Source: Actinomycetota bacterium (GTDB lineage: Bacteria > Actinomycetota > UBA4738 > HRBIN12). Taken from it: DNA of 55,658 nucleotides. A program made the translations under genes and the position numbers. Shown one piece after another: positions 1 through 55,658 of the stretch (positions within the stretch are counted from its first letter, which is position 1; each line of letters starts with the position of its first letter). The stretch is taken from assembly GCA_048594645.1 (NCBI GenBank), contig JBMDWR010000167.1:1-55658 (forward strand), in the 5' to 3' direction. The notes beneath the pieces were generated by a model. It searched no databases, had not been told where the DNA came from, and was given only the letters and a program-made list of their open reading frames with translations.

Positions 1-144
1 GTCTACGACCGGTACGCGCTCGCGAAGGGCGACGATCTCCGCGGGCCGGCGATCGTCGAGGAGCGAGAGTCGACGATGGTCATCGGGCCGGGCGCCGACG
101 TCCGCGTCGACGAGGTCGGCAACCTCGTCGTGGAGGTTCGATGA
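1..144 (+). CDS. hydantoinase A / oxoprolinase family protein, C-terminal fragment (5' end outside window)
   Basis: Frame 1 is open from the window edge to TGA at 142-144. The tail ...GPAIVEERESTMVIGPGADVRVDEVGNLVVEVR resembles HyuA-type C-termini. The stop overlaps the ATG of the downstream HyuB-type gene (ATGA), the usual A/B pairing. Confidence 0.55.
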   Translation, partial: VYDRYALAKGDDLRGPAIVEERESTMVIGPGADVRVDEVGNLVVEVR

Positions 145-1889
145 GCCCCCGGAAGCGCGCGTCGATCGACCCCGTGACGCTCGAGATCCTTTGGAGCCGG
201 CTCGTCACGGTGACCAACGAGCAGGCGGCGGCGCTCCAGCGAACGTCGTTCACGCCGATCGTGCGTGAGTCCGGCGACCTGTCGGCGGCCGTGTTCGACG
301 CCCGCGGCAGGATGCTGGCGCAAGCCGTCACGGGGACCCCCGGCCACATCAACTCGCTCGCGACCGGCATGAAGCACTTCCTCGATGCCTTCCCTCCCGA
401 CACGCTGCGACCCGGAGACATCCTGATCACCAACGACCCGTGGAAGACGTCGGGCCAGCTGAACGACCTCTCGGTCGTGACGCCGGTGTTCAGGCGCGAC
501 CAGCTCGTCGGGTTCTTCGGGAACTGCTGTCACGCGATGGACATCGGCGGGCGGGGCTTGTCGGCCGATGCCTCCGAGGTGTTCGAGGAGGGGCTGTACG
601 TCCCGATGATGAAGCTGTACGACCGCGGCGAGCCCAACGAGGACCTGCTCCGCATCCTCGCCGGGAACGTCCGAGCGCCGTTCGAGGTGCTCGGTGACGT
701 GCACGCGCAGGTGGCCGGGAACCAGGTCGGCGTCGACCGCTTGCTGGAGTACCTGGACGACTTCGACCTGCCGGACCTCGAAGCCCTCTCCGACGAGATC
801 TGCACGCGTTCGGAGCGCGCGCTGCGTTCGGCGATCGCGGCCCTTCCCGACGGCGAGTACCGCAAGGTGATCCACACGGACGGCATCGACCGGCCGGTGC
901 GGATCGAATGCCTCGTCTCGATCGAGGGTGACGAGGTGGTCGTGGACTACGCCGGCAGCTCCCCGCAGATCGACCGGGGGATGAACGTCGTCCTCAACTA
1001 CACGGCGGCGTACACGAGCTACGCGCTGAAGTGCGCGATCTCGCCCCAGGTGCCGCACAACGACGGAAGCTTCCGGCCGGTGACGACGCTCGCCCCTGAG
1101 GGCTCGATCCTCAACCCCCGCCCGCCGGCGGCCGTCGCCGCCCGGCACATCGTCGGGCACTTCCTGCCGCACGCGATCTTCGGTGCGCTCGCGCCGCTGA
1201 TCCCCGACAGCATCATGGCGGAGGGCGCCGGCAACATCTGGCTCACGACGGTCCGTGGTCTCGGCAAGGACCGATTCATCACGGTGTTCTTCGCGGCGGG
1301 GGGAACCGGTGCCCGGCCCACGAAGGACGGGATCTCGACGACCAGCTTCCCGTCCGGGATCGCGACGGCGCCGGTCGAGGTGGTCGAGACGACCTCGCCG
1401 CTCGTCATCCGGCGCAAGGAGCTCCGGCGCGACACGGGCGGGCCGGGACGGTTCCGAGGCGGGCTCGGGCAAGCGATCGAGGTCGAGGTCGGGACGGGCG
1501 AGCCGTACGTCGTCTCGTCGCTCGCCGACCGGATGCGGTACGCGGCGGAGGGATACCTCGGGGGCCGTCCGGGCGGCCGCGGCGGCTTCCGTACGTCCGG
1601 CGGCGGGCGGCCGAACCCGAAGATCTCGACACGACTCGCCGCCGGGACCGGCTTCACGCTCGAGTTGCCCGGAGGCGGGGGCTTCGGCGACCCTCTCACC
1701 CGGGACGCTCGGGCCGTGGCGGAGGACGTCTCGGAGGGGTACGTGAGCCGCTCGGCCGCGTGGCGCGACTACGGGGTCCGCGTCTCGTCCACCGGCGACG
1801 TGACGGAGGAGTCGGCGGCTCGCCGTCGGGCCGCTCGAAGCTCCAAGCGCGCGAAGGGCGCTCGCCCGCGGCGCACGGCTCCGCGCTGA
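141..1889 (+). CDS. hydantoinase B / oxoprolinase family protein (HyuB-like, ATP-dependent lactam/ketone-acting enzyme family)
   Basis: 582-aa ORF. The N-terminus DPVTLEILWSRLVTVTNEQAAALQRTSFTPIVRESGDLSAAVFDARGRMLAQA...ITNDPW is the typical HyuB/OplaH-B signature region. It is translationally coupled to the upstream fragment. Confidence 0.9.
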   Translation: MSPRKRASIDPVTLEILWSRLVTVTNEQAAALQRTSFTPIVRESGDLSAAVFDARGRMLAQAVTGTPGHINSLATGMKHFLDAFPPDTLRPGDILITNDPWKTSGQLNDLSVVTPVFRRDQLVGFFGNCCHAMDIGGRGLSADASEVFEEGLYVPMMKLYDRGEPNEDLLRILAGNVRAPFEVLGDVHAQVAGNQVGVDRLLEYLDDFDLPDLEALSDEICTRSERALRSAIAALPDGEYRKVIHTDGIDRPVRIECLVSIEGDEVVVDYAGSSPQIDRGMNVVLNYTAAYTSYALKCAISPQVPHNDGSFRPVTTLAPEGSILNPRPPAAVAARHIVGHFLPHAIFGALAPLIPDSIMAEGAGNIWLTTVRGLGKDRFITVFFAAGGTGARPTKDGISTTSFPSGIATAPVEVVETTSPLVIRRKELRRDTGGPGRFRGGLGQAIEVEVGTGEPYVVSSLADRMRYAAEGYLGGRPGGRGGFRTSGGGRPNPKISTRLAAGTGFTLELPGGGGFGDPLTRDARAVAEDVSEGYVSRSAAWRDYGVRVSSTGDVTEESAARRRAARSSKRAKGARPRRTAPR

Positions 1890-1904
1890 GCGAAAGGGAA
1901 ACAC

Positions 1905-2537
1905 ATGGAGATCGAGAACACGATCGAGATCCCCGCGCCGCGCACGCAGGTGTGGGACTACCTCCTCGACGTCGAACGCGTGGCGCCGTGCATGCCAGGT
2001 GCCGAGCTGACCGAGGTCGTCGACGACCACACGTGGAAGGGCAAGGTCGGCGTCAAGCTCGGGCCCGTTAGCCTGTCGTTCGCCGGCACGGTCGTCCTTC
2101 AGGAGACGGACGAGGACGACCACACCGTGATCCTCAAGGCCGACGGGAAGGAGTCCAAGGGCAAGGGAACCGCCTCGGCGCTCGTCACGTCGCGTCTCGA
2201 AGAGCCCTCGCCCGGTTCCACGCGCGTCGTGATCTCGACCGACCTGTCGATCTCGGGCGGACTCGTGCAGTTCGGACGCGGCATGATCGCCGACGTCTCG
2301 CAGAAGATGGCCGGTCAGTTCGCCGGCTGCCTCGCCGCTCGGATCGCGGCCGACGCCGCCGCGCCGGCCGAGGCTCAGGCCGAGGGCGCCGCGCCGCCGC
2401 CGCCCGCGCCTTTGCCGCGCGCGGCCGAACCGGTCGGCGGCTTCAAGCTCGCCCTGTGGGCGCTCTTCCGGGCGATCCGGCGTGGGCTCGCCCGCCTCGG
2501 TCGAGCGATCACGGCGCTCTTCCGCAAGGACCGCTGA
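1905..2537 (+). CDS. CoxG-like SRPBCC family protein with Ala/Pro-rich linker and C-terminal amphipathic tail
   Basis: 210-aa ORF. MEIENTIEIPAPRTQVWDYLLDVERVAPCMPGAEL...WKGKVGVKLGPVSLSFAGTV matches the CoxG/SRPBCC pattern. It starts 16 nt after the hyuB-like stop. Confidence 0.8.
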   Translation: MEIENTIEIPAPRTQVWDYLLDVERVAPCMPGAELTEVVDDHTWKGKVGVKLGPVSLSFAGTVVLQETDEDDHTVILKADGKESKGKGTASALVTSRLEEPSPGSTRVVISTDLSISGGLVQFGRGMIADVSQKMAGQFAGCLAARIAADAAAPAEAQAEGAAPPPPAPLPRAAEPVGGFKLALWALFRAIRRGLARLGRAITALFRKDR

Positions 2538-2545
2538 CGGATCCG

Positions 2546-2563
2546 CGGCGCGCGCCCGCGCCG
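2546..2563. terminator. GC hairpin between convergent genes (possible bidirectional terminator)
   Basis: CGGCGCG-CGCC-CGCGCCG, a perfect 7-bp inverted repeat in the 30-nt gap between the convergent stops at 2537 and 2568. There is no U-tract. Confidence 0.25.
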
Positions 2564-2567
2564 TCGC

Positions 2568-3575
2568 CTAGTTCGCCGAGAACAGGTCCAGGATCCGATC
2601 GAATTGATGCGGCGCGGCCGGCCGCAGCAGCGGCACCTGGACGCCGGCATCCCGGTACTGCTGGATCCGAGCGACCACCTCGTCGGGCGTTCCGGAGGCG
2701 GTGAGGCCCTCGACGTAGGAATCGGGAACGGCCTCGATCAGCGCCTGCTTGCCGCCACGCTCCCACGCTTCCTGGAACGTCGGGATGTCCTCTTCGTGCA
2801 TGTACGGCTCGCCCACGACCTTCTTGGGCTTGATGATGAACGGCAGCTGGATCGGGTCGAGCTTGCTCGCGATCTCCCAGCGGATCGCGTCGAGCGCCTT
2901 CTTGTGATCGTCCTCGACGGAGGTGTTCACGATCTGCCAGATCTGGAACGTCGAGAAGTCCCGGCCGGCCTCCTCGGCAGCCTCTTTGACGATCGCGATC
3001 GCGTTGGCGCTGTACTCGGGCGAGCACGTCGCGTTCAGCATCACACCGTCCCCGATGCGCCCGGCGATCTGGAGTCCCGTCTTGCTCGTCGCCGGGATGA
3101 ACAACGGAACGTCGGTCCGCGTCGGCTTGAAGCTGATCTGGACGTCGTCGAAGTTCACGTGGTCGCCGTGGTACGAGACCTTCTCGCCGGTGAGCAGCAG
3201 CCTGATCGACTCGACCCACTCGATCAGCGACTGCGGCGGGTCGGCGCGGTGGAGCCCGTGGCGCTTCGCGTGCGTATGCGTGCAGGCGCCCGGCGCGAGC
3301 ATCATCCGGCCTTCGGTGAGCTCGTCGAGCGCGGCGAGCGTCTGCGCCATGACGAGCGGGGTCCGCAGCCGAACGATCTGCGTGCAGCCGAGCACGATCC
3401 GCTCGGTGCCGAGGCCGATCGTCGCGATGGAGGTCACCGAGTCGCGGACCAGCTCGATCGTCTCCGAGAAGAACCCGGCCTCGAACCCTCGTTCCTCGGC
3501 GTCGCGGAACGCGAGCGCGAGGTCCTTCGGTGTCATGTTCGGGTCGTAGCCGGCCGCCAGTCCGATGCGATCCAT
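2568..3575 (-). CDS. LLM-class (luciferase-like) flavin/F420-dependent oxidoreductase
   Basis: ORF 2568..3626. I place the start at ATG 3575 (MDRIGLAAGY...), preceded by GAGGGGAGGGTGG. The sequence pattern (GFEAGFFSETIE..., ...LAPGACTH..., IAGRIGDGVMLN) is typical of the LLM TIM-barrel family. Confidence 0.8.
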   Translation of the reverse strand: MDRIGLAAGYDPNMTPKDLALAFRDAEERGFEAGFFSETIELVRDSVTSIATIGLGTERIVLGCTQIVRLRTPLVMAQTLAALDELTEGRMMLAPGACTHTHAKRHGLHRADPPQSLIEWVESIRLLLTGEKVSYHGDHVNFDDVQISFKPTRTDVPLFIPATSKTGLQIAGRIGDGVMLNATCSPEYSANAIAIVKEAAEEAGRDFSTFQIWQIVNTSVEDDHKKALDAIRWEIASKLDPIQLPFIIKPKKVVGEPYMHEEDIPTFQEAWERGGKQALIEAVPDSYVEGLTASGTPDEVVARIQQYRDAGVQVPLLRPAAPHQFDRILDLFSAN

Positions 3576-3671
3576 CCACCCTCCCCTCGATGGCCATCTG
3601 GAAGAACGGCCTCGGCCCGCCCGCACCGCTCTGCCGCGATCCCGCCCTCGATGGCGCGTCCCCCCGGGCGA

Positions 3672-3693
3672 AGTATCTTGGCGTAGAGATACT
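3672..3693. promoter_or_regulatory. palindromic operator copy 1 (AGTATCT-TGGCGTAG-AGATACT)
   Basis: Perfect 7-bp inverted arms with an 8-bp spacer, in the divergent region between the LLM oxidoreductase (start 3575) and the MarR gene. It is one of five related sites. A TTGACT hexamer at 3702-3707 could be a -35 for the MarR gene. Confidence 0.7.
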
Positions 3694-3786
3694 CTAGGCT
3701 GTTGACTGGCGTCAAGCCAGGCGGTTCACTCGGCCTGCGTCTTGGCTGGAACGAAGCGCTTGCACTCCAAGGGAAGGGCGGGGACG

Positions 3787-4374
3787 GTGGCGACGGCCAG
3801 GGATCAGGTCGACAGGATCCTCCGGCAGTGGGCGCGGGAGCGCCCTGATCTCGACACGTCCCCGATGTCGGTGATCGCGCGGATCTCCCGCCTGTCCAGG
3901 ATCCTCGAGCGCCGGATCGAGGACTTGCTGGAGCAGCACGGTCTGAACGAACCGCAGTTCGGGGTCCTCGCCGCTCTCCGCCGCGCGGGACCGCCCTACT
4001 GCCTGTCCCCGACGGCCCTGTACAGCTCGCTGCTGATCTCCTCCGGCGCGATGACGAATCGGCTCGACCGCCTCACGGCGCTGGGTCTGGTCCGTCGGGT
4101 GCCGGACCCCGGCGACCGCCGCAGCTCGCTCGTGCAGCTCACGCCGAAGGGCCTCCGCATCGTCGAGCGTGCGGTTGGGGCCCACACCGCGAACGAGCAG
4201 GCGCTGCTCTCGTCCCTGTCGGTGTCGCAACAGCGGGATCTGGCGAAGCTGCTGCGAACGCTGCTGTCCCGCTTCGAGGACGAGGCGCAGCTGCACGTGC
4301 GGATCGACTCGCTCGATCCCGACGGCACTAGCGCGCGGTCCAACCGCCGTCGATCTTCAGGTGCTGGCCGGTGA
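3787..4374 (+). CDS. MarR family transcriptional regulator
   Basis: ORF 3742..4374. The winged-helix region ...LNEPQFGVLAALRRAGPPYCLSPTALYSSLLISSGAMTNRLDRLTALGLVRRVPDPGDRRSSLVQLTPKG is a classical MarR pattern. GTG 3787 follows GGGAAGGGCGGGGA. TTG 3742 is an alternative start without an RBS. The 3' end overlaps the convergent SDR gene by 47 nt. Confidence 0.85.
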   Translation: MATARDQVDRILRQWARERPDLDTSPMSVIARISRLSRILERRIEDLLEQHGLNEPQFGVLAALRRAGPPYCLSPTALYSSLLISSGAMTNRLDRLTALGLVRRVPDPGDRRSSLVQLTPKGLRIVERAVGAHTANEQALLSSLSVSQQRDLAKLLRTLLSRFEDEAQLHVRIDSLDPDGTSARSNRRRSSGAGR

Positions 4375-5083
4375 TATAGCTCGCGTCGGGTGAGGCGAGG
4401 AACAGGACCGCACCCACCACATCGGCCGGCGCTCCGACGCGGCCGAGCGGCGTGTGATCGTGCACGTATCGCAGGTTCTCCTCCACGTCGAGCCACTGCG
4501 TGTTGAGGTCCGTCCGGATGTAGCCGGGGCCGACGGCGTTCACCCGGATCGTCGGTGCCCACCGGACGGCGAGCGCCCGCGTCATCTGCACGATCGCGGC
4601 CTTGCTGGCCTGATACGTCACGGCCGCCCGCGTGACGACCTCGGCGGCGATCGAAGCGACGTTCACGATCGCGCCTCCCGCTGCACCCAGCATCCGCTCT
4701 CCTACCGCCTGCGACACGAAGAACGTCCCTCGGACGTTGGTGTCGAACACGGTGTCGAACTCGTCGGCTGTCACGCTCGGCGGGTCGGTCCGGACGATCG
4801 CGCCCGCGGCGTTGACGAGGACGTCGATGCGGTCGCGCCACGCCCACGCCTCGGCGACGGCGTCCCGGATCGTCCCGACGTCGGTCACGTCGGCGCCCAC
4901 GGGACGGAAGGCACCACCGTCACGGCCGATCTCCTCTCCGAGCGTCCCCAAGGCGTCCAGTGAGCGCGCGATGCCGACGACGCCCGCTCCGGCTCCGGCG
5001 AACGCCAGCGCGATGGCACGGCCGATGCCGCGGCTGGCGCCGGTCACAAGGACCACCCGGCCGGTCGGATCCGTTCCCACCAA
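4328..5083 (-). CDS. SDR family oxidoreductase
   Basis: 251-aa ORF with the cofactor motif VTGASRGIG, NAAG, the catalytic Y-x3-K (YQASKAA) and PGYIRT. GGAGG lies upstream of the TTG 5083 / GTG 5080 starts. Confidence 0.9.
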   Translation of the reverse strand: MVGTDPTGRVVLVTGASRGIGRAIALAFAGAGAGVVGIARSLDALGTLGEEIGRDGGAFRPVGADVTDVGTIRDAVAEAWAWRDRIDVLVNAAGAIVRTDPPSVTADEFDTVFDTNVRGTFFVSQAVGERMLGAAGGAIVNVASIAAEVVTRAAVTYQASKAAIVQMTRALAVRWAPTIRVNAVGPGYIRTDLNTQWLDVEENLRYVHDHTPLGRVGAPADVVGAVLFLASPDASYITGQHLKIDGGWTAR

Positions 5084-5110
5084 GGCACCTCCAGCGGAGA
5101 CGGCGAAAGA

Positions 5111-5132
5111 GATATCTTTACGTTTAGATACC
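5111..5132. promoter_or_regulatory. palindromic operator copy 2 (GATATCT-TTACGTTT-AGATACC)
   Basis: Lies in the divergent region between the SDR start (5083) and the Mo-hydroxylase large-subunit start (5208). 6 of 7 arm positions are complementary and the spacer contains CGT as in the other copies. Confidence 0.65.
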
Positions 5133-5207
5133 GGTGGACCCCGAGCGTGTCAAGGCGCGCCGTCGCCGGTCCGAGACGGTTCTGCGGCACCGCATCGCCG
5201 CGAGGGG

Positions 5208-7526
5208 GTGTGCGAGACGGATCGGTGGGTCGGAGCATCGCTGGCGCGGAAGGAAGACGAGCGGCTCGTCCGGGGCGCCGGCCGATTCGTCGCCGACATC
5301 TCGTTCCCGGATCAGGTGCACGCGACGTTCGTTCGCAGCACCTTGGCGCACGCGCGGATCGCGAACATCGACGCCTCGGCGGCGCGCGCGGCGCCCGGTG
5401 TGGTCGGCGTGATGACCGCATCGGACGTTCCGGCGGGGCCGATGCCGCCGTTCCTGTGGGACACGCCGCCGGAAAAGCTCGTGGACGCGCTGAAGCCCAT
5501 GCTGAGGCCGTGTCATCCCCCGCTGCTCCCGGCGGACCGCGTTCGATTCGTCGGCCAGGCCGTGGCCGTGGTGCTGGCGGAGAGCCGGTACGCGGCGGAG
5601 GACGCCGCCGCCCTGGTTGAGGTCGACCTCGAGCCCATGCCGGCGCTCGGCACGATCGACGCGGCGCTCGCTCCCGATGCGCCCATCGTGCACGAGGGTT
5701 GGGACGACAACGTCGCCGTCCGCTTCACCGTTCGGAAGGACGACGTGGAGGGCGCGTTCGGAGCAGCGGCCACGGTGGTCCAGGAGCGGTTCGAGATGCA
5801 GCGACAGGCCGGGGTCCCTATGGAGACACGCGGCGCCGTCGCGACGGTCGACGACGGGCACCTCACGGTGTGGTCTGCCACGCAGAACGCGCACCCGCTG
5901 CGTCGCGCGCTCAGCCGCGTGTCGGGTCTGCCGCCGGAACGCGTCGACGTGATCGCCCCGGACGTCGGCGGCGGGTTCGGGACCAAGGGCGTGCTGTATC
6001 CCGAGGACCTGATCGTGGGGCTCGCGGCGCTGCGCCTGGGGCGCCCGGTCAAGTGGATCGAGGACCGGATCGAGCACATGCAGAGCGCGATCCACGCGCG
6101 CGAGCAGCGCCACGACCTCCGCATGGGGATCGACGCCGACGGCACGATCGTCGCGCTCGCCGACCGGTTCTTCGTCGACACGGGCGCCTTCAACCCGCTC
6201 GGCCTGGTGATCCCGTACAACACGATCGCGCATCTGATGGGCCCGTACCGCGTGCCGGCCTTCGAGGCCGTCGGGACGTGCGTGATCACGACGAAGGTGC
6301 CGACCGCGCCGTATCGAGGTGCGGGCAGGCCGGAGGCCGTGTTCGCCGTCGAGCGCGCCCTCGACCGCGCCGCCAACGAACTGAGGATCGACCCCGTCGA
6401 GCTCCGCAGACGGAACCTGTTGCGTCCCGACGAGCTGCCGTTCGAAGCGGGCATCCTGTACCGGGACGGTGAGCCGCTCGTGATGGACAGCGGCGACTAC
6501 CCACGAACGCTGTCCCGGGCCGCGGAGCTCCTCGGCTACGAGGCGCTCCGGACGGAGCAGGCGCGCGACGGCGGCTCCGGCCGACTCCTCGGTCTCGGCG
6601 TCGCGTGCTACGTGGAGGGCACCGGCATCGGACCGTTCGAAGGCGCGTCCGTGCGGCTGGATCCGTCGACGGGCGACGTCTCGGCCTCGACGGGGGCATG
6701 CTCGCAAGGCCAGGCGCACGAGACCGTGTTCGCGCAGATCTGCGCCGACGCGCTCGGCGTGCATCCCGACCGGGTCTCCGTCACCGGCGGCGACACCCGC
6801 CTGATCGAGCGTGGCTGGGGAACCGTGGCGAGCAGGAGCGCGGTCGTCGCCGGCAACGCGATCCGGACGGCGGCCTCCTCCCTCCGCACCCAGGTCCTGG
6901 ACGCCGCGGCCGAACGCCTGGAGGTCGCCGCGCCCGATCTGGTGCTCGACGGCGACCGCGTGGTCGTCGCCGGCGCGTCCGAACGCTCGGTCGCGTTGTC
7001 CGACCTCGCGGACGGGGACCCCGAGGTCCTTCGGGCCGTCGACTACTTCGAACCCGGCACCGTGACGTGGGCGAACGGCGCTCACGCCGTCGCCGTCGAG
7101 GTGGACGCCGAGACCGGGGAGATCGCGGTCCTTCGGTACGTCGTCGTCCACGACTGCGGCACCGTCATCAATCCCGTTGTGGTGGACGGACAGGTGCACG
7201 GCGGGGTCGCACAAGGCATCGGTGGCGCGCTGTTCGAGGAGGTCGTGTTCGACGACGAGGGTCAGCTCCTGAACGCCACGATGGCCGACTACCTCGTCCC
7301 CACCGCGACCGAGATCCCGCCGGTGACGCTCGACCATCTGGAGACGCCGACGCCGATGAACCCGCTCGGGGTCAAAGGCGTCGGGGAGGGCGGCGCGGTC
7401 CCGGTGGCGGCGGCGATCGCCGGCGCGGTGGAGGACGCGCTCCGGCCGTTCGGCGTGCGCGTGCACCGGACGCCGCTGTCGCCCGCTGCCGTCCTCGACC
7501 TCATCGAGCGCGCCGGACGCGGCTGA
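5208..7526 (+). CDS. xanthine dehydrogenase / aldehyde oxidase family molybdopterin-binding large subunit (orphan, no adjacent FeS/FAD subunits)
   Basis: The C-terminal ~772 codons of ORF 4632..7526 carry the family signal. The N-terminus VGASLARKEDERLVRGAGRFVADISFP...VHATFVRS is typical. Also present are DVGGGFGTKG, the loop TAPYRGAGRPEA (not the AYRCSFR loop of true CO dehydrogenases) and the C-terminal LGVKGVGEGGAV. GTG 5208 is the only start candidate downstream of the SDR gene, so the start is moderately uncertain. Confidence 0.85.
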   Translation: MCETDRWVGASLARKEDERLVRGAGRFVADISFPDQVHATFVRSTLAHARIANIDASAARAAPGVVGVMTASDVPAGPMPPFLWDTPPEKLVDALKPMLRPCHPPLLPADRVRFVGQAVAVVLAESRYAAEDAAALVEVDLEPMPALGTIDAALAPDAPIVHEGWDDNVAVRFTVRKDDVEGAFGAAATVVQERFEMQRQAGVPMETRGAVATVDDGHLTVWSATQNAHPLRRALSRVSGLPPERVDVIAPDVGGGFGTKGVLYPEDLIVGLAALRLGRPVKWIEDRIEHMQSAIHAREQRHDLRMGIDADGTIVALADRFFVDTGAFNPLGLVIPYNTIAHLMGPYRVPAFEAVGTCVITTKVPTAPYRGAGRPEAVFAVERALDRAANELRIDPVELRRRNLLRPDELPFEAGILYRDGEPLVMDSGDYPRTLSRAAELLGYEALRTEQARDGGSGRLLGLGVACYVEGTGIGPFEGASVRLDPSTGDVSASTGACSQGQAHETVFAQICADALGVHPDRVSVTGGDTRLIERGWGTVASRSAVVAGNAIRTAASSLRTQVLDAAAERLEVAAPDLVLDGDRVVVAGASERSVALSDLADGDPEVLRAVDYFEPGTVTWANGAHAVAVEVDAETGEIAVLRYVVVHDCGTVINPVVVDGQVHGGVAQGIGGALFEEVVFDDEGQLLNATMADYLVPTATEIPPVTLDHLETPTPMNPLGVKGVGEGGAVPVAAAIAGAVEDALRPFGVRVHRTPLSPAAVLDLIERAGRG

Positions 7527-7607
7527 GGCCGGCCGGCTCGTTCACGGACGGTGCCGAGGGCGGATCTCGACGGACCCCGGGTGGTGACAACGACCGACGT
7601 CGCCGCC

Positions 7608-8633
7608 TCAGGCGTACCAGCACGCGGCGAGATGCTCGCGGCCCTTGTCCTCCAGGTACGGATCGTCGACGGCGCACCGCTCCTCGGCGATCGGGCACCT
7701 CGTGTGGAAGCGACATCCCGCCGGCGGGTGCATCGGGTTCGGGATCTCACCCGTCAGCACCTGTCGGTGACGCGTCCGCTGTACGCGGGGGTCCGGGATC
7801 GGAACGGCCGACAACAGCGCCTTCGTGTAGGGGTGCTTCGGCTGCTCGTAGAGCTGATCCCGGTCGCCGACCTCGACCAACTTGCCCGCGTACATCACGG
7901 CGATCCGGTGCGAGATGTGCCGCACGACCGAGAGGTCGTGCGCGATGAACAGGTACGTCAGCCCCAGGCGCTCTTGGAGGTCCTGCAACAGGTTCACGAC
8001 CTGTGCTCGGATCGAGACGTCCAGGGCCGAGACGGGCTCGTCGCAGACGATGAAGTCTGGCTCCAGCGCGAGGGCCCGCGCGATGCCGATCCGCTGGCGC
8101 TGACCGCCGCTGAACGCGTGCGGGTACCGGTTCACGGCATCGGACGGCATGCCCACGAGCTCGAGCAGCTCCTTCACCTTGGGACGCGCGTCCGCGATGT
8201 GCTCGACGGCCCCGTGAACGACGAGCGGCTCGCCGACGAGGTCGAGGATCTTCATGCGCGGGTTGAGGCTCGCGTACGGGTCCTGGAAGACCAGCTGCAT
8301 CTCTCGGCGGAGCCCCCTCAGCTGCTCGCCGCCGAGATGCGTGATGTCACGACCCTTGAACCAGATCTTGCCGGTGGTGATCGGCAGCCGCCGAAGGATG
8401 GCTCGGCCAGTCGTCGTCTTGCCCGACCCCGACTCCCCCACCAGCCCCAGCGTCTCCCCGCGCTTGATCTCGAACGAGACGGTCTCGACGGCGTGGACGA
8501 ACAGCCGCTGGCCGCCCCAGAACCCCGACCGGCCGGCCGGGAAGTGGACGGACAGGTTCTCGACCTTGAGGAGCGGCTCACCCGCCGAGGGTCCCTGCTC
8601 CAGCGGTCTCTCCGACAGGCTCAACGAAGGCAC
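7608..8633 (-). CDS. ABC transporter ATP-binding protein (oligopeptide/dipeptide OppF/DppF-like)
   Basis: Walker [10 protein letters not shown], signature FSGGQRQR, Walker [13 protein letters not shown] and the C-terminal oligopeptide-type Cys motif (GCRFHTRCP...ACW). The start may be slightly downstream, because this ORF overlaps the upstream gene by 56 nt. Confidence 0.9.
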
Positions 8634-9600
8634 GCCAGCACGCCACCTCCCTTCCGCCGTCGTGCCGCTCGAGCGGCGGCATCTCGTCGACGCACCGGTC
8701 GATGGCCAGCCTGCAGCGTGGGTGGAACGGGCAACCGGTCGGCGGCTTCACCAGATCGGGAGGCGATCCGTCGATCCCGAGCATCCTCGAACCGACCTCG
8801 TCCAAGCGAGGGGTTGACCCGAGCAGACCGCGCGTGTAGGGATGGCCGGGCCGTTCGAAGACGTCCTCCGTCGACCCGGATTCGACGATCCGGCCCGCGT
8901 ACATCACCGAGATCCGATGGCACACCTGCGCCACGACACCCAGGTCGTGACTGATCAGCAGCACTGCGATCTCGAGCCGCTCCTGCAGGTCGGCGAGCAA
9001 CTCGAGGATCTGGGCCTGGATCGTGACGTCGAGCGCCGTCGTGGGCTCGTCCGCGATCAGCAGCTCCGGGTCGCACGCGAGCGACATCGCGATCAGCATC
9101 CGCTGGCGCATCCCGCCGGAGAACTCGTGCGGGTACTGCTCGACCCGCTTCTCGGGGTTCGAGATCCCCACGAGCTCGAGCAGCTCGATCGTGCGTTCGC
9201 GTGCTCCGGCCCTGCTCATGCCCATGTGGTGCTTCAGGACCTCCCCGATCTGCATGCCGATCGTGAACAGCGGGTTCAGGCTGGTCATCGGGTCCTGGAA
9301 GACCATCGCCAGCTCCTTGCCGCGGATCCTCCGAACGAGACGCTCGCCTTCGTCACCCAGCAGGGACGTGCCCTTCCACCGGATGTCCCCGGCCGTGATC
9401 TTGCCCGGGAGCTTGATCAGCCCCATGGCGGCCAGGGACGTCACGCTCTTGCCAGAACCGGACTCCCCCACCAGGCCGAGCGTCTCCCCGCGATCGAGGC
9501 TGAGATCCACGTCGTGGATCGCGACGACGGTCCCACGCCTCGTGAAGAAGGTCACCTCGAGGCCGTCGACCTCGAGCAACGGCTGCGCGGTCCGGTCCAT
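8578..9600 (-). CDS. ABC transporter ATP-binding protein (OppD/DppD-like)
   Basis: Start ATG 9600 ([16 protein letters not shown]...) overlaps the permease stop (ATGA). Walker A GESGSGKS, signature FSGGMRQR, Walker [13 protein letters not shown] and the C-terminal GCPFHPRC motif are present. The longer 537-aa ORF in the track is an upstream read-through. Confidence 0.9.
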
Positions 9601-10586
9601 CACGAGAGCGCGTTCCCGCCCTTCTGGTGCGCCGACGAAGCCGCGAACCGCTTCTCGCGCTCCTGGGGATCGGCGACGACACGGAGCCAGCTGGCCATCA
9701 TGTTGATCGAGAGCACGGTGATCGCGATCGCCAGGCCGGGCCACGTCACCAGCCACCATGCGCTGAAGATGTAGTCCTGTCCCTGCGCGACCATCAGCCC
9801 CCACGACACCTGCGGCGGCTGGATCCCCAGACCCAGGAAGGACAGGGCCGACTCGGCCAGGATGATGCGCGCGAACTCGAGGACGCCCAGCGTCATGAGC
9901 GGCGAGGTGAGGTTCGGCGTGATGTGCCTGAAGATCACGCGTCTGGGTCTGCAGCCGACGATCTCGGCGGCGTCGATGTAGGCGGTCTCGCGCAGGGAGA
10001 GCACGACGCCTCGGGTCATGCGCGCGTACACCATCCATCCGTTCAGCGCGAGGACGACGATCACGCTGTTCATGCTGGGTTGGATGACCGCGAGGATCAC
10101 CAGGGCGAGCAGCAGACCGGGGAACGCCACCTGGATGTCGGCGATCCGCATGATCACCGCGTCGACGCGCCCGCCGCGATAGCCCGCCCACATCCCCATC
10201 ACGGTGCCGAACGTCCCCGCGAGGACGACCACGGCGAAGCCCACGATCAGCGTCACGCGCGATCCCCAGATGATGCGGGACAGGATGTCGCGGCCGAGGC
10301 TGTCGGTGCCCAGGACGTGCGACAGGCTGCCCGCGTCCGTCCAGAACGGAGGCAGGAGCGAGCGACTGAGGTCCTGCTCGGCAGGGTCGTACGGCGCGAG
10401 CAGCGGGGCGAAGACCGCGACGGCGACCAGGAGAAGCACCACGACGACGCCGAACAGCCCCGCCTTGTCACCTCGGATCTCGCGCAACGCGCTGCGGAGC
10501 GAGCGGAGGACCTCGTACGGCCGCCCACGGAGGAGTTCCTCTTCCTGCTCGGCGAGGATCTCTTCGTCTACGTCGATGCGTGCCAT
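9600..10586 (-). CDS. ABC transporter permease (OppC/DppC-like)
   Basis: Start ATG 10586 (MARIDVDEEIL...) lies 1 nt after the upstream permease stop. It has multiple hydrophobic segments and the BPD-transport EAA-like region ...RETAYIDAAEIVGCRPRRVIFRHITPN. Confidence 0.9.
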   Translation of the reverse strand: MARIDVDEEILAEQEEELLRGRPYEVLRSLRSALREIRGDKAGLFGVVVVLLLVAVAVFAPLLAPYDPAEQDLSRSLLPPFWTDAGSLSHVLGTDSLGRDILSRIIWGSRVTLIVGFAVVVLAGTFGTVMGMWAGYRGGRVDAVIMRIADIQVAFPGLLLALVILAVIQPSMNSVIVVLALNGWMVYARMTRGVVLSLRETAYIDAAEIVGCRPRRVIFRHITPNLTSPLMTLGVLEFARIILAESALSFLGLGIQPPQVSWGLMVAQGQDYIFSAWWLVTWPGLAIAITVLSINMMASWLRVVADPQEREKRFAASSAHQKGGNALS

Positions 10587-10587
10587 A

Positions 10588-11508
10588 TCAGGCCAATTGG
10601 ATCCGCGGGTCGATCGCCTTGTACATGACATCGATCGCGACGTTCACGACGACCACGATGACCGCCACCACGAACACGATCGCTTGGAGCAGGATCAGGT
10701 CCTGTCTCGTGATCGACTGGATCGCGAGGTAGCCGACGCCCGGCCACTGGAACACCGTCTCGACGATGACCGAGTAGCCCGCGAGCGCCCTGATCGTCTC
10801 CCAGCCCGTGAGGGTGAGCGCCGGGACGCCGACGTTGCGCAGCGCGTGGACGCCCACGACGCGCACGCCCGGCATGCCCTTGGCCGTTGCCATCTTCACG
10901 TACTGCTGGTTGAGCTCGTCGATCATCGAGGACCGCACGATCATCGCGAGGCGCCCGATCGCCGGCAACGCGAGCGTGATGACCGGCAGGATCAGGTTCT
11001 GCCAGTCCCCGATCCCAAGGGGCGGCAGCCATCCGAGGCGCACCGAGAACACGATGATCAGCAGCAGACCGAGCCAGAACTGCGGGATCGAGAGCCCCAA
11101 GAGGCTGAGCACCACCGTGACCCTGTCGAGGAGCTTGCCCGGCCGCAGCGCCGCGATCACCCCCAGCGGAACCGCGACGATGACCATCAGCGCCATCGCC
11201 GGGATCACCAGTTGCAGGGTTCTGGGGATGTGCTCGAAAACGATCTCCATCGCAGGACGGGCCTGCCAGATCGATTCGCCGAAGTCGCCCCGGACGACAT
11301 CTCCCAGGTAGTCGCCGAACTGGACGGGGATGGGTCGGTCGAAGCCCAGCTCGTGCTCGAACGCCGCGCGTTGCTCTTCGGTTGCCTCGAGCGGCAGGAG
11401 CACGTCCACGGGATCGCCGACCAGCCGCGTGACAACGAACACCACCACCGTCACGAAGAAGATGACGATGATCCCCTGGACGATCCTCCGGGCGACGAAC
11501 CGACCCAA
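10588..11508 (-). CDS. ABC transporter permease (OppB/DppB-like)
   Basis: 306 aa. MGRFVARRIVQGIIVIFFVTVVVFVVTRLVGDPV is the typical DppB N-terminus. It also has an EAA-like loop ...QQYVKMATAKGMPGVRVVGVHALRN. Confidence 0.9.
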   Translation of the reverse strand: MGRFVARRIVQGIIVIFFVTVVVFVVTRLVGDPVDVLLPLEATEEQRAAFEHELGFDRPIPVQFGDYLGDVVRGDFGESIWQARPAMEIVFEHIPRTLQLVIPAMALMVIVAVPLGVIAALRPGKLLDRVTVVLSLLGLSIPQFWLGLLLIIVFSVRLGWLPPLGIGDWQNLILPVITLALPAIGRLAMIVRSSMIDELNQQYVKMATAKGMPGVRVVGVHALRNVGVPALTLTGWETIRALAGYSVIVETVFQWPGVGYLAIQSITRQDLILLQAIVFVVAVIVVVVNVAIDVMYKAIDPRIQLA

Positions 11509-11536
11509 ACCTTGCCCTCCGGTCCGCGGGCCTGCC

Positions 11537-13069
11537 CTACCCGCTCAGCGACATCTCCTTCACGAGCAGCTTCGCGTCGACCCTGGGCTCCCAGACCAGG
11601 TCCGCGCTCATGCCGTAGATGTCCTGGATGTTGAGCAGGAACGTGAAGTATGCACCGTTACAGGCGATCTCGGTGGCCTGCTCGTACAGCGCCTGACGAG
11701 CGGCCTCGTCCGTCTCGTTGCGCGCCTCGTCGAGCAGCCCGTTCAGCTCGTCGTCGTTGTTCGAGGCTCCGATCCCGTCGGGGTCGTAGTAGGTCGACAG
11801 GTTCCGGTCCGCGTCCAGCAGCTCGTTCGAGCTCGTGACGAAGATGGCGTCCGGCCGCACCTCGCCGAACAGCCGGTTCAGGTACTCGTCGAACTCGAAG
11901 ATCCGCACGTCGGTCTGGACCCCGGCCGCGTCCCAGTAACCAGCGACCGCCTCGATCAGCTCGCGGTCCTTGAGCCACCTGCCCGACTCGCCGACGAGCT
12001 CGATCTTGGCGCCCGCCGCACCCGCCGAGGAGATCAGGGACTTCGCCTGTTCGGGGTCGTACGGGTACGCGGACAGGTTCGCGTTGTACCCCGTCCACGA
12101 TGGGCTCAGGATCTGACAGTCGTCCACCGTCGCGAAGCCACCGAACAGGCTCTCCGCCAGGGCTTCCTTGTCGACGGCGAGGTTCAGCGCCTCCCGGACC
12201 TGCGGATCGGCCGTCACGCCGTCGTCGACGTTGAGGATGATGACCGGGTGCTCCAGCCCCTGGACGGTCGCGAACTGCTTGCCCGCGCCCTCGACCGTGG
12301 CGGTGTCCTCCGGCAGCAGGTTCGTGATCAGCTGGAACTGGTCCGCGAGCAGACCGGAGACCCTGGTTCCGGACTCCGCCACGAAGTTGTACGTGACGGT
12401 GTCGATCGCGGGAGCGCCACCCCAGTAATCGGGGTTGGCCTCCAAGGTGATGTGGTCTCCCTTGGCCCACTCGACGAACGTGTACGGCCCGGTTCCCACC
12501 GGGTTCTCGGCGAGATCCGGCGCATCCACCGCGCTCGCCGGGATCATCTTCATCCAGTACATACGGGCCGGCAGCAGCGGGTCGGGCCCCTCCGTCGTGA
12601 TGTTGACGGTGAGGTCGTCGACCTTCTCCGCTCCGGTGATACCGGTGAAGAACCCGGCCTGCTGCGACTCGTCACCGAGCTCGACGATGCGGTTCACGCT
12701 GGCGGCGACCGAATCCGCGTTGAACGGCTCGCCGTTGGTGAACTCGATGCCGTCCTGCAGCGTGAACTCCCAGGTCGTGTCGTCGACCTGCGTCGGCTCC
12801 GCTGCCGCGAGTCCTGTGGTGAGCTCGCCGTCCGTGGTACGAGCCATCAGGGTCTCGTAGATGTTGTCCGTGACGGCTCGCTCGCCGCCGTCGTCCGCGA
12901 TCTGCGGGTCGAGCGTCGTCGGCTCCGAACCGATCGCGATCGTGATCTCACCACCCGAGACGGGTTCACCGGTGGTGCCGTTCCCGTCGTCATCGCCGCC
13001 ACCGCAGGACGCACCCAGGAGCGCCACCGCGAACACGAGCGCGAGGTTGCGTACGAGCTTCCTGACCAC
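11537..13069 (-). CDS. ABC transporter substrate-binding lipoprotein, family 5 (peptide/nickel/opine type)
   Basis: GTG 13069 is preceded by GGGAAGAGGG. The signal peptide with lipobox LLGASC is followed by a Gly/Asp linker. The body (ITIAIGSEPTTLDPQ..., VGTGPYTFVEW..GDHITLEANPDYWGG) is a classical SBP_bac_5. The 1115-aa track ORF is an N-terminal read-through. Confidence 0.9.
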   Translation of the reverse strand: MVRKLVRNLALVFAVALLGASCGGGDDDGNGTTGEPVSGGEITIAIGSEPTTLDPQIADDGGERAVTDNIYETLMARTTDGELTTGLAAAEPTQVDDTTWEFTLQDGIEFTNGEPFNADSVAASVNRIVELGDESQQAGFFTGITGAEKVDDLTVNITTEGPDPLLPARMYWMKMIPASAVDAPDLAENPVGTGPYTFVEWAKGDHITLEANPDYWGGAPAIDTVTYNFVAESGTRVSGLLADQFQLITNLLPEDTATVEGAGKQFATVQGLEHPVIILNVDDGVTADPQVREALNLAVDKEALAESLFGGFATVDDCQILSPSWTGYNANLSAYPYDPEQAKSLISSAGAAGAKIELVGESGRWLKDRELIEAVAGYWDAAGVQTDVRIFEFDEYLNRLFGEVRPDAIFVTSSNELLDADRNLSTYYDPDGIGASNNDDELNGLLDEARNETDEAARQALYEQATEIACNGAYFTFLLNIQDIYGMSADLVWEPRVDAKLLVKEMSLSG

Positions 13070-13102
13070 GCCCTCTTCCCCCCTTCGGGATCGGCCGAAC
13101 GA

Positions 13103-13124
13103 GGTATCTTGACGTTCAGATACG
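13103..13124. promoter_or_regulatory. palindromic operator copy 3 (GGTATCT-TGACGTTC-AGATACG)
   Basis: Lies 35 nt upstream of the SBP start in the divergent region shared with the UbiX-like gene. The 6-bp arms GTATCT/AGATAC are perfect. The full 20-mer is near-palindromic about its central C|G. Confidence 0.7.
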
Positions 13125-13195
13125 TTGGAAGTCAAGCCAGGGTCAGGCTCCTGACCAGGGCGAACGGTATCGGGGAGGGTAAACTGCCGGGCCTC

Positions 13196-13738
13196 GTGAG
13201 CCAACCGGACCGAAACGTCGCGAGCCAGCCCACGGCGACGCGACTCGTCGTCGGGCTGACCGGCATCGCCGACACGTGGATCGGGCTTCGCCTCCTCGAG
13301 ATGCTTCGGGGCACGGAGATCGAATCGCACGTCGTGATGTGCGGATGCGTTCGAACCGAGGACGCGCGCGCCGCCGACCGCGTGATGGACCTGTCCGACC
13401 GCACGTACGACGAGTGGAACCAGGCAGCGAAGATCTCGAGCGGGTCGTTCCTCACGCTCGGCATGGTGGTGGCGCCGTGCAGCGCTCGGTCGCTTCGGTC
13501 GATCGCGATGGGGTACGCCAACACGCTGATCCATCGAGCGGCAGACGTCACGATGAAGGAGGGTCGCCCTCTCGATCTCCTCGTCACGGACGGAACGCTC
13601 GCCCCCTCGGACCGCCGACACGTGGAGCGGCTGTCGAACGTCCCCGGGGTCCGGGTCCTGCCGACCATCGGATCGCCGGAGGACGTGCTCGCGCCCGTGC
13701 TCGAGCGGCTCGAGATCGCCGATCGGACGCCGACCTAG
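13196..13738 (+). CDS. UbiX/HFCD-fold flavoprotein paralog with degenerate cofactor motifs
   Basis: This is the C-terminal part of ORF 11330..13738. GTG 13196 is the first start after the intergenic region. RLVVGLTGIADTWIGLRLLEML...ISSGSFLTLGMVVAPCSARSL...LIHRAADVTMKEGRPL aligns with the canonical UbiX at 16801..17433. It lacks the G-x-[ST]-G-A loop and the MPPVPAFY segment. Confidence 0.65.
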   Translation: MSQPDRNVASQPTATRLVVGLTGIADTWIGLRLLEMLRGTEIESHVVMCGCVRTEDARAADRVMDLSDRTYDEWNQAAKISSGSFLTLGMVVAPCSARSLRSIAMGYANTLIHRAADVTMKEGRPLDLLVTDGTLAPSDRRHVERLSNVPGVRVLPTIGSPEDVLAPVLERLEIADRTPT

Positions 13739-14904
13739 GCCGCGGCGCCGGCATCGGGCACCGAGGCGCGCACGCGAGCGCGCCGCGCGAGGAGCGCGAG
13801 CAGCGCGGGAAGCACCGCCGCCACGATCAGGGTCGGCTGCAGCCCGAACACCGACGCCCCCACGCCGATCGCCGCACTCATCAGCGCCCCGAGACCGATC
13901 TGCAGCGAGCGGAACAGACCGAGCATCGCACCACGGCTCCCGAACGCGTCCAGTGCCAAGACGTTGGCGACCGGTCCGAGCGCCGCGACGCCCGCGGCGA
14001 ACGCGGTGGCCGCGACGAGCGCCAGTGCGACGAACGGCACGGACGTCCAACCGGCGCCGACGATGCCGAGCAGCAATCCCACCTCGCCCGCCGTCCGCAG
14101 CGCGCCGATCCGATCGGACCGGTGCCCGGCGACCAGCTTCGACGGGACCGAGAACACCCGCGCCACGGCGAGCGCGATGGCGGCCCCCGACGCCGTCATG
14201 CCCCACGAGGAGACGGCGAAGGTTGGCAGGAACGAGATGGTGCCGTACTGCGAGGCGGCGGCGAGCCCTCCGACGGCGAGCGGCGTCCCCAGGGCCCTGT
14301 GCCAGCCCTCGGTCGACTCGGTGCGGCGCGGTGGCCGGCCGGGAAGCTTCGCCAGGGACACGGCACCGGCGGCCACGGCCGAGAGCGCGGCGGACCCGAG
14401 GAACGCGCCGTGCCAGTCGCCCGAGCTCCAGATCGCGGCGAGCAGGGCGGCCGAGGCGAGCCCCGCCGAGAACGAGATGCCGAAGAACCCCATCGCCAGG
14501 CCGCGCCTCCCCGAGCCCGCGAGGTCGGCTGCCGAGTACAGCCCCGACGCGAAGTACAGCCCCGAGCCGCCTCCGAGCAAGCCCTGCGCCACGAGGAACA
14601 TCGCGGTCGAGTCCGACGCGGCCGCAACGAGGCTTCCCACCGTCGCGACCGAGAGGCCGAGCAGGGCTCCCGCCTTGGGGCCGATGTGCGACAGGGCGAA
14701 GCCGCCTCCGATGTTGCCGACCGAGATCGAGGCCGCGAGGAGCGCGAAGACGAAGCCGGCCTGCGACGTCTCCAGACCGAGATCGTGACGGGCCGCCGGG
14801 AAGATCGGGGCGAGAAGGGAGTCCGAGCAGGTCGCGGCCAGGTACCCGGCATTGATGGCGGCGAAGGAGGCCCTGCGCCCCCACCCGTTGCGTTCCGTCG
14901 TCAC
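13735..14904 (-). CDS. MFS transporter
   Basis: ~389 codons of ORF 13735..15369, highly hydrophobic with a 12-TM-like periodicity. An MFS loop-like motif GHRSDRIG lies in the C-terminal half, between predicted TM segments. GTG 14904 is proposed as the start, but no good RBS was seen and the start is uncertain. The stop overlaps the convergent UbiX-like stop by 4 nt. Confidence 0.8.
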   Translation of the reverse strand: MTTERNGWGRRASFAAINAGYLAATCSDSLLAPIFPAARHDLGLETSQAGFVFALLAASISVGNIGGGFALSHIGPKAGALLGLSVATVGSLVAAASDSTAMFLVAQGLLGGGSGLYFASGLYSAADLAGSGRRGLAMGFFGISFSAGLASAALLAAIWSSGDWHGAFLGSAALSAVAAGAVSLAKLPGRPPRRTESTEGWHRALGTPLAVGGLAAASQYGTISFLPTFAVSSWGMTASGAAIALAVARVFSVPSKLVAGHRSDRIGALRTAGEVGLLLGIVGAGWTSVPFVALALVAATAFAAGVAALGPVANVLALDAFGSRGAMLGLFRSLQIGLGALMSAAIGVGASVFGLQPTLIVAAVLPALLALLARRARVRASVPDAGAAA

Positions 14905-14969
14905 GTGGGCCGTCCCGTGCCGCTCGTTCCCATCCTCCGGCGGACGGCCCGCCGCCGCCCGGGATGCAC

Positions 14970-14991
14970 GGTATCTTACCGTCGAGACATC
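14970..14991. promoter_or_regulatory. palindromic operator copy 4, degenerate right arm (GGTATCT-TACCGTCG-AGACATC)
   Basis: Lies in the divergent region between the MFS gene (start ~14904) and the PNPOx-like gene (start 15004). The left arm and the CGT spacer core are conserved. The right arm has a two-base change (AGACAT versus AGATAC). Confidence 0.5.
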
Positions 14992-15003
14992 GGGAGGCGC
15001 CGC

Positions 15004-15474
15004 GTGACCCGCGAGATCAGCGATCGACTGCCGGACCAGGTGATGCGCGCCTTCGACGGACGCGACGTCGAGGGGAAGATCGGCATCGCGTACCTGTTGA
15101 TGACGGTCGATCCGGAAGGCACGCCACGCCCGTGCATGCTCTCGGCCGGTGAGATCTTGGCGCCGGACGACCGGCATCTGCGCGTCGCGCTGTGGCCGGG
15201 CACCAACACGACGCGCAACCTGACGAACGGCGGCCCCGTCCTGCTGTGCTACGTGGCGCCGGGGACGACGCTGTACGTGCGCGCGCGCCCGCGCGCGCTC
15301 GGCCGGTCGGAGGAGGTGCGCCTCGAACGCTTCGAGCTGGACGTGGTCTCCGTGGAGACGGACGCCCATCCCGGGATGCCGGTGACGAGCCCCATCACGT
15401 TCGAGGTGGCGTCGGGCGACGTCGCGAAGGTCGCCGACTCATGGCGCGAGCAGCTCCGCGCGCTCGCGGAATGA
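15004..15474 (+). CDS. pyridoxamine 5'-phosphate oxidase-like (FMN/F420-binding split-barrel) family protein
   Basis: GTG 15004 lies 6 nt after GGGAGG. The pattern ...IAYLLMTVDPEGTPRPCMLSAGEI...LRVALWPGTNTTRNLTNGGPVLL... follows the PNPOx-like pattern (TVD-x2-G-x-P ... s-x-t-x-NL). The assignment rests on pattern recognition only. Confidence 0.55.
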   Translation: MTREISDRLPDQVMRAFDGRDVEGKIGIAYLLMTVDPEGTPRPCMLSAGEILAPDDRHLRVALWPGTNTTRNLTNGGPVLLCYVAPGTTLYVRARPRALGRSEEVRLERFELDVVSVETDAHPGMPVTSPITFEVASGDVAKVADSWREQLRALAE

Positions 15475-15484
15475 CGAACGCGTT

Positions 15485-16804
15485 TCATGATGCGAGCGCC
15501 TCGCGGGCGCGGTCGATCCACCATCCCAGGCACGCCACCGCGTTCCGGCGCGCGCGCGGGTCCGGGTTCATCACGGCCTCGAACCCGAAGTAGCACCCCG
15601 CCTGGACCAACGTTGCGAACAGGCACGCGCGCAGGGCGTCCCGGTCGACCCGCGCAGCCCCCTCGATCGCCGCGTCCAGGACGGGGGCCGGACCTCCCGG
15701 ATGGGCGGTCCCGAGGTTGAAGGCCAGCCACGTGAGGTCAAGGGCCGGCGGAGCGACGGCGGCGAGCCCCCAGTCGATCAAGGTCACGCGTGGCCCGCGG
15801 AAGCCGGCGTTGGCGGGCCGCAGGTCGCCGTGCACGAGCGACGCCGGATGCGAACGCAGCCGGTCGGCGAGCTCCCTCGGGCGCTCCAACGCCGACGCGA
15901 GCGCGTCCGCGACGTCATCGGGAACGACCCTCGGCAGGAGCTCCCAGCCGCGGCCGATCACCTTCGGCGCCAGGTCGGATCCGGCGCGCTCGCGCTCGGC
16001 CGTCGCGGGTGCGAAGGCGAGCAAACGGTCCTCCAGGGTGCACAGGGAGCCTTCGCTCGGCGGCTCGACGTGGGCCTGCATCCCTGCGACGGCACCGGCG
16101 AGGCGGCGGATGCCAGCGATCGACGTTCGCCGCGGGGCGAGCCCGGTCGACAGATCTCGCATCACGACGATGCGTTCCCCTCCGTGCTCGATCACGCCGA
16201 CGACGCCGTGGTCGACGAACGCGCCGACCCGCTCGAGCACGCCCGCCCGCCACAACCACGCCTCCCGTCCGCGGTCGTGGGTCGCTCGCTGGAGCCAGCT
16301 GCCCAGGGGCCGCAGACGCTTCGCGAAGAAGACGGAGCCGTCGACCGTCTTCCACCGTTCGACGAGCGTGCCCGAGATGCCCGGTTCGACCTGCCAGCGC
16401 CGCACCACGCGCGGCAGTCCGAGCCCGCGGACGTCCGGCAGCGGCGGCAGCTCGGGCAGCGGTGCTCGCTCGGGAAGCACGACGTGCACCGCGATGGTCC
16501 CGTCCCGGAGGTGGACCAGATGACGACGACGGCGCCGCGTTCCGTCCTCGAGCCGCGACTCGATCCGAACGATCGCGCCGCCGGGCACGGCTCGGCTGCT
16601 CAACACCCCGGGACGTCCCGGCAGGAACAGCGAGCCGAGCGATGCGTGCACGGCGTCGTGGCCGTCGATCCTGACCGACCGTTCCGGGACGTTGACGTCG
16701 AGCGCCGCATCGGACGCGTACAGTGCCGCCAGGCCGGTCGCGTCGCCTGCGGTTGCCCGCACCAGGAGCCGTTCGAGGCTGCCCGGCGCCGGGTGGTGCG
16801 TCAC
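15485..16804 (-). CDS. two-domain protein: N-terminal NTF2/SnoaL-like domain fused to an APH/choline-kinase-type phosphotransferase domain
   Basis: GTG 16804 overlaps the ubiX stop (GTGA). The N-terminal ~110 aa (LERLLVRATAGDATGLAALYASDAALDV...) are NTF2-like. The C-terminal part has the kinase catalytic loop LVHGDLRPANAGF and the metal-binding LIDWG motif of the PF01636-type fold. Confidence 0.75.
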   Translation of the reverse strand: MTHHPAPGSLERLLVRATAGDATGLAALYASDAALDVNVPERSVRIDGHDAVHASLGSLFLPGRPGVLSSRAVPGGAIVRIESRLEDGTRRRRRHLVHLRDGTIAVHVVLPERAPLPELPPLPDVRGLGLPRVVRRWQVEPGISGTLVERWKTVDGSVFFAKRLRPLGSWLQRATHDRGREAWLWRAGVLERVGAFVDHGVVGVIEHGGERIVVMRDLSTGLAPRRTSIAGIRRLAGAVAGMQAHVEPPSEGSLCTLEDRLLAFAPATAERERAGSDLAPKVIGRGWELLPRVVPDDVADALASALERPRELADRLRSHPASLVHGDLRPANAGFRGPRVTLIDWGLAAVAPPALDLTWLAFNLGTAHPGGPAPVLDAAIEGAARVDRDALRACLFATLVQAGCYFGFEAVMNPDPRARRNAVACLGWWIDRAREALAS

Positions 16805-17433
16805 GAGCTCGCGTCGCCTCCGCCGCCGGGTGCGATCCGCGGCGTCCAGCCCTGCCTCCGACGTTCGCCCCATCGACGGACGAGGTCGTGGCCCACCCCG
16901 AAGTGGTCCAGCATCCGCCCCACGGTGTGGTCGACCATCTCGTCGAGCGACCTCGGCCTGGCGTAGAACGCTGGCACCGGCGGCATGACGATCGCCCCGG
17001 CCTTCGCGACGGCCAGCATGTTCTCGAGGTGGATCACCGAGAACGGTGACTCGCGCACGAGGAGCAGCAGGCGTCTCCCCTCCATCAGGGAGACCTCGGC
17101 AGCGCGGTGGACGAGGTTCTCCGTGATCCCGTGGGCCACGGCCGCGAGCGACTTCATGCTGCACGGGGCCACGATCATCCCGCGGGTGAGGAGGTCGCCG
17201 GACGCCGGCGGTGCATCCAGATCGTCCTCGCTGTAGACGTGGTCGGCGAGCGCCCGCACGTCCGACGGCTTCCACGAGGTCTCTGCGGCGATCGTCTTCT
17301 CCGCCCAGCGGCTCACGACCAGGTGGGTCTCGATCCCTTCGGCACCCAGGACCTCGAGCGTTCGGATGCCGTAGATCGCCCCCGTGGCCCCGGTGATCGC
17401 CACGACGATCGGCAGGTGATCGTCGCCGGACAT
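16801..17433 (-). CDS. ubiX: UbiX family flavin prenyltransferase (prFMN synthase)
   Basis: 210 aa. IVVAITGATGAIYGIRTLEVL, MIVAPCSMKSLAAVAHG, VHRAAEVSLMEGRRLLLLVRESP and IVMPPVPAFYARP are all canonical UbiX/Pad1 motifs. Confidence 0.9.
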   Translation of the reverse strand: MSGDDHLPIVVAITGATGAIYGIRTLEVLGAEGIETHLVVSRWAEKTIAAETSWKPSDVRALADHVYSEDDLDAPPASGDLLTRGMIVAPCSMKSLAAVAHGITENLVHRAAEVSLMEGRRLLLLVRESPFSVIHLENMLAVAKAGAIVMPPVPAFYARPRSLDEMVDHTVGRMLDHFGVGHDLVRRWGERRRQGWTPRIAPGGGGDASS

Positions 17434-17451
17434 CTCACGCGAGGGAGCGGC

Positions 17452-17829
17452 TCAGGACGACACGTCCTGACCGTAGGGTCCGCTCGTGATGCCGTAGATG
17501 TTGCCATCGGGCCCGCGGAAGTGCGCCCAGGCGAACTCGCCCCAGGTGTGGTTCGCGTGGAGGAACTCGACACCGCGCCCTTCGAGCTCCGAGCGAGCCG
17601 CATCGAGGTCGTCCACGAGGAACTCCACCACGATGCCGCCCTTGAACTCGGCGTAGTGCTCGTGCCCGGGCGCGAAGACCTCGACCCAGTCGCCGCTCGA
17701 GACGCGCAGAACCGTGAGCGTGTCCGACGCGTGGAACGTGGACAGCCCCAGCACGTCACGGAAGAACGTCACCGTCTCGTCGTACCGGTCGGTCGCCGTC
17801 CCGGCCCACACGATCCCCTTGATCTCCAC
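17452..17829 (-). CDS. VOC (glyoxalase/bleomycin resistance/dioxygenase) family protein
   Basis: GTG 17829 is preceded by GAGGAGGGA, 18 nt after the large-subunit stop. It is a 125-aa single VOC module (IKGIVWAGTATDRYDETVTFFRDVLGL...VEFLVDDLDAARSELEGRGVEF). Confidence 0.8.
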   Translation of the reverse strand: MEIKGIVWAGTATDRYDETVTFFRDVLGLSTFHASDTLTVLRVSSGDWVEVFAPGHEHYAEFKGGIVVEFLVDDLDAARSELEGRGVEFLHANHTWGEFAWAHFRGPDGNIYGITSGPYGQDVSS

Positions 17830-17846
17830 CGCTGCTCCCTCCTCGT

Positions 17847-20282
17847 CTACGATCCTGTGGCCGCGTCGGCCTGTTCGATCAGTGCTCGCAGCTGCGCCGG
17901 AGACACGGGAACGTGGTCGATCCGCACGGCGAGCGGCCGCAAGGCGTCCATGATCGCGTTGGCGATGGCCGCCGGCGGCGAGACCGCCCCGCCCTCTCCG
18001 CACCCCTTGATCCCGAACGGGTTCAGCTCGCTCAGGAACACCTGGTGACCCACCTCGATCGGCGGAACCTCGGCCGCCGTCGGCAACAGGTAATCCATGT
18101 ACGTCCCCGTGAGCAGCTGCGCCTCGTCGTCGTACGCGACGTGCTCGTACAGCGCGTTGCCGACGCCGTGGGCCACGCCGCCCTGGATCTGACCCTCGAC
18201 CACGGTGGGGTTCAGCATCTGGCCGCAGTCGTCCACGGTGACGTACCGCAACAGACGGACGAACCCCGTCTCGGCGTCCACCTCGACGCCCACGACGTGC
18301 GTCGCGGAGGCGAACGTCACCGTCGGCGGCACGAAGTAGTACGTGACCTCCAGGCCAGGATCCTGTTCGGGCGGCAGGACGCTGCGGGGGCTCGGCTGCG
18401 CCGCCTTGGCAACCTGCGCCAACGTGAGCGAGCGGTCCGGCGAGCCGCGGGCCACCACCACGCCGTCGACGATGTCCAGGTCGGACCGGTCGGCCTCGAG
18501 CAGCTCGGCCGCGACCGTGAGCACCTTCTCGCGCACCATCCCGGCCGCGACGCCCACGGCCGATCCGGCCGTGACGGCGCTGCGGCTCGCGAACGTTCCG
18601 ATCCCGTGCGCGATCAGCGAGGTGTCGCCGCCGGTCACGGTGACGTCCTCCGGCCGGACGCCCAACTGGTCGGCGCAGATCTGCGAGAGCGTCGTCTCGA
18701 GGCCCTGCCCGTGCGGCTTCGCGCCGGTCGCGACCGAGACGTGACCGCTGGCGTCGACCCGGACGACCGCCCCCTCGTGGGGCCCGTAGCCGGACCCCTC
18801 CACGTAGGACGAGACGCCGACTCCCAGCCGCCGCCCCTGCGCTCTCGCGGCCTCCTGCTCGGCTCGGAACGCCTCGTACCCGAACAACTCGAGCGCCTGA
18901 TCGAGCTGCGCGGGGAAGTCGGCGCTGTCGTAGACGATGTCGACGCCGTCGCGGTACGGCATGCCCATCGCGTACGGCATCTGGTCGGGGCGGATCAGGT
19001 TCCGCCGCCGCACCTCGATCGCATCGAATCCCAGCTCGTGCGCCACGAGGCCGATCACGCGATCCATCACGAACGTGACCTCGGGCCGGCCGGCTCCGCG
19101 CACCGGCGTCACCGGGGCCTTGTTCGTGAGGACCGCGAGGCTCTCGACGCGCAGGTGGTCGATCGCGAACTGCCCGCGCAGGTGCGCGGCGGAGTTGTAG
19201 GAGACCGTGATCGCGTACGGGTTGTACGCGCCGGCGTCCATCAGGAAGCGGTCTCGGAGGGCAAGGATCCGTCCATCGTCGTCGAACGCGACCTCGATGT
19301 CGTGCAGCTGATCGCGAGCGTGACGCGTGTTGGCCAGGTTCTCCCGCCGATCCTCGAGCCAGCGGACGGGACGGCGCAGGTCCCGCGCGAGGAACGGGAT
19401 CAGGACGTCCTCCGGGAACATCCCGGTCCCGAAGCTTCCCCCCATGTCGGGGCCGATCACGTGCACGGCATCCGTCGGCATCCCAAGCATCTCGGAGATG
19501 AACGTGCGGACGAGGTGCGGACGCGCGTTCGCGTCCCAGACCGTCAGCCGGTCGCGACCCTCCTCGTACTGCGCCAGCACGCCACGCGGCTCCATCGCGT
19601 TGCCGGCGATCCGTCCCATCGACAGGCGTGCCTTCAGCGTTCGGGGCGCCTGGGCGAACACGGCGTCGGGGTCACCGGCCTGCACCGTGAAGCTCGTCTG
19701 CACGTTGTCGCCGAGCTCCGGATGGAGCACCGGCGCGTCGGGTGCGATCGCCTGTTGGGGATCTGCGACGACCGGGAGCGGATCGTAGTCGACCTCGATC
19801 AGCTCGAGCGCATCCTCGGCGATGTATCGGTCGATCGCGACCACCGCGGCGACCGGCTGACCGACCCAGGAGACCACGCCCTCGGCCAGCACCGGCATCG
19901 GACACGACTTCAGCGTCGGGCCGACCTTGTCCTTGAGCAGCTGCGAGATCTCGGTCCTCGCCGCCTCGACGAACGGCCCCATCTTGCCCTCGAGGTCGCC
20001 GTGCGTGACCACCGTGACCACGTCGCGGTGCTCGAGGGCACGCGACACGTCCATCGACGTCACCCGCGCGTGCGCGAACGGGCTCCGCAGGATCGCGACG
20101 TGCACCGTCCCCGGCAGCGCGATGTCGCCGACGTGCCGGGCCTTGCCGGTGATCAGCCGGGCGTCTTCCTTCCGCCGCAGGCGTTGACCGACGTAGGTGG
20201 GCGGCTTCACCTCGGGATGTGCGAGGCGGCGTTCCGGCCCGCGCGGGTCGGCTGGGGCGTGCGGGTGGGGGGTAACGCTCAC
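17847..20282 (-). CDS. xanthine dehydrogenase family molybdopterin-binding large subunit
   Basis: GTG 20282 overlaps the small-subunit stop (GTGA). It has YVGQRLRRKEDARLITGKARHVGDIALPG...VHVAILRS, the loop TPVRGAGRPE and the C-terminal FGIKGCGEGGAV with the conserved Glu. Length is 811 aa. Confidence 0.9.
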   Translation of the reverse strand: MSVTPHPHAPADPRGPERRLAHPEVKPPTYVGQRLRRKEDARLITGKARHVGDIALPGTVHVAILRSPFAHARVTSMDVSRALEHRDVVTVVTHGDLEGKMGPFVEAARTEISQLLKDKVGPTLKSCPMPVLAEGVVSWVGQPVAAVVAIDRYIAEDALELIEVDYDPLPVVADPQQAIAPDAPVLHPELGDNVQTSFTVQAGDPDAVFAQAPRTLKARLSMGRIAGNAMEPRGVLAQYEEGRDRLTVWDANARPHLVRTFISEMLGMPTDAVHVIGPDMGGSFGTGMFPEDVLIPFLARDLRRPVRWLEDRRENLANTRHARDQLHDIEVAFDDDGRILALRDRFLMDAGAYNPYAITVSYNSAAHLRGQFAIDHLRVESLAVLTNKAPVTPVRGAGRPEVTFVMDRVIGLVAHELGFDAIEVRRRNLIRPDQMPYAMGMPYRDGVDIVYDSADFPAQLDQALELFGYEAFRAEQEAARAQGRRLGVGVSSYVEGSGYGPHEGAVVRVDASGHVSVATGAKPHGQGLETTLSQICADQLGVRPEDVTVTGGDTSLIAHGIGTFASRSAVTAGSAVGVAAGMVREKVLTVAAELLEADRSDLDIVDGVVVARGSPDRSLTLAQVAKAAQPSPRSVLPPEQDPGLEVTYYFVPPTVTFASATHVVGVEVDAETGFVRLLRYVTVDDCGQMLNPTVVEGQIQGGVAHGVGNALYEHVAYDDEAQLLTGTYMDYLLPTAAEVPPIEVGHQVFLSELNPFGIKGCGEGGAVSPPAAIANAIMDALRPLAVRIDHVPVSPAQLRALIEQADAATGS

Positions 20283-20764
20283 GCGGGCTCCCGCCCGGCC
20301 GCCGCGCGCACCGCCTTGACGATGTTCTGGTAGCCGGTGCAGCGGCACAGGTTGCCTGAGAGCCTCGCCCGGACGGCGTCCTCGTCGTCGACGCCGGGGG
20401 CCCCTTCGGCCAGGTACTCGGTGACCGCGAGCATGAACCCCGGCGTGCAGAAGCCGCATTGCAGCGCGTGGTTGTCGGTGAACGCCTGCTGGACCGGGCT
20501 CAGCGTCCCGTCGGGCTCGGCGAGACCCTCGACCGTGACGAGCTCGTGCCCCTGCGCTTGGACCGCGAACATCAGGCACGAGCGGACCGAACGGCCGTCC
20601 AGCAGGATCGTGCATGCGCCGCAGACGCCGTGCTCGCACCCGAGATGCGTTCCGGTGAGCCCGAGGACGTCGCGCAGGAAGTCCGCGAGCGTCATCCGCG
20701 GCTCGGCCAGACCGGAGCGCTCGGTCCCGTTGACGTTCAGCGTGATCTCGATCTCGCCCGTCAT
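20279..20764 (-). CDS. (2Fe-2S)-binding small subunit of a molybdenum hydroxylase
   Basis: ATG 20764 overlaps the FAD-subunit stop (ATGA). It has the two cluster motifs C-x4-C-x2-C (CEHGVCGAC...C) and CGFCTPG...C-x-C (NLCRCTGY). Confidence 0.92.
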   Translation of the reverse strand: MTGEIEITLNVNGTERSGLAEPRMTLADFLRDVLGLTGTHLGCEHGVCGACTILLDGRSVRSCLMFAVQAQGHELVTVEGLAEPDGTLSPVQQAFTDNHALQCGFCTPGFMLAVTEYLAEGAPGVDDEDAVRARLSGNLCRCTGYQNIVKAVRAAAGREPA

Positions 20765-21639
20765 GCGGCGGCTCCCTGAGCGCGCTCGTACGCCCGTGCC
20801 AGCGTGCGCCTGACGAGCACCTTCGCCACGTGTCTCCGGTAGTCCGAGGATCCGTGGAGGTCGGACATCGGCTCGATCTCTGGCTCGATCGCCTCGGCGG
20901 CGGCGGCGAATGTCTCCTCGCCGGGCGCGGCGCCGGCGAGCACCGCCTCGGCCGCGGTGGACCGCACCGCGGTGTCGCGGACGCCGATCAGCACGACACG
21001 TCCCTGCCCGACGGTACCGGCATCGGTGAGCGACAGGAGCGCCCCCGCGCCCGCGATTGCGAAGTCGCCGTGGCGACGCGCCAGCTCCGTGTACGCGGAC
21101 CCGATCCGGCCCACAGGGAGCCGAAGCCGGACCTGCGTCAGGATCTCGTCGGGACGCAGGGTCGTCGTGAAGTAGGACTCGAACAGCTCGCTCCCGGCGA
21201 TCGTTCGGACGCCCTGGACGCTGCGCGCCTCGACCTCGCCGTCGAGGGCGAGCACGAGCGACGGCCATTCCGCGGCGGAGTCTGCGTGCGCGATGCTGCC
21301 ACCCACGGTTCCGCGGTTCCTGATCGCGACGTGCCCGATCAGCGACACGCCGTCGGCCAGCATCGCGCAACGTTCGCGCATGCCGGGGAACAGCTCGACG
21401 TCGCGATGCCGTGCGAGCGCGCCGATCGTGAGCGTGTCGCCGTCCAGCGCGACCCCGTCGAGACCCGGCACCCGATTCACGTCGACGAGGATCTCGGGCG
21501 CCGCGAGCCGGAAGGCGAGCAGCGGGACGAGGCTCTGACCGCCGGCGATCACCTTGGCGTCATCGCCGCGTTCGCCGAGCAGCCGGACGACCTCATCGAG
21601 GGTCTCCGGCGCGGCGTACTCGAACGGTGCAGGCTTCAT
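20761..21639 (-). CDS. FAD-binding medium subunit of a molybdenum hydroxylase (CoxM/XdhB-like)
   Basis: 292 aa. MKPAPFEYAAPETLDEVVRLL...KVIAGGQSLVPLL and AIRNRGTVGGSIAHAD are typical FAD_binding_5/CO_deh_flav_C motifs. Confidence 0.9.
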   Translation of the reverse strand: MKPAPFEYAAPETLDEVVRLLGERGDDAKVIAGGQSLVPLLAFRLAAPEILVDVNRVPGLDGVALDGDTLTIGALARHRDVELFPGMRERCAMLADGVSLIGHVAIRNRGTVGGSIAHADSAAEWPSLVLALDGEVEARSVQGVRTIAGSELFESYFTTTLRPDEILTQVRLRLPVGRIGSAYTELARRHGDFAIAGAGALLSLTDAGTVGQGRVVLIGVRDTAVRSTAAEAVLAGAAPGEETFAAAAEAIEPEIEPMSDLHGSSDYRRHVAKVLVRRTLARAYERAQGAAA

Positions 21640-21706
21640 GGGACCGGCTGCTCCCCCAAGGTGGAGGCGCGGGCGGAACCTCTCCGGCCGCCCCCGCGCA
21701 CGACCC

Positions 21707-23176
21707 TCAGTCCATCCGCGTCTGTTTCCATAGGTCGCCGAACAGCCCGTCCAGGTCGACGTCGGAGACCCCGGGCGTCGAGATCTCGACCGGGAAGTCC
21801 GCCTTCCGCGTAGCGTCGATGCCCACCTTCGTCACGAGGTGTGACCCGCCGGCCGGATCGTACGAGGCGGGATCGAGGGGCGACCCACGCGCGTGGGGCA
21901 CGACGAAGGCGTCCTGATGGAACCGCACCCGCTGGGCGATCGCGTGCCAGACCGCCGCATCGTTGGTGATGTCGACGTCCTCGTCGACGACCACGACGTA
22001 CTTGAGGAACGGGTCGGCGGCGAACGCCGCCATGGCGGCGTTCTTCGGGTCACCCTCGATCAGCTTCTCCATCTGCACGTAGCAGATGTACCGGCAGCGC
22101 CCGGATGGTGGGACGTAGGCCGCTTTCACGCCTCCGGATGCCAGACGGCAGGCGCGGTAGATCATCGAGTTCCGCGTCACGCCGGACAGCAGGAGGTTGT
22201 CCCAGTGGCCGACGAACGAGCTCTGATAGTGAGCGTTCCTGCGCATCGTGATCGCCTTGACGTAGACGACCGGGTTGTTGCGTTCGGGACCGTACGTGCC
22301 CGGGTACTCGCCGAACGGCGCCTCGCGCTCTCGCTCCGTCGGATGGATCTCGCACTCGAGCACGATCTCCGCCCGGGCCGGAACCTCGACGTCGATCGTC
22401 TCGCACTTCACCATCTCCAGCGGCTCTCCGAGGATCGCGCCGGCCATCGCGAACTCGTCGACGTCGATGCTCGTGAACGAGAGGAACCCGAGCTCCACGG
22501 CCGGATGGAGGCCGATCGCCACCGCCATCTCCGTCGGTCGGCCGTGCTTCAGGTTCTTCTGCATGATGTAGTGCCCGTGCGCCGTCTCGGAGATCTGGAT
22601 CCCGAACTTGTTCCGGCTCTTGGCCTGCAAGCGGTAGATCCCGGCGTTGCGGATGCCGGTGTCGGGGTCCTTCATGATCTCGTAGCCGAGCGTGATGTAC
22701 CTGCCGACCTCGTCCTCGTACCCGGGATCGACGGCGCCGCCGTCGAGCTCGTGGTACTTGAACATCGGGAGCTTGAAGACGTCGACGTCGTCGCCCTTCA
22801 CGATCACCTCTTTGCAGGGTGCGTCGGCGGGCTCGATCATGACGGGTTCGATGCCCTGGTCCTCCCGAGCCATGTACTCGAGGATGAAGTCCCTCGGCGT
22901 CGCGTCGATCGGCAGGCCGATCGCCATGGCCAGTCGCGGGAAGCTCGCGTGGACGTTCGTGACCGCAGGAAGGTCCGACCCTTTCACGTTGTCGAACACG
23001 ACCAGCGGGTATCGCCGCTCGTTCTCCAGGCGCCACAGGATCGCCAGCGGTTCGAAGATCGGGTCCACTTCCTGCTTCACGCGCAGGATCTCGTTCGGGT
23101 AGTACTTCTCGAGGAACCGGATGAAGGACTGCAGGTCCTTCCCGAGCTCCGCCTTCTGCTCAGGCGGCAGTGGCAT
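21707..23176 (-). CDS. ubiD: UbiD family (prFMN-dependent) decarboxylase
   Basis: ATG 23176 (MPLPPEQKAELGKDL...) lies 4 nt after GAGGGGGGA. The track ORF starts at TTG 23194. Family patterns are present: IRNAGIYRLQ, ETAHGHY and REAPFGEYPGTYG. Confidence 0.9.
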   Translation of the reverse strand: MPLPPEQKAELGKDLQSFIRFLEKYYPNEILRVKQEVDPIFEPLAILWRLENERRYPLVVFDNVKGSDLPAVTNVHASFPRLAMAIGLPIDATPRDFILEYMAREDQGIEPVMIEPADAPCKEVIVKGDDVDVFKLPMFKYHELDGGAVDPGYEDEVGRYITLGYEIMKDPDTGIRNAGIYRLQAKSRNKFGIQISETAHGHYIMQKNLKHGRPTEMAVAIGLHPAVELGFLSFTSIDVDEFAMAGAILGEPLEMVKCETIDVEVPARAEIVLECEIHPTEREREAPFGEYPGTYGPERNNPVVYVKAITMRRNAHYQSSFVGHWDNLLLSGVTRNSMIYRACRLASGGVKAAYVPPSGRCRYICYVQMEKLIEGDPKNAAMAAFAADPFLKYVVVVDEDVDITNDAAVWHAIAQRVRFHQDAFVVPHARGSPLDPASYDPAGGSHLVTKVGIDATRKADFPVEISTPGVSDVDLDGLFGDLWKQTRMD

Positions 23177-23221
23177 CTGTCCCCCCTCGTTCAAGGCCCG
23201 TCCGCGCAGCAGCGAGCCGGA

Positions 23222-23243
23222 GATATCTCAACGTCTAGATATC
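23222..23243. promoter_or_regulatory. palindromic operator copy 5 (GATATCT-CAACGTCT-AGATATC) overlapping a candidate promoter of the ubiD operon
   Basis: Perfect 7-bp arms, 46 nt upstream of the ubiD ATG. On the minus strand, TTGCAT (23264-23269), a 17-nt spacer and CATGAT (23241-23246) form a sigma-70-like promoter. Its -10 element overlaps the operator arm. Confidence 0.7.
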
Positions 23244-23286
23244 ATGCACATCGCCTGGGACGCATGCAACCCGCATGGCGGTGGCC

Positions 23287-24519
23287 TCAGTCACCCTCGG
23301 GTTCGAGCAGCCGCACGCCGCGTGCTTCGCGCCGCCGGCCGACTTGGAGCACCTTCCCGACGAGGTCGGCCACGGGGAGGTCCCCGGCCTCCTCCACCCG
23401 CGTCCCGTCCAGCCGGACGCCACCGCCCGCGATCAGGCGTCGCGCCTCCGACGAGGACGAGGCGACACCGAGCGACGTGAGCAGGCGCGGCAGCCATACC
23501 ATCCCCTCGACGACGGCAGCGGCCGGTATGCGCGCCCCGTCGACGTCCCGAGGCACTGTTCGGTCCGCATGCGCTTCGTTGAACCGCTGCTCCGCCTCCG
23601 CACCGGCGCGCTCGCCTCGATACAGGTCGACGAGCTCTCGCGCGAGACGCTTCTTCTCCTCCCATGGGTCGAGCGAGGCCTCGCGCAGGCCGGCCGCGAC
23701 GCGTTCGGCCTCGGCCGGATCGCGGAAGAAGTCGAGCGTCAGCAACCGGTACTCGGCGATCGCCTCGTCCGGGATCCGTGTGAGCTTGCCGAACATGTCG
23801 TCCGGATCGTCGGTGATCCCGACGTAGTTGCCGAGCGACTGGCTCATCTTCTGCACGCCGTCGGTACCCACGAGGAGCGGCATCGTGAGGGCGACCTGGG
23901 GGTCCTGGCCGTACTCGCGCTGCAGGTCCCGCCCCACCAGGAGGTTGAACGTCTGGTCCCGGCCGCCGAGCTCGACGTCCGCCTCGACGGCGACGGAGTC
24001 CATGCCCTGGAGCAGCGGATAGAGGAACTCCAAGATCGAGATCGGCTTGCCCTGCGCGTACCTCTTGGCGAAGTCGTCGCGCTCGAGCATGCGGGCCACC
24101 GTGTACGAGGCGGTCAGCCGAAGGATCTCCTCCATGCCCAACGGCTCCAGCCATTCGGCGTTGAACCGGACCTCGGTGAGATCGCGGTCGAGCACGATCC
24201 AGAACTGGTCGAGCAGCCGGTCGGCGTAGCCGCGCACCTCCTCCTTCGACAGGCGTGGGCGCGCGTCGGTCCGGCCGGACGGGTCGCCCACCCTGGCGGT
24301 GAAGTCGCCGACGATCAGCACCGGGACGTGCCCCGCGTCCTGGAACTGCCTGAGCTTGCGAAGCACGACCGCCCACCCGAGCGTGACCTCGGGGGCGGTC
24401 GGGTCGAGCCCGAGCTTCACCCGAAGCTGCCGGCCGAGCTCGAGCTTGCTCCGGAGGCCCTCGGCGGGCACGACCTCGGCCCGCCCGGCGAGCAGCATCG
24501 GCAGGTCGTCGGGACCCAT
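23287..24519 (-). CDS. tyrS: tyrosine--tRNA ligase homolog (Thermus-type, with C-terminal S4-like domain), non-canonical signature motifs
   Basis: 410 aa, collinear with bacterial TyrRS (LGLDPTAPE..., LIVGDFTARVGDPSGR, YPLLQGMDSVA...ELGG.DQ.FNLL, C-terminal S4-like ...ARRLIAGGGVRLDG). TLGW stands at the HIGH position (24373-24384) and KMSQS at the KMSKS position (23836-23850). Confidence 0.85.
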   Translation of the reverse strand: MGPDDLPMLLAGRAEVVPAEGLRSKLELGRQLRVKLGLDPTAPEVTLGWAVVLRKLRQFQDAGHVPVLIVGDFTARVGDPSGRTDARPRLSKEEVRGYADRLLDQFWIVLDRDLTEVRFNAEWLEPLGMEEILRLTASYTVARMLERDDFAKRYAQGKPISILEFLYPLLQGMDSVAVEADVELGGRDQTFNLLVGRDLQREYGQDPQVALTMPLLVGTDGVQKMSQSLGNYVGITDDPDDMFGKLTRIPDEAIAEYRLLTLDFFRDPAEAERVAAGLREASLDPWEEKKRLARELVDLYRGERAGAEAEQRFNEAHADRTVPRDVDGARIPAAAVVEGMVWLPRLLTSLGVASSSSEARRLIAGGGVRLDGTRVEEAGDLPVADLVGKVLQVGRRREARGVRLLEPEGD

Positions 24520-24636
24520 CGCCGCGAAGGCTAGCAGCGGGAACCTCAGCGGTTCGGGGACGCTTGGGGTCCAACGCTCCGGACGGCGACCCGGGCATCA
24601 CCTGGAACGCCGCGATCGTGCGAAGATCGCCTCATC

Positions 24637-27105
24637 ATGGCCGCCCGCTCGCGGACCCTCGTGGTCGGCGTGTTCGTCTTCGTCCTCGCCGCCTCGGCCT
24701 GCGACCTCCCGACGCTGCGGGAGGCTCGCGAAGATGCGGACGCTCTGCCCGAGACGTCGTTCATCTACTCGGCCGACGGCGCGCTGATCACGTCGCTACA
24801 TGCCGGCGAGAACCGGGTGCCGGTGCGATCGACGAAGATCCCGGAGGTCGTCCGCAACGCGGTCGTCGCGATCGAGGATCAGCGGTTCTACGACCACACG
24901 GGCGTCGACCTGCGGGCGCTCCTTCGCGCCGCGTACAGAGACGTCACGACGGGCGAGGTGGTCGAGGGCGGGTCCACGATCACGCAGCAGCTCGTCAAGA
25001 AGCTCTACGTTGGCGACGAGAAGACCGTCGCCCGCAAGGTCCGTGAGGCATACCTAGCGTGGCAGCTCGAAGAGCGGATGAGCAAGGAGCGCATCCTCAC
25101 CCGGTACCTCAACACCGTCTACTTCGGGAACGGCGCCTACGGGATCCGAGCGGCGGCCGAGACCTACTTCGACATCGAACCGCTCGAGCTCAACCTAGCG
25201 CAGTCGGCGCTGCTCGCCGGCCTGATACGCGCGCCGGTCGACTACGACCCGGTGACGCACCCGGTGAGGGCCGAGCGCCGTCGCGACCACGTCCTCGAGC
25301 TGATGCTCGGGCTCGGCACGATCGACCAGGCCGCGTACCAGCGTGCGACCTCGTCCCGGATCAAGCTCCATCTCCGCCAGGACGAGATGCGCTACGCGGC
25401 GCCCTATTTCGTCGACTACGTGAAGGAGTGGTTCCTGTCGAACCCGCGGTTCGGCGAGACGCCCGAGGAGCGATACGACCTCCTGTTCAAGGGCGGGCTT
25501 CGCATCGTGACGACGTTGGACATGAGGATGCAGCGGGCGGCCGAGCGCGCGATCTCGTCGGTGCTCACCGAACCCGGCGACCCCTACGGTGCGTTGACGG
25601 CGATCGACCCCCGGACGGGGCAGGTCCGTGCGATGGTCGGCGGGCGCGACTACTGGAACGAGCATGACCGTTTCGCGCGGATCAACCTCGCGACGGGCGG
25701 GAGCACGGGAAGGCAGGCGGGTTCGGCGTTCAAGCCGTTCGCCCTCGTCGCGGCGCTCGAGCACGGCATCACGCGTTCCCAGCCGCTGAACGGCTCGAGC
25801 GCCCACATCCTCCTCGACAACGGGGCGTACTGGGATCCTCGCAACGCCGAAGGGAGCGGCTACGGCACGATCTCGCTCGAGAGTGCGACGGTGAACTCCG
25901 TGAACATCGCGTACGCGAACCTCCTGGAGGTGATCGGCGACGGCGACACCTACGCCGGTGCGGCGGCGGTCGTCCAGACGGCCGAACGCATGGGGATCCG
26001 CTGCTGCCCGCGAACGACCGAGCCGAACGAGCCGCTCGCGGGCGTCCCTTCGGCCGTCCTGGGCGTGAACGAGGTGAGCACGCTCGAGATGGCCTCGGCC
26101 TTCGGCACGCTTGCGTACCTCGGTCGCCACGTGCAGCCGATCCCCGTGATCTCGATCACGAACTCGGACGGCGAGCAGATCTACCAGGCACCGCCGAAGA
26201 TCCACCAGGTCGTCGAACCGTCGATCGCCGCGGAGGCCATCGACGTCCTGAAGGGTGTGGTGCAGTCCGGAACCGGCGTCGGCGCCAACATCGGCCGGCC
26301 CCAGTTCGGCAAGACCGGGACGGCGCAGAACGCCAGCGATGCGTGGTTCGTCGGCGCAGTCCCACAGCTGTCGACGGCGGTGTGGGTCGGCTTCCCCGAG
26401 GGGCAGATCCCGATGTGCTGCGGGAACGTGCGGATCTCGACCGTGTATGGGGGAACCTGGCCCGCGACGATCTGGCGGACGTTCATGCTCGCGGCCACCC
26501 GTAACATGCCGGTCAAGGAGTTCGGGACGGCGCCGGAGGTCGACATCGTGACGCTCCGTATCGACGTCACGCGCGGGTGCCTGGCGAACCGGTTCACGTC
26601 GCCGGACGACATCCAGGTCTTCCGGTACGTGGCCGGCTCCGAACCCACGCTCGAGATCTGCACGGAGCCGTCGTCCTATCAGCGCTTGGTGGTGCCGTCG
26701 GTCGTGGGGCTCCAGCGACAGGCGGCCGTCTCCACGCTACGCGCGGCGGGATTCACCGTGGCGATAATCTCCGCCCCATCAAACGAACCGGTGGGGACGG
26801 TGATCGCGCAAGACCCCCTCAGTGGCTCAGGCCTGATCCAGACGGGAACCGTCACGATCACCGTCTCGGAGGGCGAGCTCGAGCCCGAGCGCGTCGCCGT
26901 CCCCGACGTCGTTGGGATGACCCGCGGGGCGGCGGAGGCGGCGCTCGGGCGCGCCGGGTTCAAGGTGTCGGTGTCGATGTCGCAGGAGTGTGACCCAGCC
27001 GATCCCTCGTGCGACTACCGACAGGGCGTGGTGTGGTCGCAGACCCCGAGCGGCGGGGCGCGGGCCGAGGAGGGGTCCACGGTCAGGATCGTCGTCAACC
27101 CGTAG
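24637..27105 (+). CDS. class A penicillin-binding protein (glycosyltransferase GT51 + transpeptidase) with two C-terminal PASTA domains
   Basis: 822 aa with an N-terminal membrane anchor. GT51 motifs AIEDQRFYDHTGVD and GGSTITQQL are present. The transpeptidase motifs are SAFKPF (SxxK) and KTGT. There are two PASTA-like repeats (VPSVVGLQRQAAVSTLRAAGF..., VPDVVGMTRGAAEAALGRAGF...). Confidence 0.9.
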   Translation: MAARSRTLVVGVFVFVLAASACDLPTLREAREDADALPETSFIYSADGALITSLHAGENRVPVRSTKIPEVVRNAVVAIEDQRFYDHTGVDLRALLRAAYRDVTTGEVVEGGSTITQQLVKKLYVGDEKTVARKVREAYLAWQLEERMSKERILTRYLNTVYFGNGAYGIRAAAETYFDIEPLELNLAQSALLAGLIRAPVDYDPVTHPVRAERRRDHVLELMLGLGTIDQAAYQRATSSRIKLHLRQDEMRYAAPYFVDYVKEWFLSNPRFGETPEERYDLLFKGGLRIVTTLDMRMQRAAERAISSVLTEPGDPYGALTAIDPRTGQVRAMVGGRDYWNEHDRFARINLATGGSTGRQAGSAFKPFALVAALEHGITRSQPLNGSSAHILLDNGAYWDPRNAEGSGYGTISLESATVNSVNIAYANLLEVIGDGDTYAGAAAVVQTAERMGIRCCPRTTEPNEPLAGVPSAVLGVNEVSTLEMASAFGTLAYLGRHVQPIPVISITNSDGEQIYQAPPKIHQVVEPSIAAEAIDVLKGVVQSGTGVGANIGRPQFGKTGTAQNASDAWFVGAVPQLSTAVWVGFPEGQIPMCCGNVRISTVYGGTWPATIWRTFMLAATRNMPVKEFGTAPEVDIVTLRIDVTRGCLANRFTSPDDIQVFRYVAGSEPTLEICTEPSSYQRLVVPSVVGLQRQAAVSTLRAAGFTVAIISAPSNEPVGTVIAQDPLSGSGLIQTGTVTITVSEGELEPERVAVPDVVGMTRGAAEAALGRAGFKVSVSMSQECDPADPSCDYRQGVVWSQTPSGGARAEEGSTVRIVVNP

Positions 27106-27124
27106 AGCCGGGCCAGACTCGCCG

Positions 27125-27778
27125 TCAACCCCTAGGGCCGTAGGGGGCAAGGCTTCGGTCGTTCGTACCGAGCGGGACCGACGGCCGGCCCGGCGAGACG
27201 AACGCGCTCCCGCGCTCGAAGAACCGCCACGGGCGCTCGATGCCGACGTTCACACCGACGCGCGTGCTCCGCGCGATCGCATCCGGGTGGAGCGGCGTGC
27301 CCGAGAGCAGGAACAGCGAGGGATGCGTCACCAGGTCCGTGCCGTTCTCGGCCCGGCCGATCGCGAACGCCTGCGTGAGTCGCGCCGGTCCCGAGCACAG
27401 GAGCCGAGGAGCGTCCCAGCCCCGGTTGGACGCCATCACGTCGAGGCCGTCGAGCGGTTCGGCAGCGCGCAGCAGCACGGCACTCCCCTGCCCGTTCGCG
27501 CCCGTCACCACGTTGCAACAGAAGTGCTGCCCGTACGTGAAGTAGACGTACAGCGGGCCGGGCGGTCCGAACATCACCTCGGTCCTCGGCGTCGGACGCC
27601 CCTTGTACGAATGGCTGGCCGGATCGCCTTGCTCGTAGGCCTCGACCTCGACGAGCCGTGCGGCGATGCGCCGGCCGTCCGGCAGCAGCCGCACGAGGAC
27701 GCGGCCGAGCAGTTCCGGCGCCACCTCCGTCGAGGGCCGCGCGAAGAACCTGCGAGGCAGCCGCCGACCCAGCCTCAC
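27125..27778 (-). CDS. mpg: DNA-3-methyladenine glycosylase (Mpg/AAG family)
   Basis: GTG 27778 overlaps the polX stop (GTGA). FFARPSTEVAPELLGRVLV...EVEAYEQGDPASHSY.G.TPRTEVMFGPPGPLYVYFTYGQHFCCNVV is the classical AAG-family core. Confidence 0.85.
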   Translation of the reverse strand: MRLGRRLPRRFFARPSTEVAPELLGRVLVRLLPDGRRIAARLVEVEAYEQGDPASHSYKGRPTPRTEVMFGPPGPLYVYFTYGQHFCCNVVTGANGQGSAVLLRAAEPLDGLDVMASNRGWDAPRLLCSGPARLTQAFAIGRAENGTDLVTHPSLFLLSGTPLHPDAIARSTRVGVNVGIERPWRFFERGSAFVSPGRPSVPLGTNDRSLAPYGPRG

Positions 27779-29496
27779 CGCTTGTTCCTGAGGAACGCAC
27801 GCAGCTTGGACAGCGGCCACGCGTTGATCACGTCGTCCTTGGTGAGCCATCCGCGCTGCGCGGTCGCGACCCCGTACCGCATCAGCTCGAGGTGGGTCGT
27901 GGCGTGCGAGTCCGTGTCGACCGAGAACCTCACGCCGTGACGTCTGGCCCACAGGATGTGCTCGTCCTTCAGGTCCAGACGGTCTGGATACCCGTTCACC
28001 TCGAGGGCCGTGCCGGTGCGCGCGGCCGCCTTGAACACCTCGTCGAGATCGACCTCGATCGGCTGCCGCTTGTTGATGAGGCGCGCGGTCGGATGACCGA
28101 TCACGTGAACGTGTGGGTTCTCTATGGCGCGGACGAGACGCCTCGTCATCTGGTCCTTCGGCTGGTTGAAGTGCGAGTGCACGGAGGCCACGCAGATGTC
28201 GAACGCCTCCAGGAACTCGGGTCCCCAGTCCACGTCCCCGTCCGGGTCGATGTTGAGCTCCGTGCCGTGGAGCAGCGTCATCTTCGGGTACGCGGACTGC
28301 AGCGCCCGGAGCTGCTTCCGCTGCGCGAGCATCTTCTCGTCGGTCATCCGCTGCATGAACAGGTTGGGCGCATGATCGGTCACGGCGTAGTACGCGTACC
28401 GGAGCTTGGAGGCGGCTTCGAGCATCGCCTCCAGCGTCGCAAGCCCGTCCGTCAGGTTCGTGTGCGTGTGGAGGTCGCCGCGGAGCTGGCCGCGCTCGAG
28501 AACGTCGGGCAGCGTGCCGTCGAGCGCCGCCTCCACCTCTCCCCGATCCTCTCGAAGCGTCGGCGGGATCCAGGGCAGCGAGAGCTTCTCGTAGACCTCC
28601 TCCTCGGTTCGGGCGACGATCAGCTTGCCGGACTTCGCTCGGAAGAGCCCGTACTCGTTCAGCTTGAGGCCCTTGCGCACGGCCATCTCGCGGATCCGGA
28701 TGTTGTGCGCCTTCGAGCCCGTGAAGTAGATCATCGCGGCGCCCCACGCCTCGAGCGGCACGACGCGCAGGTCGACCTGCAGCCCCTTGCGGGTGAGGAT
28801 CGACGACTTCGTCTCCCCCTTGGCGAGCACACGCTCGACGATCCCGACCGAAGTGAAGGCGTCCATGACGCCGGCGGGGTCCTCGCTCGCGACCAGAAGG
28901 TCGAGGTCGCCGATCGTCTCGGCCATGCGCCGGAGCGAGCCCGCGTACTCGATCCGCCGCACGTCCGTGCGCCTCCCGAGGCGCTCGATGAAGTGCTCGG
29001 CGAGGTCCATCGCGACCGAGGAGAGGACGCGACCGCCGACCTGGCTGAGGCGTTCGAGCCCCCGACGGATGTTCTCCTCGGTCTTCGCGCCGAACCCCTT
29101 GAGCTCTGCGAGCTGCCCCTGCTCGACGGCCTGTCGGAGACCGTCGACCCCGGAGATCCCGAGATCGCGGTATAGGATCATCGCCTTCTTCGGTCCGAGG
29201 CCCGGGATCGCGATCATCTCGCGCACACCGGCAGGGATCTGGGCGCGGAGCTCCTCGAGCGTCCCGATCTTGCCGGTGCGGAGGAACTCGTCCACCTTCT
29301 CGCCGATCGACTTCCCGACGCTTGGGATCCTCAGGATCTCCTTGAGCTCCATCCCGTCGAGGTCGCCGGCGTAGCCACCCACCGCACGCGCGGCCTTCTC
29401 GTACGCGCGCGGCTTGTACGGGTCGGTCGTGAGGATCGACAGGAGATCTGCGTACTCGAGCAGGACCGCTTCGACGGTGTCGTTCACGCGCGGCAT
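27775..29496 (-). CDS. polX: DNA polymerase X family protein with C-terminal PHP phosphoesterase domain
   Basis: 573 aa. It has HhH motifs (IPSVGKSIGEKV, IPGLGPKKA), the Pol beta catalytic GSLRRMAETIGDLDLLV and the PHP motif DLHTHTNLTDG...VTDH. Confidence 0.9.
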   Translation of the reverse strand: MPRVNDTVEAVLLEYADLLSILTTDPYKPRAYEKAARAVGGYAGDLDGMELKEILRIPSVGKSIGEKVDEFLRTGKIGTLEELRAQIPAGVREMIAIPGLGPKKAMILYRDLGISGVDGLRQAVEQGQLAELKGFGAKTEENIRRGLERLSQVGGRVLSSVAMDLAEHFIERLGRRTDVRRIEYAGSLRRMAETIGDLDLLVASEDPAGVMDAFTSVGIVERVLAKGETKSSILTRKGLQVDLRVVPLEAWGAAMIYFTGSKAHNIRIREMAVRKGLKLNEYGLFRAKSGKLIVARTEEEVYEKLSLPWIPPTLREDRGEVEAALDGTLPDVLERGQLRGDLHTHTNLTDGLATLEAMLEAASKLRYAYYAVTDHAPNLFMQRMTDEKMLAQRKQLRALQSAYPKMTLLHGTELNIDPDGDVDWGPEFLEAFDICVASVHSHFNQPKDQMTRRLVRAIENPHVHVIGHPTARLINKRQPIEVDLDEVFKAAARTGTALEVNGYPDRLDLKDEHILWARRHGVRFSVDTDSHATTHLELMRYGVATAQRGWLTKDDVINAWPLSKLRAFLRNKR

Positions 29497-29509
29497 GGCG
29501 CTCGAGGCC

Positions 29510-30430
29510 TCAGGCGAGGCCGAGCAGCCAGAGCAGCAGGGCCTTCTGCGTGTGCATCCGGTTCTCGGCCTGATCCCAGACGATCGAGTGCTGGCCGTCG
29601 ATCACCTCGTCGGTGATCTCCTGCCCGCGGTGGGCGGGGAGGCAGTGCATCACCGAGACGTCGTGCCTGGCCACCTCGACCTTCTCGCGGTCGAGCGTGT
29701 ACGCGGGGAACACGAGGGCCCGCTCGTCGGCCTCCGCCTCCTGTCCCATGCTCGCCCATACGTCCGTGTACAGGACGTCTGCATCTCGGCACGCTTGGAT
29801 CGGGTCGTGCGTCACCGAGATGCTGCCGCCCGTCTCTGCCGCGATGTCGGACGCGCGCTGAACGACCTGCGGGATGGGCTCGAACCCGGGCGGGGTGCCG
29901 GCCCGGACGTGCATGCCGGCCTTGGCACCGCCGAGCAGCAGCGAATGCGTGACGTTGTTGCCGTCGCCGAGGTACGTGATCGTTCGTCCGGCGAGGTCGC
30001 CTTTGACCTCGCGCACCGTGAGGAGGTCGGCGAGGCATTGGCACGGATGCTCGAAGTCCGACAGCGCGTTGATCACCGGTACGGAGGCAGCCGACGCCAT
30101 CAGCTCGAGCCGCTCCTGCTCGAACGTTCGAAGCACCACCGCGTGGACGTACCGAGAGAGCACGCGGCCGGTGTCCTCGATCGTCTCGCCCCGGCCCAGT
30201 TGGAGCTCCGCCGAGGACAACGCGATCGGGTGACCTCCCGCCGACGCGATCGCGATCTCGAACGACACCCGCGTGCGGGTCGACGGCTTCTCGAAGATCA
30301 TCGCGACCGAACGGCCGGCCAGGCGCTCCGCGTAGTCGGCAGGGTTCGCCTTCACCTTGAACGACAGATCGAGCAGGTTCCCGAGCTCACCCGGCGACAG
30401 GTCGTCGATCGAGAGCAGGTCGCGGTCCAC
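29510..30430 (-). CDS. argF: ornithine carbamoyltransferase
   Basis: 306 aa with STRTR, HPCQ, DGNNV and HCLPAHRGQE motifs. The start is GTG. Confidence 0.92.
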   Translation of the reverse strand: MDRDLLSIDDLSPGELGNLLDLSFKVKANPADYAERLAGRSVAMIFEKPSTRTRVSFEIAIASAGGHPIALSSAELQLGRGETIEDTGRVLSRYVHAVVLRTFEQERLELMASAASVPVINALSDFEHPCQCLADLLTVREVKGDLAGRTITYLGDGNNVTHSLLLGGAKAGMHVRAGTPPGFEPIPQVVQRASDIAAETGGSISVTHDPIQACRDADVLYTDVWASMGQEAEADERALVFPAYTLDREKVEVARHDVSVMHCLPAHRGQEITDEVIDGQHSIVWDQAENRMHTQKALLLWLLGLA

Positions 30431-30497
30431 GGGCCGAGTCTAGCGTGGGCTCTCCGCGCGGCGCTCCGGCCCGGCTCCGGGTCACGCCCCGAGCGGA

Positions 30498-32870
30498 TCA
30501 GCCGGCACGCAGTTGCGCCCCGAACCCCCGCGCGAGCCGCTCGACGATGCCGGACACCGCGGTGTCGGCCTCCCCATCGGTCAGCGTCCGGTCCGGCGCC
30601 CGGAGCTCCACGGAGAACGCCAGGCTCTTCTTGCCTTCGGGCAGGGGCGAGCCCTCGAACACGTCGAACAGATGCACCGAGCCCAGGAGCTCGCCGCCCG
30701 CCTCGCGGAGCGCCGCCATGACGTCTCCAGCCGGCGTCGCCGCGTCGAGCGTGAACGCCAGGTCACGGCGTATCGGCGGGTACCTCGGGATCTCGCGATA
30801 CGCGACGTCGCTCACCGCGTGTTCCGCGAGAGCCGCCGCGTCGATCTCGAACACCGCGACGCGCGATGGGAGGTCCAGCTGTTCGACGACGCGCGGATGG
30901 AGCTCGCCGATCGTACCCGCCGGATGCCCGCCGAGCTCGATCACTGCGGATCTCCCCGGGTGCATCGGCGGGCCCGCCGGCTCGCCGAGCGCTCCGTCGT
31001 GGATCGACAGCGCCGCGAACAGGCTCTCGAGCGCACCCTTCGCGTCGAACAGGTCGAGCTCGCGCGGCTCGCCGTGGTGGCCCTCTCGAACCGGTCCGCA
31101 CAGGATCGCAGCGACCATCTCACGCTCGTCGACGGGGTCCGCGGGACGGAACACGTGGCCGACCTCGAACAGTGCCGCGCTCCTGACGCCCCGCGAGATC
31201 GTCCGCCCGACGGCCTGGACCAGGCCCGGAACGAGGCTGGTTCGCAGGAAGGGCTGGTCCGCGGACGGTGGGTTCGCGATGCGCACGCCTTCGGAGTGAC
31301 CCATCAGATCGAGGTCGGCGGAGGACGCGAACGAGAGCGACACGGCCTCCCGGAGCCCCGCGCGCACCATCGCTTCGCGGAGCCGCCGCCGGAACGCATG
31401 GTCCGCGGCGAGCCCGCCGGCCTGCTGGATGCCCGGGACCGTCGACCGCAACGCGTCGTAGCCCTGAACGCGGGCGACCTCCTCGATCAGATCGACCTCG
31501 AGCTCGAGGTCCGGCCGGAAGCTCGGCGCCTCGGCCAAGACGACACCGTCCCGCTTCTCGCTGGCGATGCCGATGCGGCCGAGCGCCTCGGCGATGTCGG
31601 ATGCGGAGACCTCGTGACCGACCAGCAACGACGCGCGTTCGGGACGGACGCCGATGCGGCGCCGCGGCGGCGGCGCCCCGACGTCGGCGGCTCCGGATCG
31701 GACGGTGCCACTGCCGGTCCAGGAGACCATCAGCGCCGCGGCGCGGGCCGCGGCCGGCGCGACGCCCTCGGGGTCGCAGCCGCGCGAGAACCGGATCGCG
31801 GCCTCCGTCGGCAGGAGCAGTCGGCGCGAGGTCCGAAGGATGCCGCGAGGCTCGAAGTACGCGCTCTCGACCAGGACGTTCGTCGTGGACGCCGACACCT
31901 CCGCGGAAGCCGAACCCATGACGCCGGCGATCCCGACCGGCTTCTCGTGGTCCGCGATCAGCAGGTCGTCCTGGGTGAGCAGCCGGTCCACGTCGTCCAG
32001 CGTGCGGAGCCGCTCGCCGTCGCTCGCCCGCCTGACGACGATGCCGCCCGCGAGCAGGTCCATGTCGAACGGGTGCATCGGCTGGCCCATCTCGAGCATC
32101 ACGTAGTTGGTCGCGTCCACGACGGCCGAGAGCGGCCGCATCCCGGCCGCGGTGAGCCTCGCCTGGACCCCGAGCGGCGACGGCCCGTCGACAACGCCGT
32201 GGATCACTCTCGCCAGGTACCGCGGGCAGCGTTCGGGATCGTCCACTTCGATCGAGACCGCCGCCTCGGCGGACGCCTCGCCCTCGGCGACCGACGTATC
32301 GGGCGGCGTGAGCGGGAGACCCGTGGCGCCGGCGACCTCGCGCGCGATGCCGAGCACGGAGAGCAGATCCGGGCGATTCGTCTCGATCTCCAGATCCAGC
32401 ACCGCTTCGTCCAGGCCGAGCGCTCGCTTCACGTCGGCGCCGACGCGGCCGTTCGGCCCCAAGATCAGGATGCCCGAGTGCTCGGCGGAGATCCCAAGCT
32501 CGCGCGCCGAGCAGATCATCCCCTCCGAGACCACCCCTCGGATATCGCGAGCCGAGAGCGGTTCGGGAAGCGCTGGGACGCGCGCGCCCGGACCCGCGTA
32601 CGGGACGAGGTCGCCCGCCACCATGTTGCGAACGCCGACGACGATCTCGCGCTCCGCGCCCCCGACGTCGATGCGGGCGAGGCACAGCTTGTCGGAGTTC
32701 GGATGGTCGCGAACCTCGAGCACCTTGGCGACGACGACGCCGTCGAGGCCTGCCCACGGGCGCTCGATCGATTCGACGTGCATGCCCTTGGCGGCCAGCA
32801 GGTCGCCGAGCGCCTCGGCCGAGAGCTCGACCGGGCAGTATTCGCGCAGCCAGGAGAGGACCAGCCTCAC
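30498..32870 (-). CDS. pheT: phenylalanine--tRNA ligase beta subunit
   Basis: 790 aa. It has the N-terminal tRNA-binding domain (MRLVLSWLREY...), B3/4 and B5 domains and the C-terminal FDX-ACB domain. The GTG start overlaps the pheS stop (GTGA). Confidence 0.95.
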   Translation of the reverse strand: MRLVLSWLREYCPVELSAEALGDLLAAKGMHVESIERPWAGLDGVVVAKVLEVRDHPNSDKLCLARIDVGGAEREIVVGVRNMVAGDLVPYAGPGARVPALPEPLSARDIRGVVSEGMICSARELGISAEHSGILILGPNGRVGADVKRALGLDEAVLDLEIETNRPDLLSVLGIAREVAGATGLPLTPPDTSVAEGEASAEAAVSIEVDDPERCPRYLARVIHGVVDGPSPLGVQARLTAAGMRPLSAVVDATNYVMLEMGQPMHPFDMDLLAGGIVVRRASDGERLRTLDDVDRLLTQDDLLIADHEKPVGIAGVMGSASAEVSASTTNVLVESAYFEPRGILRTSRRLLLPTEAAIRFSRGCDPEGVAPAAARAAALMVSWTGSGTVRSGAADVGAPPPRRRIGVRPERASLLVGHEVSASDIAEALGRIGIASEKRDGVVLAEAPSFRPDLELEVDLIEEVARVQGYDALRSTVPGIQQAGGLAADHAFRRRLREAMVRAGLREAVSLSFASSADLDLMGHSEGVRIANPPSADQPFLRTSLVPGLVQAVGRTISRGVRSAALFEVGHVFRPADPVDEREMVAAILCGPVREGHHGEPRELDLFDAKGALESLFAALSIHDGALGEPAGPPMHPGRSAVIELGGHPAGTIGELHPRVVEQLDLPSRVAVFEIDAAALAEHAVSDVAYREIPRYPPIRRDLAFTLDAATPAGDVMAALREAGGELLGSVHLFDVFEGSPLPEGKKSLAFSVELRAPDRTLTDGEADTAVSGIVERLARGFGAQLRAG

Positions 32871-33925
32871 GCGACGCCCTCGAACTGCTCGAGGAAGCGC
32901 ACGTCATTCTCCCAGAGCAGCCGGATGTCCGGGATGCCGAAACGGATCATCGCAAGCCGGTCGTACCCGCCGCCGAACGCGAACCCCGTGTATCGCTCCG
33001 GGTCGTATCCGACGTTCTGAAGGACCGAAGGGTGGACCATGCCTGCGCCCATGGTCTCGATCCAGCCGGATCGAGCGCACGTGCGGCACCCGGAACCGCC
33101 GCACACGAAGCAGGACACCTCGACCTGACATCCCGGCTCCACGAACGGGAAGAACGACGGCGTCAGCCGCACCTCACGCTCGTCGCCAAGCAGCGCGCGG
33201 TAGAACGTCTCGAGCGTTCCCTTGAGATCCGCGAACGAGATGCCCTCGTCGACCGCGAGCCCCTCCACTTGGTGGAACACGGGCATGTTCTTCGCGGTCG
33301 TCTCCTCGTTGCGGTAGACGCGCCCGGGCACGATCACGTACACGGGCGGCTGCTGGTTCTCCATCGTCCTGATCTGCATCGGCGAGGTGTGCGTTCGGAG
33401 CAGGAGCTCGGGATGGCCCGGGACGTCCAGGAACGTCGTGTCCATCGTCGTGCGCGCCGGATGGTCGGGCGGGATGTTGAGGGCGTCGAAGTTGTGCCAC
33501 TCGTCCTCGACCTCGGGTCCCTCCACGACGGAGTAGCCCATCCGCGTGAAGATGTCGACGATCTCGGCCTCGACGACCGTCAGCGGGTGCAGCGATCCCC
33601 GCCGGAGCGAGCGCCCAGGCAGCGTCACGTCGACGCGGTCGGCCTCCAGCCGCTCGGCCTCGCCGCCCTCCTCCAGTTGCGTGCGGCGAGCGTCGATCGC
33701 CGCCCTCAGCTCCGCGAACGCCTCGTTCGTACGCCTGCCGACGTCACGTCGCGCGTCCGGCGGCAGCGACCCGAGTGCGCTCTGAACGCTCGAGATCGGC
33801 GATCGCCGACCGAGGATCGCGATCTTCGCCTCGTCGAGCGCCTCGAGCGTCGGCGCATCGGAGATCAGCGCCCGGCCGCGCTCGAGCTGTTCGTCGAGGA
33901 TGCGGGCGGCATCGGCCGGTTCCAT
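32867..33925 (-). CDS. pheS: phenylalanine--tRNA ligase alpha subunit
   Basis: 352 aa with class II motifs (HPARTTMDTF, LLRTHTSPMQIR, PGRVYRNE, FAFGGGYDRLAMIRFGI). Confidence 0.95.
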   Translation of the reverse strand: MEPADAARILDEQLERGRALISDAPTLEALDEAKIAILGRRSPISSVQSALGSLPPDARRDVGRRTNEAFAELRAAIDARRTQLEEGGEAERLEADRVDVTLPGRSLRRGSLHPLTVVEAEIVDIFTRMGYSVVEGPEVEDEWHNFDALNIPPDHPARTTMDTTFLDVPGHPELLLRTHTSPMQIRTMENQQPPVYVIVPGRVYRNEETTAKNMPVFHQVEGLAVDEGISFADLKGTLETFYRALLGDEREVRLTPSFFPFVEPGCQVEVSCFVCGGSGCRTCARSGWIETMGAGMVHPSVLQNVGYDPERYTGFAFGGGYDRLAMIRFGIPDIRLLWENDVRFLEQFEGVA

Positions 33926-33937
33926 GGTCCGGCGAGT

Positions 33938-35410
33938 CTAGCAACCGCGTTTCGGCCCTCCGGAACGGCCTCGATCGCCGGGAAGCGATGGGCTCGGAAG
34001 GTCGAGCGTGAACCGGAGCTCACCGTCGGAAACGCGTGCCGACACGTCGCCGCCGTGCGCACGAGCGACGCCGTGGGCGACGAACAGACCGGTCTTGCTC
34101 CCCGAACCCGTCCCCGGCGCCTGCAGCACGAACAGCCCCTCCGCCTCGTCCTGCGAGAGGCGGGTATCCGCACGATGCGCCTCGACCGACAAACGGTCGT
34201 CGCGCAGGCGCCCGTCGACCAGCACCGGCCCCTCGTTCGCCCACCACACGAGCGACTCGACGAACGCCTCGAGCATCAGGCGGAGCCGCTCGGGGTCGAC
34301 GAACGCCACGACGTCCCCACCGGTCCACCGCACCGGCGCGTGGTCTGGATCGCGGGCGAGCGACGACGCGATCTGCTCGACGACCTGGCCGACGTCGGTG
34401 CGCTCGGGGAACAACTCGACCGCGTCGGCGGCCACGCGAGCCGCGTCCACCAGTTGGCGCACGATCGCGTTCAGGCGGTCGCTGTCGAACTCGATGCCGG
34501 CGAGCATCAACTCGCGGTCTTCGGCCGAGATCTGGTCCCACCGCGTCGCGAGGGTGTGGCTGAGCCCCTTCATCGCCGTGAGCGGCGAACGGATGTCGTG
34601 CGCGGCCGCGGCGATCACGGTCTCGAGCACCGCCCGGTGGCCTTCCCGACGCTGCCGCTTCCACTCGAACAGGCATACGCTGGCGGCGGCGGCCAGGTTG
34701 AGTGATTCCGCTCGACGGTCGATCGGCACGCGAACCGCGGCGTCCGCGAGCGTGGCCATCTCGTCAGGGAGCCCCCACGCCTCGTTGCCGAACAGGAACG
34801 CGACCGGGTCGGCGAGGTCCTGCTCGTACAGGTCCGCCTCGGCCGAGGCGTCCATCGCGAGCACCCTGAGCCCGCGCTCGCGGACGGCTTCGACCGCCGC
34901 CTCGGTGTCGGCGTCGCGAACGACGGGGACATGGAACAGCGACCCGGCCGAAGCCCTGACCGTCTTCGGGTTGTACACGTCGACCGACGAGGACGAGAAG
35001 ACGACGGCGTCCGCGCCTGCCGCATCGGCCGAACGCAGGACGGTGCCGGCGTTGCCGGGATCGCGGACGGCGTGCAAGATCGCGACGCACGACGGCCGTG
35101 CCACGTCGCCCAGCTCGATGTCGACGAACGGCGCGACGCCGACGAGGCCCTGTGGCGTGACGGTGCCGGTCAGGCGCGCCATCACCTCGTCGCTCACGTG
35201 CACCGTCTGGACGTCGCAGGCTCGAGCGCGTTCGACCAGCCGGTGCGAGGGATCGGTGTGGAACAGCGTTCGCAGGCCGCCGTCCAGGGCGAGCGCCTCG
35301 CCCACGGCCTGCGCGCCTTCGACGAGGAATCGGCGTTCGCCCTCCCGGAAGGTGCGCTTGTGGAGCTTGAGCGCCGCCGCGACCCTCGGGTTGCGGGTGG
35401 AGGTGATCAC
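33938..35410 (-). CDS. fusion protein: TrmH/SpoU-family RNA 2'-O-methyltransferase + HisKA/HATPase-like histidine-kinase transmitter module
   Basis: GTG 35410 lies 5 nt after GGGAG and 30 nt after the rplT stop. aa 1-~250 are SpoU-like (VRDPGNAGTVLRSADAAGA, FLFGNEAWGLP, ESLNLAAAASVCLFE). aa ~262-490 carry an H-box AAAHDIRSPLTAMKGL (His codon 34598-34600) and an N-box-like ESLVWWANEG. The G2-like segment is GTGSGSKTGLFVAHGVARAHGG and no DxGxG G1 box is present. It is one uninterrupted ORF. Confidence 0.8.
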   Translation of the reverse strand: MITSTRNPRVAAALKLHKRTFREGERRFLVEGAQAVGEALALDGGLRTLFHTDPSHRLVERARACDVQTVHVSDEVMARLTGTVTPQGLVGVAPFVDIELGDVARPSCVAILHAVRDPGNAGTVLRSADAAGADAVVFSSSSVDVYNPKTVRASAGSLFHVPVVRDADTEAAVEAVRERGLRVLAMDASAEADLYEQDLADPVAFLFGNEAWGLPDEMATLADAAVRVPIDRRAESLNLAAAASVCLFEWKRQRREGHRAVLETVIAAAAHDIRSPLTAMKGLSHTLATRWDQISAEDRELMLAGIEFDSDRLNAIVRQLVDAARVAADAVELFPERTDVGQVVEQIASSLARDPDHAPVRWTGGDVVAFVDPERLRLMLEAFVESLVWWANEGPVLVDGRLRDDRLSVEAHRADTRLSQDEAEGLFVLQAPGTGSGSKTGLFVAHGVARAHGGDVSARVSDGELRFTLDLPSPSLPGDRGRSGGPKRGC

Positions 35411-35439
35411 GTCGCTCCCGCCCGTCGCCCCGGCGGAGC

Positions 35440-35799
35440 CTAGGCCGCGAGCGCGTCCTTGGCGGCCTGGGCCAATCGCCCGAACGCGGCCGGATCTCGC
35501 ACGGCCATGTCGGCCAGGACCTTGCGGTCGACGTCGATGCCGGCCCTGCTCAGGCCGTGAACGAAGGTCGAGTACGACATCCCGTTCTGGCGCGCGCCTG
35601 CCCCGATCCGAGCGATCCACAGCCGCCGGAACTGCGCCTTGCGGTCTCGGCGGTCGCGGTACGCGTACTGGCCGGAGTGGAGGAGCTGCTCCTTCGCGAC
35701 GCGGTAGCGCCGGGAACGCGAGCCGTAATAGCCCTTGGCCTTGCGCAGCACCTCACGGCGCTTCTTCTTGGCGTGGACCGAACGCTTGACCCGTGCCAT
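35440..35799 (-). CDS. rplT: 50S ribosomal protein L20
   Basis: ATG 35799. [38 protein letters not shown]... is canonical L20. The longer track ORF is a read-through. Confidence 0.95.
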
Positions 35800-35804
35800 C
35801 TGCC

Positions 35805-35996
35805 CTACTTCCCCAGCAGCCGGCGGATGTTGGTGCGCTCCGCCGTGACCTCGGTCATCCCCTCGACGCGGCGACGACGGCTCCCACCCTTCTTCTTCAG
35901 GAAGTGGTTCCCCGTCGCCTTGCGGTGAAGGATCTTGCCGGTCCGCGTGATGCGGAACCGCTTGGCGGTCGCTCTGTGCGTCTTCTGCTTCGGCAT
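35805..35996 (-). CDS. rpmI: 50S ribosomal protein L35
   Basis: 63 aa. [22 protein letters not shown]... is canonical L35. Confidence 0.95.
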
Positions 35997-36007
35997 GGGT
36001 TCTTCCC

Positions 36008-36628
36008 CTACGCGTCCTGCGGTTGCTGTACGCCCTCCATCGGAGGGGTTGTCGCCTCGGGCGCCTCACGCTCGGGAGCCGCGTCTGCGGAGGGCGCCGT
36101 CTGCGATCGCCTCTCCGCCGGCTTCGGCTCGGGATGCTTCTTCGTCGGCGCGATGACCATCACCATGTTGCGTCCGTCCTGCTTGGGAGAGGCCTCCACG
36201 ACGGCCGAGTCCCCCAGGTCCGCGACGAGACGGTCGAGGATCTTCCGGCCGAGCTCCGTGCGGGCCATCTCGCGCCCCCGGAACATGATGGTCACCTTGA
36301 CCCGCGCGCCCGCTCGCAGGAACCGCTCGACGTGCCCCTTCTTGGTTGCGTAGTCGTGCGGGTCGATCTTCGGGCGGAACTTGATCTCCTTGACCTCGAT
36401 CCGGGCCTGCTTCTTGCGGGCCTCCTTCTGGCGGATGTCGCGCTCGTACTTGTACTTCCCGTAGTCCATGATCCTGGCTACGGGGGGGTTCGCCTGCGGC
36501 GCCACCTCCACGAGATCGAGATCGAGATCCTGCGCCTGCCGGAGCGCGTCTGCGGTCGAGACGATCCCCACCTGCGAGCCGTCGGGACCGACCAGGCGCA
36601 CCTGCGGCGACCGGATCCGATCGTTTAT
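36008..36628 (-). CDS. infC: translation initiation factor IF-3 (non-canonical start codon)
   Basis: The conserved IF-3 N-terminus [23 protein letters not shown] extends upstream of the track's GTG 36601. An in-frame TGA lies at 36653-36655. The only near-cognate codon between that stop and INDRIR is ATA at 36626-36628. The C-terminus has an Ala/Pro/Glu-rich tail. Confidence 0.85.
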
Positions 36629-36672
36629 GCGCGGATCAGCCGAGACCCCGCATCACCTCCTACCGATGAGAA

Positions 36673-36695
36673 GGCACCGGCCGTCCGCCGGTGCC
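36673..36695 (-). terminator. GC-rich hairpin downstream of csp (candidate intrinsic terminator or infC leader structure)
   Basis: Minus strand GGCACCGGC-GGACG-GCCGGTGCC, a 9-bp perfect stem followed by TTCTCAT. It lies ~90 nt after the csp stop and ~15 nt before a GGAGG upstream of infC. Confidence 0.4.
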
Positions 36696-36782
36696 ACCCG
36701 AACACGGTGAACAGAACCCGGTGAGTATAGGTGCTGGTCGTCGAGGCTGTCGATGCTCGGCGCACGCGCCTGTCGGGGAGGC

Positions 36783-36989
36783 TCAGACCGGCCGGACGTT
36801 GGCCGCCTGCTTGCCCTTGGGGCCGTCGACGACGTCGAACTCGACCGCCTGGCCCTCGGTGAGCGACTTGTATCCCTCGCCCTCGATCGCGGAGAAGTGG
36901 ACGAACACGTCGTCCTGCCCCTCGCGGGAGATGAAGCCGAAGCCCTTCTCGTTGCTGAACCACTTCACGGTGCCCTGCTCTGCCAACAT
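36783..36989 (-). CDS. cspA: cold-shock protein (CspA family)
   Basis: 68 aa with [15 protein letters not shown] (RNP1) and VFVHFSAI (RNP2). Confidence 0.95.
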
Positions 36990-37014
36990 GCCCTCCTGTG
37001 CCTGGAGCGCGCGG

Positions 37015-37044
37015 AGCGTAGCACGCGGCTCGCACGGCTCTCAA
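37015..37044 (-). promoter_or_regulatory. candidate sigma-70/SigA-type promoter of csp
   Basis: Minus strand TTGAGA (37039-37044), an 18-nt spacer and TACGCT (37015-37020). It lies ~25 nt upstream of the csp ATG, which is preceded by AGGAGGG. Confidence 0.4.
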
Positions 37045-37069
37045 CGACGGGGAACCGCGTTGGGCCTGC

Positions 37070-37420
37070 TCACCAATCGGGCTCGAGCGGTCTGCCGTAG
37101 TCATCCTCCAGTCGGAGGGTATCGTCCTCGGTCGTGTAGCCGTACGCGATCTCGAGCACGCGGCCGCGCGACGCGCCGGGGTTCGCGATCCGGTGCGTGG
37201 TCTCGGCGCTCACCATGAACTCCTCACCGGAGGAGGCCTCCACCTGACGGTTGCCGATCTGCACGCTGAGACCCGGATCGAGCACGACCCACATCTCGTC
37301 CCGCATCTGGTGGTAGTGCACGCTGGTCTCCTGTCCAGGTTCGACCGTGATCACCCGAACGGAGCTCGGCTGGTTGAGCGCGTACGTCACCACCTTGCCC
37401 CATGGCTTGTCGACGATCAC
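37070..37420 (-). CDS. cupin domain protein (mannose-6-phosphate isomerase type II C-terminal-like)
   Basis: 116 aa. DKPWG...L.....V..ITV.PG...S.H.H..R.E.W.V is the typical cupin motif 1/2 arrangement. GTG 37420 lies 3 nt after the ribH stop. Confidence 0.75.
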   Translation of the reverse strand: MIVDKPWGKVVTYALNQPSSVRVITVEPGQETSVHYHQMRDEMWVVLDPGLSVQIGNRQVEASSGEEFMVSAETTHRIANPGASRGRVLEIAYGYTTEDDTLRLEDDYGRPLEPDW

Positions 37421-37423
37421 GAC

Positions 37424-37954
37424 TCATGCCTCCTTGGGGAGCTGTTCGAGCAGCGAGGCCATCTCGATCGCCGCGGCGGCGGCGTCCCACCCCTTGTTCC
37501 CGTGCGCCCCGCCCGCTCGCTCGAACGCCTGCTCCGCGGTCTCCGTCGTGAGGACGCCGAACGTGACCGGCACGCCCGTCGCCTCGCCCGCCTCCCGGAC
37601 GCCGGCCGCCGCTTGAGACGCGACGTGGTCGAAGTGAGCCGTCTCGCCGCGGATCACCGCACCCAGGCAGATCACCCCGTCGTACGTCTTCGACGACGCC
37701 AGGCGCCGGGCGACCAGCGGCAGCTCGAACGCCCCGGGGACCCACGCCACGTCGATGTCGTCGTCGGCGACCTCGTGCGCGCGCAGCGCGTCGAGCGCTC
37801 CGGCGAGCAGCCGGCGCGTCACGGGCTCGTTGAACCGAGCGACGACGATCGCGAACCGGCGACCGCGCGCCTGCGGGTCGGCCGTGATCTGGCGCACGCC
37901 GCGGGTCTCCTCGCTCGTGGCGGGTCGTTGGCCCGGCTCTCGCACCTCGGTCAC
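37424..37954 (-). CDS. ribH: 6,7-dimethyl-8-ribityllumazine synthase
   Basis: The core [20 protein letters not shown]...[11 protein letters not shown]...[20 protein letters not shown]...VTFGVLT is canonical. GTG 37954 overlaps the ribBA stop (GTGA). An internal GTG ~20 codons downstream is an alternative start. Confidence 0.85.
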
Positions 37955-39198
37955 GGCGCGACCTCGGGCTCGGGCTCGAGGTTCTCCAGCAGGTGACCGA
38001 GCTTCTCCCGCTTCGTGCGCAGATACTCGATGTTCTCGGCGTTGGGTCGCGTCTCGAGCGGCACGCGTTCGACGATCGACAGGCCGTACCCTTCCAGCCC
38101 CGCGCGTTTCGCCGGGTTGTTCGTGAGCAGGCGCATCGACCGCACGCCGAGGTCGACGAGGATCTGCGCGCCGATGCCGTAGTCGCGCGGGTCGGCCGCG
38201 AACCCCAGCTCCACGTTGGCCTCGACCGTGTCGCGGCCCTGCTCCTGGAGCCGGTACGCCCGCAGCTTGTGCGTGAGCCCGATCGCACGCCCCTCGTGGC
38301 CGCGGACGTAGAGGATCACCCCACGCCCCTCCTTCCCCACCTGCGCGATCGCGCTCTGGAGCTGGTCGCCGCAGTCGCACCGCATCGAACCGAACACATC
38401 GCCCGTCAGGCACTCGGAGTGGACGCGGACCAGGATCCGCTCGCCGTTCCCCACGTGGCCGAGCACGAGCGCCACGTGCACCATGCCGTCGATCAGGCTC
38501 TCGTACGTGTACGCGGTGAACTCGCCGTGCTCCGTCGGGATCTGCGCCTCTGCCGTCCTTCTGACCAGGTGCTCACGGCGCCTGCGGTACTCGATCAGGT
38601 CCGCGATCGAGATGATCTTCAGGCCGTGCTCCTTCGCCACGCGCACGAGCTCGGGAAGGCGCGCCATCGACCCGTCGGGATGCAGCACCTCGCAGAGGAC
38701 GCCTGCCGGGTACAAGCCCGCGAGCCTCGCCAGGTCGACGGTCGCCTCGGTGTGCCCGGCGCGCTTCATCACGCCGCCCTCCTGCGCCATGAGGGGGAAG
38801 ACGTGCCCGGGCATACGTATGTCGTCGGGCTCGAGGCTCGGATCGGCGATCGCGCGCACGGTCGCGGCGCGATCGAACGCGCTCGTGCCGGTCGTGGTCC
38901 TGCCCTTGATGTCGATCGACACGGCGAACGCCGTCCCGTGGCTCTCGTTGTTCTTCGAGACCATCAACGGGATGCGGAGCTCGGCCAGGCGGTGCTCCGT
39001 CATGGGCATGCACACGATGCCGCGCCCGTGCGTGACCATGAAGTTGAGGCTCTCGGGTGTGGCCTTCTCGGCCGCCATGATGAAGTCGCCCTCGTTCTCG
39101 CGATCGGCGTCGTCGACGACGATCACGATCTTGCCGGCACGGATGTCCTCGATCGCCTCCTCGATCGTCGAGAACGCGGACGCGGTCCCCTCACCCAT
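37951..39198 (-). CDS. ribBA: bifunctional 3,4-dihydroxy-2-butanone-4-phosphate synthase / GTP cyclohydrolase II
   Basis: The DHBP synthase part has DRENEGD and HTEA. The GCH II part has [23 protein letters not shown] 39198 overlaps the ribE stop region by 8 nt. Upstream ATGs at 39216 and 39249 are alternative starts. Confidence 0.9.
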
Positions 39199-39823
39199 CG
39201 TCTTCCTCTCTCCCATCCGGGACCGCCACAGGCGGCCGTCCCGGCTCATCGTCGAGGAGCGCCTCGACGTACTTGGCGATCACATCGACCTCCAGGTTCA
39301 CGGGGTCGCCGACCTCGACCGTGCCGAGCGTCGTCGCGTCCAGCGTGTGCGGGATCAACGCCACGCCGAACGCGTCCCCGTCGAGCGACGCGACGGTCAG
39401 GCTGACGCCGTCCACGCTCACCGAACCTTTCTCGACGAGATAGCGCATCAGCGGTTCGGGCGCTCGCACCGAGAGCCACGCGTTGCCGTCGCCCAGTCGT
39501 TCGAACGCCAGCACCTCGCCGACGCCGTCCACGTGCCCTTGCACGAGGTGCCCGCCGAGCCGGCTCGACAGCGTCACCGGGCGCTCGAGGTTCACCGGAT
39601 CTCCCTCGCGAACTCGCGAGAAGCTCGTCCGACGAAGCGTCTCCTCGGACAGGTCGAACGAGAGGCCGTCGTCGGAACGTTCGACGACGGTGAGGCACAC
39701 GCCGTTCACGGCGATCGACGCGCCGAGCGACGTATCGGCCGTCACGGTCCGGCAACCGATGGACAGTCGCGTCGGATCGATCCGGCGCACCACGCCGCGT
39801 TCCTCAACGATCCCGGTGAACAT
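39191..39823 (-). CDS. ribE: riboflavin synthase (alpha chain)
   Basis: 210 aa. MFTGIVEERG... plus the duplicated lumazine-binding repeats (GASIAVNGVCLTV / GSVSVDGVSLTV). Confidence 0.9.
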   Translation of the reverse strand: MFTGIVEERGVVRRIDPTRLSIGCRTVTADTSLGASIAVNGVCLTVVERSDDGLSFDLSEETLRRTSFSRVREGDPVNLERPVTLSSRLGGHLVQGHVDGVGEVLAFERLGDGNAWLSVRAPEPLMRYLVEKGSVSVDGVSLTVASLDGDAFGVALIPHTLDATTLGTVEVGDPVNLEVDVIAKYVEALLDDEPGRPPVAVPDGREEDDG

Positions 39824-40901
39824 CGGCCTCCACCTTCACGTCCGAGCCGAGACGCTCGACGGAGCGGATCTCCAGCCGCAGCGCCCGCCCGACGGGCGCG
39901 AACCCCCGCCCTTCCAGCACCGTTGGGGCGAGCTCGCCCCCTATCAGCGTCGGAGCCAGGTACAGCACCACCTTGTCGACGAGGAGCTCCTCGACCGCTG
40001 ACCACGCCAGCGTGGGACCCCCCTCGAGCAGCACCCCTTGCACGTTGCGCTTGCCCAGGTCCGCGAACAGCGCGCCGAGCGGAACGCCCTCGCTCTCGGC
40101 GTCCAGGACGACCACCTCGGCGCCGCTGTCGCGCCACCCCTCGCGTACTTCGATCGGCGCCATCTCCGTGGTCGCCACCAGCGTCGGCGCCTGATCGTCG
40201 AACAGGTCGCCCGTCGGAGTGACCCGACCACGTCCGTCGACGAGCACGCGGATCGGCGGGCGGCCGCGGTAGTCCGGATCTCGGACGGTGAGCTCGGGGT
40301 CGTCTGCCAGCGCGGTGCCCGCGCCGACGACGATCGCGTCGGACCACGCGCGCAGCCTGTGGACGTCCGCCCGGGCGGCCTCGCCGGTGATCCATCGCGA
40401 CGAGCCGTCGCGGGCCGCGACCTTCCCGTCGAGCGAGGCGGCGGCCTTCCAGGTGACGAACGGGAGGCCGGTCCGAACGTGCTTGGCGAACGCCTCGTTC
40501 AGTCGCTCGGCCGCCTCGGACAGGATCCCGATACGAACGTCGATGCCGCTCGAGCGCAGCTTCGCGAACCCTCGGCCGTCCACCACGGGGTTGGGGTCCG
40601 AAGTCGCCGAGACGACGCGCCGGATGCCGGCCGCCACGATCGCCTCGGTGCAGGGAGGCGTCCGGCCGAAGTGGTCGCAGGGCTCGAGCGAAGTGTAGAG
40701 CGTCGCGCCGCGGGCGCGCTCCCCCGCCTGGTCGAGCGCCGCCACCTCGGCGTGCGGCAGCCCCGGACCCTCGTGCCACCCCTCGCCCACGACGGCGCCA
40801 TCGGCGACGACGAGCGCGCCCACCATCGGGTTCGGCGAGACGAGACCGCGACCCCGCGCCGCCAGCTCGATCGCCCTCTCGATGTACGCCTCGTCTGACA
40901 C
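39804..40901 (-). CDS. ribD: bifunctional diaminohydroxyphosphoribosylaminopyrimidine deaminase / 5-amino-6-(5-phosphoribosylamino)uracil reductase
   Basis: GTG 40901 lies just after GGAGAGG. The deaminase zinc motifs HAEV and PCDHFGRTPPC are present. The reductase domain follows (TWKAAASLDGK...). The 3' end overlaps the ribE start by 20 nt. Confidence 0.9.
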   Translation of the reverse strand: MSDEAYIERAIELAARGRGLVSPNPMVGALVVADGAVVGEGWHEGPGLPHAEVAALDQAGERARGATLYTSLEPCDHFGRTPPCTEAIVAAGIRRVVSATSDPNPVVDGRGFAKLRSSGIDVRIGILSEAAERLNEAFAKHVRTGLPFVTWKAAASLDGKVAARDGSSRWITGEAARADVHRLRAWSDAIVVGAGTALADDPELTVRDPDYRGRPPIRVLVDGRGRVTPTGDLFDDQAPTLVATTEMAPIEVREGWRDSGAEVVVLDAESEGVPLGALFADLGKRNVQGVLLEGGPTLAWSAVEELLVDKVVLYLAPTLIGGELAPTVLEGRGFAPVGRALRLEIRSVERLGSDVKVEADVHRDR

Positions 40902-40971
40902 GCCTCTCCGATCCCGAGGCGAGGCGACGGGGAAAGGGCAGGAGGCGGCAGCGTCGCTGCCGGCACCGCCC

Positions 40972-41096
40972 GTCCTCTCCCATCCCGACTCTGACGGTCG
41001 GTCCCGGAATTCCACCGGGTCAACCCTCGGCCGGCTGCCGAGGGGTCGCGGACTCTCACCGCCGGTGGGGACTTGCACCCCGCCCCGAAGACAGGC
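40972..41096 (-). promoter_or_regulatory. FMN riboswitch (RFN element) leader of the ribD-ribE-ribBA-ribH operon
   Basis: Minus strand GTCTTCGGGGCGGGGTGCAAGTCCCCACCGGCGGTGAGAGTCCGCGACCC...GGGTTGACCCGGTGGAATTCCGGGACCGACCGTCAGAGTCGGGATGGGAGAGGAC reproduces the conserved RFN core segments. A TATACT -10-like hexamer lies at 41111-41116, just upstream. Confidence 0.9.
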
Positions 41097-41185
41097 TTCT
41101 CTGGGGACCCAGTATAGGCGGCACGAACGCCCGGGTCGTCACCGCAGGGGAGGTACGCCGCCCGAGAGGCGGCGGGCGCCGTCGG

Positions 41186-42121
41186 TCAGTCGAGCTTGCG
41201 GCGATCGATCGCGTACGACGACCGCTGCTGACGCTTCGCGTACTGCTTCATCTCGGTCGCGACGGACACGGCCTCGCCGTAGTGGGCGAACGTCCGCACG
41301 TTGGTGGTCGCGATGCCGATCGAGATGCCGACGAGTGGCAGTCGCTGCAGTTCACCCTTGCGGTCCTCCACCTCGACGTACCCGCGCTCGACGTCCTCGG
41401 GCTCGTAGAACCCGCCGATCTTCGCGTCGAACGCGTCGACCACCCGTCGCGCGACGGCCTCGGCCGTCTCCGGGCTCACGACCGCGACGAAGTCGTCACC
41501 GCCGACGTGACCGACGAACCCGTCCGCGCCGGCGAACTCGACGACCGCGTCCTGGATCATGCGCGCCGTCGCCTGGATCAGCCGGTCCCCGCGGACGAAG
41601 CCCTTCTGGTCGTTGTACGCCTTGAAGTTGTCCATGTCCGCGTACAGGACGGCGAACGGGGACCCGTCGCGCACCATCCGCTCGATCTCCTCCTGGATGC
41701 GGATGTTCCCCGGCAGTCCCGTGAGGGGCGACAGGTTGCGCATCTCCTTGGCGCGACGGAGCGTCCCCTTCACGCGGGCCAACAGCTCGATCGGATCGAA
41801 CGGCTTGATGATGTAGTCGTCGGCGCCGGCGGTGAGCCCGAGGACCTTGTCGGTCGCGAGGGCCTTGGCCGTGAGCATGATGATCGACGTTCCGGAGGTC
41901 TGGGGGTTGCGTCGCAGACGGTGCGCGACCTCGAAGCCGTCGATCCTCGGCATCATCACGTCGAGCAGGACCAGGTCGGGCCGGAGCGCCGCGGCCTTCT
42001 CGAGAGCCTCCTCGCCGTCCGAGGCGACGGAGACGTCGTACCCGGCGCTCCGCAGGTTCACCTCGACGAACCGCGCGATGTCGGGATCGTCGTCGACGAC
42101 GAGGATCGACTCGGGCATCAT
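41186..42121 (-). CDS. response regulator with receiver (REC) and GGDEF-type domain (A-site reads GGDDF)
   Basis: 311 aa. REC has ILVVDDD...LVLLDVMMP...(T)AK. The GGDEF domain has SPLTGLPGN...LYADMDNFKAYND..GF.RGD...GHVGGDDFVAV. The start overlaps the rpe stop. Confidence 0.9.
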   Translation of the reverse strand: MMPESILVVDDDPDIARFVEVNLRSAGYDVSVASDGEEALEKAAALRPDLVLLDVMMPRIDGFEVAHRLRRNPQTSGTSIIMLTAKALATDKVLGLTAGADDYIIKPFDPIELLARVKGTLRRAKEMRNLSPLTGLPGNIRIQEEIERMVRDGSPFAVLYADMDNFKAYNDQKGFVRGDRLIQATARMIQDAVVEFAGADGFVGHVGGDDFVAVVSPETAEAVARRVVDAFDAKIGGFYEPEDVERGYVEVEDRKGELQRLPLVGISIGIATTNVRTFAHYGEAVSVATEMKQYAKRQQRSSYAIDRRKLD

Positions 42122-42774
42122 GCCGCTCCGGCGAGCGCCTTCAGCTGGGATGCGGCGTTCCGCGGATCCTCGGCACCGAAGATCGCACTCGCCGCGACCA
42201 GGACGTCGGCCCCCGCGTCGAGGCAGCCGGGCGCCGTCCGAGGATCGACGCCGCCGTCGACGTGGAGCTCGACGTCGAGCCCGCGGCGATCGATCTCGGT
42301 GCGGAGCGCGCGGAGGCTAACGAGCGCCTCGGCTCGGAACGACTGTCCCGCCCATCCCGGTCGAACGGCGAGCACGATCACGTGGTCGACCTCCTCGAGC
42401 GACCCGATCGCCGCATCCGGCGGCGTGTGCGGTGCCAACGCGACCCCCGAGCGCATCCCGGCGTCCCGAGCCCTGCGTGCGATCGGAACGGGATCGCCGA
42501 CCGCCTCGACGTGGAAGCTCACGGCGTCGGTGCCGGCCGCCGCGAGCTCCTCCAGCATCGCCCCCGGATCCTCGACCTGGAGGTGGGCGTGCAGGGGCAG
42601 CCCGGTGTGCGGTCGCAGCGCGGCCACCACCATCGGGCCGATCGTGAGCGGGGGGACGAAATGTCCATCCATGACGTCGATATGGATGAGGTCGGCATGG
42701 GGCTCGACCAGCTTTACCTGGTCGGCCAGGTGAGCGAGGTCCGCCGACAGGATCGAGGCGGCCAGCTTGGCCAC
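42118..42774 (-). CDS. rpe: ribulose-phosphate 3-epimerase
   Basis: 218 aa. SILSADLAHLADQV...IHIDVMDGHFVP...HLQV... is the canonical Rpe pattern. Confidence 0.93.
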   Translation of the reverse strand: MAKLAASILSADLAHLADQVKLVEPHADLIHIDVMDGHFVPPLTIGPMVVAALRPHTGLPLHAHLQVEDPGAMLEELAAAGTDAVSFHVEAVGDPVPIARRARDAGMRSGVALAPHTPPDAAIGSLEEVDHVIVLAVRPGWAGQSFRAEALVSLRALRTEIDRRGLDVELHVDGGVDPRTAPGCLDAGADVLVAASAIFGAEDPRNAASQLKALAGAA

Positions 42775-42783
42775 GCCGCGATT

Positions 42784-44139
42784 CTAGCCTCGGCTCGCCT
42801 CACGCCTGCGGAAGGCCGCGACGAACATCGCGTCGCATCCGTGCCGGTGCGGCCACAGCCGAACGCGCTCGGCCCGACCATCCGGTCCGGCGATCGGGAC
42901 GGGTTCGAGCTGGGGCGCCCGACGCAGGATCGCGTCACACGCCGCGTCGGTCTCGGCGCGCGGGAAGGTGCACACGCTGTACACGAGCCGGCCGCCCGGT
43001 CGCAGCAGCCGCGCGGCCGCGGTCGCGATGCCCACCTGCAACCGAGCGAGACCTGAGAGCTCTTCCTTCCGACCGCGCCACAGCAGCTCGGGCCGACGGC
43101 GTGCCGATCCGATCCCGGAGCACGGGGCGTCGACCAGCACCCGGTCGAACGAGCCGTCGACCGCGGGGCGTCGCCCGTCCTGCACCAAGAGATCGGCGCG
43201 CACCCCGAGCCGCTCGAGCACACCGCGGACCAGACCGAGTCGGGCGGGAGACACGTCGGCCGCGACGACGAGCCCCTCGGGCTCGACGAGGCACGCGATG
43301 TGGCCGGTCTTCCCGCCCGGCGCCGCGCACACGTCGAGGACACGTTCGCCCGGATGCGGGTCGAGAGCCGCTACCACGAACGACGAGGCCTGATCCTGCA
43401 CCGCGAACCATCCGTCGGCGAACCCAGGGAGCCGAGACGGCGCGCCCGTCACGACCAGCAGCGAGCCGGGATGGAGCCGCCCCCGTTCGGAGCGGACGTC
43501 CGCGTCGGCGAGGGCACGCTCGAGCTCCTCGACGGACGTCCGGCACGTGTTCGTCCGCAGCGTGAGCGATCCGCGCTCGGCCAGCGCCGCCGCGGCCTCG
43601 TCGATCTCGGCGGGTTCGGATAGTACGCGCCGGAGCTCGCGCACCGCCCACTCGGCGAGACCGGTCCGAAGCGCGACTGCGGCGTCCTCGGACCCTTGTG
43701 GCAGCTCGACCGGTGCCGTCGACAGACGCCGGAGCACCGCGTTGACGAACCCGCGATGACGCGGGTCGGCAAGGGCCACCGTCTGCGAGACGGCGGCGTG
43801 CGAGGGCACGCGCGTGAACCGCAGCTGGTACGCGCCGAGCCTGAGCGCCGCACGCGCCGCCTTGGGCGCGGTCTCGAGCGGTCGCTCCAGGAGCGGCGTG
43901 AGCGCGTGGTCGATCGGAACGAGCCGGCGGAGCGTTCCGTAGGTGAGCTCCGTCGCGAACGCCGCGTCGCGCTCGGGCAGCGCCGCGCGCTGCAGCGTTC
44001 TGGCGAGCGCGAGGTTGGAGTACGCGCCCTCGTCGGTGACCCGCCGGATCACGTCCAGCGCGACCGACCGCGCGCTCGGACGCGAGTGCGGGCCCGAACG
44101 GGCACCCGCGCCAGGACGCGGGCCCGAACGGGCGCTCAC
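42784..44139 (-). CDS. rsmB: 16S rRNA (cytosine-C5)-methyltransferase RsmB/Sun family
   Basis: GTG 44139 overlaps the fmt stop (GTGA). It has the NusB-like N-terminal domain, the SAM motif VLDVCAAPGGKT, and the catalytic DAPCSG and TFPRAE (TC-type) motifs. Confidence 0.88.
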   Translation of the reverse strand: MSARSGPRPGAGARSGPHSRPSARSVALDVIRRVTDEGAYSNLALARTLQRAALPERDAAFATELTYGTLRRLVPIDHALTPLLERPLETAPKAARAALRLGAYQLRFTRVPSHAAVSQTVALADPRHRGFVNAVLRRLSTAPVELPQGSEDAAVALRTGLAEWAVRELRRVLSEPAEIDEAAAALAERGSLTLRTNTCRTSVEELERALADADVRSERGRLHPGSLLVVTGAPSRLPGFADGWFAVQDQASSFVVAALDPHPGERVLDVCAAPGGKTGHIACLVEPEGLVVAADVSPARLGLVRGVLERLGVRADLLVQDGRRPAVDGSFDRVLVDAPCSGIGSARRRPELLWRGRKEELSGLARLQVGIATAAARLLRPGGRLVYSVCTFPRAETDAACDAILRRAPQLEPVPIAGPDGRAERVRLWPHRHGCDAMFVAAFRRREASRG

Positions 44140-45101
44140 GTGAGTCGCTCTCCGACACGCGGGCGGTGGCCGTTGACGAAGTCGCGGACGTGCATGCGCC
44201 TTCGGCCGGCCGGCGCGAGCTCGAGCGGGGCGAACCCGTCCGTCGCGGTCGCGACGACGAACCCGTCCTTGCCGGCGGCGACCACGGTGCCGGGTCCATC
44301 GGGCGTGTCCGTCCCGTCGCGGCCGTGGGGGTCGAGCCCAACGGTGTCGGCGCGGAACACCTTCAGCGTCTCGCCGCGGAAGCGGGTCGTCGCGCCCGGC
44401 TCGGGCGACATGGCCCTGCACAGGTTCACGAGGTCTCGCGCCGGCGCGCTCCATCGGAGCTTCCGGTCGCCGGGCCCGAGCTTGCGCGTGAACGTCGCAC
44501 GTGTCTCGTCCTGCGCGCGCGGTTCGAGCGAACCGGTCGCGAGGGCGTCGACCGTCTCGACCAGCAGGCGTGCGCCCGCCGAAGCGAGCCGATCGCCGAG
44601 CGAGCCGGCATCGTCGTTCGGGGCGATCGCCTCGGTCCGCTGCAGGAGGACCGGGCCGGTGTCCATCCCGGCGTCCATCACGATCGTCGTCACGCCGGTC
44701 TCCTCGTGACCCTCGAGGAGCGCTGCCTGAACCGGGCTCGCGCCGCGCAGCAGCGGCAACAGGGAGAAGTGCAGGTTGACGGGCGCGATGGACGGCGTCT
44801 CGAGTACCTCGCTCGGCAGGATCTCGCCGTACGCGACGACGGCGAGCACGTCCGCGTCGCTCGCGCGGAGCGCGTCGAGGCCGGGACCGCGCTTGACCGT
44901 CTCGACCTCGAACAGCGGCGATCCCACTCGCCGTGCCGCGTCGGCGACCGGCGTGGCGCGGAGGCGGTTGCCTCGGCCCGCCGGCCTCGGCACGGCCGTC
45001 ACGACGGCGACGACGACATGATCCGATGCTGCGAGCGCCTCGAGCGCGGGAACCGACCAGCGGTCGTTGCCGAGGAACGTGACGCGGACCGAGCGGCTCA
45101 C
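44136..45101 (-). CDS. fmt: methionyl-tRNA formyltransferase
   Basis: 321 aa with NLHFSLLPLLRGASPVQAALLEG and TGVTTIVMDAGMDTGPVL. Confidence 0.93.
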   Translation of the reverse strand: MSRSVRVTFLGNDRWSVPALEALAASDHVVVAVVTAVPRPAGRGNRLRATPVADAARRVGSPLFEVETVKRGPGLDALRASDADVLAVVAYGEILPSEVLETPSIAPVNLHFSLLPLLRGASPVQAALLEGHEETGVTTIVMDAGMDTGPVLLQRTEAIAPNDDAGSLGDRLASAGARLLVETVDALATGSLEPRAQDETRATFTRKLGPGDRKLRWSAPARDLVNLCRAMSPEPGATTRFRGETLKVFRADTVGLDPHGRDGTDTPDGPGTVVAAGKDGFVVATATDGFAPLELAPAGRRRMHVRDFVNGHRPRVGERLT

Positions 45102-45145
45102 GCGTGGAGGATACGTTCGCGGCCGGGAGCCCCCCTCCCGTGTCG

Positions 45146-45640
45146 TCAGGGTTCGGAGCGCTGGACCTCGAGCTCACGCAGCTGCCGCATCACGTCCCGA
45201 CGCCCACCCTCGTCGAGCCGGTCGATGTACAGCATGCCGCTCAGGTGATCCGTCTCGTGCTGGAAGATCCGCGCGAGCAGTCCCTCGGCTCGGATGTCGA
45301 CCACGTTCCCGTCGAGATCACGGCCCCGGAGCCGAACCCGGCGAGCGCGCACCGTGTCGTGGTAGGGACCCGGGATCGACAGGCACCCCTCCTCGATCGT
45401 GTCCTCGCCATCGAGCTCCGAGAGCTCCGGGTTGGCGACGAAGCCGCTGTTCCCGTCGTGATCGTCGTAGACGAAGCACGCGATCCGCAGACCCACCTGG
45501 TTGGCCGCCAGCCCGACGCCCGGAGCCGCGTGCATCGTCTCGACCATGTCGTCGGCGAGCAGGCGGAGGGCGTCGTCGAAGCGTTCGACCGGGATCGCCT
45601 TCTCGCGAAGGACGGGGTCGCCGAGCGTCCTGATCGGCAT
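45146..45640 (-). CDS. def: peptide deformylase
   Basis: ATG 45640 (MPIRTLGDPVLREK...). The motifs are GVGLAANQVG, EGCLSIPG and QHETDHLSG. Confidence 0.93.
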   Translation of the reverse strand: MPIRTLGDPVLREKAIPVERFDDALRLLADDMVETMHAAPGVGLAANQVGLRIACFVYDDHDGNSGFVANPELSELDGEDTIEEGCLSIPGPYHDTVRARRVRLRGRDLDGNVVDIRAEGLLARIFQHETDHLSGMLYIDRLDEGGRRDVMRQLRELEVQRSEP

Positions 45641-45680
45641 CACGGTCACGGTCCGTCCCCCACGGTCCCCTCCCACCCGG

Positions 45681-47540
45681 TCACAGGTGCGGTTCGGCAT
45701 CGACCCTGGTGACGACCGCGCGTACCGCCAGGCGGCGTAGCGCCTCGGCGAACATCGACAGGTCACCGGGGTCGACCGCGACCAAGCATATCGTCGCGGC
45801 TTCCGCGTTCGAGGCGATCAGCGTCCGGTGCGGGAGCGATCGCAGCTCGGCCTCGAGGTCGTGCGTCCCCGTCACGCGGAACACCGGCGAGCCGGGTGGG
45901 AACCCCGCCTCCGCGCGCCTCGGCGCCTCGGCGCGATGGAACCGATCGGGCCGGGCCGAGACGAGGGCCTGGACGGCGGGATCGTTCGCCCGGTTCGTGT
46001 GGACGATCACGCGTCCGTCGGGTCGCGCGAGCGCGGCCGCCTCGAACCACGTGACGAGCGCGCGCTCCCGCGCGTCCACCCCCGGGCGATGCAGCGACAC
46101 GTCCGCGTTCAAGATCGCCACGAGATCCAGGCCGAGCGCGCCGACGTCCTTGAGCGCGTCGGTCCCACCGACCACCACCTCGCGTTCGAGCGGCGGTCGC
46201 GGCCGGTCGCCCGGCCCGAGCAAGGTCACGGGAACCCCCGCGACGCCGGCCGCCCACTCCTCCACACGTTCGGCGCCGCGGCGGACGACGCCGAAGTCGC
46301 TCGCGCCGCAGCCGGCACAGCGTCCAGGCGCCTCGCAGACCACGCACCGGATGCTGCCACGCTGCAGGCGCAACATGCCGAGGCAGGATGCGCACGCCGC
46401 CGGCTCGCCGCAGGCGCGACAGACGCGGGCGACGCCGTAACCGCGTACGGGCTCGAACAGGAAGGCTCGCCTCGTTCGTCGGAGCTCGCGGAGCAGGCGA
46501 GGCGAGCGGCCCTCGGGTCCCGGCTTCACGATCTCGACGGGGGGCCACGGCCGGCCGACGGGTTCGATCAGGACATGCTCTGCGGCGGTGGCCTCGAGCG
46601 TCGGACAGAACCCGCTCAGCACGCACACGGCACGCTCGATGCCGGCGCGCATCCGAGCGACGTCGCGGGCGTGGTACGACGGCGAACGCTCCTCGCGGTG
46701 CTGGGCGTGACCCTCTCGATGCACGTAGATGACGCCCAGGTCGCCGAGCGGCGCGAACACGGCCGGCCGCGTCCCGACGACGACGCGGTAGGCCCCGTTC
46801 ACGATGTCGATCCACGTTCGGTATCGGGTCCGCTTGTCCCCGCCCAGGAACAGCACGGCGTCGTCGCCGAACGCGTCCGCCACCGCCGCCGCCGTAGCGG
46901 GGAGCGGGTCGGCCTCGGCAACGACGACGATCGCGGTTCGTCCGCCGGCGAGCGCGGCGCCGACGCACCCGACCGCGAACGCCGCCTCATCGGCCGGGGC
47001 CGGCCGCACGACGAAGGTCCCGGCGCCCTTCCCGAGCATCGCGCGCAAGCGCTCGGCGTTGCGGTACCGGTCACCGAGCGTATCGTCATCGGAGCCGGCG
47101 GGTCGACGCTCGCCCTCCGGTCGTGCTCGGGGACGCCTGCCCTCCTCGGAGGCGACGCGTGGAGGGATCGCGCGACCGATGATCGTGGCGAGGGGCGCGA
47201 CGTACCGCTCGCTCAGGGCGCGGAACAGCCGCAGGGTCCGCTCGTCGAAGAAGCGGACCGGCGACACGCGCGATCGGACGTCCGCGACCCGCTCAGGAAC
47301 GTCGTCGGTGGGCGCGAGCACCCAGCCGCGGATCAGCCGCCCGTGGAACGGGACCTGGACGAGCGAGCCGACCCCCGCATCGAGCGCCTCGGGGAGCTCG
47401 TACGTGAACGGCCTGTCGAGCGACAGGACGGGCCGGTCGACGCACACCGCGACGGGACCGGCGAGGCGTTCGGCGCTTCCCGTCCGTGGAGGGCTGGAGG
47501 GGGCGGCCGGGACGTCAGGCGAGCGCGCGGCGGAGCTCAT
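45681..47540 (-). CDS. priA: primosomal protein N' (PriA) homolog lacking recognisable Walker A / DEAH motifs
   Basis: 619 aa. It has the N-terminal 3'-DNA-binding-like region ([22 protein letters not shown]...[15 protein letters not shown]). The Cys-rich zinc region [13 protein letters not shown]...[14 protein letters not shown] is also present. RPAPADEA stands where GxGKT is expected, and VHREGH where DEEH is expected. Confidence 0.8.
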
Positions 47541-48702
47541 CCGCGCGATCGGTCGACTCCCACGGGAACTCCTTTCGACCGAAGTGCCCGTAGGAGGCGG
47601 TGTCTTCGTAGATCGGCCGGCGGAGGTCGAGGTCTCGGATGATCGCCGCGGGCCGGAAGTCGAACGCCTCCCACACGGTGTCGACGATCCGCGCGGGGTC
47701 GACCTGCTCCGTTCCGAACGCGTCCACGGCGAGCGACACGGGGTGCGCGGTGCCGATCGCGTACGCCACCTGGATCTGGAGGCGCTCGGCGATGCCGGCG
47801 CTCACGAGGTTCTTGGCGACGTAACGGGCCATGTATGCGGCCGAGCGGTCGACCTTGGTGGGATCCTTGCCCGAGAAGCAACCGCCTCCGTGCGGCGCCA
47901 TGCCGCCGTAACTGTCCACGATGATCTTGCGACCGGTGAGCCCCGTGTCTGCCTTGGGTCCACCGATCTCGAACCGTCCCGTTGGGTTGACGAGGATCCG
48001 AACGTCTTCGGCGTCCAGATCGAACTCCCGCAGCACGGGATCGATCACCTCCGAGCGAACGTCGGGCGCGAGCAGCGTCTCGACGTCGACCTCCTCACGG
48101 TGCTGCGCGCTGATGAGCACGGTGTCCACCCGTTTGGGGACGCCTCCCTCGTACGCCACCGACACCTGGCTCTTGCCGTCGGGACGGAGGTACGGAACGA
48201 CGCCGGCCTTGCGAACGTCCGCGAGTCGCTTCGCGAGCCGGTGCGCCATCGCGATCGGCACCGGCATGAGGTCGTCGGTCTCGACGCACGCGAAGCCGAA
48301 CATCATTCCCTGATCTCCCGCGCCAAGCACGTCGAGCGCATCGGGCGAGTGACCCTCTCGATGCTCGAGCGCGTCGTCGACGCCGCGCGCGATGTCCGCC
48401 GACTGCTCCTGGATCGACGTGATGACGCCGCACGTCGCTCCGTCGATGCCGAAGTTGGCGTCGGTGTACCCGATCTCGGTGATCGTCGTGCGCACGACCG
48501 CCGGGATGTCCACGTACTCCGACGTGGTGATCTCGCCGGCGACCATCACGAGACCGGTGGTGACGAGCGTCTCGCACGCCACGCGCCCGTTGGGATCGGT
48601 CGCCAGGATCGCATCGAGGACCGCATCCGAGATCCGGTCCGCGAGCTTGTCCGGATGCCCCTCGGTGACGGACTCCGAGGAGAACAGGTACGCATGGCTC
48701 AT
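47515..48702 (-). CDS. metK: S-adenosylmethionine synthase
   Basis: ATG 48702. [37 protein letters not shown] and [19 protein letters not shown] are canonical MetK motifs. Confidence 0.95.
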
Positions 48703-48752
48703 GTCCGCGCGAGCATAGCAGCGGCCCCGGACGCGCTCGCGGGCGGGGTGCA

Positions 48753-49958
48753 TCAGGTGGTGAGGATCTTCGCGAGCCGGTCGCAGATTGCCGTCGCGAG
48801 CTCGCGCTTGGTCCACTCGCGCATCGGCTCGTCCTCGCCCGCGGCGTCCAGGATCGCGGCCCGGTTGGTGTCGGACCCGAACCCCGTGCCCTCGCGGCCC
48901 ACCTCGTTGGCGACCACGAGGTGCACGCGCTTGCGGCGCAGCTTCTCGCGCCCCGCCGTCTCGACGTCGTCGGTCTCGGCGGCGAACCCGACGAGCACCG
49001 GGCCGCCCGTTCCCCCGAGCTCCGCCAGGATGTCGGGCGTCGGGACCAGCCGGACCTCGGGGGCCCCGTCGTCCTTCTTGAGCTTGGACTCGGCCGCGTT
49101 CTCGGGCCTGAAGTCGGCGACGGCCGCGGCCATCACCACCGCGTCGGCCTCCGCCGCGACGTCGAGCACCGCCCGCCGCATCTCGTCGGCCGTCGTGACG
49201 CGGACGACCGACGGACCCTCCGGCGGCTCGAGCGTCCCCGGGCCGATCACGAGCGTGACGTCCGCGCCTCGCGCGAACGCCTCGGCGGCCACGGCGAACC
49301 CCATCTTGCCCGTCGACCGGTTCCCGACGAACCGAACGGGATCGATCGGCTCCCACGTGGGACCGGCGGTGACGACGATCCGCCGTCCCGCGAGATCGCC
49401 CGCCGCGGCGAGGACGTCCTCGATCGCCTGGAGGATGTCCGCCGGTTCGCTCATGCGCCCCGGACCCTCGTCGCCGGCGGCGAGCGCCCCGCGGACCGGG
49501 CCGACGAGCCGCACGCCGCGCGACGTGAGCGTCGTGACGTTGGCCTGCGTCGCGGGATGCTCCCACATGCCGGTGTGCATGGCGGGCGCGAGCACGAGCG
49601 GGCACGTCGCCTCGAGCAGCGTCGAGGTCAGGAGGTCGTCGGCGATGCCTTGGGCCAGCTTCGCGACGACGTTCGCGGTGGCGGGTGCCACGACGGCGAT
49701 GTCTGCCTCGTGGGCGAGCCGCACGTGAAGGATCTCGCCGGATCCGTTCCACAGGTCGGAGTACACGCGATGGTCCGACAGCGCGGCGAACGTCGCGGGA
49801 CCGACGAAGCGTTCGGCCGAACGCGTCATCACGACGCGGACGGCCGCTCCGCGAAGGCGCAGGAGCCGCACGAGGATGCAGGACTTGTACGCGGCGATGC
49901 CGCCGGTGACGCCGAGCAGCACCGTTCGGCCCGACAGGACGGAACGCTCGGTCGCCAC
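48753..49958 (-). CDS. coaBC: bifunctional phosphopantothenoylcysteine decarboxylase / phosphopantothenate--cysteine ligase
   Basis: 401 aa. GTG 49958 follows GAAGGAGG. It has [16 protein letters not shown] and the CoaB part NRSTGKMG. Confidence 0.93.
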
Positions 49959-50001
49959 GCGCCTCCTTCGCGTCGGCCGGCGAACGGCCGGCTGCGACGC
50001 G

Positions 50002-50247
50002 CTACTTGATCCCGATGCTCTCGGGACGCTCGGCGCTGATCTTGCCCTCGGCGATCTCCTCGAGCGCGATCGAGAGCGGCTTGTTGCGAAGGCCGGTCTC
50101 GACGAGAGGCGGGACGAACTCCGCGCGTCCCTCGCCGAGCTGGTTGTAGTAGGAGTTGATCTCCCTCGCGCGCTTGGCGGACAGCGTCACGAGCGTGTAC
50201 TTCGAGTCCACCTGCGAGAGCAGGTCGTCGATCTTCGGCTCGATCAT
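50002..50247 (-). CDS. rpoZ: DNA-directed RNA polymerase subunit omega
   Basis: ATG 50247 overlaps the gmk stop (ATGA). [26 protein letters not shown] is the canonical omega motif. Confidence 0.92.
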
Positions 50248-50879
50248 CGTTCCGGGGATCCTTCCCAGTCGTGGGCCGTGCGTGGGGCCGTCTCCGTCGC
50301 CACGCCGTGTCCCTGCGGCGGGGACGCAACGATGATAGCAGCGACCTCCCGCGCGGCCTGTTCGACGTCGTCGTTCACCACGGCGTGATCGAACCGATCC
50401 CGCTGGGCCAGCTCGCGCTCGGCCTCGGCCAGGCGTCGAGCGAGCAGGTCCACATCCTCGGTACCGCGCGCCCGGAGCCGCCGCTCCAGCTCGGCGAGCG
50501 ACGGCGGCTCGAGCAGGATCAGCACGGCCTCCGGCACCTCGTCGCGGACCTGTCGCGCGCCCTGGACGTCGATCTCGAGGATCGTGTCCACGCCTTGCGC
50601 ACGGGCCTCGATCAGCGGCTCGAGCGGTGTCCCGTACCGCGATCCGAAGACCTCCGCCCATTCCAGGAGCCGGTCCCCCTCGATCAGGCCGTCGAACGCG
50701 GCGTCGGAGACGAACCGGTAGTCGACGCCGTCGCGCTCGCCGGCCCGCGGTGGCCGGGTCGTCACCGAGACAGAGACGGCGAGGCCCGGCACCAGCTCTC
50801 GCACCCGCCGGACGACCGTCCCCTTGCCGACGCCCGACGGACCGGCGAGGACGAACAGCCTTCCGAGCCGGCCGGCCAG
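50244..50879 (-). CDS. gmk: guanylate kinase (start codon uncertain)
   Basis: It has the P-loop [29 protein letters not shown] and the lid and NMP-binding patterns. No in-frame ATG/GTG/TTG lies between the mihF stop (50885-50887) and the P-loop. CTG at 50877-50879 is given as a provisional 5' limit. Confidence 0.8.
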
Positions 50880-50884
50880 CGCCG

Positions 50885-51199
50885 TTACTTCTTCGCGAAC
50901 TCGCCGAGGAGCGACTCGCGCTGCTTGGCGCCGAGACCCCGAACGCGTCGGCTGGCGGAGATGTCGAGACGCTCCATGATCTTGCGCGCCCGGACCTTCC
51001 CCACACCCGGGAGCGACTCGAGGACCGTCGAGACCTTCATCTTGCCGACGGTGTCGTCGTCCTGACGGGACAGCACGTCCTTCAGCGTGAGCTTCCCGGA
51101 CTTCAGCTGGCCCTTCAGCTCGGCGCGCTTCTTCCGCGCCTCCGCGGCTTTCTCGAGGGCCTGCTTGCGCTGCTCCTCCGTCAGGACTGGCAAGGGCAT
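50885..51199 (-). CDS. mihF: integration host factor MihF (actinobacterial type)
   Basis: ATG 51199 lies 5 nt after [36 protein letters not shown]...[16 protein letters not shown] matches the actinobacterial mIHF pattern. Confidence 0.9.
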
Positions 51200-51236
51200 G
51201 GGAACGCTCCTTCGCTCGGGGTTGGGAACGTCGGCG

Positions 51237-51266
51237 AGCATAGTCACGGCCCGTCGAGGGCGTCAA
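51237..51266 (-). promoter_or_regulatory. candidate SigA-type promoter of mihF
   Basis: Minus strand TTGACG (51261-51266), an 18-nt spacer and TATGCT (51237-51242). It lies ~35 nt upstream of the mihF ATG. Confidence 0.45.
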
Positions 51267-51307
51267 CGCGACTCATGCGTGTCACCTGCGGTTTTCCAAC
51301 GCGTGCG

Positions 51308-51988
51308 TCAGCGGATCGACGCGCGGATCGAGCGCGCCGTCGCGGCCGGGTCCGCGGACGTTGTGATCGCGCGCCCGATCACGAGGTAGTCGGCGCCGCG
51401 TTCGATCGCTTCTGCCGGCGTGAGGATGCGCACCTGGTCGTGTCCGTTCGAACCCGCGGGCCGGATCCCGGGGACCACGAGACACGCCTGTTGCCCCAGC
51501 ACCTCGCGAACCTCAGACACGTCCTCGCCCGAGACGACGACGCCGTCGGCGCCCGCCGACGTCGCCTCGAAGGCGAGTGACGCGGCCGACGCGAGACCTT
51601 CGGCCAGGCTCGAAAGCACCGTTACGGCGATGACCTTCGGGACCGGATGACCCGACTCCTGCGCACCGCGCGCGCCTCCCCGCACCGCCGCGGCGACCAT
51701 CGCCTCGCCGCCCAGGGCATGGACCGTCATCATCTCGATCCCCATGCGGGCGCATGCCCGCGCCGCGCCCTCGACCGTGTTCGGGATGTCGTGCAGCTTC
51801 ACGTCAAGGAACACGGGCGCGAACGCGCGCATCCGATCCACGGCCGCCGGCCCCTCGCCGGCGAACAGCTCTAGCCCCACCTTGAGGATCGCGGCCTGCC
51901 CGTCGAGTCGCGCCGCCAGCCGCTCGGCCGCGTCGACGTCCGGCACGTCGAGCGCCACGATCAGCGGGTTCCGCGGGTGCGGGATCAC
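51308..51988 (-). CDS. pyrF: orotidine 5'-phosphate decarboxylase
   Basis: 226 aa with LIVALDV, FLDVKLHDIPNTV and a C-terminal YLVIGRAIT. The GTG start overlaps the pyrD stop (GTGA). Confidence 0.92.
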   Translation of the reverse strand: MIPHPRNPLIVALDVPDVDAAERLAARLDGQAAILKVGLELFAGEGPAAVDRMRAFAPVFLDVKLHDIPNTVEGAARACARMGIEMMTVHALGGEAMVAAAVRGGARGAQESGHPVPKVIAVTVLSSLAEGLASAASLAFEATSAGADGVVVSGEDVSEVREVLGQQACLVVPGIRPAGSNGHDQVRILTPAEAIERGADYLVIGRAITTSADPAATARSIRASIR

Positions 51989-52956
51989 GTGCTCGACCGG
52001 TCCGGCCCGCGGACCCGCAGCCGGCCGCGAAGCTCACCCGGAGAGGCGAAACCCTTCTCCTTCAGGTACGCCCCGATCCCGTGCGCGATGCCGACGTGTG
52101 CCGCCGGGTCGACGAGGAGCACCGTTCCCACCTGGAGGGCCCATGCGCCCGCGAGAAGGAACTCGATCGCGTCTTCGGCGGTCGAGATCCCGCCGACCCC
52201 GAGCACCGGCGTCGTCGGCATCGCCCGCGAGACCTGGTACACGGCCGCGAGGGCGAGCGGCTTGATCGCGGGGCCCGACAGGCCGGCCACGGGCACGGCG
52301 GTCCGCGTTCGCAGGCGCCGTGGGTCGACGGCGAGCCCCGGGACGGCATCGATCAGCGTCAGGCCGAACGCCCCGGCCCGAACGCACGCCTGGGCAACCT
52401 CGACGAGGCCAGGGAGCAACGGGGGAAGCTTGGCGAACACCGGCACACGAGACAACCGCGCGACCGCGCCGATCACCTCGGTGAGCCGCTCGGGCCGGCT
52501 GTAGAACGGGACGCCGTTGCGTTCGTCGTCGGGGCCGGACACCGGAACCTCGAGCGCCACGACGCCGGGTTTGAGGTGGACCGCGCTCGCGACGTTCACG
52601 AACTCGCCGAGGTTGGCACCGGTCACCGAGGCGATCACCGGGACACCGGCCTTGACCAGTCGCGGGAGGTCCTCATCGATGAACGCGAGCACGCCCGGGT
52701 TCTGCCACCCGGTCGCCGACAGGAGACCCGAGGCGGTCTCGGCGGTTCTGGGGGTCGGCGCGCCCTTGGACGGAGAGAACGTCAGGCTGCGCGTGACGAT
52801 GCCCCCGAGCTTCTGCGGCTCGACGAGCCCGGGGACGTCGTGACCCGTTCCGAGGCAACCGGACGCCGCGAGCACCGGGACCGGGAAACGCAGGCCGTTC
52901 AGGTCCACGCCGAGCGTGGGCCTCGTCGTCGATCGCGCGCTCCCGTCCCCGCTCAT
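51985..52956 (-). CDS. pyrD: dihydroorotate dehydrogenase, class 1B catalytic subunit
   Basis: ATG 52956 overlaps the pyrK stop (ATGA). PVLAASGCLGTG, the GGI-VTRS-type pattern, GLSGPAIKPLAL and GVGGISTAEDAIEFLLAGA are present. Confidence 0.9.
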   Translation of the reverse strand: MSGDGSARSTTRPTLGVDLNGLRFPVPVLAASGCLGTGHDVPGLVEPQKLGGIVTRSLTFSPSKGAPTPRTAETASGLLSATGWQNPGVLAFIDEDLPRLVKAGVPVIASVTGANLGEFVNVASAVHLKPGVVALEVPVSGPDDERNGVPFYSRPERLTEVIGAVARLSRVPVFAKLPPLLPGLVEVAQACVRAGAFGLTLIDAVPGLAVDPRRLRTRTAVPVAGLSGPAIKPLALAAVYQVSRAMPTTPVLGVGGISTAEDAIEFLLAGAWALQVGTVLLVDPAAHVGIAHGIGAYLKEKGFASPGELRGRLRVRGPDRSST

Positions 52957-53825
52957 CCGGGCCACGACCGCACCGCCGTGAACCCCTCCGGAGGCGTCGG
53001 CGTCATGGTCGGCTCGTCGCCCATCCACCGATCCCACAGGATCCGCGCGGGATTGAAGACGGGTCCGTCGATGCACGCGCGCAGGTTGTCGTACCCGGAG
53101 CCGTCCTTGCGGATCACGGGCACCGCGCACGACGAGCAGAGCCCGATCCCGCACGCCATGTGCTCCTCGACGGCGAACTGCGACGGGAGGGCGCGCTCGG
53201 CACAGAACTCGGCGATGCGACGCAGGGTCGCGCGACGCGCCGCCGCATAGACGACCTGCGCGCCCGTCGAGTCGACGACCTCGGCCAGCGACTGGACGAC
53301 ATCGCCCGTCTCCCCCAGCGTGCCGTCCTCGGTCTTGATCACGATCGTCTGCGCGAGCCGCTTGGCTTCGATCGGCTTGAAGACTTGATCCTGTGACTCA
53401 CCACCTACCAACATGTCGACGCGCTTGCCGCGCGCACGGAGCTCCTGCCCGAGGAAGTACATGGACGCCGAGCCGTGCCCTTCGCAGACCAGCAGGCACG
53501 ACGACAGCTTCGCTGGGTAAGCGAACCCCTTGCCGAGCGGGCCGATCACATCGAGGAACTGATGCGTCTTGACCTCGGAGAGCCACCTGGTCCCCGGACC
53601 CACGACGTCGAAGACGAACTCGAGCGTCCCCGCCCAGCCGCCGCGCCGGGAGGCCTGGTGGATCGAGAAATGGCGTCGCAGCAGGAACGTGCGTTCCTGA
53701 GGCATCCCCACGGAGACGAACTGCCCCGGGCGAACGCGCTCGGCGATCTGCGGAGCGACGACCGTGATCGAGTGGAACGCGCCCACGCGCTTCGCGTTCA
53801 GCACCTCGGCACGGACGCGCTTCAC
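52953..53825 (-). CDS. pyrK: dihydroorotate dehydrogenase electron-transfer subunit (FAD / 2Fe-2S)
   Basis: GTG 53825 overlaps the carB stop (GTGA). It has a ferredoxin-reductase-like fold pattern (RRHFSI, GPLG) and the C-terminal cluster motif [11 protein letters not shown]. Confidence 0.88.
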
Positions 53826-55658
53826 GACGCGACCCCGGCCGGTTGCTCCTCGAAGGCGAGTCGCTGCTGGACCGCCGCCCGACGGGCGGCTTCGTGCGCC
53901 TCCTGGAGCGACCTCGGCTCCCCCGGCTCGCCGCGGAGCGCCTCGATGCCGCGGAGCGCCGCGAACAGACCGGGGAGCGTGGTGATGGACGCGATCCCGG
54001 CCTGCGCCGCCGCCGTTCGGATCAGCGAGCCGTCCGTGCGAGGACCGCGTCCGAACGGTGTGTTCACCACCATGTCGACCTCGCCGTCGCGGATCAGGTC
54101 GACGATGGATCGCCCGCCTTCGGACACCTTTGCCACGCGTCTGACGGGGATGCCGGCGCGCTCGAGCACGGCCGCCGTCCCACGCGTGGCGAGCAGCCGG
54201 AACCCGAGGTCCGCGAGTCGCTTCGCCGGATACACGATCGCGCGTTTGTCCCGGTTGGCGACCGAGACGAACACGGTCCCCGTGTCCGGGAGCGACGCGC
54301 CGCTCGAGACGAGCGCCTTCGCGAGGGCGCGGCCGGGATCGGCATCGATCCCCATGACCTCGCCCGTGGAACGCATCTCGGGCCCGAGCACCGTGTCGAC
54401 GCCGGGGAACCGGCCGAACGGGAGCACCGCCGCCTTCACCGCCGAGTACGGCAGGCGCAGGAAATGGCGTGGGTCGCTCGGCAGCAGGCCTTCGTCCCTC
54501 GCTTCGGCGAGCGTCGTGCCGAGCATCACGCGCGTCGCGACCTTCGCAAGCGGCACCCCCGTGACCTTCGAGACGAACGGGACGGTGCGCGAGGCGCGCG
54601 GGTTGGCCTCGAGCACCCAGATCCGCTCGTCCTTGCTCGCGAGCTGAAGGTTGATGAGGCCGCGTACGCCCAGGGCGAGCGCCAGCGTCCGCGTGATGCG
54701 CTCGACTTCGTCGAGCTCCTCGTCGGAGAGCGTGGCGGGGGGAACCTGGCACGACGAGTCGCCGGAGTGGATCCCCGCCTCCTCGATGTGCTCCATCACG
54801 GCGCCAACGAACACGTCGGTCCCGTCGGAGACCGCGTCGACGTCGATCTCGATCGCCCCCTCGAGGAACCGGTCGATCAGCACGGGATGCTCCGGGCTGG
54901 CGTCCGAGGCCGTCGCAACGAAGCGCGCCAGCTCCTCCTCGTCGTAGACGATCTCCATCGCGCGGCCCCCCAGCACGTACGAGGGCCGGACGACCACCGG
55001 GTATCCGATCCTGGAGGCGATCTCGCGCGCCTCGTCGACGTCGTTCGCTTCCCCGTGGTCCGGGATCGCGATCTCGAGGTCGCCGAGCAGGGCGGCGAAC
55101 TTGCCTCGGTCCTCGGCCAGGTCGATCGAGGCAGCCGGCGTGCCGAGGACGCGGAACCCGGCGGCCTCCACCTCCCGCGCCAGGCGCAGGGGGGTCTGTC
55201 CCCCGAACTGACAGATCACCCCGACGGGCCGCTCCGCCTCGCAGACCCTCAGCACGTCCTCCCCGGAGAGCGGTTCGAGATACAGACGGGCGCTCGTGTC
55301 GTAATCGGTCGACACCGTCTCCGGGTTCGAGTTCACCATGACCGGGTCGTAGCCCGCATCCCCGAGCGCGAACGCGGCGTGGACGCAGGCGTAGTCGAAC
55401 TCGATCCCCTGACCGATGCGGTTCGGGCCGGCACCGAGGATGACCACCCGCGGGCGTCCGGACGTCGCCACCTCGTCCTCCTCCTCGTACGTCGAGTAGT
55501 GGTACGGGGTCCCCGCCGCGAACTCGCCGCCGCACGTGTCGACGGTCTTGAAGACGGGACGGACGCCGAGGGCGACGCGGCGACGGCGCACGCTCGCCTC
55601 GTCGGAGCGCGTCAGCTCGCCGAGCCTGCGATCCGAGAGCCCGACACGCTTCGCGCCG
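53822..55658 (-). CDS. carB: carbamoyl-phosphate synthase large subunit, C-terminal ~610 codons (5' end outside window)
   Basis: It covers the second ATP-grasp half ([19 protein letters not shown]...[11 protein letters not shown]) and the MGS-like allosteric domain ([11 protein letters not shown]...). The reading frame stays open to the window edge. Confidence 0.93.

Follow-up and report, generated by a model that had tools for sequence, protein, structure and literature searches.

Which protein recognizes the palindrome that recurs in the promoter regions of this ~23-kb gene cluster, and to which small molecule does that protein respond? In the window, the whole 55,658-nt stretch of DNA that was analysed, scanning detected five copies of an 18-bp palindrome. 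The first-pass annotation had listed the same five sites, and its coordinates and quoted sequences were all correct. Its consensus, RTATCT-N8-AGATAY, held exactly for four of them (3673–3692, 5112–5131, 13104–13123 and 23223–23242), compared with an expectation of 0.00 in dinucleotide-preserving shuffles, while the site at 14970–14991, TATCT-TACCGTCG-AGACA, deviates by a single core mismatch. Despite this mismatch, the latter satisfies the published UrtR consensus T..CT-N8-AG..A, as do the other four, and the CGT reported at spacer positions 4–6 is present in all five. Based on a 22-bp matrix derived from the window sites and those of relatives, the five sites scored 27.2–35.8 bits, whereas the next-best position in the 55.6 kb reached 11.0 bits and lay within coding sequence, in agreement with the earlier scan by eye, which found no further full copies. 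The same scan detected no site in the housekeeping genes (32 kb) to the right of the cluster. When genes were called from third-position G+C and Pfam matches, every site fell between genes, and the gene labels given previously were borne out (LLM/MarR, SDR/Mo large subunit, ABC binding protein/UbiX-like, MFS/PNPOx-like and ubiD) (Table 1).

Table 1. Putative operators, genes and candidate promoter elements of the cluster (positions in the window)
Feature	Position	Strand	Sequence or content	Context or evidence	Score (bits)
Operator 1	3672–3693		AGTATCTTGGCGTAGAGATACT	between LLM oxidoreductase gene (−) and MarR/UrtR-like gene (+)	28.1
Operator 2	5111–5132		GATATCTTTACGTTTAGATACC	between SDR gene (−) and lone Mo-hydroxylase large-subunit gene (+)	33.9
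Operator 3	13103–13124		GGTATCTTGACGTTCAGATACG	between ABC substrate-binding protein operon (−) and UbiX-like flavoprotein gene (+)	29.3
Operator 4	14970–14991		GGTATCTTACCGTCGAGACATC	between MFS transporter gene (−) and PNPOx-like gene (+); ends 12 nt before PNPOx-like GTG start codon (15004)	27.2
Operator 5	23222–23243		GATATCTCAACGTCTAGATATC	upstream of ubiD operon (−), downstream of tyrS	35.8
hyuB and coxG	141–2537	+	hydantoinase/oxoprolinase B subunit and coxG	Pfam	
LLM gene	2568–3626	−	luciferase-like (F420/FMN-type) oxidoreductase	Pfam, NCBIfam	
marR	3787–4374	+	UrtR-like MarR-family repressor (predicted); likely start GTG 3787, preceded by AAGGGAAGGG; longest ORF begins TTG 3742	Pfam MarR_2/MarR, PDB sequence matches, residue mapping, model and fold search	
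SDR gene	4328–5083	−	SDR oxidoreductase	Pfam	
MoL1	5208–7526	+	lone xanthine-dehydrogenase/CO-dehydrogenase-family Mo large subunit	Pfam, NCBIfam	
ABC operon	7608–13069	−	five-gene peptide/opine-type importer: binding protein, two permeases, two ATPases	Pfam	
UbiX-like gene	13195–13738	+	UbiX-like flavoprotein	weak Flavoprotein-family Pfam match; start codon chosen from sequence	
MFS gene	13735–14904	−	MFS transporter	Pfam	
PNPOx-like gene	15004–15474	+	split-barrel flavin/deazaflavin protein; ribosome-binding site GGGAGG	weak Pfam match below curated cut-off	
ubiD operon	15485–23176	−	HmfF-like UbiD decarboxylase, FAD/2Fe-2S/Mo hydroxylase subunits, glyoxalase-fold protein, UbiX prenyltransferase, APH-like kinase; likely start ATG 23176, preceded by GAGGGGGG	Pfam	
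LLM candidate promoter	3715–3710, 3691–3686	−	TTGACG, 18 nt, TATCTC	−10 within operator 1	
marR best promoter candidate	3702–3707, 3725–3730	+	TTGACT, 17 nt, TTCACT	beside operator 1, not under it	
SDR candidate promoter	5153–5148, 5130–5125	−	TTGACA, 17 nt, TATCTA	−10 within operator 2	
MoL1 possible −10	5113–5118	+	TATCTT	left half of operator 2	
ABC operon candidate promoter	13135–13130, 13111–13106	−	TTGACT, 18 nt, CAAGAT	−10 within operator 3	
MFS possible −10		−	TAAGAT	MFS-proximal half of operator 4 (anchored alignment)	
PNPOx-like possible −10	14972–14977	+	TATCTT	operator 4	
ubiD operon candidate promoter	23269–23264, 23246–23241	−	TTGCAT, 17 nt, CATGAT	−10 with 3-nt overlap with operator 5	

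The first-pass annotation had proposed a matrix scan of related genomes, and had regarded a lack of site conservation in related clusters as evidence against its proposal. Among 47 related metagenomic and genomic loci (514 kb), a 15-bit cut-off yielded 93 sites, compared with approximately one expected in resampled sequence, and none of the 93 fell within mapped coding sequence. The palindrome was kept at the corresponding gene junctions even where the gene order differs. Sites were concentrated upstream of the first genes of operons, namely, ubiD (20/25), SDR (9/10), MoL1 (11/12), MFS (9/11), PNPOx (10/12) and LLM (5/5), while no site was found upstream of the 91 internal operon genes (0/24 in the ABC operon and 0/67 in the ubiD operon). 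The ubiD-upstream site was present whichever gene precedes ubiD. In L001, L004, L007, L009, L010, L098 and L110, a counterpart of operator 1 was observed, either at the LLM/MarR junction or in front of LLM, and the counterpart of operator 3 upstream of the binding-protein gene was likewise kept in relatives.

The AT-rich half-sites coincide with or abut candidate −10 hexamers, with conserved TTGAC or TTGC −35 boxes 5–20 nt away; all of these elements are candidates placed by consensus. The −35 box of LLM is conserved in the anchored alignment, the SDR promoter geometry is also kept in L001 and L004, a cTTGAC box lies 3–6 nt from the ABC-operon operator in 11 relatives, and the −35 TTGC of ubiD stands at a constant distance from the operator in 20 relatives. 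The overlap of the fifth site with a candidate −10 element upstream of the ubiD operon, noted previously, agrees with the 3-nt overlap of the candidate promoter placed here. A sigma-70 scan of positions 3500–5300, operators 1 and 2 included, detected no promoter. The palindrome might be mainly a promoter feature, that is, AT-rich −10-like hexamers in G+C-rich DNA conserved for RNA polymerase or a sigma factor, and the half-sites TATCTT, TAAGAT and CAAGAT do fit the actinobacterial −10 pattern TANNNT at 16–18 nt from conserved TTGAC boxes. However, a single hexamer would suffice for a −10 element, yet conservation extends over the whole dyad, including its two halves, their exact 8-bp spacing and the central ACGT. 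The dyad does not change from promoter to promoter, although its distance from the −35 box does (5, 15–16 or 20 nt), and dyad symmetry at this spacing is the recognition mode of solved UrtR complexes (PMC11602129). We therefore consider this reading, of mainly a promoter feature, extremely improbable. The overlap of the operators with conserved candidate −35 and −10 elements fits repression by RNA polymerase block.

No DNA-binding regulator other than the MarR-family gene was called in the first 24.5 kb, consistent with its earlier description as the sole transcription factor of the region. The 195-residue product matched Pfam MarR_2 (1.4e-15) and MarR (7.3e-11), its predicted fold matches dozens of MarR structures, and its winged helix-turn-helix, in a protein within the size range of approximately 140–200 residues, makes it a member of the MarR superfamily. 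In sequence comparison with PDB entries, PecS (E 2e-41), MftR (1e-39) and HucR (1e-19) were detected; PecS and MftR, the closest solved relatives, share 47–49% identity with the regulator and 54% with each other. The 153-residue MarR-family chain of 9qdr, which we take to be Staphylococcus aureus MhqR, gave an E-value of 7.6e-4, against 2e-41 for PecS. The AlphaFold model (pLDDT 82) predicts an N-terminal helix at residues 7–18 bearing Trp15, and its top fold matches were the MftR–DNA and PecS–DNA complexes.

PecS (Pectobacterium, Dickeya, Agrobacterium and Vibrio) and MftR (Burkholderia thailandensis) are crystallized uric-acid-responsive regulators of the UrtR family (PMC11602129), with solved operator complexes (PDB 8yli and 8ylg). 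The NAR 2024 comparison describes an α0 helix with Trp (PecS W24, HucR W20) as a feature of UrtR alone (PMC11602129); Trp15 aligns with the Trp of PecS and MftR, and 118 of 120 homologues have it too. Arg66 and His133, equivalent to PecS R75 in α2 and H142 in α5, are invariant in the regulator clade. The major-groove core element of UrtR, T/S-S-G-T (PMC11602129), corresponds to S85-S86-G87-A88, the fourth residue being Ala instead of Thr, and Arg92, Arg104 and Arg112 correspond to the three DNA-binding arginines of PecS (R101, R113 and R121). The clade shows no variation at the putative DNA-contact residues S86, G87, R92, R104 and R112. On the DNA side, the crystallographic consensus T6xxC9T10-N8-A19G20xxA23 and the operators PecO1 (TATCTTGACTTCAAGGTA) and MftrO (TGTCTCTACGTCAAGATA) (PMC11602129) share near-identical half-sites, TATCT/AGATA, with the window sites, and the operators likewise lie in divergent promoter regions. 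These sequence and model comparisons indicate a UrtR-like protein, not a generic MarR. Several features set it apart from PecS and MftR: Gly at the position of Asp68, Ser at that of Arg43, an Arg-rich, clade-specific C-terminal tail, and operators centred on ACGT instead of GA-NN-TC. In addition, the local target of PecS is the divergent efflux-pump gene pecM (PMC6391409), while here at least five putative operators would link a catabolic cluster of approximately nine or ten transcription units. HucR of Deinococcus radiodurans, the founding urate-responsive MarR, belongs to the same family (fold match 8ylm) and shares the N-terminal extension and the Trp/Arg/His pocket, but shows only 34–36% identity over the structural alignment and has a single operator in its system. 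HucR represses a divergent catabolic gene (uricase).

A similar arrangement of one MarR with several operators is known for the quinone sensor MhqR, whose repeat lies upstream of four units in Bacillus subtilis, azoR2, mhqNOP, mhqED and mhqA (PMC6798810). This 9-9 inverted repeat, TATCTCGAA-aTCGAaATA, overlaps the transcription start (PMC6798810) and is near-identical to the window palindrome, even though MhqR (S. aureus and B. subtilis) is only distantly related to the regulator; the half-site sequence alone therefore cannot identify the binding protein. MhqR targets are quinone-detoxification genes scattered over the genome, in contrast to one contiguous catabolic cluster here. With the distant sequence match, the different target genes and a resemblance limited to the operator sequence, we rejected an assignment of the regulator as an MhqR-type MarR. 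The palindromes could also serve a regulator encoded outside the window, for example an MhqR-type MarR or a urate-responsive UrtR paralogue of the canonical kind, with the adjacent MarR as a further target or a sharer of the sites. This we regard as very unlikely: the adjacent gene accompanies the cluster through several rearrangements of gene order (L010, L098, L107, L110 and L112), its product retains every UrtR DNA-contact residue, it is the sole regulator in the 24-kb region, and in many phyla the genes of homologous regulators are themselves closely preceded by the palindrome (37 of 80 loci, with 0.0026 expected per scanned segment).

Taken together, the UrtR operator match, the conservation at first-gene junctions and the sites at the homologues' own genes are three independent lines of support for a shared putative operator of the adjacent MarR repressor, as had been proposed, and we are fairly confident that the five palindromes are operators for a presumably homodimeric UrtR-like repressor encoded by marR. 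From the sites, their specificity and conservation, and the family relationship, we infer that the regulator binds and represses these promoters. If the PecS and MftR operator complexes are a guide, each monomer would insert the S-S-G-A core element of its recognition helix into the major groove at C-T of TATCT, and a wing arginine would contact the outer T in the minor groove. Since the half-sites coincide with or abut candidate −10 elements and lie near −35 boxes, a bound dimer would block RNA polymerase at approximately nine transcription units in the window, and a small molecule in the inter-subunit pocket would free the DNA of repressor, so that the entire cluster is expressed. The weakest link is the autoregulatory layout suggested by the first-pass annotation: operator 1 does adjoin marR, but autoregulation is uncertain because a site within 200 bp upstream was found for only 4 of 11 related marR genes and the best marR promoter candidate lies beside the operator.

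To which ligand, then, might the repressor respond? All UrtR proteins in the NAR 2024 comparison have an Asp in helix α2 (PecS D68, HucR D73), described there as ‘absolutely conserved’; it forms hydrogen bonds with urate N3 and N9 and drives allosteric release, and PecS and HucR lose their normal urate response when it is mutated (PMC11602129). PecS Arg43 binds the C8 carbonyl. In the UrtR family, urate relieves DNA binding to a greater degree than xanthine or hypoxanthine does. In the regulator, Gly59 occupies the Asp position, while the α0 Trp, Arg/His, core element with arginines and operator consensus of UrtR are all present. The 120 closest homologues carry G (85), A (31), N (3) or S (1) at this position, whereas 71 of 80 homologue loci from the genome collection (42–68% identity) carry D; the other nine, cluster-linked L007–L010 among them, carry G, N or L. 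Gly/Ala in place of the urate-contacting Asp is a new feature, seen in this clade, and argues against a canonical urate response; with this residue lost the inducer is probably not urate but a substrate or intermediate of the pathway, and ligand-induced release may work differently where Asp68 (PecS numbering) is absent. The retained hydrophobic pocket wall and Trp15, Arg66 and His133 (PecS W24, R75 and H142), together with the xanthine-dehydrogenase-family enzymes of the cluster, would also suit an ordinary urate- or xanthine-responsive UrtR with a neutral Asp-to-Gly change and a purine-salvage or urate-related regulon. We consider this unlikely, given the requirement for the Asp in PecS and HucR, its replacement in all 120 closest homologues, the Ser at the Arg43 position, and the lack of uricase, allantoinase or other purine-catabolic genes among the cluster genes called.

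With transporters, two Mo-hydroxylases, a prFMN (UbiD/UbiX) decarboxylase, an ATP-dependent hydantoinase-type enzyme and flavin/F420-type reductases, the cluster looks like one that breaks down a heteroaromatic carboxylic acid. A substrate-inducible lumazine/pterin degradation cluster, cluster I of Cupriavidus sp. LA-1, offers an analogy only: it combines a Mo lumazine dehydrogenase of the three-subunit xanthine-oxidoreductase-family type with a UbiD/UbiX xanthine-8-carboxylate decarboxylase to degrade an N-heterocycle, and its product, xanthine, is a UrtR ligand (PMC12391406). Neither the amidase-signature isomerase nor the pterin deaminase of that cluster was seen among the window genes called. 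Furthermore, the window UbiD is closest to HmfF, the furan-2,5-dicarboxylate decarboxylase (best PDB match 6h6v, E 4e-82), whereas the Cupriavidus decarboxylase was reported to have no close relationship with known UbiD members (PMC12391406). We tentatively propose that the Gly/Ala UrtR-like proteins, as a distinct clade common in uncultured Actinomycetota (Gaiella-like and related lineages), might be the dedicated sensor of an undescribed heteroaromatic-acid pathway, with prFMN decarboxylase, two Mo-hydroxylases, an ATP-dependent hydantoinase-type ring-opener and F420/flavin reductases, and that its ligand might be a new effector for the UrtR family. If so, the ligand might be a heterocycle that is larger or carboxylated (for example, a pteridine or a xanthine-carboxylate-like compound), and the operators would serve as markers of the pathway's complete gene set.

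This gene set probably extends past the left edge of the window, since related loci carry an operator upstream of hyuA (L001, 4202; L004, 3951; L007, 3403; L009, 5039). They suggest hyuAB-coxG as a tenth transcription unit, which would very probably belong to the regulon, with its hyuA-upstream operator beyond the left end; in L001, a further operator lies within the hyuB–coxG gap (8134).

We searched the window for the palindrome RTATCT-N8-AGATAY and found four matches (3673‒3692, 5112‒5131, 13104‒13123 and 23223‒23242), compared with zero expected from dinucleotide-preserving shuffles; a fifth copy, at 14970‒14991, carries a single core mismatch, AGACA instead of AGATA. A 22 bp weight matrix was then built from the window sites together with the corresponding sites of related loci. 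The five sites scored 27‒36 bits, while the runner-up position in all 55,658 bases scored 11 bits and lay within a coding sequence. The first-pass annotation had described five copies sharing CGT within the spacer, all intergenic, with no further full copies in the window and a MarR gene as the only regulator of the region. The site sequences and the common spacer CGT were correct as written, and the matrix scan found no further copy.

Because the G+C content of the window is 70 %, genes were called by third-position G+C and checked against Pfam. The resulting map placed all five sites between genes and the MarR gene as the sole regulator among the mapped genes of the site-bearing region. The other 32 kb contains housekeeping genes (penicillin-binding protein, pheST, infC, the rib operon, rsmB, priA, metK and coaBC), where the matrix detected no site. 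One stop-to-stop frame there, 33938‒35752 (‒), matches both a SpoU-type rRNA methylase and a HisKA domain in Pfam, and is probably two adjoining genes or a frame with a mis-set start. Rfam gave no RNA element tied to the operators, the only hit in the window being an unrelated FMN riboswitch (RF00050, 103 bits, 40968‒41096, ‒) upstream of the riboflavin operon (ribD, ribBA, ribH).

Operator sites and genes of the cluster (genes by third-position G+C and Pfam), with candidate promoters (‒35, spacer, ‒10) and the fraction of related loci with a site within 200 bp upstream
Feature	Position	Strand	Location or candidate promoter	Loci with upstream site
Site 1	3672‒3693		between LLM (‒) and MarR (+)	
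Site 2	5111‒5132		between SDR (‒) and lone Mo large subunit (+)	
Site 3	13103‒13124		between ABC importer (‒) and UbiX-like (+)	
Site 4	14970‒14991		between MFS (‒) and PNPOx-like (+)	
Site 5	23222‒23243		between ubiD operon (‒) and tyrS (‒)	
hyuB	141‒1889	+		
coxG	1905‒2537	+		
LLM, luciferase-like oxidoreductase	2568‒3626	‒	TTGACG, 18 nt, TATCTC; ‒10 inside operator 1	5/5
MarR regulator	3787‒4374	+		
SDR	4328‒5083	‒	TTGACA, 17 nt, TATCTA; ‒10 inside operator 2	9/10
Lone Mo large subunit	5208‒7526	+		11/12
ABC importer, five genes	7608‒13069	‒	TTGACT, 18 nt, CAAGAT; ‒10 inside operator 3	binding protein 6/11 (others at ~270‒310 bp)
UbiX-like	13195‒13738	+		
MFS	13735‒14904	‒		9/11
PNPOx-like	15004‒15474	+		10/12
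APH-like, ubiX, glyoxalase-fold, Mo L/S/M subunits, ubiD	15485‒23176	‒	ubiD: TTGCAT, 17 nt, CATGAT; operator 5 overlap 3 nt	ubiD 20/25
tyrS	23287‒24519	‒		
Internal operon genes (Mo M/S/L, glyoxalase, ABC permeases, ATPases)				0/91

Related loci were gathered via close homologues of the regulator and through searches of genome and metagenome collections that used the regulator and UbiD as queries. The same cluster was identified in 47 loci, with protein identities of 45‒93 % and at least three gene orders, and is widespread among uncultured Actinomycetota of soil metagenomes. Across the 514 kb of these loci the matrix scored 93 sites at 15 bits or more, compared with approximately one in resampled sequence, and none of the 93 lay within a mapped gene. 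The information content of operators versus flanks is partly circular, because the same matrix picked the sites, and was not relied on; junction occupancy (Table) is the fair test. An origin of the palindromes by chance or from a mobile repeat was rejected on the basis of the shuffles, in conjunction with this strictly promoter-proximal, junction-specific conservation.

The site upstream of ubiD was retained with either tyrS or the lone Mo subunit preceding it. Sites were also detected upstream of hyuA in four related loci and in the hyuB‒coxG gap in one; the regulon therefore most likely includes hyuAB‒coxG, with a sixth operator predicted immediately beyond the left edge of the window. Independently, among 80 loci with more distant regulator homologues (42‒58 % identity) from Chloroflexota, Proteobacteria, Cyanobacteria, Deinococcota and Actinomycetota, 37 carried TATCT-N8-AGATA within 220 bp upstream of the regulator's own gene, against 0.0026 expected per upstream window. 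The operator set serves as a sequence-based marker of co-belonging genes in the catabolic cluster, tying in genes beyond the reach of synteny alone, such as hyuAB, the lone Mo large subunit, two transport systems and the PNPOx-like gene. Additional high-scoring operators lie beside genes missing from the window in three related loci (L009 at 13806, L007 at 19034 and L010 at 6372), and lineages may differ in the accessory genes of the regulon. The L009 operator lies between two ORFs identified by eye only, one amidohydrolase-like in its N-terminal sequence and the other DUF1989-like.

The best matches of the 195-residue regulator among solved structures were Pectobacterium PecS (E 2e-41), Burkholderia MftR (1e-39) and Deinococcus HucR (1e-19), which define the uric-acid-responsive UrtR family (Song et al., NAR 2024, PMC11602129). 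Its identity is 49 % to PecS and 47.5 % to MftR, PecS and MftR being 54 % identical to each other. The AlphaFold model (mean pLDDT 82) includes an additional N-terminal helix (residues 7‒18), and its top fold matches were the operator complexes of MftR and PecS. The UrtR operator consensus, T6xxC9T10-N8-A19G20xxA23, is exemplified by PecO1 (TATCTTGACTTCAAGGTA) and MftrO (TGTCTCTACGTCAAGATA), and base-reading residues have been assigned in the same complexes (PMC11602129). All five window sites, including the degenerate site 4, satisfy this consensus. The DNA-reading residues are invariant across the regulator's clade: the core element Ser-Ser-Gly, and Arg92, Arg104 and Arg112, corresponding to PecS R101, R113 and R121. 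This family match and the conservation across related loci support the shared operator proposed in the first-pass annotation. The near-identical MhqR operator had suggested membership of that group, which was dropped because sequence similarity was marginal and PecS and MftR were far closer. The clade also has a partly conserved, low-confidence Arg-rich C-terminal tail (consensus ...RSSRRR..G..R; ~30 residues, 4279‒4374 in the window), which extends past the stretch aligning to the crystallised PecS/MftR chains and whose coding sequence shares 47 bp with the 3′ end of the convergent SDR gene.

The regulator departs from this family in its ligand pocket. Four urate contacts, PecS W24, D68, R75 and H142, are absolutely conserved in the proteins compared; mutations at the Asp and Arg are reported to leave PecS and HucR unresponsive to urate, and PecS Arg43 binds the urate C8 carbonyl (PMC11602129). 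The regulator keeps Trp15, Arg66 and His133, with Gly59 replacing the urate-contacting Asp and Ser34 at the Arg43 position. This Asp position is G, A, N or S in all 120 closest homologues (58‒98 % identity). Asp is present in 71 of the 80 genome-collection homologue loci (42‒68 % identity), the other nine having G, N or L and including the cluster-linked L007‒L010. Judged from sequence and model, therefore, the regulator shares the fold, operator and DNA-recognition features of UrtR proteins but lacks one defining ligand-binding feature. It is not classed as urate-responsive, and most likely senses a ligand other than urate. Since UrtR-family DNA and ligand complexes have been solved, the two pocket substitutions (Asp to Gly, Arg to Ser) make altered ligand specificity a concrete hypothesis; ligand screening with the regulator could reveal what the pathway degrades and provide the scaffold for a new biosensor.

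Aligning the related loci on their operators revealed conserved ‒35-like boxes at a fixed distance from the operator on the minus-strand-gene side, from which we infer the promoter assignments. At the four divergent sites the left half, read on the plus strand, is TATCTT, which fits the ‒10 pattern TANNNT; it is TATCTC at site 5, the only site without a plus-strand gene. Site 4 ends 12 nt ahead of the PNPOx-like start codon. With candidate ‒10 elements in or at the operators, a regulator dimer bound as in the PecS/MftR complexes would cover the ‒10/+1 region of each promoter. A sigma-70 promoter and terminator scan of 3500‒5300 found nothing. The adjacency of marR to site 1, which the first-pass annotation took as autoregulatory, stands, but autoregulation is the least secure element of the model: a site lies within 200 bp of marR in only 4 of 11 related loci, and the top marR promoter candidate (TTGACT, 3702‒3707; 17 nt; TTCACT, 3725‒3730) starts 9 nt past operator 1.

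A second small palindrome at this position, TTGAC-TGGC-GTCAA (3702‒3715), is conserved in the related loci L001 and L007 and reads as back-to-back ‒35 boxes of divergent LLM and marR promoters. A longer string, CCTGGCTTGAC, is common to the LLM and ABC-operon upstream regions. Upstream of ubiD, many related loci (L090‒L092, L097‒L101 and L107‒L113) have the promoter-proximal half-site changed from GATATCT to GATAGTA with the distal half perfect; this creates a ‒10-like hexamer, GATAGT, 17 nt from a conserved TTGC box, and may trade operator strength for promoter strength.

Control of several promoter-overlapping palindromic operators by a single MarR repressor is well established; the mechanism is conventional, with no new regulatory principle. 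The closest known systems to the regulator are the PecS/MftR/HucR repressors, and in layout, with one MarR and several TATCT-N8-AGATA copies, the Bacillus and Staphylococcus MhqR regulon comes closest (PMC6798810). New are the Asp-less UrtR clade, its apparent role in the local control of a large catabolic cluster with several operons, and the delineation of cluster membership by operators.

The best solved relative of the cluster UbiD is HmfF, furan-2,5-dicarboxylate decarboxylase (6h6v, E 4e-82), and the UbiX is bona fide. Together with two xanthine-dehydrogenase/CO-dehydrogenase-family Mo enzymes, a hydantoinase/oxoprolinase-type ATP-dependent enzyme, an F420/FMN-type LLM, an SDR, a glyoxalase-fold protein and two uptake systems, this content suggests that a heteroaromatic carboxylic acid is taken up, decarboxylated, hydroxylated, reduced and ring-opened. 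NCBIfam assigned the cluster proteins to no curated family at cut-off, with sub-threshold matches to caprolactamase beta, CO-dehydrogenase group 5 and generic UbiD/UbiX. Despite the HmfF-like UbiD, a furoate pathway was rejected, as CoA-ligase and hydratase genes are absent from the cluster. The recently described Cupriavidus lumazine pathway, in which a Mo dehydrogenase and a UbiD/UbiX xanthine-8-carboxylate decarboxylase lead to xanthine (PMC12391406), has an analogous enzyme combination, but the cluster has no counterpart of its isomerase or its deaminase, leaving it an instructive analogy only. In the related L004 cluster (GCA_037024495.1), a DHDPS-family gene replaces coxG (7840‒8760) and an aldehyde dehydrogenase gene follows the lone Mo subunit (13781‒15295); both may be hints to the pathway chemistry.

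Follow-up and report, generated by a model that had tools for sequence, protein, structure and literature searches.

Organisation of the locus

The window analysed here is the whole stretch of 55,658 nucleotides, from an uncultured soil Actinomycetota bacterium related to the Gaiellales. It carries an island spanning 23 kb or more, whose core operon (15485-23176) is a minus-strand run of seven genes, in the order UbiD, FAD subunit, 2Fe-2S subunit, Mo large subunit (MoL1), VOC, UbiX and SnoaL/APH kinase. All seven products were matched by Pfam and NCBIfam, in the order and on the strand given by the initial annotation. The features of the island are as follows (related loci are cited by L numbers).

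1-144 (+): 3' end of HyuA (hydantoinase/oxoprolinase A), cut at the window edge; matches the C-terminus of the L003 HyuA
141-1889 (+): HyuB, beta subunit, ATP-dependent lactam hydrolase type (Pfam Hydantoinase_B, 1e-152)
1905-2537 (+): CoxG-type accessory protein of Mo hydroxylases (Pfam COXG, 6e-19)
2568-3626 (-): luciferase-like oxidoreductase, LLM (Pfam Bac_luciferase)
3672-3693 (unstranded): operator copy 1, divergent LLM/MarR promoter gap
3742-4374 (+): MarR-family regulator, presumed regulon repressor (Pfam MarR_2)
4328-5083 (-): SDR (Pfam adh_short_C2, 5e-59; gene model added outside the core interval)
5111-5132 (unstranded): operator copy 2, divergent SDR/MoL2 promoter gap; 0 mismatches
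5208-7526 (+): second Mo large subunit (MoL2), without FAD and FeS genes of its own (Pfam and NCBIfam)
7608-13069 (-): Dpp/Opp-type ABC importer, with two ATPases, two permeases and a family-5 binding protein at 11537-13069 (Pfam)
13103-13124 (unstranded): operator copy 3, divergent ABC importer/Flav2 gap
13196-13738 (+): Flav2, truncated UbiX-like flavoprotein (Pfam Flavoprotein)
13735-14904 (-): MFS transporter, corrected model (Pfam MFS_1); syntenic
14970-14991 (unstranded): operator copy 4, divergent MFS/PhdC-like promoter gap
15004-15474 (+): predicted PhdC-like prFMN oxidative maturase, corrected model (AF2 model, Foldseek, profile searches)
15485-16804 (-): SnoaL-like and APH-type kinase, closing the operon (Pfam APH and SnoaL_2)
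16801-17433 (-): UbiX flavin prenyltransferase (TIGR00421, 249 bits against a cutoff of 109)
17452-17829 (-): single-domain VOC/glyoxalase-fold protein (Pfam Glyoxalase)
17847-20282 (-): Mo hydroxylase large subunit MoL1 (three Pfam domains)
20279-20764 (-): 2Fe-2S small subunit (Pfam Fer2_2 and Fer2)
20761-21639 (-): FAD-binding medium subunit (Pfam FAD_binding_5 and CO_deh_flav_C)
21707-23176 (-): prFMN-dependent UbiD decarboxylase, HmfF branch, N-R-R subclade (three UbiD domains)
23222-23243 (unstranded): operator copy 5, 46 nt 5' of the UbiD start codon; palindrome arms perfect

Three junctions of the core operon (FAD/2Fe-2S, 2Fe-2S/MoL1 and UbiX/kinase) overlap by 4 nt, exactly at the positions first annotated (20761-20764, 20279-20282 and 16801-16804), and every gap is at most 67 nt, as had also been stated. 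The largest separates UbiD from the FAD gene (67 nt); MoL1 and VOC are 17 nt apart when the GTG at 17829 with its GGAGG ribosome-binding site is taken as start, and VOC and UbiX 18 nt. No consensus promoter or terminator was seen within the operon, an observation of little weight at a genomic GC content of 70%. From the overlaps and this absence we infer that the seven genes probably form a single transcript.

Operator and regulon

A 22-bp palindromic operator, GRTATCTNNACGTNNAGATAYC, occurs in five copies in the window, against 0.03 expected from dinucleotide-preserving shuffles. All five (starting at 3672, 5111, 13103, 14970 and 23222) lie within the island and inside promoter gaps. The operator is kept in eight related loci and is missing from distant ones; L013 and L014 have an equivalent site about 50 nt upstream of UbiD, and L001 has one in the same importer/Flav2 gap. 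The MarR protein, whose orthologues are present in the syntenic loci L003, L018 and L023-L025, is probably the repressor acting at this predicted operator. The island acts as a single regulon under repressor control, to which MoL2 also belongs, and the five copies and their conservation agree with the regulon first proposed, including its ABC importer and MFS transporter (operator copies 3 and 4).

The UbiD decarboxylase and its cofactor supply

The first product of the operon matches TIGR00148 with 317 bits (cutoff 245) and falls far under the UbiD and MqnL equivalog cutoffs of NCBIfam. Its nearest solved structure is PtHmfF (4e-82, 38% identity), identities to HmfF sequences being 32-38%; AroY and VdcC are also among the PDB matches, and PhdA (7pda) is distant (8e-30). 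The EAPFGE and RN..YR catalytic motifs align with those of PtHmfF; the enzyme family is clear and the catalytic motif intact. As the initial annotation would require, the protein does not group tightly with a decarboxylase of known substrate.

The substrate triad of HmfF is said to be H296-R304-R331, and Payne and co-workers reportedly found in 2019 that H296N shifts the preference to pyrrole. Both carboxylate-binding arginines are kept in the window UbiD and in all members of its clade, and His296 is replaced by Asn in the window UbiD and in 120 of the 120 closest homologues (at least 60% identity), whereas the H-R-R triad is found in the proteins closest to PtHmfF and in the canonical Caballeronia HmfF. 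PtHmfF tolerates pyrrole-2-carboxylate. The HmfF histidine, key for furan specificity, corresponds to Asn318 in the pyrrole-2-carboxylate decarboxylase HudA (PMC7976604). Asn at this position could fit many ring types; since two arginines are retained, a dicarboxylate fits better than a hydroxy-monocarboxylate. For the substrate, which the initial annotation held to be not deducible from sequence, the N-R-R triad offers more of a clue than had been allowed.

UbiX is 53% identical to HmfG. The neighbouring gene at 15004-15474, initially listed as PNPOx-like among additional pathway genes, is assigned here as a PhdC-type prFMN maturase and not as a pathway enzyme. Indeed, with its AF2 model (pLDDT 95), PhdC takes the top nine Foldseek PDB ranks (TM 0.70-0.74, 23-25% identity, full length) and also comes first in PDB profile searches (E 5e-4 to 3e-3); the gene is conserved adjoining UbiD/UbiX in related loci. 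Flav2, likewise conserved, matches UbiX/VdcB at profile positions 1-147 of 184, under cutoff.

The same UbiD, UbiX and PhdC-fold trio is encoded together in phdABC of Mycolicibacterium fortuitum, which comprises a phenazine-1-carboxylate decarboxylase, UbiX and the prFMN maturase PhdC (PMC13040415). In contrast to our locus, phd has no Mo hydroxylase and its UbiD is the distant PhdA. The maturase described here does not conserve the ExW glutamate of PhdC, and its gene is divergent, under its own operator-controlled promoter.

Molybdenum hydroxylase subunits

Both large subunits belong to the Qor/Kdh/form-II clade. The nearest structures to MoL1 are Qor (6e-154), M. smegmatis CoxL (1e-148) and Kdh (2e-147). 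MoL1 carries a PVRGAGRPE loop as well as the catalytic Glu motif GEGG, and a search of the large subunit for the CODH loop VAYRCSFR was negative, so that the loop assignment first made was correct. MoL2, whose start was moved from 4632 to 5208, is 47% identical to MoL1, has a PYRGAGRPE loop and is nearest to the Qor structure 1t3q (6e-150); judged from gene content alone, it probably uses the electron-transfer subunits of MoL1. By structure and by sequence, the best relatives of both proteins are Qor (quinoline 2-oxidoreductase) and Kdh (6-hydroxypseudooxynicotine dehydrogenase), which share the L/M/S architecture and use water to hydroxylate the position beside a ring nitrogen; here, by contrast, two large-subunit paralogues occur per M/S pair and the genes lie within a UbiD operon.

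Other genes of the island

The HyuA end and HyuB start overlap by 4 nt. HyuB is nearest to an N-methylhydantoinase-like protein (7hk5, 1e-67) and to the caprolactamase beta subunit (6yra, 3e-56; NF050157, under cutoff), carboxylases scoring well under lactam hydrolases. The best NCBIfam matches of the LLM are F420-class LLMs, all under cutoff, and the enzyme is probably F420-dependent; orthologues occur in L003, L020 and L023, and those of the SDR at the equivalent position in L003, L023 and L025. The importer is syntenic in L001, L005, L010, L016, L023, L025 and L088, with NikA/Opp5A/GsiB-type models as best NCBIfam matches of its binding protein, all under cutoff. The MFS transporter has weak matches to lactate and oxalate/formate MFS models. 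PDB and NCBIfam searches with the VOC protein gave no informative match; we suspect an isomerase or tautomerase. The initial list of VOC, kinase, SDR, LLM and hydantoinase-type genes is confirmed as to their presence, but the kinase is an accessory gene restricted to a single sublineage: only nine homologues were found, the gene lies 3' of the UbiD to UbiX genes in the window, L008, L087 and L088, and it is absent from Gaiella-type loci and not carried by the majority of clade loci.

Conservation across related loci

The co-localisation anticipated by the initial annotation is strong. The Mo large subunit adjoins UbiD in almost every one of some 30 loci (UbiD 66-93% identity, loci long enough to judge), namely L001-L006, L008-L028, L087 and L088, the exceptions being L007 and contigs that are too short. 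These loci all come from uncultured bacteria, the clade being known from MAGs only. The order UbiD-FAD-FeS-MoL1-VOC-UbiX, with VOC between MoL1 and UbiX, is kept in most of the actinobacterial loci whose length allows it to be read. Gaiella loci are contiguous (LLM-HyuB-MarR-SDR-MoL2-UbiD-FAD-FeS-MoL1-VOC-UbiX-PhdC-like-MFS-Flav2-DppAB), with MoL2 directly 5' of UbiD. In L003, an aminotransferase and a glutamate dehydrogenase adjoin LLM-HyuAB. In other phyla the minimal conserved module is MoL-UbiD alone, and the pair is accompanied by a TatD-like hydrolase together with an OCD/mu-crystallin reductase; here too, a cyclic-amide hydrolase is combined with a reductase.

This conservation bears on whether the genes serve unrelated, merely adjacent functions (such as a form-II CODH-like enzyme beside a quinone-biosynthesis UbiD) or work in a biosynthetic or carboxylating direction (such as a kinase-activated carboxylase resembling phenylphosphate carboxylase). 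The aerobic CODH group-5 model is the best NCBIfam match of the large subunits, though under cutoff, the kinase is coupled to UbiX, and UbiD reactions are reversible. We give these readings the least credence, as translational coupling, a common operator and synteny over several phyla tie the genes together, the CODH copper loop is absent, the UbiD score does not suit quinone biosynthesis and most clade loci lack the kinase; the importers and the lactamase that belong to the regulon point to catabolism.

Comparison with described systems

The pairing of UbiD/UbiX with a three-subunit Mo hydroxylase has two described precedents, hmf and lumazine. For hmf, a system of Cupriavidus basilensis HMF14, our reference was a canonical copy carried by a plasmid of Caballeronia (L089). 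Both clusters unite an HmfF-branch UbiD having its own UbiX with a FAD/2Fe-2S/Mo hydroxylase; the 2Fe-2S subunit is 58% identical to HmfC, and both arginines are conserved. The hmf route runs from FDCA to furoate and then to 5-hydroxylation, with decarboxylation first; in our proposal too, a heteroatom-adjacent carboxyl would be removed and the same carbon then hydroxylated. The CoxG-type protein shares homology with the C-terminal domain of HmfA in L089; this module is fused to HmfA in hmf, whereas it is a separate gene here. The regulator is LysR in hmf and MarR here, and the hosts are Pseudomonadota and Actinomycetota, respectively. Our locus lacks CoA ligase, enoyl-CoA hydratase and GMC oxidase, and the proposed route would involve neither CoA activation nor a recognisable oxygenase; the PhdC-like maturase, second large subunit, VOC, F420-type LLM, SDR, HyuAB and kinase are additional.

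A genuine furan (HMF/furfural/FDCA) cluster, in which UbiD/UbiX would be HmfFG and the Mo enzyme an HmfABC-type furoyl-CoA dehydrogenase, nevertheless deserves consideration, as HmfF is the nearest characterised UbiD, many homologues bear the JGI label '2,5-furandicarboxylate decarboxylase 1' and the subunit set equals HmfFG plus HmfABC. It is improbable given the clade-wide loss of the furan-specific His, the low identities to HmfF and HmfA (35% for MoL1) and the different accessory genes (HyuAB, LLM, VOC, PhdC-like). Moreover, HmfD (CoA ligase) and HmfE (hydratase) gave no tblastn match in the whole window, as the initial annotation had noted for the ligase. Its hmf analogy is apt for the mechanism but fails as to membership.

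Lumazine cluster I of Cupriavidus sp. LA-1 encodes LuDH, DHLI, XCDC and UbiX; the cluster is inducible and its Mo enzyme LuDH hydroxylates twice (PMC12391406). It likewise joins a three-subunit Mo hydroxylase with an N-heterocyclic substrate to a prFMN UbiD/UbiX pair, although the Mo enzyme there precedes ring contraction and decarboxylation. Because the enzyme pairing is exact and variant clusters with unusual Mo subunits have been reported in Actinomycetota (PMC12391406), our locus might be an actinobacterial variant, with a lumazine dehydrogenase and a UbiD converting xanthine-8-carboxylate to xanthine. We rate this as even a little less probable than a furan cluster. Lumazine breakdown depends on an isomerase of the amidohydrolase_2 type, on a GTP-binding helper and on a pterin deaminase, and in such clusters the 6,7-dihydroxylumazine isomerase is invariably found together with its GTP-binding partner (PMC12391406); amidohydrolase_2, CobW-type GTPase and deaminase domains were not found in Pfam scans of the island genes (Flav2 scanned as the 13001-13738 ORF). 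In addition, the published tree sets the lumazine-cluster decarboxylase apart from the HmfF sequences (PMC12391406), whereas HmfF is the closest match of the window UbiD.

Proposed pathway

We propose a decarboxylase-Mo hydroxylase route, of which the literature searched holds no description. Briefly, the substrate would enter through the MFS transporter and the Dpp-type ABC importer. UbiX would make prFMN and the PhdC-like protein would mature it oxidatively, in line with their established families. UbiD would strip one alpha-carboxyl group adjacent to the ring nitrogen, and the FAD/2Fe-2S/Mo hydroxylase would add a water-derived oxygen at the freed alpha C-H to give a lactam tautomer. MoL2 may serve a second hydroxylation or a second substrate, probably through the same electron-transfer subunits. 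The ring would then be isomerised or reduced by VOC, LLM and SDR, and opened by HyuAB, an ATP-dependent lactamase, to an amino acid, 2-aminoadipate or glutamate.

Decarboxylation before hydroxylation is part of the proposal, the sequence leaving the order of steps free. The reverse order, in which one or two Mo hydroxylations of an N-heteroaromatic mono-acid (such as nicotinate, isonicotinate or picolinate) precede UbiD action on a hydroxy- or pyridone-carboxylate, is rather unlikely in our view. It would account for the two paralogous large subunits, as nicotinate and isonicotinate routes use two successive Mo hydroxylations; a pyridone N-H could be bound by the Asn that takes the heteroatom-recognition position, and other UbiD enzymes (AroY, VdcC) take hydroxylated aromatic acids. 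Yet both HmfF carboxylate arginines are present in every clade member, which better fits a dicarboxylate, and the hmf precedent decarboxylates first; UbiD is first in the operon and MoL-UbiD is the minimal module elsewhere, neither of which decides the order.

We retain decarboxylation first. Leading guesses at the substrate are dipicolinate-type or pyrrole-2,5-dicarboxylate-type acids. On balance, it seems reasonably probable that the regulon catabolises an N-heteroaromatic carboxylate that is carboxyl-blocked at the ring carbons flanking the nitrogen, by decarboxylation and then the lactam route proposed above.

Organisation of the catabolic island

According to third-position GC and to Pfam and NCBIfam annotations, the window (GC of about 70%) is composed of two parts, a catabolic island (1 to ~23250) and, from 23287, a housekeeping region that comprises tyrS, PBP1, PolX, argF, pheST, infC, the rib operon, rpe, rsmB, fmt, def, priA and coaBC. 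The initial annotation had read seven minus-strand genes at 15485-23176 as a single operon. All seven are real genes by Pfam and NCBIfam, the three claimed 4-nt overlaps are confirmed to the nucleotide, and the other gaps (67, 17 and 18 nt) agree with the proposed maximum of 67 nt.

Genes of the operon (Pfam and NCBIfam assignments)
21707-23176, minus strand: UbiD decarboxylase
20761-21639, minus strand: FAD subunit
20279-20764, minus strand: 2Fe-2S subunit
17847-20282, minus strand: Mo large subunit (MoL1)
17452-17829, minus strand: VOC protein
16801-17433, minus strand: UbiX
15485-16804, minus strand: SnoaL-like domain and APH kinase

Other genes of the island (gene models mended through the operator positions, except for HyuA)
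First 144 nt of the window: end of HyuA, a hydantoinase-type subunit
4328-5083, minus strand: SDR
Start at 5208: second Mo large subunit (MoL2)
13735-14904: MFS gene
15004-15474, plus strand: small gene (PhdC-like)

The palindrome GRTATCTNNACGTNNAGATAYC is present in five copies in the window (3672, 5111, 13103, 14970 and 23222) against 0.03 expected, and all of them lie in promoter gaps, 13-76 nt from the start codon of a transcription unit or of each of two divergent ones. Because operator sites fell inside two over-long ORFs, the gene models of MoL2, SDR, MFS and 15004-15474 were corrected. Eight related loci have the motif at matching places; all distant loci lack it. This repeated palindromic operator, together with a MarR gene located within the cluster (3742-4374, Pfam), fits a MarR-type repressor regulon in which binding of the palindrome is predicted. 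A consensus scan of 14900-23400 found no promoter or terminator, a result that says little at 70% GC.

Two features of the housekeeping part deserve mention. An FMN riboswitch (RF00050, 103 bits; 40968-41096, minus strand) lies upstream of ribD, so that the listed ribD ORF (39804-41078) begins too early. A single 560-aa ORF (33938-35620, minus strand) has both SpoU rRNA methylase domains and a HisKA domain and probably corresponds either to two genes fused by ORF calling or to an unusual fusion.

The UbiD decarboxylase

The window UbiD contains PF20695, PF01977 and PF20696 and scores 317 bits with TIGR00148 (cutoff 244.85); this three-domain architecture and HMM score place it in the UbiD family. 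Its closest solved structure is that of PtHmfF, the HmfF of Pelotomaculum thermopropionicum (6h6v, E 4e-82, 38% identity), while VdcC, E. coli UbiD, AnInD, AroY, PhdA, HudA and Fdc1 give far weaker structure matches. The catalytic motifs are intact: EAPFGE and RN..YR align to VEGPFGE and RN..HR of PtHmfF and presumably represent the E(D)-R-E catalytic network (assigned via Fdc1 E277/R173/E282), which is kept in the window protein.

The substrate triad of HmfF is reportedly H296-R304-R331 (Payne et al. 2019), and the 6h6v sequence has all three residues at exactly positions 296, 304 and 331 (3/3). The corresponding residues of the window UbiD are N327-R335-R362. This N-R-R triad is found in each of the 120 closest homologues of UbiD (60-93% identity) and also down to a representative of 55% identity, and H-R-R in PtHmfF, in its closest representatives and in the HmfF of a Caballeronia plasmid that carries a canonical hmf cluster. 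The triad histidine is key to furan specificity and matches Asn318 of HudA, a pyrrole-2-carboxylate decarboxylase (PMC7976604). In the window UbiD, the furan-specific histidine of HmfF is thus replaced by asparagine. Because the triad is N-R-R and not H-R-R, the JGI name "2,5-furandicarboxylate decarboxylase 1" is probably an over-annotation for this clade. The arginines that are kept suggest a dicarboxylate-type substrate, and the asparagine suggests a ring nitrogen in it. Engineered HmfF H296N reportedly shifts toward pyrrole substrates. The window UbiD is a natural counterpart of this variant, which makes it a candidate biocatalyst for the (de)carboxylation of N-heteroaromatics.

The molybdenum hydroxylase

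MoL1, composed of Ald_Xan_dh_C, MoCoBD_1 and MoCoBD_2, is accompanied by an FAD-binding medium subunit and by a small subunit of the 2x[2Fe-2S] type, and the three correspond to a CoxSML-type heterotrimer of the xanthine oxidase / Mo hydroxylase family. MoL1 and MoL2 are paralogues (47% identity), both with the GEGG catalytic glutamate motif and both closest to quinoline 2-oxidoreductase, Kdh and mycobacterial CoxL. As initially recognised for the large subunit, the active-site loop is of the xanthine dehydrogenase type (PVRGAGRPE in MoL1, PYRGAGRPE in MoL2). Aerobic CO dehydrogenase (form I) was considered and rejected, since the VAYRCSFR loop with its Cu-binding cysteine is absent and the scores with CODH equivalog models are below cutoff; a quinone-biosynthesis reading was also rejected, UbiD falling far short of the cutoffs of the UbiD and MqnL equivalog models. 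The island encloses a single gene each for the FAD and FeS subunits but two for large subunits; judging from this gene content, MoL1 and MoL2 probably use the same pair.

Conservation and synteny

Among 185,579 scanned species genomes, UbiD relatives of at least 64% identity were found in MAGs only: Actinomycetota (79-91%), Gaiella and Gaiellaceae (76-77%), Binatia (68%) and Thermodesulfobacteriota (67%). By tblastn, plasmids of cultured bacteria contained no UbiD relative above 34% identity. In the tblastn synteny table, a Mo large subunit lies beside UbiD in every sufficiently long clade locus but one (L007), and, where the length of the locus permits a judgement, most actinobacterial loci keep the order UbiD-FAD-FeS-MoL1-VOC-UbiX. 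The whole regulon forms one contiguous run in a related locus, L003, and in two Gaiella loci, L023 and L025, in the order LLM-HyuA/B-MarR-SDR-MoL2-UbiD-FAD-FeS-MoL1-VOC-UbiX-(PhdC-like)-MFS-(Flav2)-DppAB, where LLM is a luciferase-like oxidoreductase and Flav2 a UbiX-like gene. MoL2 is directly upstream of UbiD in these three loci.

The genomic location of the operon varies. In the window and in three related loci (L008, L087 and L088) it always borders on the genes for tyrS and a class A PBP (window 23287-27105), whereas in Gaiella it is found elsewhere, with the entire regulon contiguous; this difference suggests that the island was rearranged or inserted.

The non-actinobacterial N-R-R members display another arrangement, MoL - UbiD - OCD/mu-crystallin - MutY (L006 6330-13472, L026 3065-13356 and L028 6429-12783). 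A TenA/haem-oxygenase-like gene stands ahead of the MoL-UbiD module in L006 and L028, while in L006 and L026 the gene after UbiD encodes a TatD-like hydrolase. Near this module, no FAD subunit, FeS subunit or UbiX was found in these three loci. In L026, from Thermodesulfobacteriota, a 1429-aa ORF (5545-9834, plus strand) without Pfam match is located between MoL and UbiD, beside an IS110 transposase, and may be spurious or an insertion. Finally, JAKBTL010000040.1 carries two clade UbiD paralogues ~12 kb apart (L019 4420-5859 and L020 10001-11440), each adjoining a Mo large subunit.

Cofactor genes and kinase

UbiX (16801-17433) passes its family test with TIGR00421 (249 bits, cutoff 108.9). 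Flav2 (13196-13738, plus strand) encodes a UbiX-like flavoprotein that scores 95 bits, below the UbiX cutoff, and is devoid of the C-terminal quarter of the profile; it is kept beside the MFS gene in many related loci.

The gene at 15004-15474 had initially been read as PNPOx-like. Considering PDB profiles, AF2/Foldseek comparison and its UbiD/UbiX neighbourhood, its predicted product is instead a PhdC-type prFMN maturase. Indeed, the only PDB structures matched by profiles built from 4 and 68 homologues are those of PhdC (E 5e-4 and 3e-3). The AF2 model computed from the 68-sequence alignment has a pLDDT of 94.9 and in Foldseek PhdC entries take all of the first nine places (E 6e-9 to 6e-8, TM 0.70-0.74, 149-157 columns), so that the modelled protein is predicted to adopt the PhdC fold, an HpaC-like barrel with a C-terminal helix. 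The gene adjoins the UbiX/UbiD operon in the window and in L001, L003, L005, L008, L010-L013, L023, L025 and L088. In PhdC, Glu47 is conserved and the C-terminal ExW motif (Glu136) is strictly conserved. Across the 68 homologues, neither the Glu47 equivalent (E50) nor the Trp (W147) varies. Two residues ahead of this Trp, the four syntenic sequences have D, R, E or S (D-S-W in the window); as the ExW glutamate varies, the maturase chemistry may therefore differ in detail.

The SnoaL-APH kinase family is very rare, with 9 homologues in 5.8 billion proteins. The kinase directly follows UbiX in all four cases with context (window, L008, L087 and L088, on the tyrS-PBP flank), and its identity across these genomes is only 42-46%, against 91% between the UbiD of L008 and that of the window. 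Few homologues, one sublineage and divergence thus make the kinase an accessory gene of this sublineage and not a core one. Searches of PDB and NCBIfam gave no informative match for VOC or the kinase. Should the tentative substrate class proposed below for the N-R-R clade be right, the kinase, coupled to UbiX, might serve specifically to provide the prenyl-phosphate co-substrate.

Downstream enzymes

HyuB, the second hydantoinase-type subunit, is nearest to ATP-dependent lactam hydrolases (N-methylhydantoinase-like protein, caprolactamase) and not to carboxylases, and LLM resembles F420-class reductases. In L003, the F420 biosynthesis gene fbiC is nearby, and an aminotransferase and a glutamate dehydrogenase are located beside LLM-HyuAB. 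In other phyla, the genes after the MoL-UbiD pair encode a TatD-like hydrolase and an OCD/mu-crystallin reductase, other proteins for the same two functions. No recognisable oxygenase is present in the regulon.

Comparison with known systems

The initial annotation had likened the locus to the hmf furan system, as a described association of UbiD/UbiX with a Mo hydroxylase. The hmf cluster of the Caballeronia plasmid (L089, a tblastn match) was used as control. The working logic is indeed common (FDCA, 2,5-furandicarboxylate, is decarboxylated and the product then hydroxylated), whereas the furoyl-CoA synthetase HmfD and the hydratase HmfE belong to hmf only. HmfD and HmfE of L089 have no tblastn match in the window at E <= 1e-3, and neither AMP-binding nor ECH domains appear in Pfam scans of the island genes (Flav2 being scanned only as the 13001-13738 ORF), in line with the earlier statement that a CoA ligase is lacking. 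The likeness therefore holds for the logic, and membership of the hmf cluster is contradicted by the N-R-R triad, the missing HmfD and HmfE and identities of 32-35%. In addition, HmfA of L089 (12028-15060) has a C-terminal CoxG-like domain, which is a separate gene (1905-2537) in the window.

Lumazine cluster I contains an amidohydrolase_2 6,7-dihydroxylumazine isomerase, a GTP-binding partner and a pterin/cytosine-type deaminase (PMC12391406). The isomerase, GTPase helper and deaminase domains are absent from Pfam scans of the genes of 1-23250 (Flav2 again as the 13001-13738 ORF), and this comparison of described features makes a lumazine/pterin cluster very improbable. Known dipicolinate catabolism (dip cluster) is monooxygenase-based and requires no Mo cofactor, and therefore does not explain the locus. 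The match on an Ensifer canadensis plasmid (L090) is an unrelated dihydroorotase-UbiD cluster, in which 7322-11966 encodes a dihydroorotase-family protein, a Zn hydrolase, UbiD and UbiX, without Mo enzyme. A literature search found no matching pathway for UbiD with pyridine- or pyrrole-dicarboxylates, or for hydantoinase/oxoprolinase with molybdenum, and no description of this gene set.

Proposed pathway and significance

In the island, a prFMN decarboxylase thus joins a Mo hydroxylase within a cluster for the catabolism of a heteroaromatic acid, and the reading originally given to it is supported. We consider it fairly probable that the substrate is an N-heteroaromatic carboxylate, processed by decarboxylation and Mo hydroxylation through a lactam route. 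Mo hydroxylases attack an unsubstituted C-H beside a ring nitrogen, and an alpha,alpha'-dicarboxylated heterocycle is therefore shielded until one carboxyl is lost. UbiD would strip this carboxyl and expose the hydroxylation site for the Mo enzyme, an unmasking that explains well the constant pairing of UbiD with a Mo large subunit; the reverse order, with Mo hydroxylation before decarboxylation, seems improbable. Following decarboxylation, Mo hydroxylation with water would yield a lactam tautomer, which would be reduced and then opened in an ATP-dependent step. A dipicolinate-type substrate would lead to 6-hydroxypicolinate, 6-oxopipecolate and 2-aminoadipate, and a pyrrole-2,5-dicarboxylate-type substrate to 5-oxoproline and glutamate.

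More tentatively, the N-R-R clade could possibly unmask the alpha-carbon of alpha,alpha'-dicarboxylated N-heteroaromatics (spore dipicolinate or pyrrole-2,5-dicarboxylate type), a new natural substrate class for prFMN decarboxylases. If true, this would be an oxygenase-free route in Gaiellales-type Actinomycetota, and the same route, with swapped downstream enzymes, would exist in Binatia and Thermodesulfobacteriota. Furan (hmf) and lumazine being the only prFMN decarboxylase/Mo hydroxylase pathways found here, the present one would be the third. UbiX, the PhdC-like maturase and the UbiX paralogue constitute a cofactor toolkit that may help to activate recalcitrant UbiD enzymes, and the well-defined operator, MarR and the binding protein (11537-13069) offer a direct experimental route to the inducer. 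The system is kept across several phyla, so far in uncultured bacteria only, and knowledge of its substrate would assign these lineages a catabolic function.

What the first reader, a model, noticed from the sequence alone, without database searches (positions are those of the whole stretch)
23287..24519. TyrRS homolog with both class I signature motifs altered (HIGH -> TLGW, KMSKS -> KMSQS)
The protein is collinear with Thermus-type bacterial TyrRS and highly similar to it as I recall the sequence, including the C-terminal S4-like domain. At the HIGH position the sequence reads T-L-G-W (ACG CTC GGG TGG, 24373-24384), where H-[LIV]-G-H is expected. The KMSKS loop reads K-M-S-Q-S (23836-23850), so the second lysine is missing. 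The GG-T-DQ segment reads GGRDQ. These residues stabilise the transition state of tyrosine activation in characterised TyrRS enzymes. The His-to-Thr and His-to-Trp changes each require two to three nucleotide substitutions, so they are not sequencing noise. Two explanations are possible. This may be the organism's only TyrRS and work with unusual catalytic residues. Or it may be a paralog that has lost or changed aminoacylation activity (regulatory, tRNA-binding or other chemistry). It is co-directional with the ubiD operon and lies immediately upstream of it.
Basis: partly seen in the sequence, partly recalled or inferred. Interest (0 to 1): 0.6.

Follow-up and report, generated by a model that had tools for sequence, protein, structure and literature searches.

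The report
Sole TyrRS with Trp/Gln active site
This is the organism's only tyrosine-charging enzyme; it replaces three textbook ATP-handling residues (His, His, Lys) with Thr, Trp and Gln, and related species carry either this form or the ordinary one at the same chromosomal site.

Summary
The ORF at 23287-24519 (-) is a 410-aa Thermus-type TyrRS that reads TLGW for HIGH and KMSQS for KMSKS. It is not a degenerate paralog. The genome and 40 relatives each hold only one TyrRS and one TrpRS gene. Five other carriers show the same, three of them single-record Acidimicrobiia chromosome assemblies. The tyrosine pocket, the Lys/Arg loop, the first Lys, the S4 domain and a normal bacterial tRNA-Tyr are all present.

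Trp at HIGH-4 goes with Gln at KMSKS-4 in 143 of 143 sequences. Three packing positions change with them: 45 to Val, 102 from Tyr to an aliphatic residue, and 106 to Phe. The set occurs in separate clades of this Actinomycetota class, Acidimicrobiia, Armatimonadota and Chloroflexota. A single origin is rejected once the trait columns are removed (AU p = 9e-5), but not with them included (p = 0.135).

Within this class, 108 genomes carry W/Q and 128 carry H/K. The two forms almost never share a genome, both occur within single genera, and both sit beside the same PBP gene. This is a homeoallele pattern.

No searchable paper mentions KMSQS. The scan already found this variant on other DNA (e1-5088339, e1-4381896, e1-4998599). 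I rate it a new variant of a known enzyme. Activity is untested.

The parts
23287..24519 (-). tyrS, a 410-aa type-2 (Thermus/TyrZ-like) tyrosyl-tRNA synthetase and the sole TyrRS of the genome
   Evidence: ORF. TIGR00234 scores 297.9 bits against a cut-off of 113.8. PDB 1h3e matches at E 3.9e-99. It is the only TyrRS-like gene in G000.
23569..24432 (-). Class I catalytic (Rossmann) domain, aa 30-317
   Evidence: PF00579 at E 1.2e-66. The AF2 model has mean pLDDT 93.6.
24373..24384 (-). HIGH-motif position reading T46-L47-G48-W49
   Evidence: Codons. It aligns with HLGH of 1h3e and with H45/H48 of 2ts1. W is invariant in every W/Q clade.
23836..23850 (-). KMSKS-loop position reading K224-M-S-Q227-S228, with the second lysine replaced by Gln
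   Evidence: Q accompanies W in 143 of 143 sequences.
24385..24387 (-). V45, a residue coupled to the W/Q state (Leu or Ile in H/K enzymes)
   Evidence: V is 100% in three W/Q clades and I in the fourth. In non-W enzymes L plus I make up 94%.
24202..24216 (-). Helix segment L102-L-D-Q-F106. Positions 102 and 106 are coupled to the W/Q state (Tyr and Ala/Val in H/K enzymes).
   Evidence: position 102 is Y in 91% of non-W enzymes and L/V/I in all four W/Q clades. Position 106 is mostly F against A/V. The two positions are i and i+4 on the model's helix 92-106.
23953..23967 (-). GGRDQ (the GGxDQ segment). D188 and Q189 are conserved; the R is at a freely variable position.
   Evidence: Q189 is invariant in alignment A1.
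23383..23496 (-). C-terminal S4-like tRNA-binding domain, aa 342-379
   Evidence: PF01479 at E 1.4e-08 and PF22421 weakly. It is collinear with the C-terminal domain of 1h3e.
24637..27105 (+). Divergently transcribed class A penicillin-binding protein gene. It is the conserved neighbour that marks the tyrS locus in both allele types.
   Evidence: ORF. Its N-terminus lies next to tyrS in about 60 genomes of the class, whether they carry W/Q or H/K.

Best explanation
This is the organism's single, functional housekeeping tyrosyl-tRNA synthetase. It is a natural variant in which the ATP/pyrophosphate-handling layer of the class I active site has been rebuilt as one coupled set. HIGH reads TLGW, the second lysine of KMSKS is Gln, and three packing residues have changed: V45, L102 in place of Tyr, and F106 in place of Ala.

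Shown here: it is the sole TyrRS; the tyrosine pocket, the Lys/Arg mobile loop, the first KMSKS lysine, the S4 domain and the cognate tRNA-Tyr are intact; the W-Q coupling is strict; the set recurs in several phyla; and it alternates with a canonical allele at the same locus.

Inferred: tyrosine is still activated with ATP. Transition-state stabilisation would come from K224, R83/R87 and T41, with T46 acting as Thr does in the TIGN motif of TrpRS. The indole N-H of Trp and the amide of Gln would replace the His and Lys hydrogen-bond donors. A bound cation may supply the lost charge, as I recall for K+ in human TyrRS (KMSSS).

Also inferred: the Trp side chain packs against helix 92-106, which would explain why Tyr102 shrinks and residue 106 becomes aromatic.

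The W/Q and H/K forms behave as homeoalleles, swapped by recombination between related species. In vivo they are therefore functionally interchangeable.
For: Identity: TIGR00234 scores 297.9 bits against a cut-off of 113.8, with PF00579 and S4 domains. Alignment to T. thermophilus TyrRS 1h3e gives E 3.9e-99.

Sole copy: G000 (90.4% complete) holds only two PF00579 genes, this one and a TrpRS. The 40 relatives show the same; extra matches are frameshift fragments. Five other W/Q genomes also have two such genes each, including three Acidimicrobiia assemblies deposited as single chromosomes of 3.7-5.1 Mb.

Conserved catalytic residues, in B. stearothermophilus numbering: T40, D78, K82 (Arg here), R86, Y169, Q173, D176, Q195 and K230 are all present.

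Substrate tRNA: tRNA-Tyr(GTA) is 84 nt, with a long variable arm, G1-C72 and A73.

Selection: the 119 closest homologs all keep TLGW + KMSQS.

Coupling: W goes with Q in 143 of 143 sequences, and H goes with K in 138 of 140. Positions 45, 102 and 106 change in the same way in four clades.

Recurrence: there are separate clades in the own class, Acidimicrobiia, Armatimonadota and Chloroflexota. The AU test rejects one clade when the trait columns are removed (dlnL 132, p = 9e-5).

Allele behaviour in the class: 108 genomes are W/Q and 128 are H/K, with only one genome holding both. Both states occur within genera g16, g40 and others. Both lie next to the PBP gene. Identity between the allele types within a genus (61-66%) is lower than W-to-W identity between genera (67%).

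Precedents: TyrRS homeoalleles in a shared syntenic context (PMC3191353); functional IleRS2 with a non-canonical HIGH motif (PMC10485003); human TyrRS with KMSSS (PMC7613620).
Against: No biochemical data exist for any W/Q enzyme, so activity is inferred from genomics alone.

The genome is a 427-contig MAG at 90% completeness. Absence of a second TyrRS here rests mainly on the relatives and on the single-record chromosome assemblies of other carriers.

With all columns included, the AU test does not reject a single origin of W/Q (p = 0.135). The sign test on independent pairs has only 4 pairs (p = 0.125).

I could not read model coordinates, so the contact between W49 and helix 92-106, and between W49 and Q227, is unverified.

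The roles assigned to H45, H48 and K233, and the K+ story for human TyrRS, come from my memory of the Fersht and First laboratories' work. I could not retrieve those papers here.
Confidence: 0.85

Rival explanations
1. The W/Q allele is an inhibitor-tolerant form of TyrRS. Remodelling HIGH and KMSKS would lower affinity for natural Tyr-AMP or ATP-site mimics, or block 'reaction hijacking' by nucleoside sulfamates, at some catalytic cost. Balancing or fluctuating selection would then keep both alleles circulating in the class. This reading refines the best explanation rather than excluding it.
For: The two allele classes are older than the genera yet are still exchanged at one locus. This pattern has been discussed for antibiotic-linked aaRS homeoalleles (PMC3191353). 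A non-canonical HIGH motif in IleRS2 raises the mupirocin Ki up to 1000-fold (PMC10485003). Susceptibility of TyrRS to a sulfamate depends on how the KMSKS loop and the HIGH histidine are ordered, and human KMSSS TyrRS is the less susceptible enzyme (PMC7613620). The same residue set evolved convergently in several phyla, which suggests a shared selective agent.
Against: No inhibitor, producer or biosynthetic cluster has been linked to these lineages. No kinetic or inhibition data exist. Epistatic lock-in after neutral drift would give the same strict coupling. On an RpoB tree of genus g16 the states need only about 2 changes, so exchange is not frequent.
Confidence: 0.25
2. The variant is a neutral, epistatically locked alternative solution. 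One permissive change (an aromatic residue or Arg at HIGH-4, or loss of the second Lys) made the partner change nearly neutral or compensatory. The state then became hard to reverse. Its patchy distribution would reflect ordinary aaRS gene replacement with no special selective agent.
For: Candidate intermediates exist in nature: TLGH+KMSKS is widespread in the class. HLGF+KMSKS, HLGY+KM(S/G)QS, HxGR+KMS(S/T)S and HIGH+KMSQS also occur. The TrpRS of this class shows a lineage-fixed KMSTT and three allele classes of its own, independent of the TyrRS state. So loss of the second Lys and aaRS swapping are both commonplace here.
Against: The same five-position set was reached in at least four clades, which is more than drift easily predicts. 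No W+K or other half-state of the W/Q pair appears among 288 sequences.
Confidence: 0.45
3. The gene is a catalytically impaired TyrRS-like paralog with a regulatory, tRNA-binding or other chemical role, and the real TyrRS was missed.
For: Three residues that I recall as important for transition-state stabilisation in B. stearothermophilus TyrRS are replaced. The MAG is only 90% complete.
Against: No second TyrRS was found in G000, in 40 relatives (18 of them at least 90% complete) or in 5 further carriers, three of them single-record chromosome assemblies. W/Q and H/K are mutually exclusive per genome and occupy the same locus. The substrate pocket and the tRNA-binding domain are fully conserved.
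Confidence: 0.03

Closest known systems
Thermus thermophilus TyrRS (PDB 1h3e/1h3f) and other type-2 (TyrZ-like) bacterial TyrRS (6bqy, 6byq)
   Same: The two are collinear over aa 5-400 at E 3.9e-99. They share the domain order (Rossmann domain, helical domain, S4-like domain), the tyrosine pocket, the GDPSG(K/R)xxxR loop and the first KMSKS lysine.
   Different: HLGH becomes TLGW and KMSKS becomes KMSQS. The Tth residues that align with positions 102 and 106 (Tyr and Ala in 'AKTYVAQA') are Leu and Phe here.
Bacillus stearothermophilus TyrRS (2ts1), the classical model for transition-state stabilisation
   Same: T40, D78, K82/R86, Y169, Q173, D176, Q195 and K230 all have conserved counterparts.
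   Different: H45, H48 and K233, which I recall as transition-state or ribose/pyrophosphate ligands, are Thr, Trp and Gln here. The two enzymes belong to different TyrRS subtypes.
Archaeal/eukaryotic TyrRS with KMSSS (for example human TyrRS, 222-KMSSS-226) and bacterial TrpRS with TIGN
   Same: These are bona fide class Ic synthetases that lack the second lysine (PMC7613620) or have Thr at HIGH-1 (6dfu alignment). They show that each single deviation is compatible with activity.
   Different: None combines Thr at HIGH-1, Trp at HIGH-4 and Gln at KMSKS-4. In those lineages the deviations are fixed, not dimorphic.
IleRS2 with the non-canonical G/AXHH motif (Brkic et al. 2023, PMC10485003)
   Same: It is a natural, fully active class I synthetase with a rewritten HIGH motif. 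The rewritten motif is accommodated only in one structural background and has recurred on the tree.
   Different: The enzyme differs, the change is a positional swap, and the phenotype (mupirocin hyper-resistance) has been demonstrated. No phenotype is known for W/Q TyrRS.
aaRS homeoalleles (Andam, Williams and Gogarten; PMC3191353)
   Same: Divergent forms with the same function occur one per genome, patchily within higher taxa, and are replaced within a conserved syntenic context.
   Different: The described TyrRS homeoalleles are the two deep bacterial TyrRS types. Here both alleles are type 2, about 60% identical, and differ in their catalytic signature residues.

Membership tests
Tyrosyl-tRNA synthetase (TIGR00234; class Ic, PF00579) | Equivalog-level sequence homology over the full length | tested here: met
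   TIGR00234 scores 297.9 bits against a cut-off of 113.8. PF00579 gives E 1.2e-66.
Tyrosyl-tRNA synthetase (TIGR00234; class Ic, PF00579) | Class I HIGH signature (H-x-G-H) | tested here: not met
   It reads T-L-G-W, so only the Gly is kept. The strict consensus is already broken in accepted members such as TrpRS with TIGN. I therefore treat this as a variant state, not as exclusion from the family.
Tyrosyl-tRNA synthetase (TIGR00234; class Ic, PF00579) | Class I KMSKS signature with both lysines | tested here: not met
   It reads K-M-S-Q-S. The first Lys is kept and the second is Gln. Human TyrRS reads KMSSS.
Tyrosyl-tRNA synthetase (TIGR00234; class Ic, PF00579) | Tyrosine-pocket residues (Bst D78, Y169, Q173, D176, Q195) | tested here: met
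   D79, Y167, D174 and Q189 are invariant and Q171 is nearly invariant (at least 90%) in a 66-sequence alignment that includes this protein.
Tyrosyl-tRNA synthetase (TIGR00234; class Ic, PF00579) | Bacterial C-terminal S4-like domain, and a cognate tRNA-Tyr with a long variable arm | tested here: met
   S4 domain at aa 342-379. tRNA-Tyr(GTA) of 84 nt with G1-C72 and A73.
Tyrosyl-tRNA synthetase (TIGR00234; class Ic, PF00579) | Tyrosine activation and tRNA-Tyr charging activity | not testable with these tools
   Activity is inferred from sole-copy status and from allele interchange with the canonical form.
aaRS homeoalleles | Two divergent forms, one per genome, both present within higher taxa | tested here: met
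   There are 108 W/Q and 128 H/K genomes among 294, with one overlap that looks like contamination. Genera g16, g40, g30, g31, g32 and g38 are mixed.
aaRS homeoalleles | Replacement within a conserved syntenic context | tested here: met
   The N-terminus of the PBP1a gene lies divergently next to tyrS in both allele types.
aaRS homeoalleles | Allele distribution conflicts with the organismal tree | tested here: inconclusive
   On the RpoB tree of genus g16, two changes are needed in all 200 bootstrap trees, but starred branches force only one. Only 13 genomes could be scored.
Catalytically dead aaRS-like paralog (pseudo-synthetase) | Coexists with a canonical synthetase of the same specificity | tested here: not met
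   No second TyrRS was found in G000, in 40 relatives or in 5 further carriers.

The most novel reading that the evidence does not exclude
The Trp/Gln active site is a distinct, convergently evolved catalytic solution for tyrosine activation. It trades the His/Lys transition-state clamp for tolerance to natural adenylate-mimicking or reaction-hijacking inhibitors. It is held as a long-lived, trans-genus allele dimorphism with the canonical form, through homologous replacement at one locus.
Probability: 0.25. Interest if true: 0.8.

Novelty: new variant of a known kind. Interest (0 to 1): 0.6.

Why it matters
As I recall, TyrRS is the enzyme on which transition-state stabilisation by individual side chains was first measured, and H45, H48 and K233 were central to that work. 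Here nature supplies sole-copy enzymes that lack all three. The replacement set is strictly coupled, has been reached several times, and comes with matched canonical alleles from sister species at the same locus. That gives a ready-made natural double-mutant cycle for asking how class I synthetases can rebuild their ATP site. It also offers a test of whether signature-motif variants are resistance devices, as in IleRS2. On the practical side, motif-based annotation rules or inhibitor designs that assume HIGH/KMSKS would misjudge these widespread Actinomycetota, Armatimonadota and Chloroflexota enzymes.

Tried and rejected
1. An offset canonical HIGH or KMSKS motif is rejected. The alignments to 1h3e, 6bqy, 6byq and 2ts1 place TLGW and KMSQS exactly on the motifs.

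2. A second TyrRS of any type in the genome: none was found with the protein itself or with PF00579.

3. GGRDQ as a compensating arginine is rejected. Only part of the genus has R; others have S, T or N.

4. A link between the TyrRS state and the TrpRS KMSTT variant is rejected. KMSTT occurs with both TyrRS states.

5. A T-box or other known leader RNA near tyrS: there are no Rfam matches at E up to 0.1. The simple promoter and terminator scans found nothing.

6. Literature searches for KMSQS, TLGW and HLGW found no relevant paper. The primary papers on H45/H48/K233 and on K+ in human TyrRS were not retrievable.

7. The mixture-model tree on 142 rows did not finish in time. I replaced it with LG+G4 and with smaller PMSF trees.

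9. Model coordinates are not exposed by the tools, so residue-residue distances could not be measured.

Full report
**Observation.** The minus-strand ORF at 23287..24519 encodes 410 residues. It scores 297.9 bits on the tyrS equivalog model TIGR00234, whose cut-off is 113.8. It carries PF00579 at aa 30-317 and an S4 domain at aa 342-379. Its best solved relative is Thermus thermophilus TyrRS 1h3e (E 3.9e-99), collinear over residues 5-400.

In that alignment, and in those to 6bqy, 6byq and B. stearothermophilus 2ts1, HLGH/HIGH falls on T46-L-G-W49 (codons 24373-24384). KMSKS falls on K224-M-S-Q227-S228 (23836-23850). The GGRDQ remark has no weight, because that position varies freely in TyrRS and even within the genus.

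**Is it the working TyrRS?** The assembly is G000: 427 contigs, 90.4% complete, 2.6% contamination. It contains two PF00579 genes, this one and a 333-aa TrpRS on another contig. A PF00579 search of 40 relatives gives the same answer everywhere: one TyrRS and one TrpRS, with extra matches being frameshift fragments in long-read assemblies.

Five further carriers of the variant also hold exactly two such genes. They are three Acidimicrobiia assemblies deposited as single chromosomes of 3.7, 4.1 and 5.1 Mb, a 4.6-Mb Fimbriimonadaceae genome and a Dehalococcoidia MAG.

Every other residue that I recall as catalytic or substrate-binding in the B. stearothermophilus enzyme is conserved. These are T40, D78, K82 (Arg here), R86, Y169, Q173, D176, Q195 and K230. 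The genome encodes one tRNA-Tyr(GTA) of 84 nt with a long variable arm, G1-C72 and A73, which is the ordinary bacterial substrate. A degenerate paralog is therefore very unlikely.

**Conservation and coupling.** All 119 closest database homologs (73-86% identity, mostly labelled Actinomycetota MAGs) read TLGW + KMSQS. Among representatives clustered at 50% identity, the canonical pair dominates. Whenever HIGH-4 is Trp, however, KMSKS-4 is Gln.

In a 288-sequence alignment, W goes with Q in 143 of 143 cases and H goes with K in 138 of 140. Three more columns move with them in all four large W/Q clades:
- Position 45 is Val, against Leu or Ile in other enzymes.
- Position 102 is Leu, Val or Ile, against Tyr in 91% of other enzymes.
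- Position 106 is mostly Phe, against Ala or Val.

Positions 102 and 106 are i and i+4 on the helix 92-106 of a confident AF2 model (pLDDT 93.6). This suggests that the Trp packs against that helix. That is an inference, because I could not read coordinates.

Other natural states exist and look like possible intermediates: TLGH+KMSKS, HLGF+KMSKS, HLGY+KM(S/G)QS, HxGR+KMS(S/T)S and HIGH+KMSQS.

**Distribution and origins.** Of these, 73 are labelled Actinomycetota (40 of them Acidimicrobiia), 28 Armatimonadota (Fimbriimonadia, Chthonomonadia) and 3 Chloroflexota. A few carry odd bin labels.

On trees, W/Q forms separate clades. They are the window's own class (support 100), Acidimicrobiia (93-96), Armatimonadota (94-99) and Chloroflexota (99-100), plus two isolated representatives. 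The trees need 5-7 changes, and at least 4 are forced by well-supported branches.

The AU test does not reject a single W/Q clade when all columns are used (78 rows, dlnL 62, p = 0.135). It does reject it once the nine trait-linked columns are removed, as they should be (58 rows, dlnL 132, p = 9e-5). The row set for the second test was pruned of long branches after I had seen the first tree.

I conclude that convergent origin is well supported, with that caveat. Independent-pair counts (4 of 4 in the same direction) are too few for significance.

**Dimorphism inside the class.** The window's class in the genome set holds 294 species-level genomes in one order. It is distinct from the Acidimicrobiia clade on the TyrRS tree. 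A G-W...KMSQS pattern hits 108 genomes and a G-H...KMSKS pattern hits 128. Only one genome is hit by both. In that genome, G172, the W/Q copy sits on a 2.2-kb contig and is closest to the window's genus, so it is probably contamination.

The window's genus is 22 of 23 W/Q. Genera g16 (11 against 19), g40 (11 against 17), g30, g31, g32 and g38 are mixed.

On a class-level tree, all W/Q sequences form one clade. Support is 100, or 89 with the trait columns removed. A sparser mixture-model tree splits the clade in two. Its sister is the H/K clade, which divides into HLGH and TLGH subclades. The mixed genera appear on both sides.

Within g16, W-W and H-H identities are 72%, but W-H identity is 61%. 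W alleles of g16 and g40 are 67% identical. The allele split is therefore older than these genera.

Both alleles lie divergently beside the same PBP1a gene. An RpoB tree of g16 needs two state changes in every bootstrap replicate, though well-supported branches force only one.

This is the homeoallele pattern described for aaRS genes, including replacement within a conserved syntenic context (PMC3191353). It implies that the two forms are interchangeable in vivo.

**Mechanism.** What is shown is that a sole-copy enzyme has an intact substrate pocket and a rebuilt ATP-handling layer. The rest is inferred. K224, R83/R87, T41 and T46 would carry transition-state stabilisation. The Trp N-H and the Gln amide would replace lost hydrogen-bond donors. 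A cation may replace the lost charge, as I recall for K+ in human TyrRS, which reads KMSSS (PMC7613620).

Two precedents make an inhibitor-tolerance role plausible but untested. IleRS2 with G/AXHH is active and mupirocin-hyper-resistant (PMC10485003). Sensitivity of TyrRS to a nucleoside sulfamate depends on how the KMSKS loop and the HIGH histidine are ordered.

**Novelty and earlier notes.** No paper in the searchable library contains KMSQS. The scan has already flagged this variant on other genomes (e1-5088339, e1-4381896, e1-4998599). I re-derived the recurrence independently. New here are the Armatimonadota clade, the distinct clade of this class, the three coupled packing positions, the AU tests and the same-locus allele dimorphism.

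**Unpublished genomes.** The tallies include unpublished genomes: G029, G037, G042, G043, G046, G048, G060, G065, G069, G112-G114, G126, G166, G175, G194-G196 and G284. Individual sequences from them were used only as one H/K row (L031) and one TrpRS row (L233). No conclusion depends on those rows.

Noticed in passing
G000 contig C311:436-1437 (-), outside the window (locus L003): The genome's TrpRS reads HLGN + KMSTT, so it too lacks the second KMSKS lysine. The motif is conserved in relatives at 67-76% identity, whatever their TyrRS state. Other genomes of the class, some in the same genus, carry TrpRS forms only about 52% or about 35% identical (HLGN/KMSKS, HIGN/KMSTS, HVGH/KMSKS). This looks like a second case of aaRS allele replacement.
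   Followed up: partly
L027 (G040:C20, family f7 of the same order): This sole TyrRS reads TLGW + VMGQS. Both lysines of the KMSKS loop are missing, which is a more extreme state than in the window.
   Followed up: no
P0148, P0200, P0191, P0253, P0246, P0123, P0131 (representatives): Other coupled or partial states occur at the same two positions: HVGR+KMSSS and HIGR+KMSTS (the charge appears to move to HIGH-4), HLGY+KM(S/G)QS, HIGH+KMSQS and HLGF+KMSKS. They may be intermediates on the three-nucleotide path from His to Trp.
   Followed up: no
window 23222-23243, in the intergenic region between tyrS and the ubiD-like gene: A 22-bp inverted repeat (GATATCT..AGATATC) lies upstream of the ubiD-like gene. 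The ubiD cluster therefore probably has its own control and is not an operon with tyrS.
   Followed up: partly
G172: C241:375-916 and C163:1088-1629: This is the only genome of 294 with both a W/Q and an H/K tyrS. The W/Q copy sits on a 2.2-kb contig and is 76% identical to the window's protein, which is from another genus. That suggests bin contamination rather than true coexistence.
   Followed up: partly
P0161, P0171, P0196, P0200, P0211, P0216, P0253 (about 625-740 aa) and P0220 (952 aa): Several type-2 TyrRS representatives carry N-terminal extensions of 250-350 residues of unknown nature.
   Followed up: no
L039, L051, L067, L131 (genome contigs): W/Q tyrS genes that fall in the Acidimicrobiia clade sit in bins labelled Boseongicola, Gammaproteobacteria and Acidobacteriota. 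This could be mis-binning or inter-phylum transfer.
   Followed up: no

Follow-up and report, generated by a model that had tools for sequence, protein, structure and literature searches.

A 490-residue protein encoded between rplT and pheS on an actinobacterial contig (JBMDWR010000167.1; the whole stretch analyzed, 55,658 nt, is hereafter called the window) joins, in one polypeptide, a SpoU/TrmH-type RNA methyltransferase to a histidine-kinase-like module that has kept its phospho-acceptor His box and lost its nucleotide pocket. It represents a conserved, apparently undescribed family linking rRNA modification to two-component signaling. From sequence comparison, structure prediction and functional analogy we favor, with confidence evenly balanced against doubt, a reading in which an ATP-independent phospho-His module, acting in the manner of ChpT, Spo0B or RetS, is tethered to an active 23S rRNA 2'-O-methyltransferase of the A-loop type; the fusion protein is probably bifunctional and dimeric. 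The initial annotation of this gene had not recognized the combination as a described architecture, and this appears to be so: a literature search found no paper describing a SpoU/TrmH plus histidine kinase architecture, and two reviews of SPOUT enzymes make no mention of histidine kinases. What is new here is the split gene pair of the Acidimicrobiales and the division of the fusions into a canonical and a kinase-dead clade.

The Fused Gene and Its Operon Slot

The fusion CDS spans positions 33938..35410 of the reverse strand, as read from the ORF listing and the sequence, and matches a 490-aa gene call in a public collection. It starts with GTG at 35410, 5 nt downstream of a GGGAG, and runs without interruption to a TAG stop at 33938-33940. 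Directly upstream in the same operon, across a gap of 29 nt, lies rplT (35440..35799, reverse strand), identified as the L20 gene by its translation (MARVKRSV...) and by synteny with annotated loci; directly downstream, after 12 nt, lies pheS (32867..33925, reverse strand; Pfam tRNA-synt_2d, 1.1e-94), followed by pheT (30498-32870), recognized by its Pfam domains. One promoter-like site was seen, upstream of infC, and no terminator-like site from infC to pheT; an Rfam search returned no RNA element inside or adjoining the fusion gene. The slot between rplT and pheS had been described as the usual place of a stand-alone TrmH-family enzyme, which our comparisons support, and each fusion locus that we looked up occupies the same position.

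That two genes have been joined by an assembly error, a frameshift or read-through is vanishingly improbable, even though Acidimicrobiales do carry trmH and the kinase as separate genes and broken versions of the fusion occur in several long-read assemblies (L038, L001). The frame in the window is continuous, and GC3 computed per segment in that single frame is uniform (0.89-0.95 in the N-terminal, SPOUT, DHp and CA segments alike); the exact 490-aa product is also found on at least 13 independent Logan contigs; and about 130 full-length fusions are present elsewhere in JGI, ENA, NCBI and Logan. For these reasons an artifact is excluded as far as is possible without raw reads. The 90% cluster of the window fusion comprises four variants, each of 490 aa. 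The contigs with broken versions have rpmI, rplT, pheS and pheT fragmented too, and an apparent true split in the window's own clade (P0008, 220 aa, contig L038) was rejected because L038 is frameshifted in those four genes as well and its two ORFs share 61 nt. The short gene calls P0012, P0023, P0080 and P0084, all from long-read contigs, are truncations rather than splits; two of their 90% clusters also hold full-length members (P0382 for P0012 and P0419 for P0023). The claim of a single-ORF fusion is thus borne out by the continuous frame, the Pfam domains and the roughly 130 relatives.

The Methyltransferase Half

Residues 7-91 (35138..35392, reverse strand) form an L30e-like RNA/substrate-binding N-terminal domain, which matches Pfam MRM3-like_sub_bind (PF22435, 2.8e-15, 56.9 bits) and SpoU_sub_bind (PF08032, 2.1e-7, 31.6 bits), both above cut-off, and whose model superposes on RlmR and RlmP. 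The SPOUT (SpoU/TrmH) catalytic domain follows at residues 109-256 (34643..35086, reverse strand), with SpoU_methylase (PF00588) at residues 109-248 (9.6e-37, 126.7 bits versus a cut-off of 29.7). RlmR is the best solved relative (E 1.7e-36, 37% identity), RlmP/YsgA is also close, and the predicted fold matches 9h1k_A in Foldseek with a TMt of 0.89 and an rmsd of 2.3 Å over 258 columns. The catalytic residues lie in motif 1 (N120/R126), motif 2 (E210) and motif 3 (E235-S236-L237-N238); N120, R126, E210, S236 and N238 are unchanged in 72/72 fusions, and the set aligns to RlmR N122, R128, S236 and N238, mutation of which abolishes or impairs activity. The RlmR RNA-contact residues N154 and T156 are both Ala in the window protein, a substitution that counts against inferring an A-loop target.

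Equivalence to a named enzyme was examined with the NCBIfam equivalogs for RlmB (Gm2251), TrmH (Gm18) and NshR/TsnR (A1067), and all three scored far below cut-off (RlmB 111.9 versus 160.15, NshR/TsnR 70 versus 425, TrmH 66.2 versus 227). By sequence and model, then, the N-terminal half combines an L30e-like RNA-binding domain with a SPOUT 2'-O-methyltransferase of the RlmR/RlmP type whose catalytic set is complete. It is most likely active on 23S rRNA in the A-loop region (U2552/G2553 type), a target taken only from the nearest solved homologues. In SPOUT enzymes the catalytic Arg is supplied by the partner protomer, so that dimerization is needed, and the helices of the dimer interface are perpendicular, while the DHp bundle is parallel; the AF2 structure predicted here is a monomer and does not bear on their joint formation.

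The Hinge and the Kinase-Like Half

The AF2 model has a pLDDT of 93, and its C-terminal half (DHp plus CA-like domain) matches the histidine kinase HK853 with a TMt of 0.78 in Foldseek. Between the last SPOUT helix (residues 239-256) and the first DHp helix lies a non-helical hinge at residues 257-261 (34628..34642, reverse strand), marked in the AF2 secondary structure and by a dip in pLDDT to 79-82. Among relatives, SPOUT-to-His spacings of 34 and 35 aa are both common, with a range of 33-47. A rigid signaling helix from SPOUT to DHp is disfavored by the predicted break and by this variable spacing.

The DHp/HisKA hairpin (residues 262-327; 34430..34627, reverse strand) is predicted as two helices, 262-289 and 296-327, and matches Pfam HisKA (PF00512) at residues 263-326 above the gathering score (1.4e-9, 38.3 bits versus a cut-off of 26.9). 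By conservation, its phospho-acceptor is His271 (codon 34598..34600, reverse strand) within the H-box AAAHDIRSPLT, exactly as the initial annotation stated. The following domain (residues 336-472; 33995..34405, reverse strand) is, from the HATPase_c match and the model, a CA-like Bergerat fold with a disabled nucleotide pocket; pLDDT exceeds 90 across most of it. HATPase_c at residues 372-473 reaches 14.6 bits, short of the cut-off of 26.4, yet the match spans profile positions 2-109 of 111; in the fusions of clade B (below) and in split kinases the same profile scores 85-98 bits. The combination of SpoU_methylase, HisKA and a degenerate HATPase was therefore recovered by Pfam with the last member below threshold, and the absence of a transmembrane or classical sensor domain is likewise supported.

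The N-box remnant FVESLVWWANEG (residues 383-394; 34229..34264, reverse strand) has Ser386 in place of Asn and Trp389/Trp390 in place of Lys/Tyr. The former G1 box, AHRADTR (residues 411-417; 34160..34180, reverse strand), reads Arg413-Ala-Asp-Thr-Arg where D-x-G-x-G is expected, so that Arg413 replaces the adenine-binding Asp. The G2-like segment GTGSGSKTGLFVA (residues 433-445; 34076..34114, reverse strand) keeps several Gly, with Lys439 replacing another, and in the alignment the ATP lid that precedes it is shortened by 3-6 residues. The earlier motif calls (an N-box remnant lacking its Asn, VESLVWWANEG; no DxGxG; a G2-like segment) were right on all these points. The C-terminal tail (residues 473-490; 33941..33994, reverse strand) is nonconserved, relatives ending earlier, and is unlike the remaining gene in composition (GC3 0.56, GC2 0.83), with a pLDDT of 53. 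When the C-terminal region was searched against the genome contigs, it matched generic kinases at 22-32% identity, together with three short matches at about 50% (L017, L018 and L020).

Two Fusion Clades and Their Origin

The fusions fall into two clades, B with canonical ATP-binding boxes and A, which includes the window protein. We measured conservation over 47 nonredundant clade-A and 24 clade-B sequences, with residue checks over 72 fusions. In clade A, where overall identity is 43-75%, conservation reaches 100% at H271, D272, R274 and P276 and 98% at Ser275; H271, R274 and P276 are 100% in clade B as well. The ATP-binding positions separate the clades: position 386 is Asn in every clade-B sequence (100%) and in no clade-A sequence; position 413 is Asp in 96% of clade B versus Arg in 100% of clade A; and position 439 is Gly in 100% of clade B versus Lys in 79% of clade A. 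Clade A has acquired highly conserved residues of its own in the CA-like domain, R375 being 100% conserved, W389 98% and W390 94%. The mean frequency of the major residue is 0.55 in this domain versus 0.74 in SPOUT, and relative to SPOUT the domain evolves faster in clade A than in clade B; the frequency, together with the clade-specific invariant residues, indicates that it is still under constraint. HATPase_c is detected at E≤1e-5 in 37/72 members overall, some of clade A among them, and, given those scores, a noncanonical mode of nucleotide binding is conceivable. The available orthologues have 55-68% amino acid identity and 70% GC.

At 4/4 Acidimicrobiales loci the slot is occupied by a separate trmH and a PAS-HisKA-HATPase kinase gene that overlap, in the order infC-rpmI-rplT-trmH-HK-pheS-pheT, with the kinase start overlapping the trmH end by 4 or 8 nt. 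The split kinase and the kinase module within the P0143 fusion share 65% identity, and the ATP-binding domain of the split kinase is fully canonical (HATPase_c 98 bits). Some relatives are TrmH-PAS-HK fusions. Judged by sequence homology, synteny and an NJ tree, the fused kinase half descends from a cytoplasmic PAS-HisKA-HATPase kinase; the presence of the split pair at all four Acidimicrobiales loci points to a conserved pair of genes as the source of the fusion, and the retention of every ATP-binding box in clade B suggests that the ancestor of the fusions was probably a functional kinase. By the same sequence comparison, in the window lineage the genes were fused, PAS was lost and the ATP pocket was dismantled (Asn replaced by Ser/Ala, Asp by Arg and Lys/Tyr by Trp-Trp, with the lid shortened).

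Candidate Functions of the Fused Module

The initial annotation proposed a phosphorelay kinase that takes the methyltransferase as its input and named a REC-GGDEF protein of the window as a possible partner. In the fullest form of that proposal, occupancy of the SPOUT domain by SAM/SAH or rRNA gates ATP-dependent autophosphorylation and transfer to a regulator such as REC-GGDEF. HisKA is above threshold, the His is invariant, the overall fold remains like that of HK853, and clade-B relatives have all the ATP-binding boxes; however, other residues stand in for the Asn and Lys of the N-box and for the Asp of G1, the lid is shorter, and HATPase_c falls under the Pfam threshold. Loss of the Mg/ATP Asn and of the adenine-binding Asp (Arg in 100% of 47 sequences) makes autokinase activity unlikely in clade A and weakens the kinase claim. 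The idea of the methyltransferase as input is weakened too, since relatives carry their own PAS sensor, on a separate kinase or in TrmH-PAS-HK form, and linker length differs by single residues; PAS in relatives and variable SPOUT-to-His spacing favor a tether over a rigid signaling helix. Neither the window nor any of 12 related loci has a cognate response regulator within 5-10 kb, which confirms an earlier remark that none is adjacent. The only REC protein of the window, the REC-GGDEF (GGDDF) gene at 41186-42121, lies 5.8 kb upstream and is very highly conserved; L001, L031 and L032 share this synteny, L033, L029 and L030 lack the gene at that place, and as its synteny is thus confined to a subclade, the proposed partnership is unsupported. 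Taken together, we consider a genuine sensor kinase distinctly unlikely. A related proposal for the trmH-kinase pair and fusion family as a whole, unlikely as well if slightly less so, is a ribosome-biogenesis checkpoint in which SPOUT occupancy (an unmethylated A-loop on pre-50S, or SAM/SAH) would set the phosphatase/phosphotransfer state of the DHp and so control an orphan receiver; in the window lineage this receiver may be REC-GGDEF, which would tie c-di-GMP or another output to ribosome production.

The fallback of the initial annotation, a pseudokinase scaffold, comes nearer to the evidence. Such a module would perform no phospho-chemistry and would stabilize or orient the SPOUT dimer, or dock on a protein or on pre-50S; this agrees with the degenerate nucleotide pocket, the dimerization that SPOUT enzymes require, the flexible hinge, the lack of a partner regulator close by and the faster evolution of the CA-like domain in clade A. 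The His box stands against it: the motif is conserved in full or nearly so across the 47 clade-A sequences, and a purely structural helix is not expected to retain an entire phospho-acceptor motif. In the pseudokinase DivL, the His is replaced by Tyr. Moreover, stand-alone RlmR and RlmP dimerize without such a module, and we regard the scaffold as possible but on the doubtful side. A re-purposed pocket, in which Arg413, Lys439 and Trp389/Trp390 would bind another, probably anionic, ligand or RNA and thereby regulate or target the methyltransferase, would account for replacements that are highly conserved and not random decay (the two Trp, R413, K439 and R375); this proposal is wholly inferential, Trp-Trp and Arg may simply fill and salt-bridge an empty pocket, and we find it very unlikely.

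We return to the tethered phospho-His module as the preferred explanation. The phospho-acceptor His box is conserved throughout, which speaks for continued phospho-His chemistry, although selection on His271 could instead reflect structure or protein binding. The module would have given up autophosphorylation, and its phospho-His chemistry, now independent of ATP, would involve a receiver domain from another locus: like ChpT, Spo0B and RetS, it would either accept phosphoryl groups from a response regulator or a second kinase or dephosphorylate that partner. Its short, flexible hinge would couple it to the methyltransferase dimer and hence to 50S assembly intermediates, and co-transcription with translation genes would make its dosage follow ribosome production. 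There is precedent for both kinds of chemistry: ChpT, with a DHp and a CA-like domain that does not bind ATP, acts in phosphotransfer (PMC3433190), and RetS, a protein of the histidine kinase family, siphons phosphate from GacS and dephosphorylates it (PMC5992135).

A histidine kinase conserved within the infC-rpmI-rplT-pheST operon is unusual. To our knowledge, two-component systems have almost always been described as sensors of external or metabolic cues. Here a kinase is fused to, or overlaps, a late-acting 23S rRNA methyltransferase in two large actinobacterial lineages, an arrangement that predicts a direct regulatory or physical link from large-subunit maturation to phospho-signaling. 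The family also offers a natural series from kinase to pseudokinase or phosphotransferase, running from a split PAS-kinase through a fused PAS-kinase and a fused kinase to a fused, kinase-dead module with its His. Public annotation calls these proteins "TrmH family RNA methyltransferase" or "KdpD/signal transduction histidine kinase"; either label omits one half.

Comparison with Known Systems

RlmR of T. thermophilus (TTC1712, Um2552; PDB 9H1K/9MUK/4X3L) and RlmP/YsgA of B. subtilis (Gm2553; PDB 7QIU; 32% identity, TMt 0.85-0.88) have the same layout of an L30e-like domain and a SpoU-type SPOUT domain and share the catalytic Asn, Arg, Ser and Asn with the fusion. Both stop at the last SPOUT helix, whereas the fusion adds 234 residues (257-490) comprising the DHp and CA-like domains. 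The split Acidimicrobiales pair has the operon slot and the methyltransferase orthologue in common with the fusion, and its kinase is orthologous to the clade-B modules; it differs in consisting of two polypeptides, with a PAS sensor and a canonical ATP-binding domain, none of which the window fusion has.

Class I HisKA kinases such as HK853, EnvZ and ZraS (the last with a phmmer E of 1.4e-12 to the fusion) likewise place a DHp H-box (H-D-x-R-S-P-L-T) before a Bergerat fold. Unlike them, the fusion lacks the N-box Asn and the G1 DxGxG, has a shorter lid and a subthreshold HATPase_c, and is without transmembrane, HAMP or PAS input and without a nearby regulator gene. RetS of P. aeruginosa, a member of the histidine kinase family with phosphatase, phosphoryl-acceptor and binding mechanisms (PMC5992135), gives a weak phmmer match (6DK8, 2.6e-4); it is a membrane hybrid with a periplasmic sensor and receiver domains and has no link to RNA modification.

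The nearest functional analogy is provided by ChpT of Caulobacter and Spo0B of Bacillus, dimeric histidine phosphotransferases of kinase-like fold in which a DHp-type hairpin with a phospho-His is combined with an ATP-blind CA-like domain and which have no autokinase activity. A PDB sequence search at E≤1e-3 gave 49 matches, and neither ChpT nor Spo0B was one of them. By sequence and model, the fusion shares with them a conserved-His hairpin followed by a CA-like domain, one that is predicted to be unable to bind ATP; it is set apart from both in that its module is demonstrably and recently derived from a canonical HisKA kinase and is joined to an RNA-modifying enzyme.

The fusion gene and its predicted fold

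The fusion gene at 33938-35410 on the minus strand is a single unbroken frame of 490 codons, which starts with GTG at 35410 (GGGAG 5 nt upstream) and stops with TAG at 33938-33940; 29 nt separate it from the rplT stop on its upstream side and 12 nt from the pheS start downstream. The longer ORF that reaches 35620 does no more than run into the last part of rplT. The same contig also has a public gene call of 490 aa. The initial annotation had proposed a TrmH/SpoU methyltransferase joined in frame to a histidine kinase transmitter, and the fusion is real: base composition by codon position is that of one coding frame along the whole gene up to its tail (GC3 of 0.905, 0.885, 0.946, and 0.891 in the N-terminal, SPOUT, DHp, and CA-like segments, with pheS the same), and at least 13 independent Logan contigs encode the identical 490-aa protein, whose 90% cluster has four variants, each of that length. 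The last 18 codons (33941-33994, minus strand; SPSLPGDRGRSGGPKRGC) are unlike the remaining gene in composition (GC3 0.56, GC2 0.83), are not conserved among relatives, and have a pLDDT of ~53 in the structural model; this tail probably arose recently by read-through in the direction of pheS.

Pfam searches identify MRM3-like_sub_bind at residues 7-91 (E = 2.8e-15), SpoU_methylase at 109-248 (E = 9.6e-37), and HisKA at 263-326 (38.3 bits; gathering score, 26.9). Of the three expected domains, SpoU_methylase and HisKA score above threshold, while HATPase_c (residues 372-473) falls below its cut-off of 26.4 at 14.6 bits, with an alignment that still spans positions 2-109 of the 111-position profile. 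An AlphaFold2 model built from a 72-sequence alignment (mean pLDDT 93) places an L30e-like domain before a SPOUT domain with its final helix at 239-256, followed by a five-residue break (257-261) where pLDDT falls to ~80, a DHp helical hairpin (262-289 and 296-327), and an alpha/beta domain (336-472). The SPOUT-DHp hinge is short and, as modeled, non-helical, and its length varies among relatives; the Ser236-to-His271 spacing in clade A, the fusions with altered ATP-binding boxes that include the window protein, is mostly 34 or 35 aa (range 33-47). Foldseek against the PDB gives Thermus thermophilus RlmR (9h1k; TMt 0.89, 37% identity) and Bacillus subtilis RlmP/YsgA (7qiu) as best matches to the N-half and HK853 (6rh0, TMt 0.78) as a match to the C-half, and a PDB sequence search is concordant (RlmR, E = 1.7e-36; RlmP, 2.7e-33; ZraS, 1.4e-12).

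An intact methyltransferase and a kinase-like module with altered ATP boxes

The products of RlmR and RlmP are Um2552 and Gm2553, respectively, both in the 23S rRNA A-loop (PMC12123411, PMC9380741). RlmR activity is nearly abolished by mutating N122, R128, D235, or N238, with a further contribution from S236; these residues align with N120, R126, E235, N238, and S236 of the fusion protein, all invariant across 72 fusion proteins. The RlmR RNA-contact residues N154 and T156, in contrast, are both Ala in the fusion protein, which also scores far below the cut-offs of the NCBIfam equivalog models for RlmB, TrmH, and NshR/TsnR. The methyltransferase half is intact, and the N-half is predicted to be an RlmR/RlmP-like enzyme that is, with high confidence, active.

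An alignment of 130 full-length fusions separates cleanly into clade A (89 sequences, 47 non-redundant) and clade B, with canonical ATP-binding boxes (41 sequences, 24 after 80% redundancy filtering). The N-box Asn (position 386) is present in 100% of clade B and never in clade A, which has Ala or Ser; the canonical N-box Lys/Tyr of clade B (389/390) is Trp-Trp in clade A (98% and 94%); the G1 Asp (413; 96% in clade B) is Arg in 100% of clade A; and the G2 Gly (439; 100% in clade B) is Lys in 79%. The ATP lid, full length in clade B, is 3-6 residues shorter in clade A, and clade B also has a canonical F box. Clade B proteins and split kinases have HATPase_c scores of 85-98 bits, far above that of the window protein. 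The transmitter half of the window protein is missing the two residues that binding of Mg-ATP and of adenine universally requires. The phospho-acceptor motif is invariant: the H-box is unaltered in clade A, where H271, D272, R274, and P276 are each at 100% and S275 is at 98%. The His codon at 34598-34600 is where the initial annotation had placed it, and its motif descriptions all proved correct on alignment.

The mean major-residue frequency in clade A is 0.55 for the CA-like domain against 0.74 for SPOUT (0.56 and 0.59 in clade B), which suggests from residue conservation that constraint on the clade-A CA-like domain is relaxed relative to the methyltransferase, yet not lost. Autokinase activity is very probably absent, and we regard the persistence of phospho-His chemistry as an even call. 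Weighing the missing ATP-binding residues on one side and the invariant H-box on the other, we find it rather unlikely that the kinase-like module is a pure scaffold.

Origin from a gene pair in the translation operon

In an Acidimicrobiales MAG (locus L034, 10001-11865), the rplT-pheS slot holds one gene for a stand-alone 266-aa TrmH and another for a cytoplasmic 355-aa PAS-HisKA-HATPase_c kinase; the trmH TGA overlaps the kinase ATG (ATGA), and the kinase gene in turn overlaps pheS. The same pair, with 4- or 8-nt overlaps and intact neighbor genes, occurs in further Acidimicrobiales MAGs at L035:4300-6047, L036:4252-6095, and L037:4250-6056, loci selected only for encoding homologues of the L034 kinase. 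Kinases of this type form more than 120 clusters at ≥63% identity, and over 239 residues the fused kinase module of protein P0143 shares 65% identity with the L034 kinase. Some fusions retain PAS between SPOUT and HisKA, such as P0287 (733 aa; L030:7001-9202, rplT-pheS slot). The PAS-bearing variants P0287, P0286, P0302, and P0301 (648-733 aa) also carry a long low-complexity linker between SPOUT and HisKA, and all sit in that same slot. In a neighbor-joining tree of DHp-CA cores, which lacks support values and is indicative only, several fused proteins nest among split kinases, and the window's clade is monophyletic with P0137, P0140, P0150, and P0199 as sister group. These data show that the fusion derived from a conserved trmH and PAS-kinase gene pair. 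P0008, the sole candidate for a split within the window's clade, is an artefact; rpmI, rplT, pheS, and pheT are also broken on its long-read contig.

With the C-terminal 241 residues as query, 198 proteins were found (E<1e-5), almost all of them fragments from metagenomes of uncultured Actinomycetota that contain SpoU too. Across 1.84 billion cluster representatives, searched exhaustively, there are ~20 full-length fusion clusters (449-569 aa, down to 30% identity), and a profile search added more than 80 clusters at 90% identity. Members are named [quoted passage not shown] at NCBI and "signal transduction histidine kinase" or "KdpD" at JGI. Long-read metagenome assemblies (all of L038, L001:10432-13690, the P0040 C-terminus) are frequently frameshifted, with pheT and OTCase split and rpmI and rplT cut short; the resulting truncated or chimeric calls (e.g., "proteins" of 220, 266, 288, and 405 aa) make naive length statistics of the family misleading.

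Each of the seven fusion loci examined that are intact (L001, L028-L033), as well as the frameshifted L038, has the order infC-rpmI-rplT-[fusion]-pheS-pheT. The sole sigma-70-like promoter match in 30300-37200 lies upstream of infC (36724-36753, minus strand, TCGACA-18-TATACT), and the window has no intrinsic-terminator-like site from there through pheT, which suggests a single six-gene operon. Rfam detects no L20-leader-type element upstream of infC; its sole match in the window is an FMN riboswitch (RF00050, 40968-41096, minus strand, 103 bits) upstream of ribD-ribE-ribBA-ribH. A 116-aa cupin gene (37070-37420, minus strand), resembling the C-terminal domain of mannose-6-phosphate isomerase, directly follows ribH and precedes cspA; it recurs in clade-A loci L001, L032, L033, and L038 and is absent from the Acidimicrobiales loci.

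Proposed mechanism and relation to known systems

The sole receiver protein detectable in the window, the REC-GGDEF at 41186-42121 (minus strand), had been put forward as a possible phosphotransfer partner. It lies between rpe and the riboswitch-controlled rib operon, an arrangement common to L001, L031, and L032 but absent in the deeper clade-A locus L033 and in L029 and L030. This is synteny conserved within a subclade and does not amount to evidence of partnership with the fusion protein. The REC-GGDEF protein carries GGDDF rather than GGDEF/GGEEF, matches the first 112 of 161 positions of Pfam GGDEF, has a weak Cas10 palm match, and is ~85-90% identical to its L001 and L031 orthologues, compared with 55-68% for the fusion protein in the same genomes.

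We propose that the fusion protein would be a dimer, since SpoU-type enzymes are obligate dimers, in which the other protomer supplies the catalytic Arg, and DHp domains also dimerise. It would methylate 23S rRNA, and its C-terminal module may work without ATP, serving as a phosphoryl acceptor, a relay, or a phosphatase for a receiver domain whose gene lies at another site. The halves might be coupled by substrate sensing, by joint localisation on pre-50S particles, or by each regulating the other. Such ATP-independent action is supported by two precedents. ChpT folds like a class I kinase, but its CA-like domain is ATP-blind and it lacks autokinase activity (PMC3433190); RetS of Pseudomonas aeruginosa, a member of the histidine kinase family, works by phosphatase, phosphoryl-acceptor, and binding mechanisms (PMC5992135).

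Searches across 8.3 million full texts turned up no account of a protein or operon that combines SpoU/TrmH with a histidine kinase, and the two main SPOUT reviews nowhere mention histidine kinases, in keeping with the initial annotation, which did not recognise the architecture as a described one; the overlapping trmH-kinase pair in the Acidimicrobiales translation operon likewise appears to be undescribed. Its component domains are familiar, as is the notion of a pseudo-kinase; what is new is that a methyltransferase and a kinase are combined, that the combination has a fixed place in a translation operon, and that the family forms a graded series, which runs from a split kinase, predicted to be active, to a fused module predicted to be kinase-dead.
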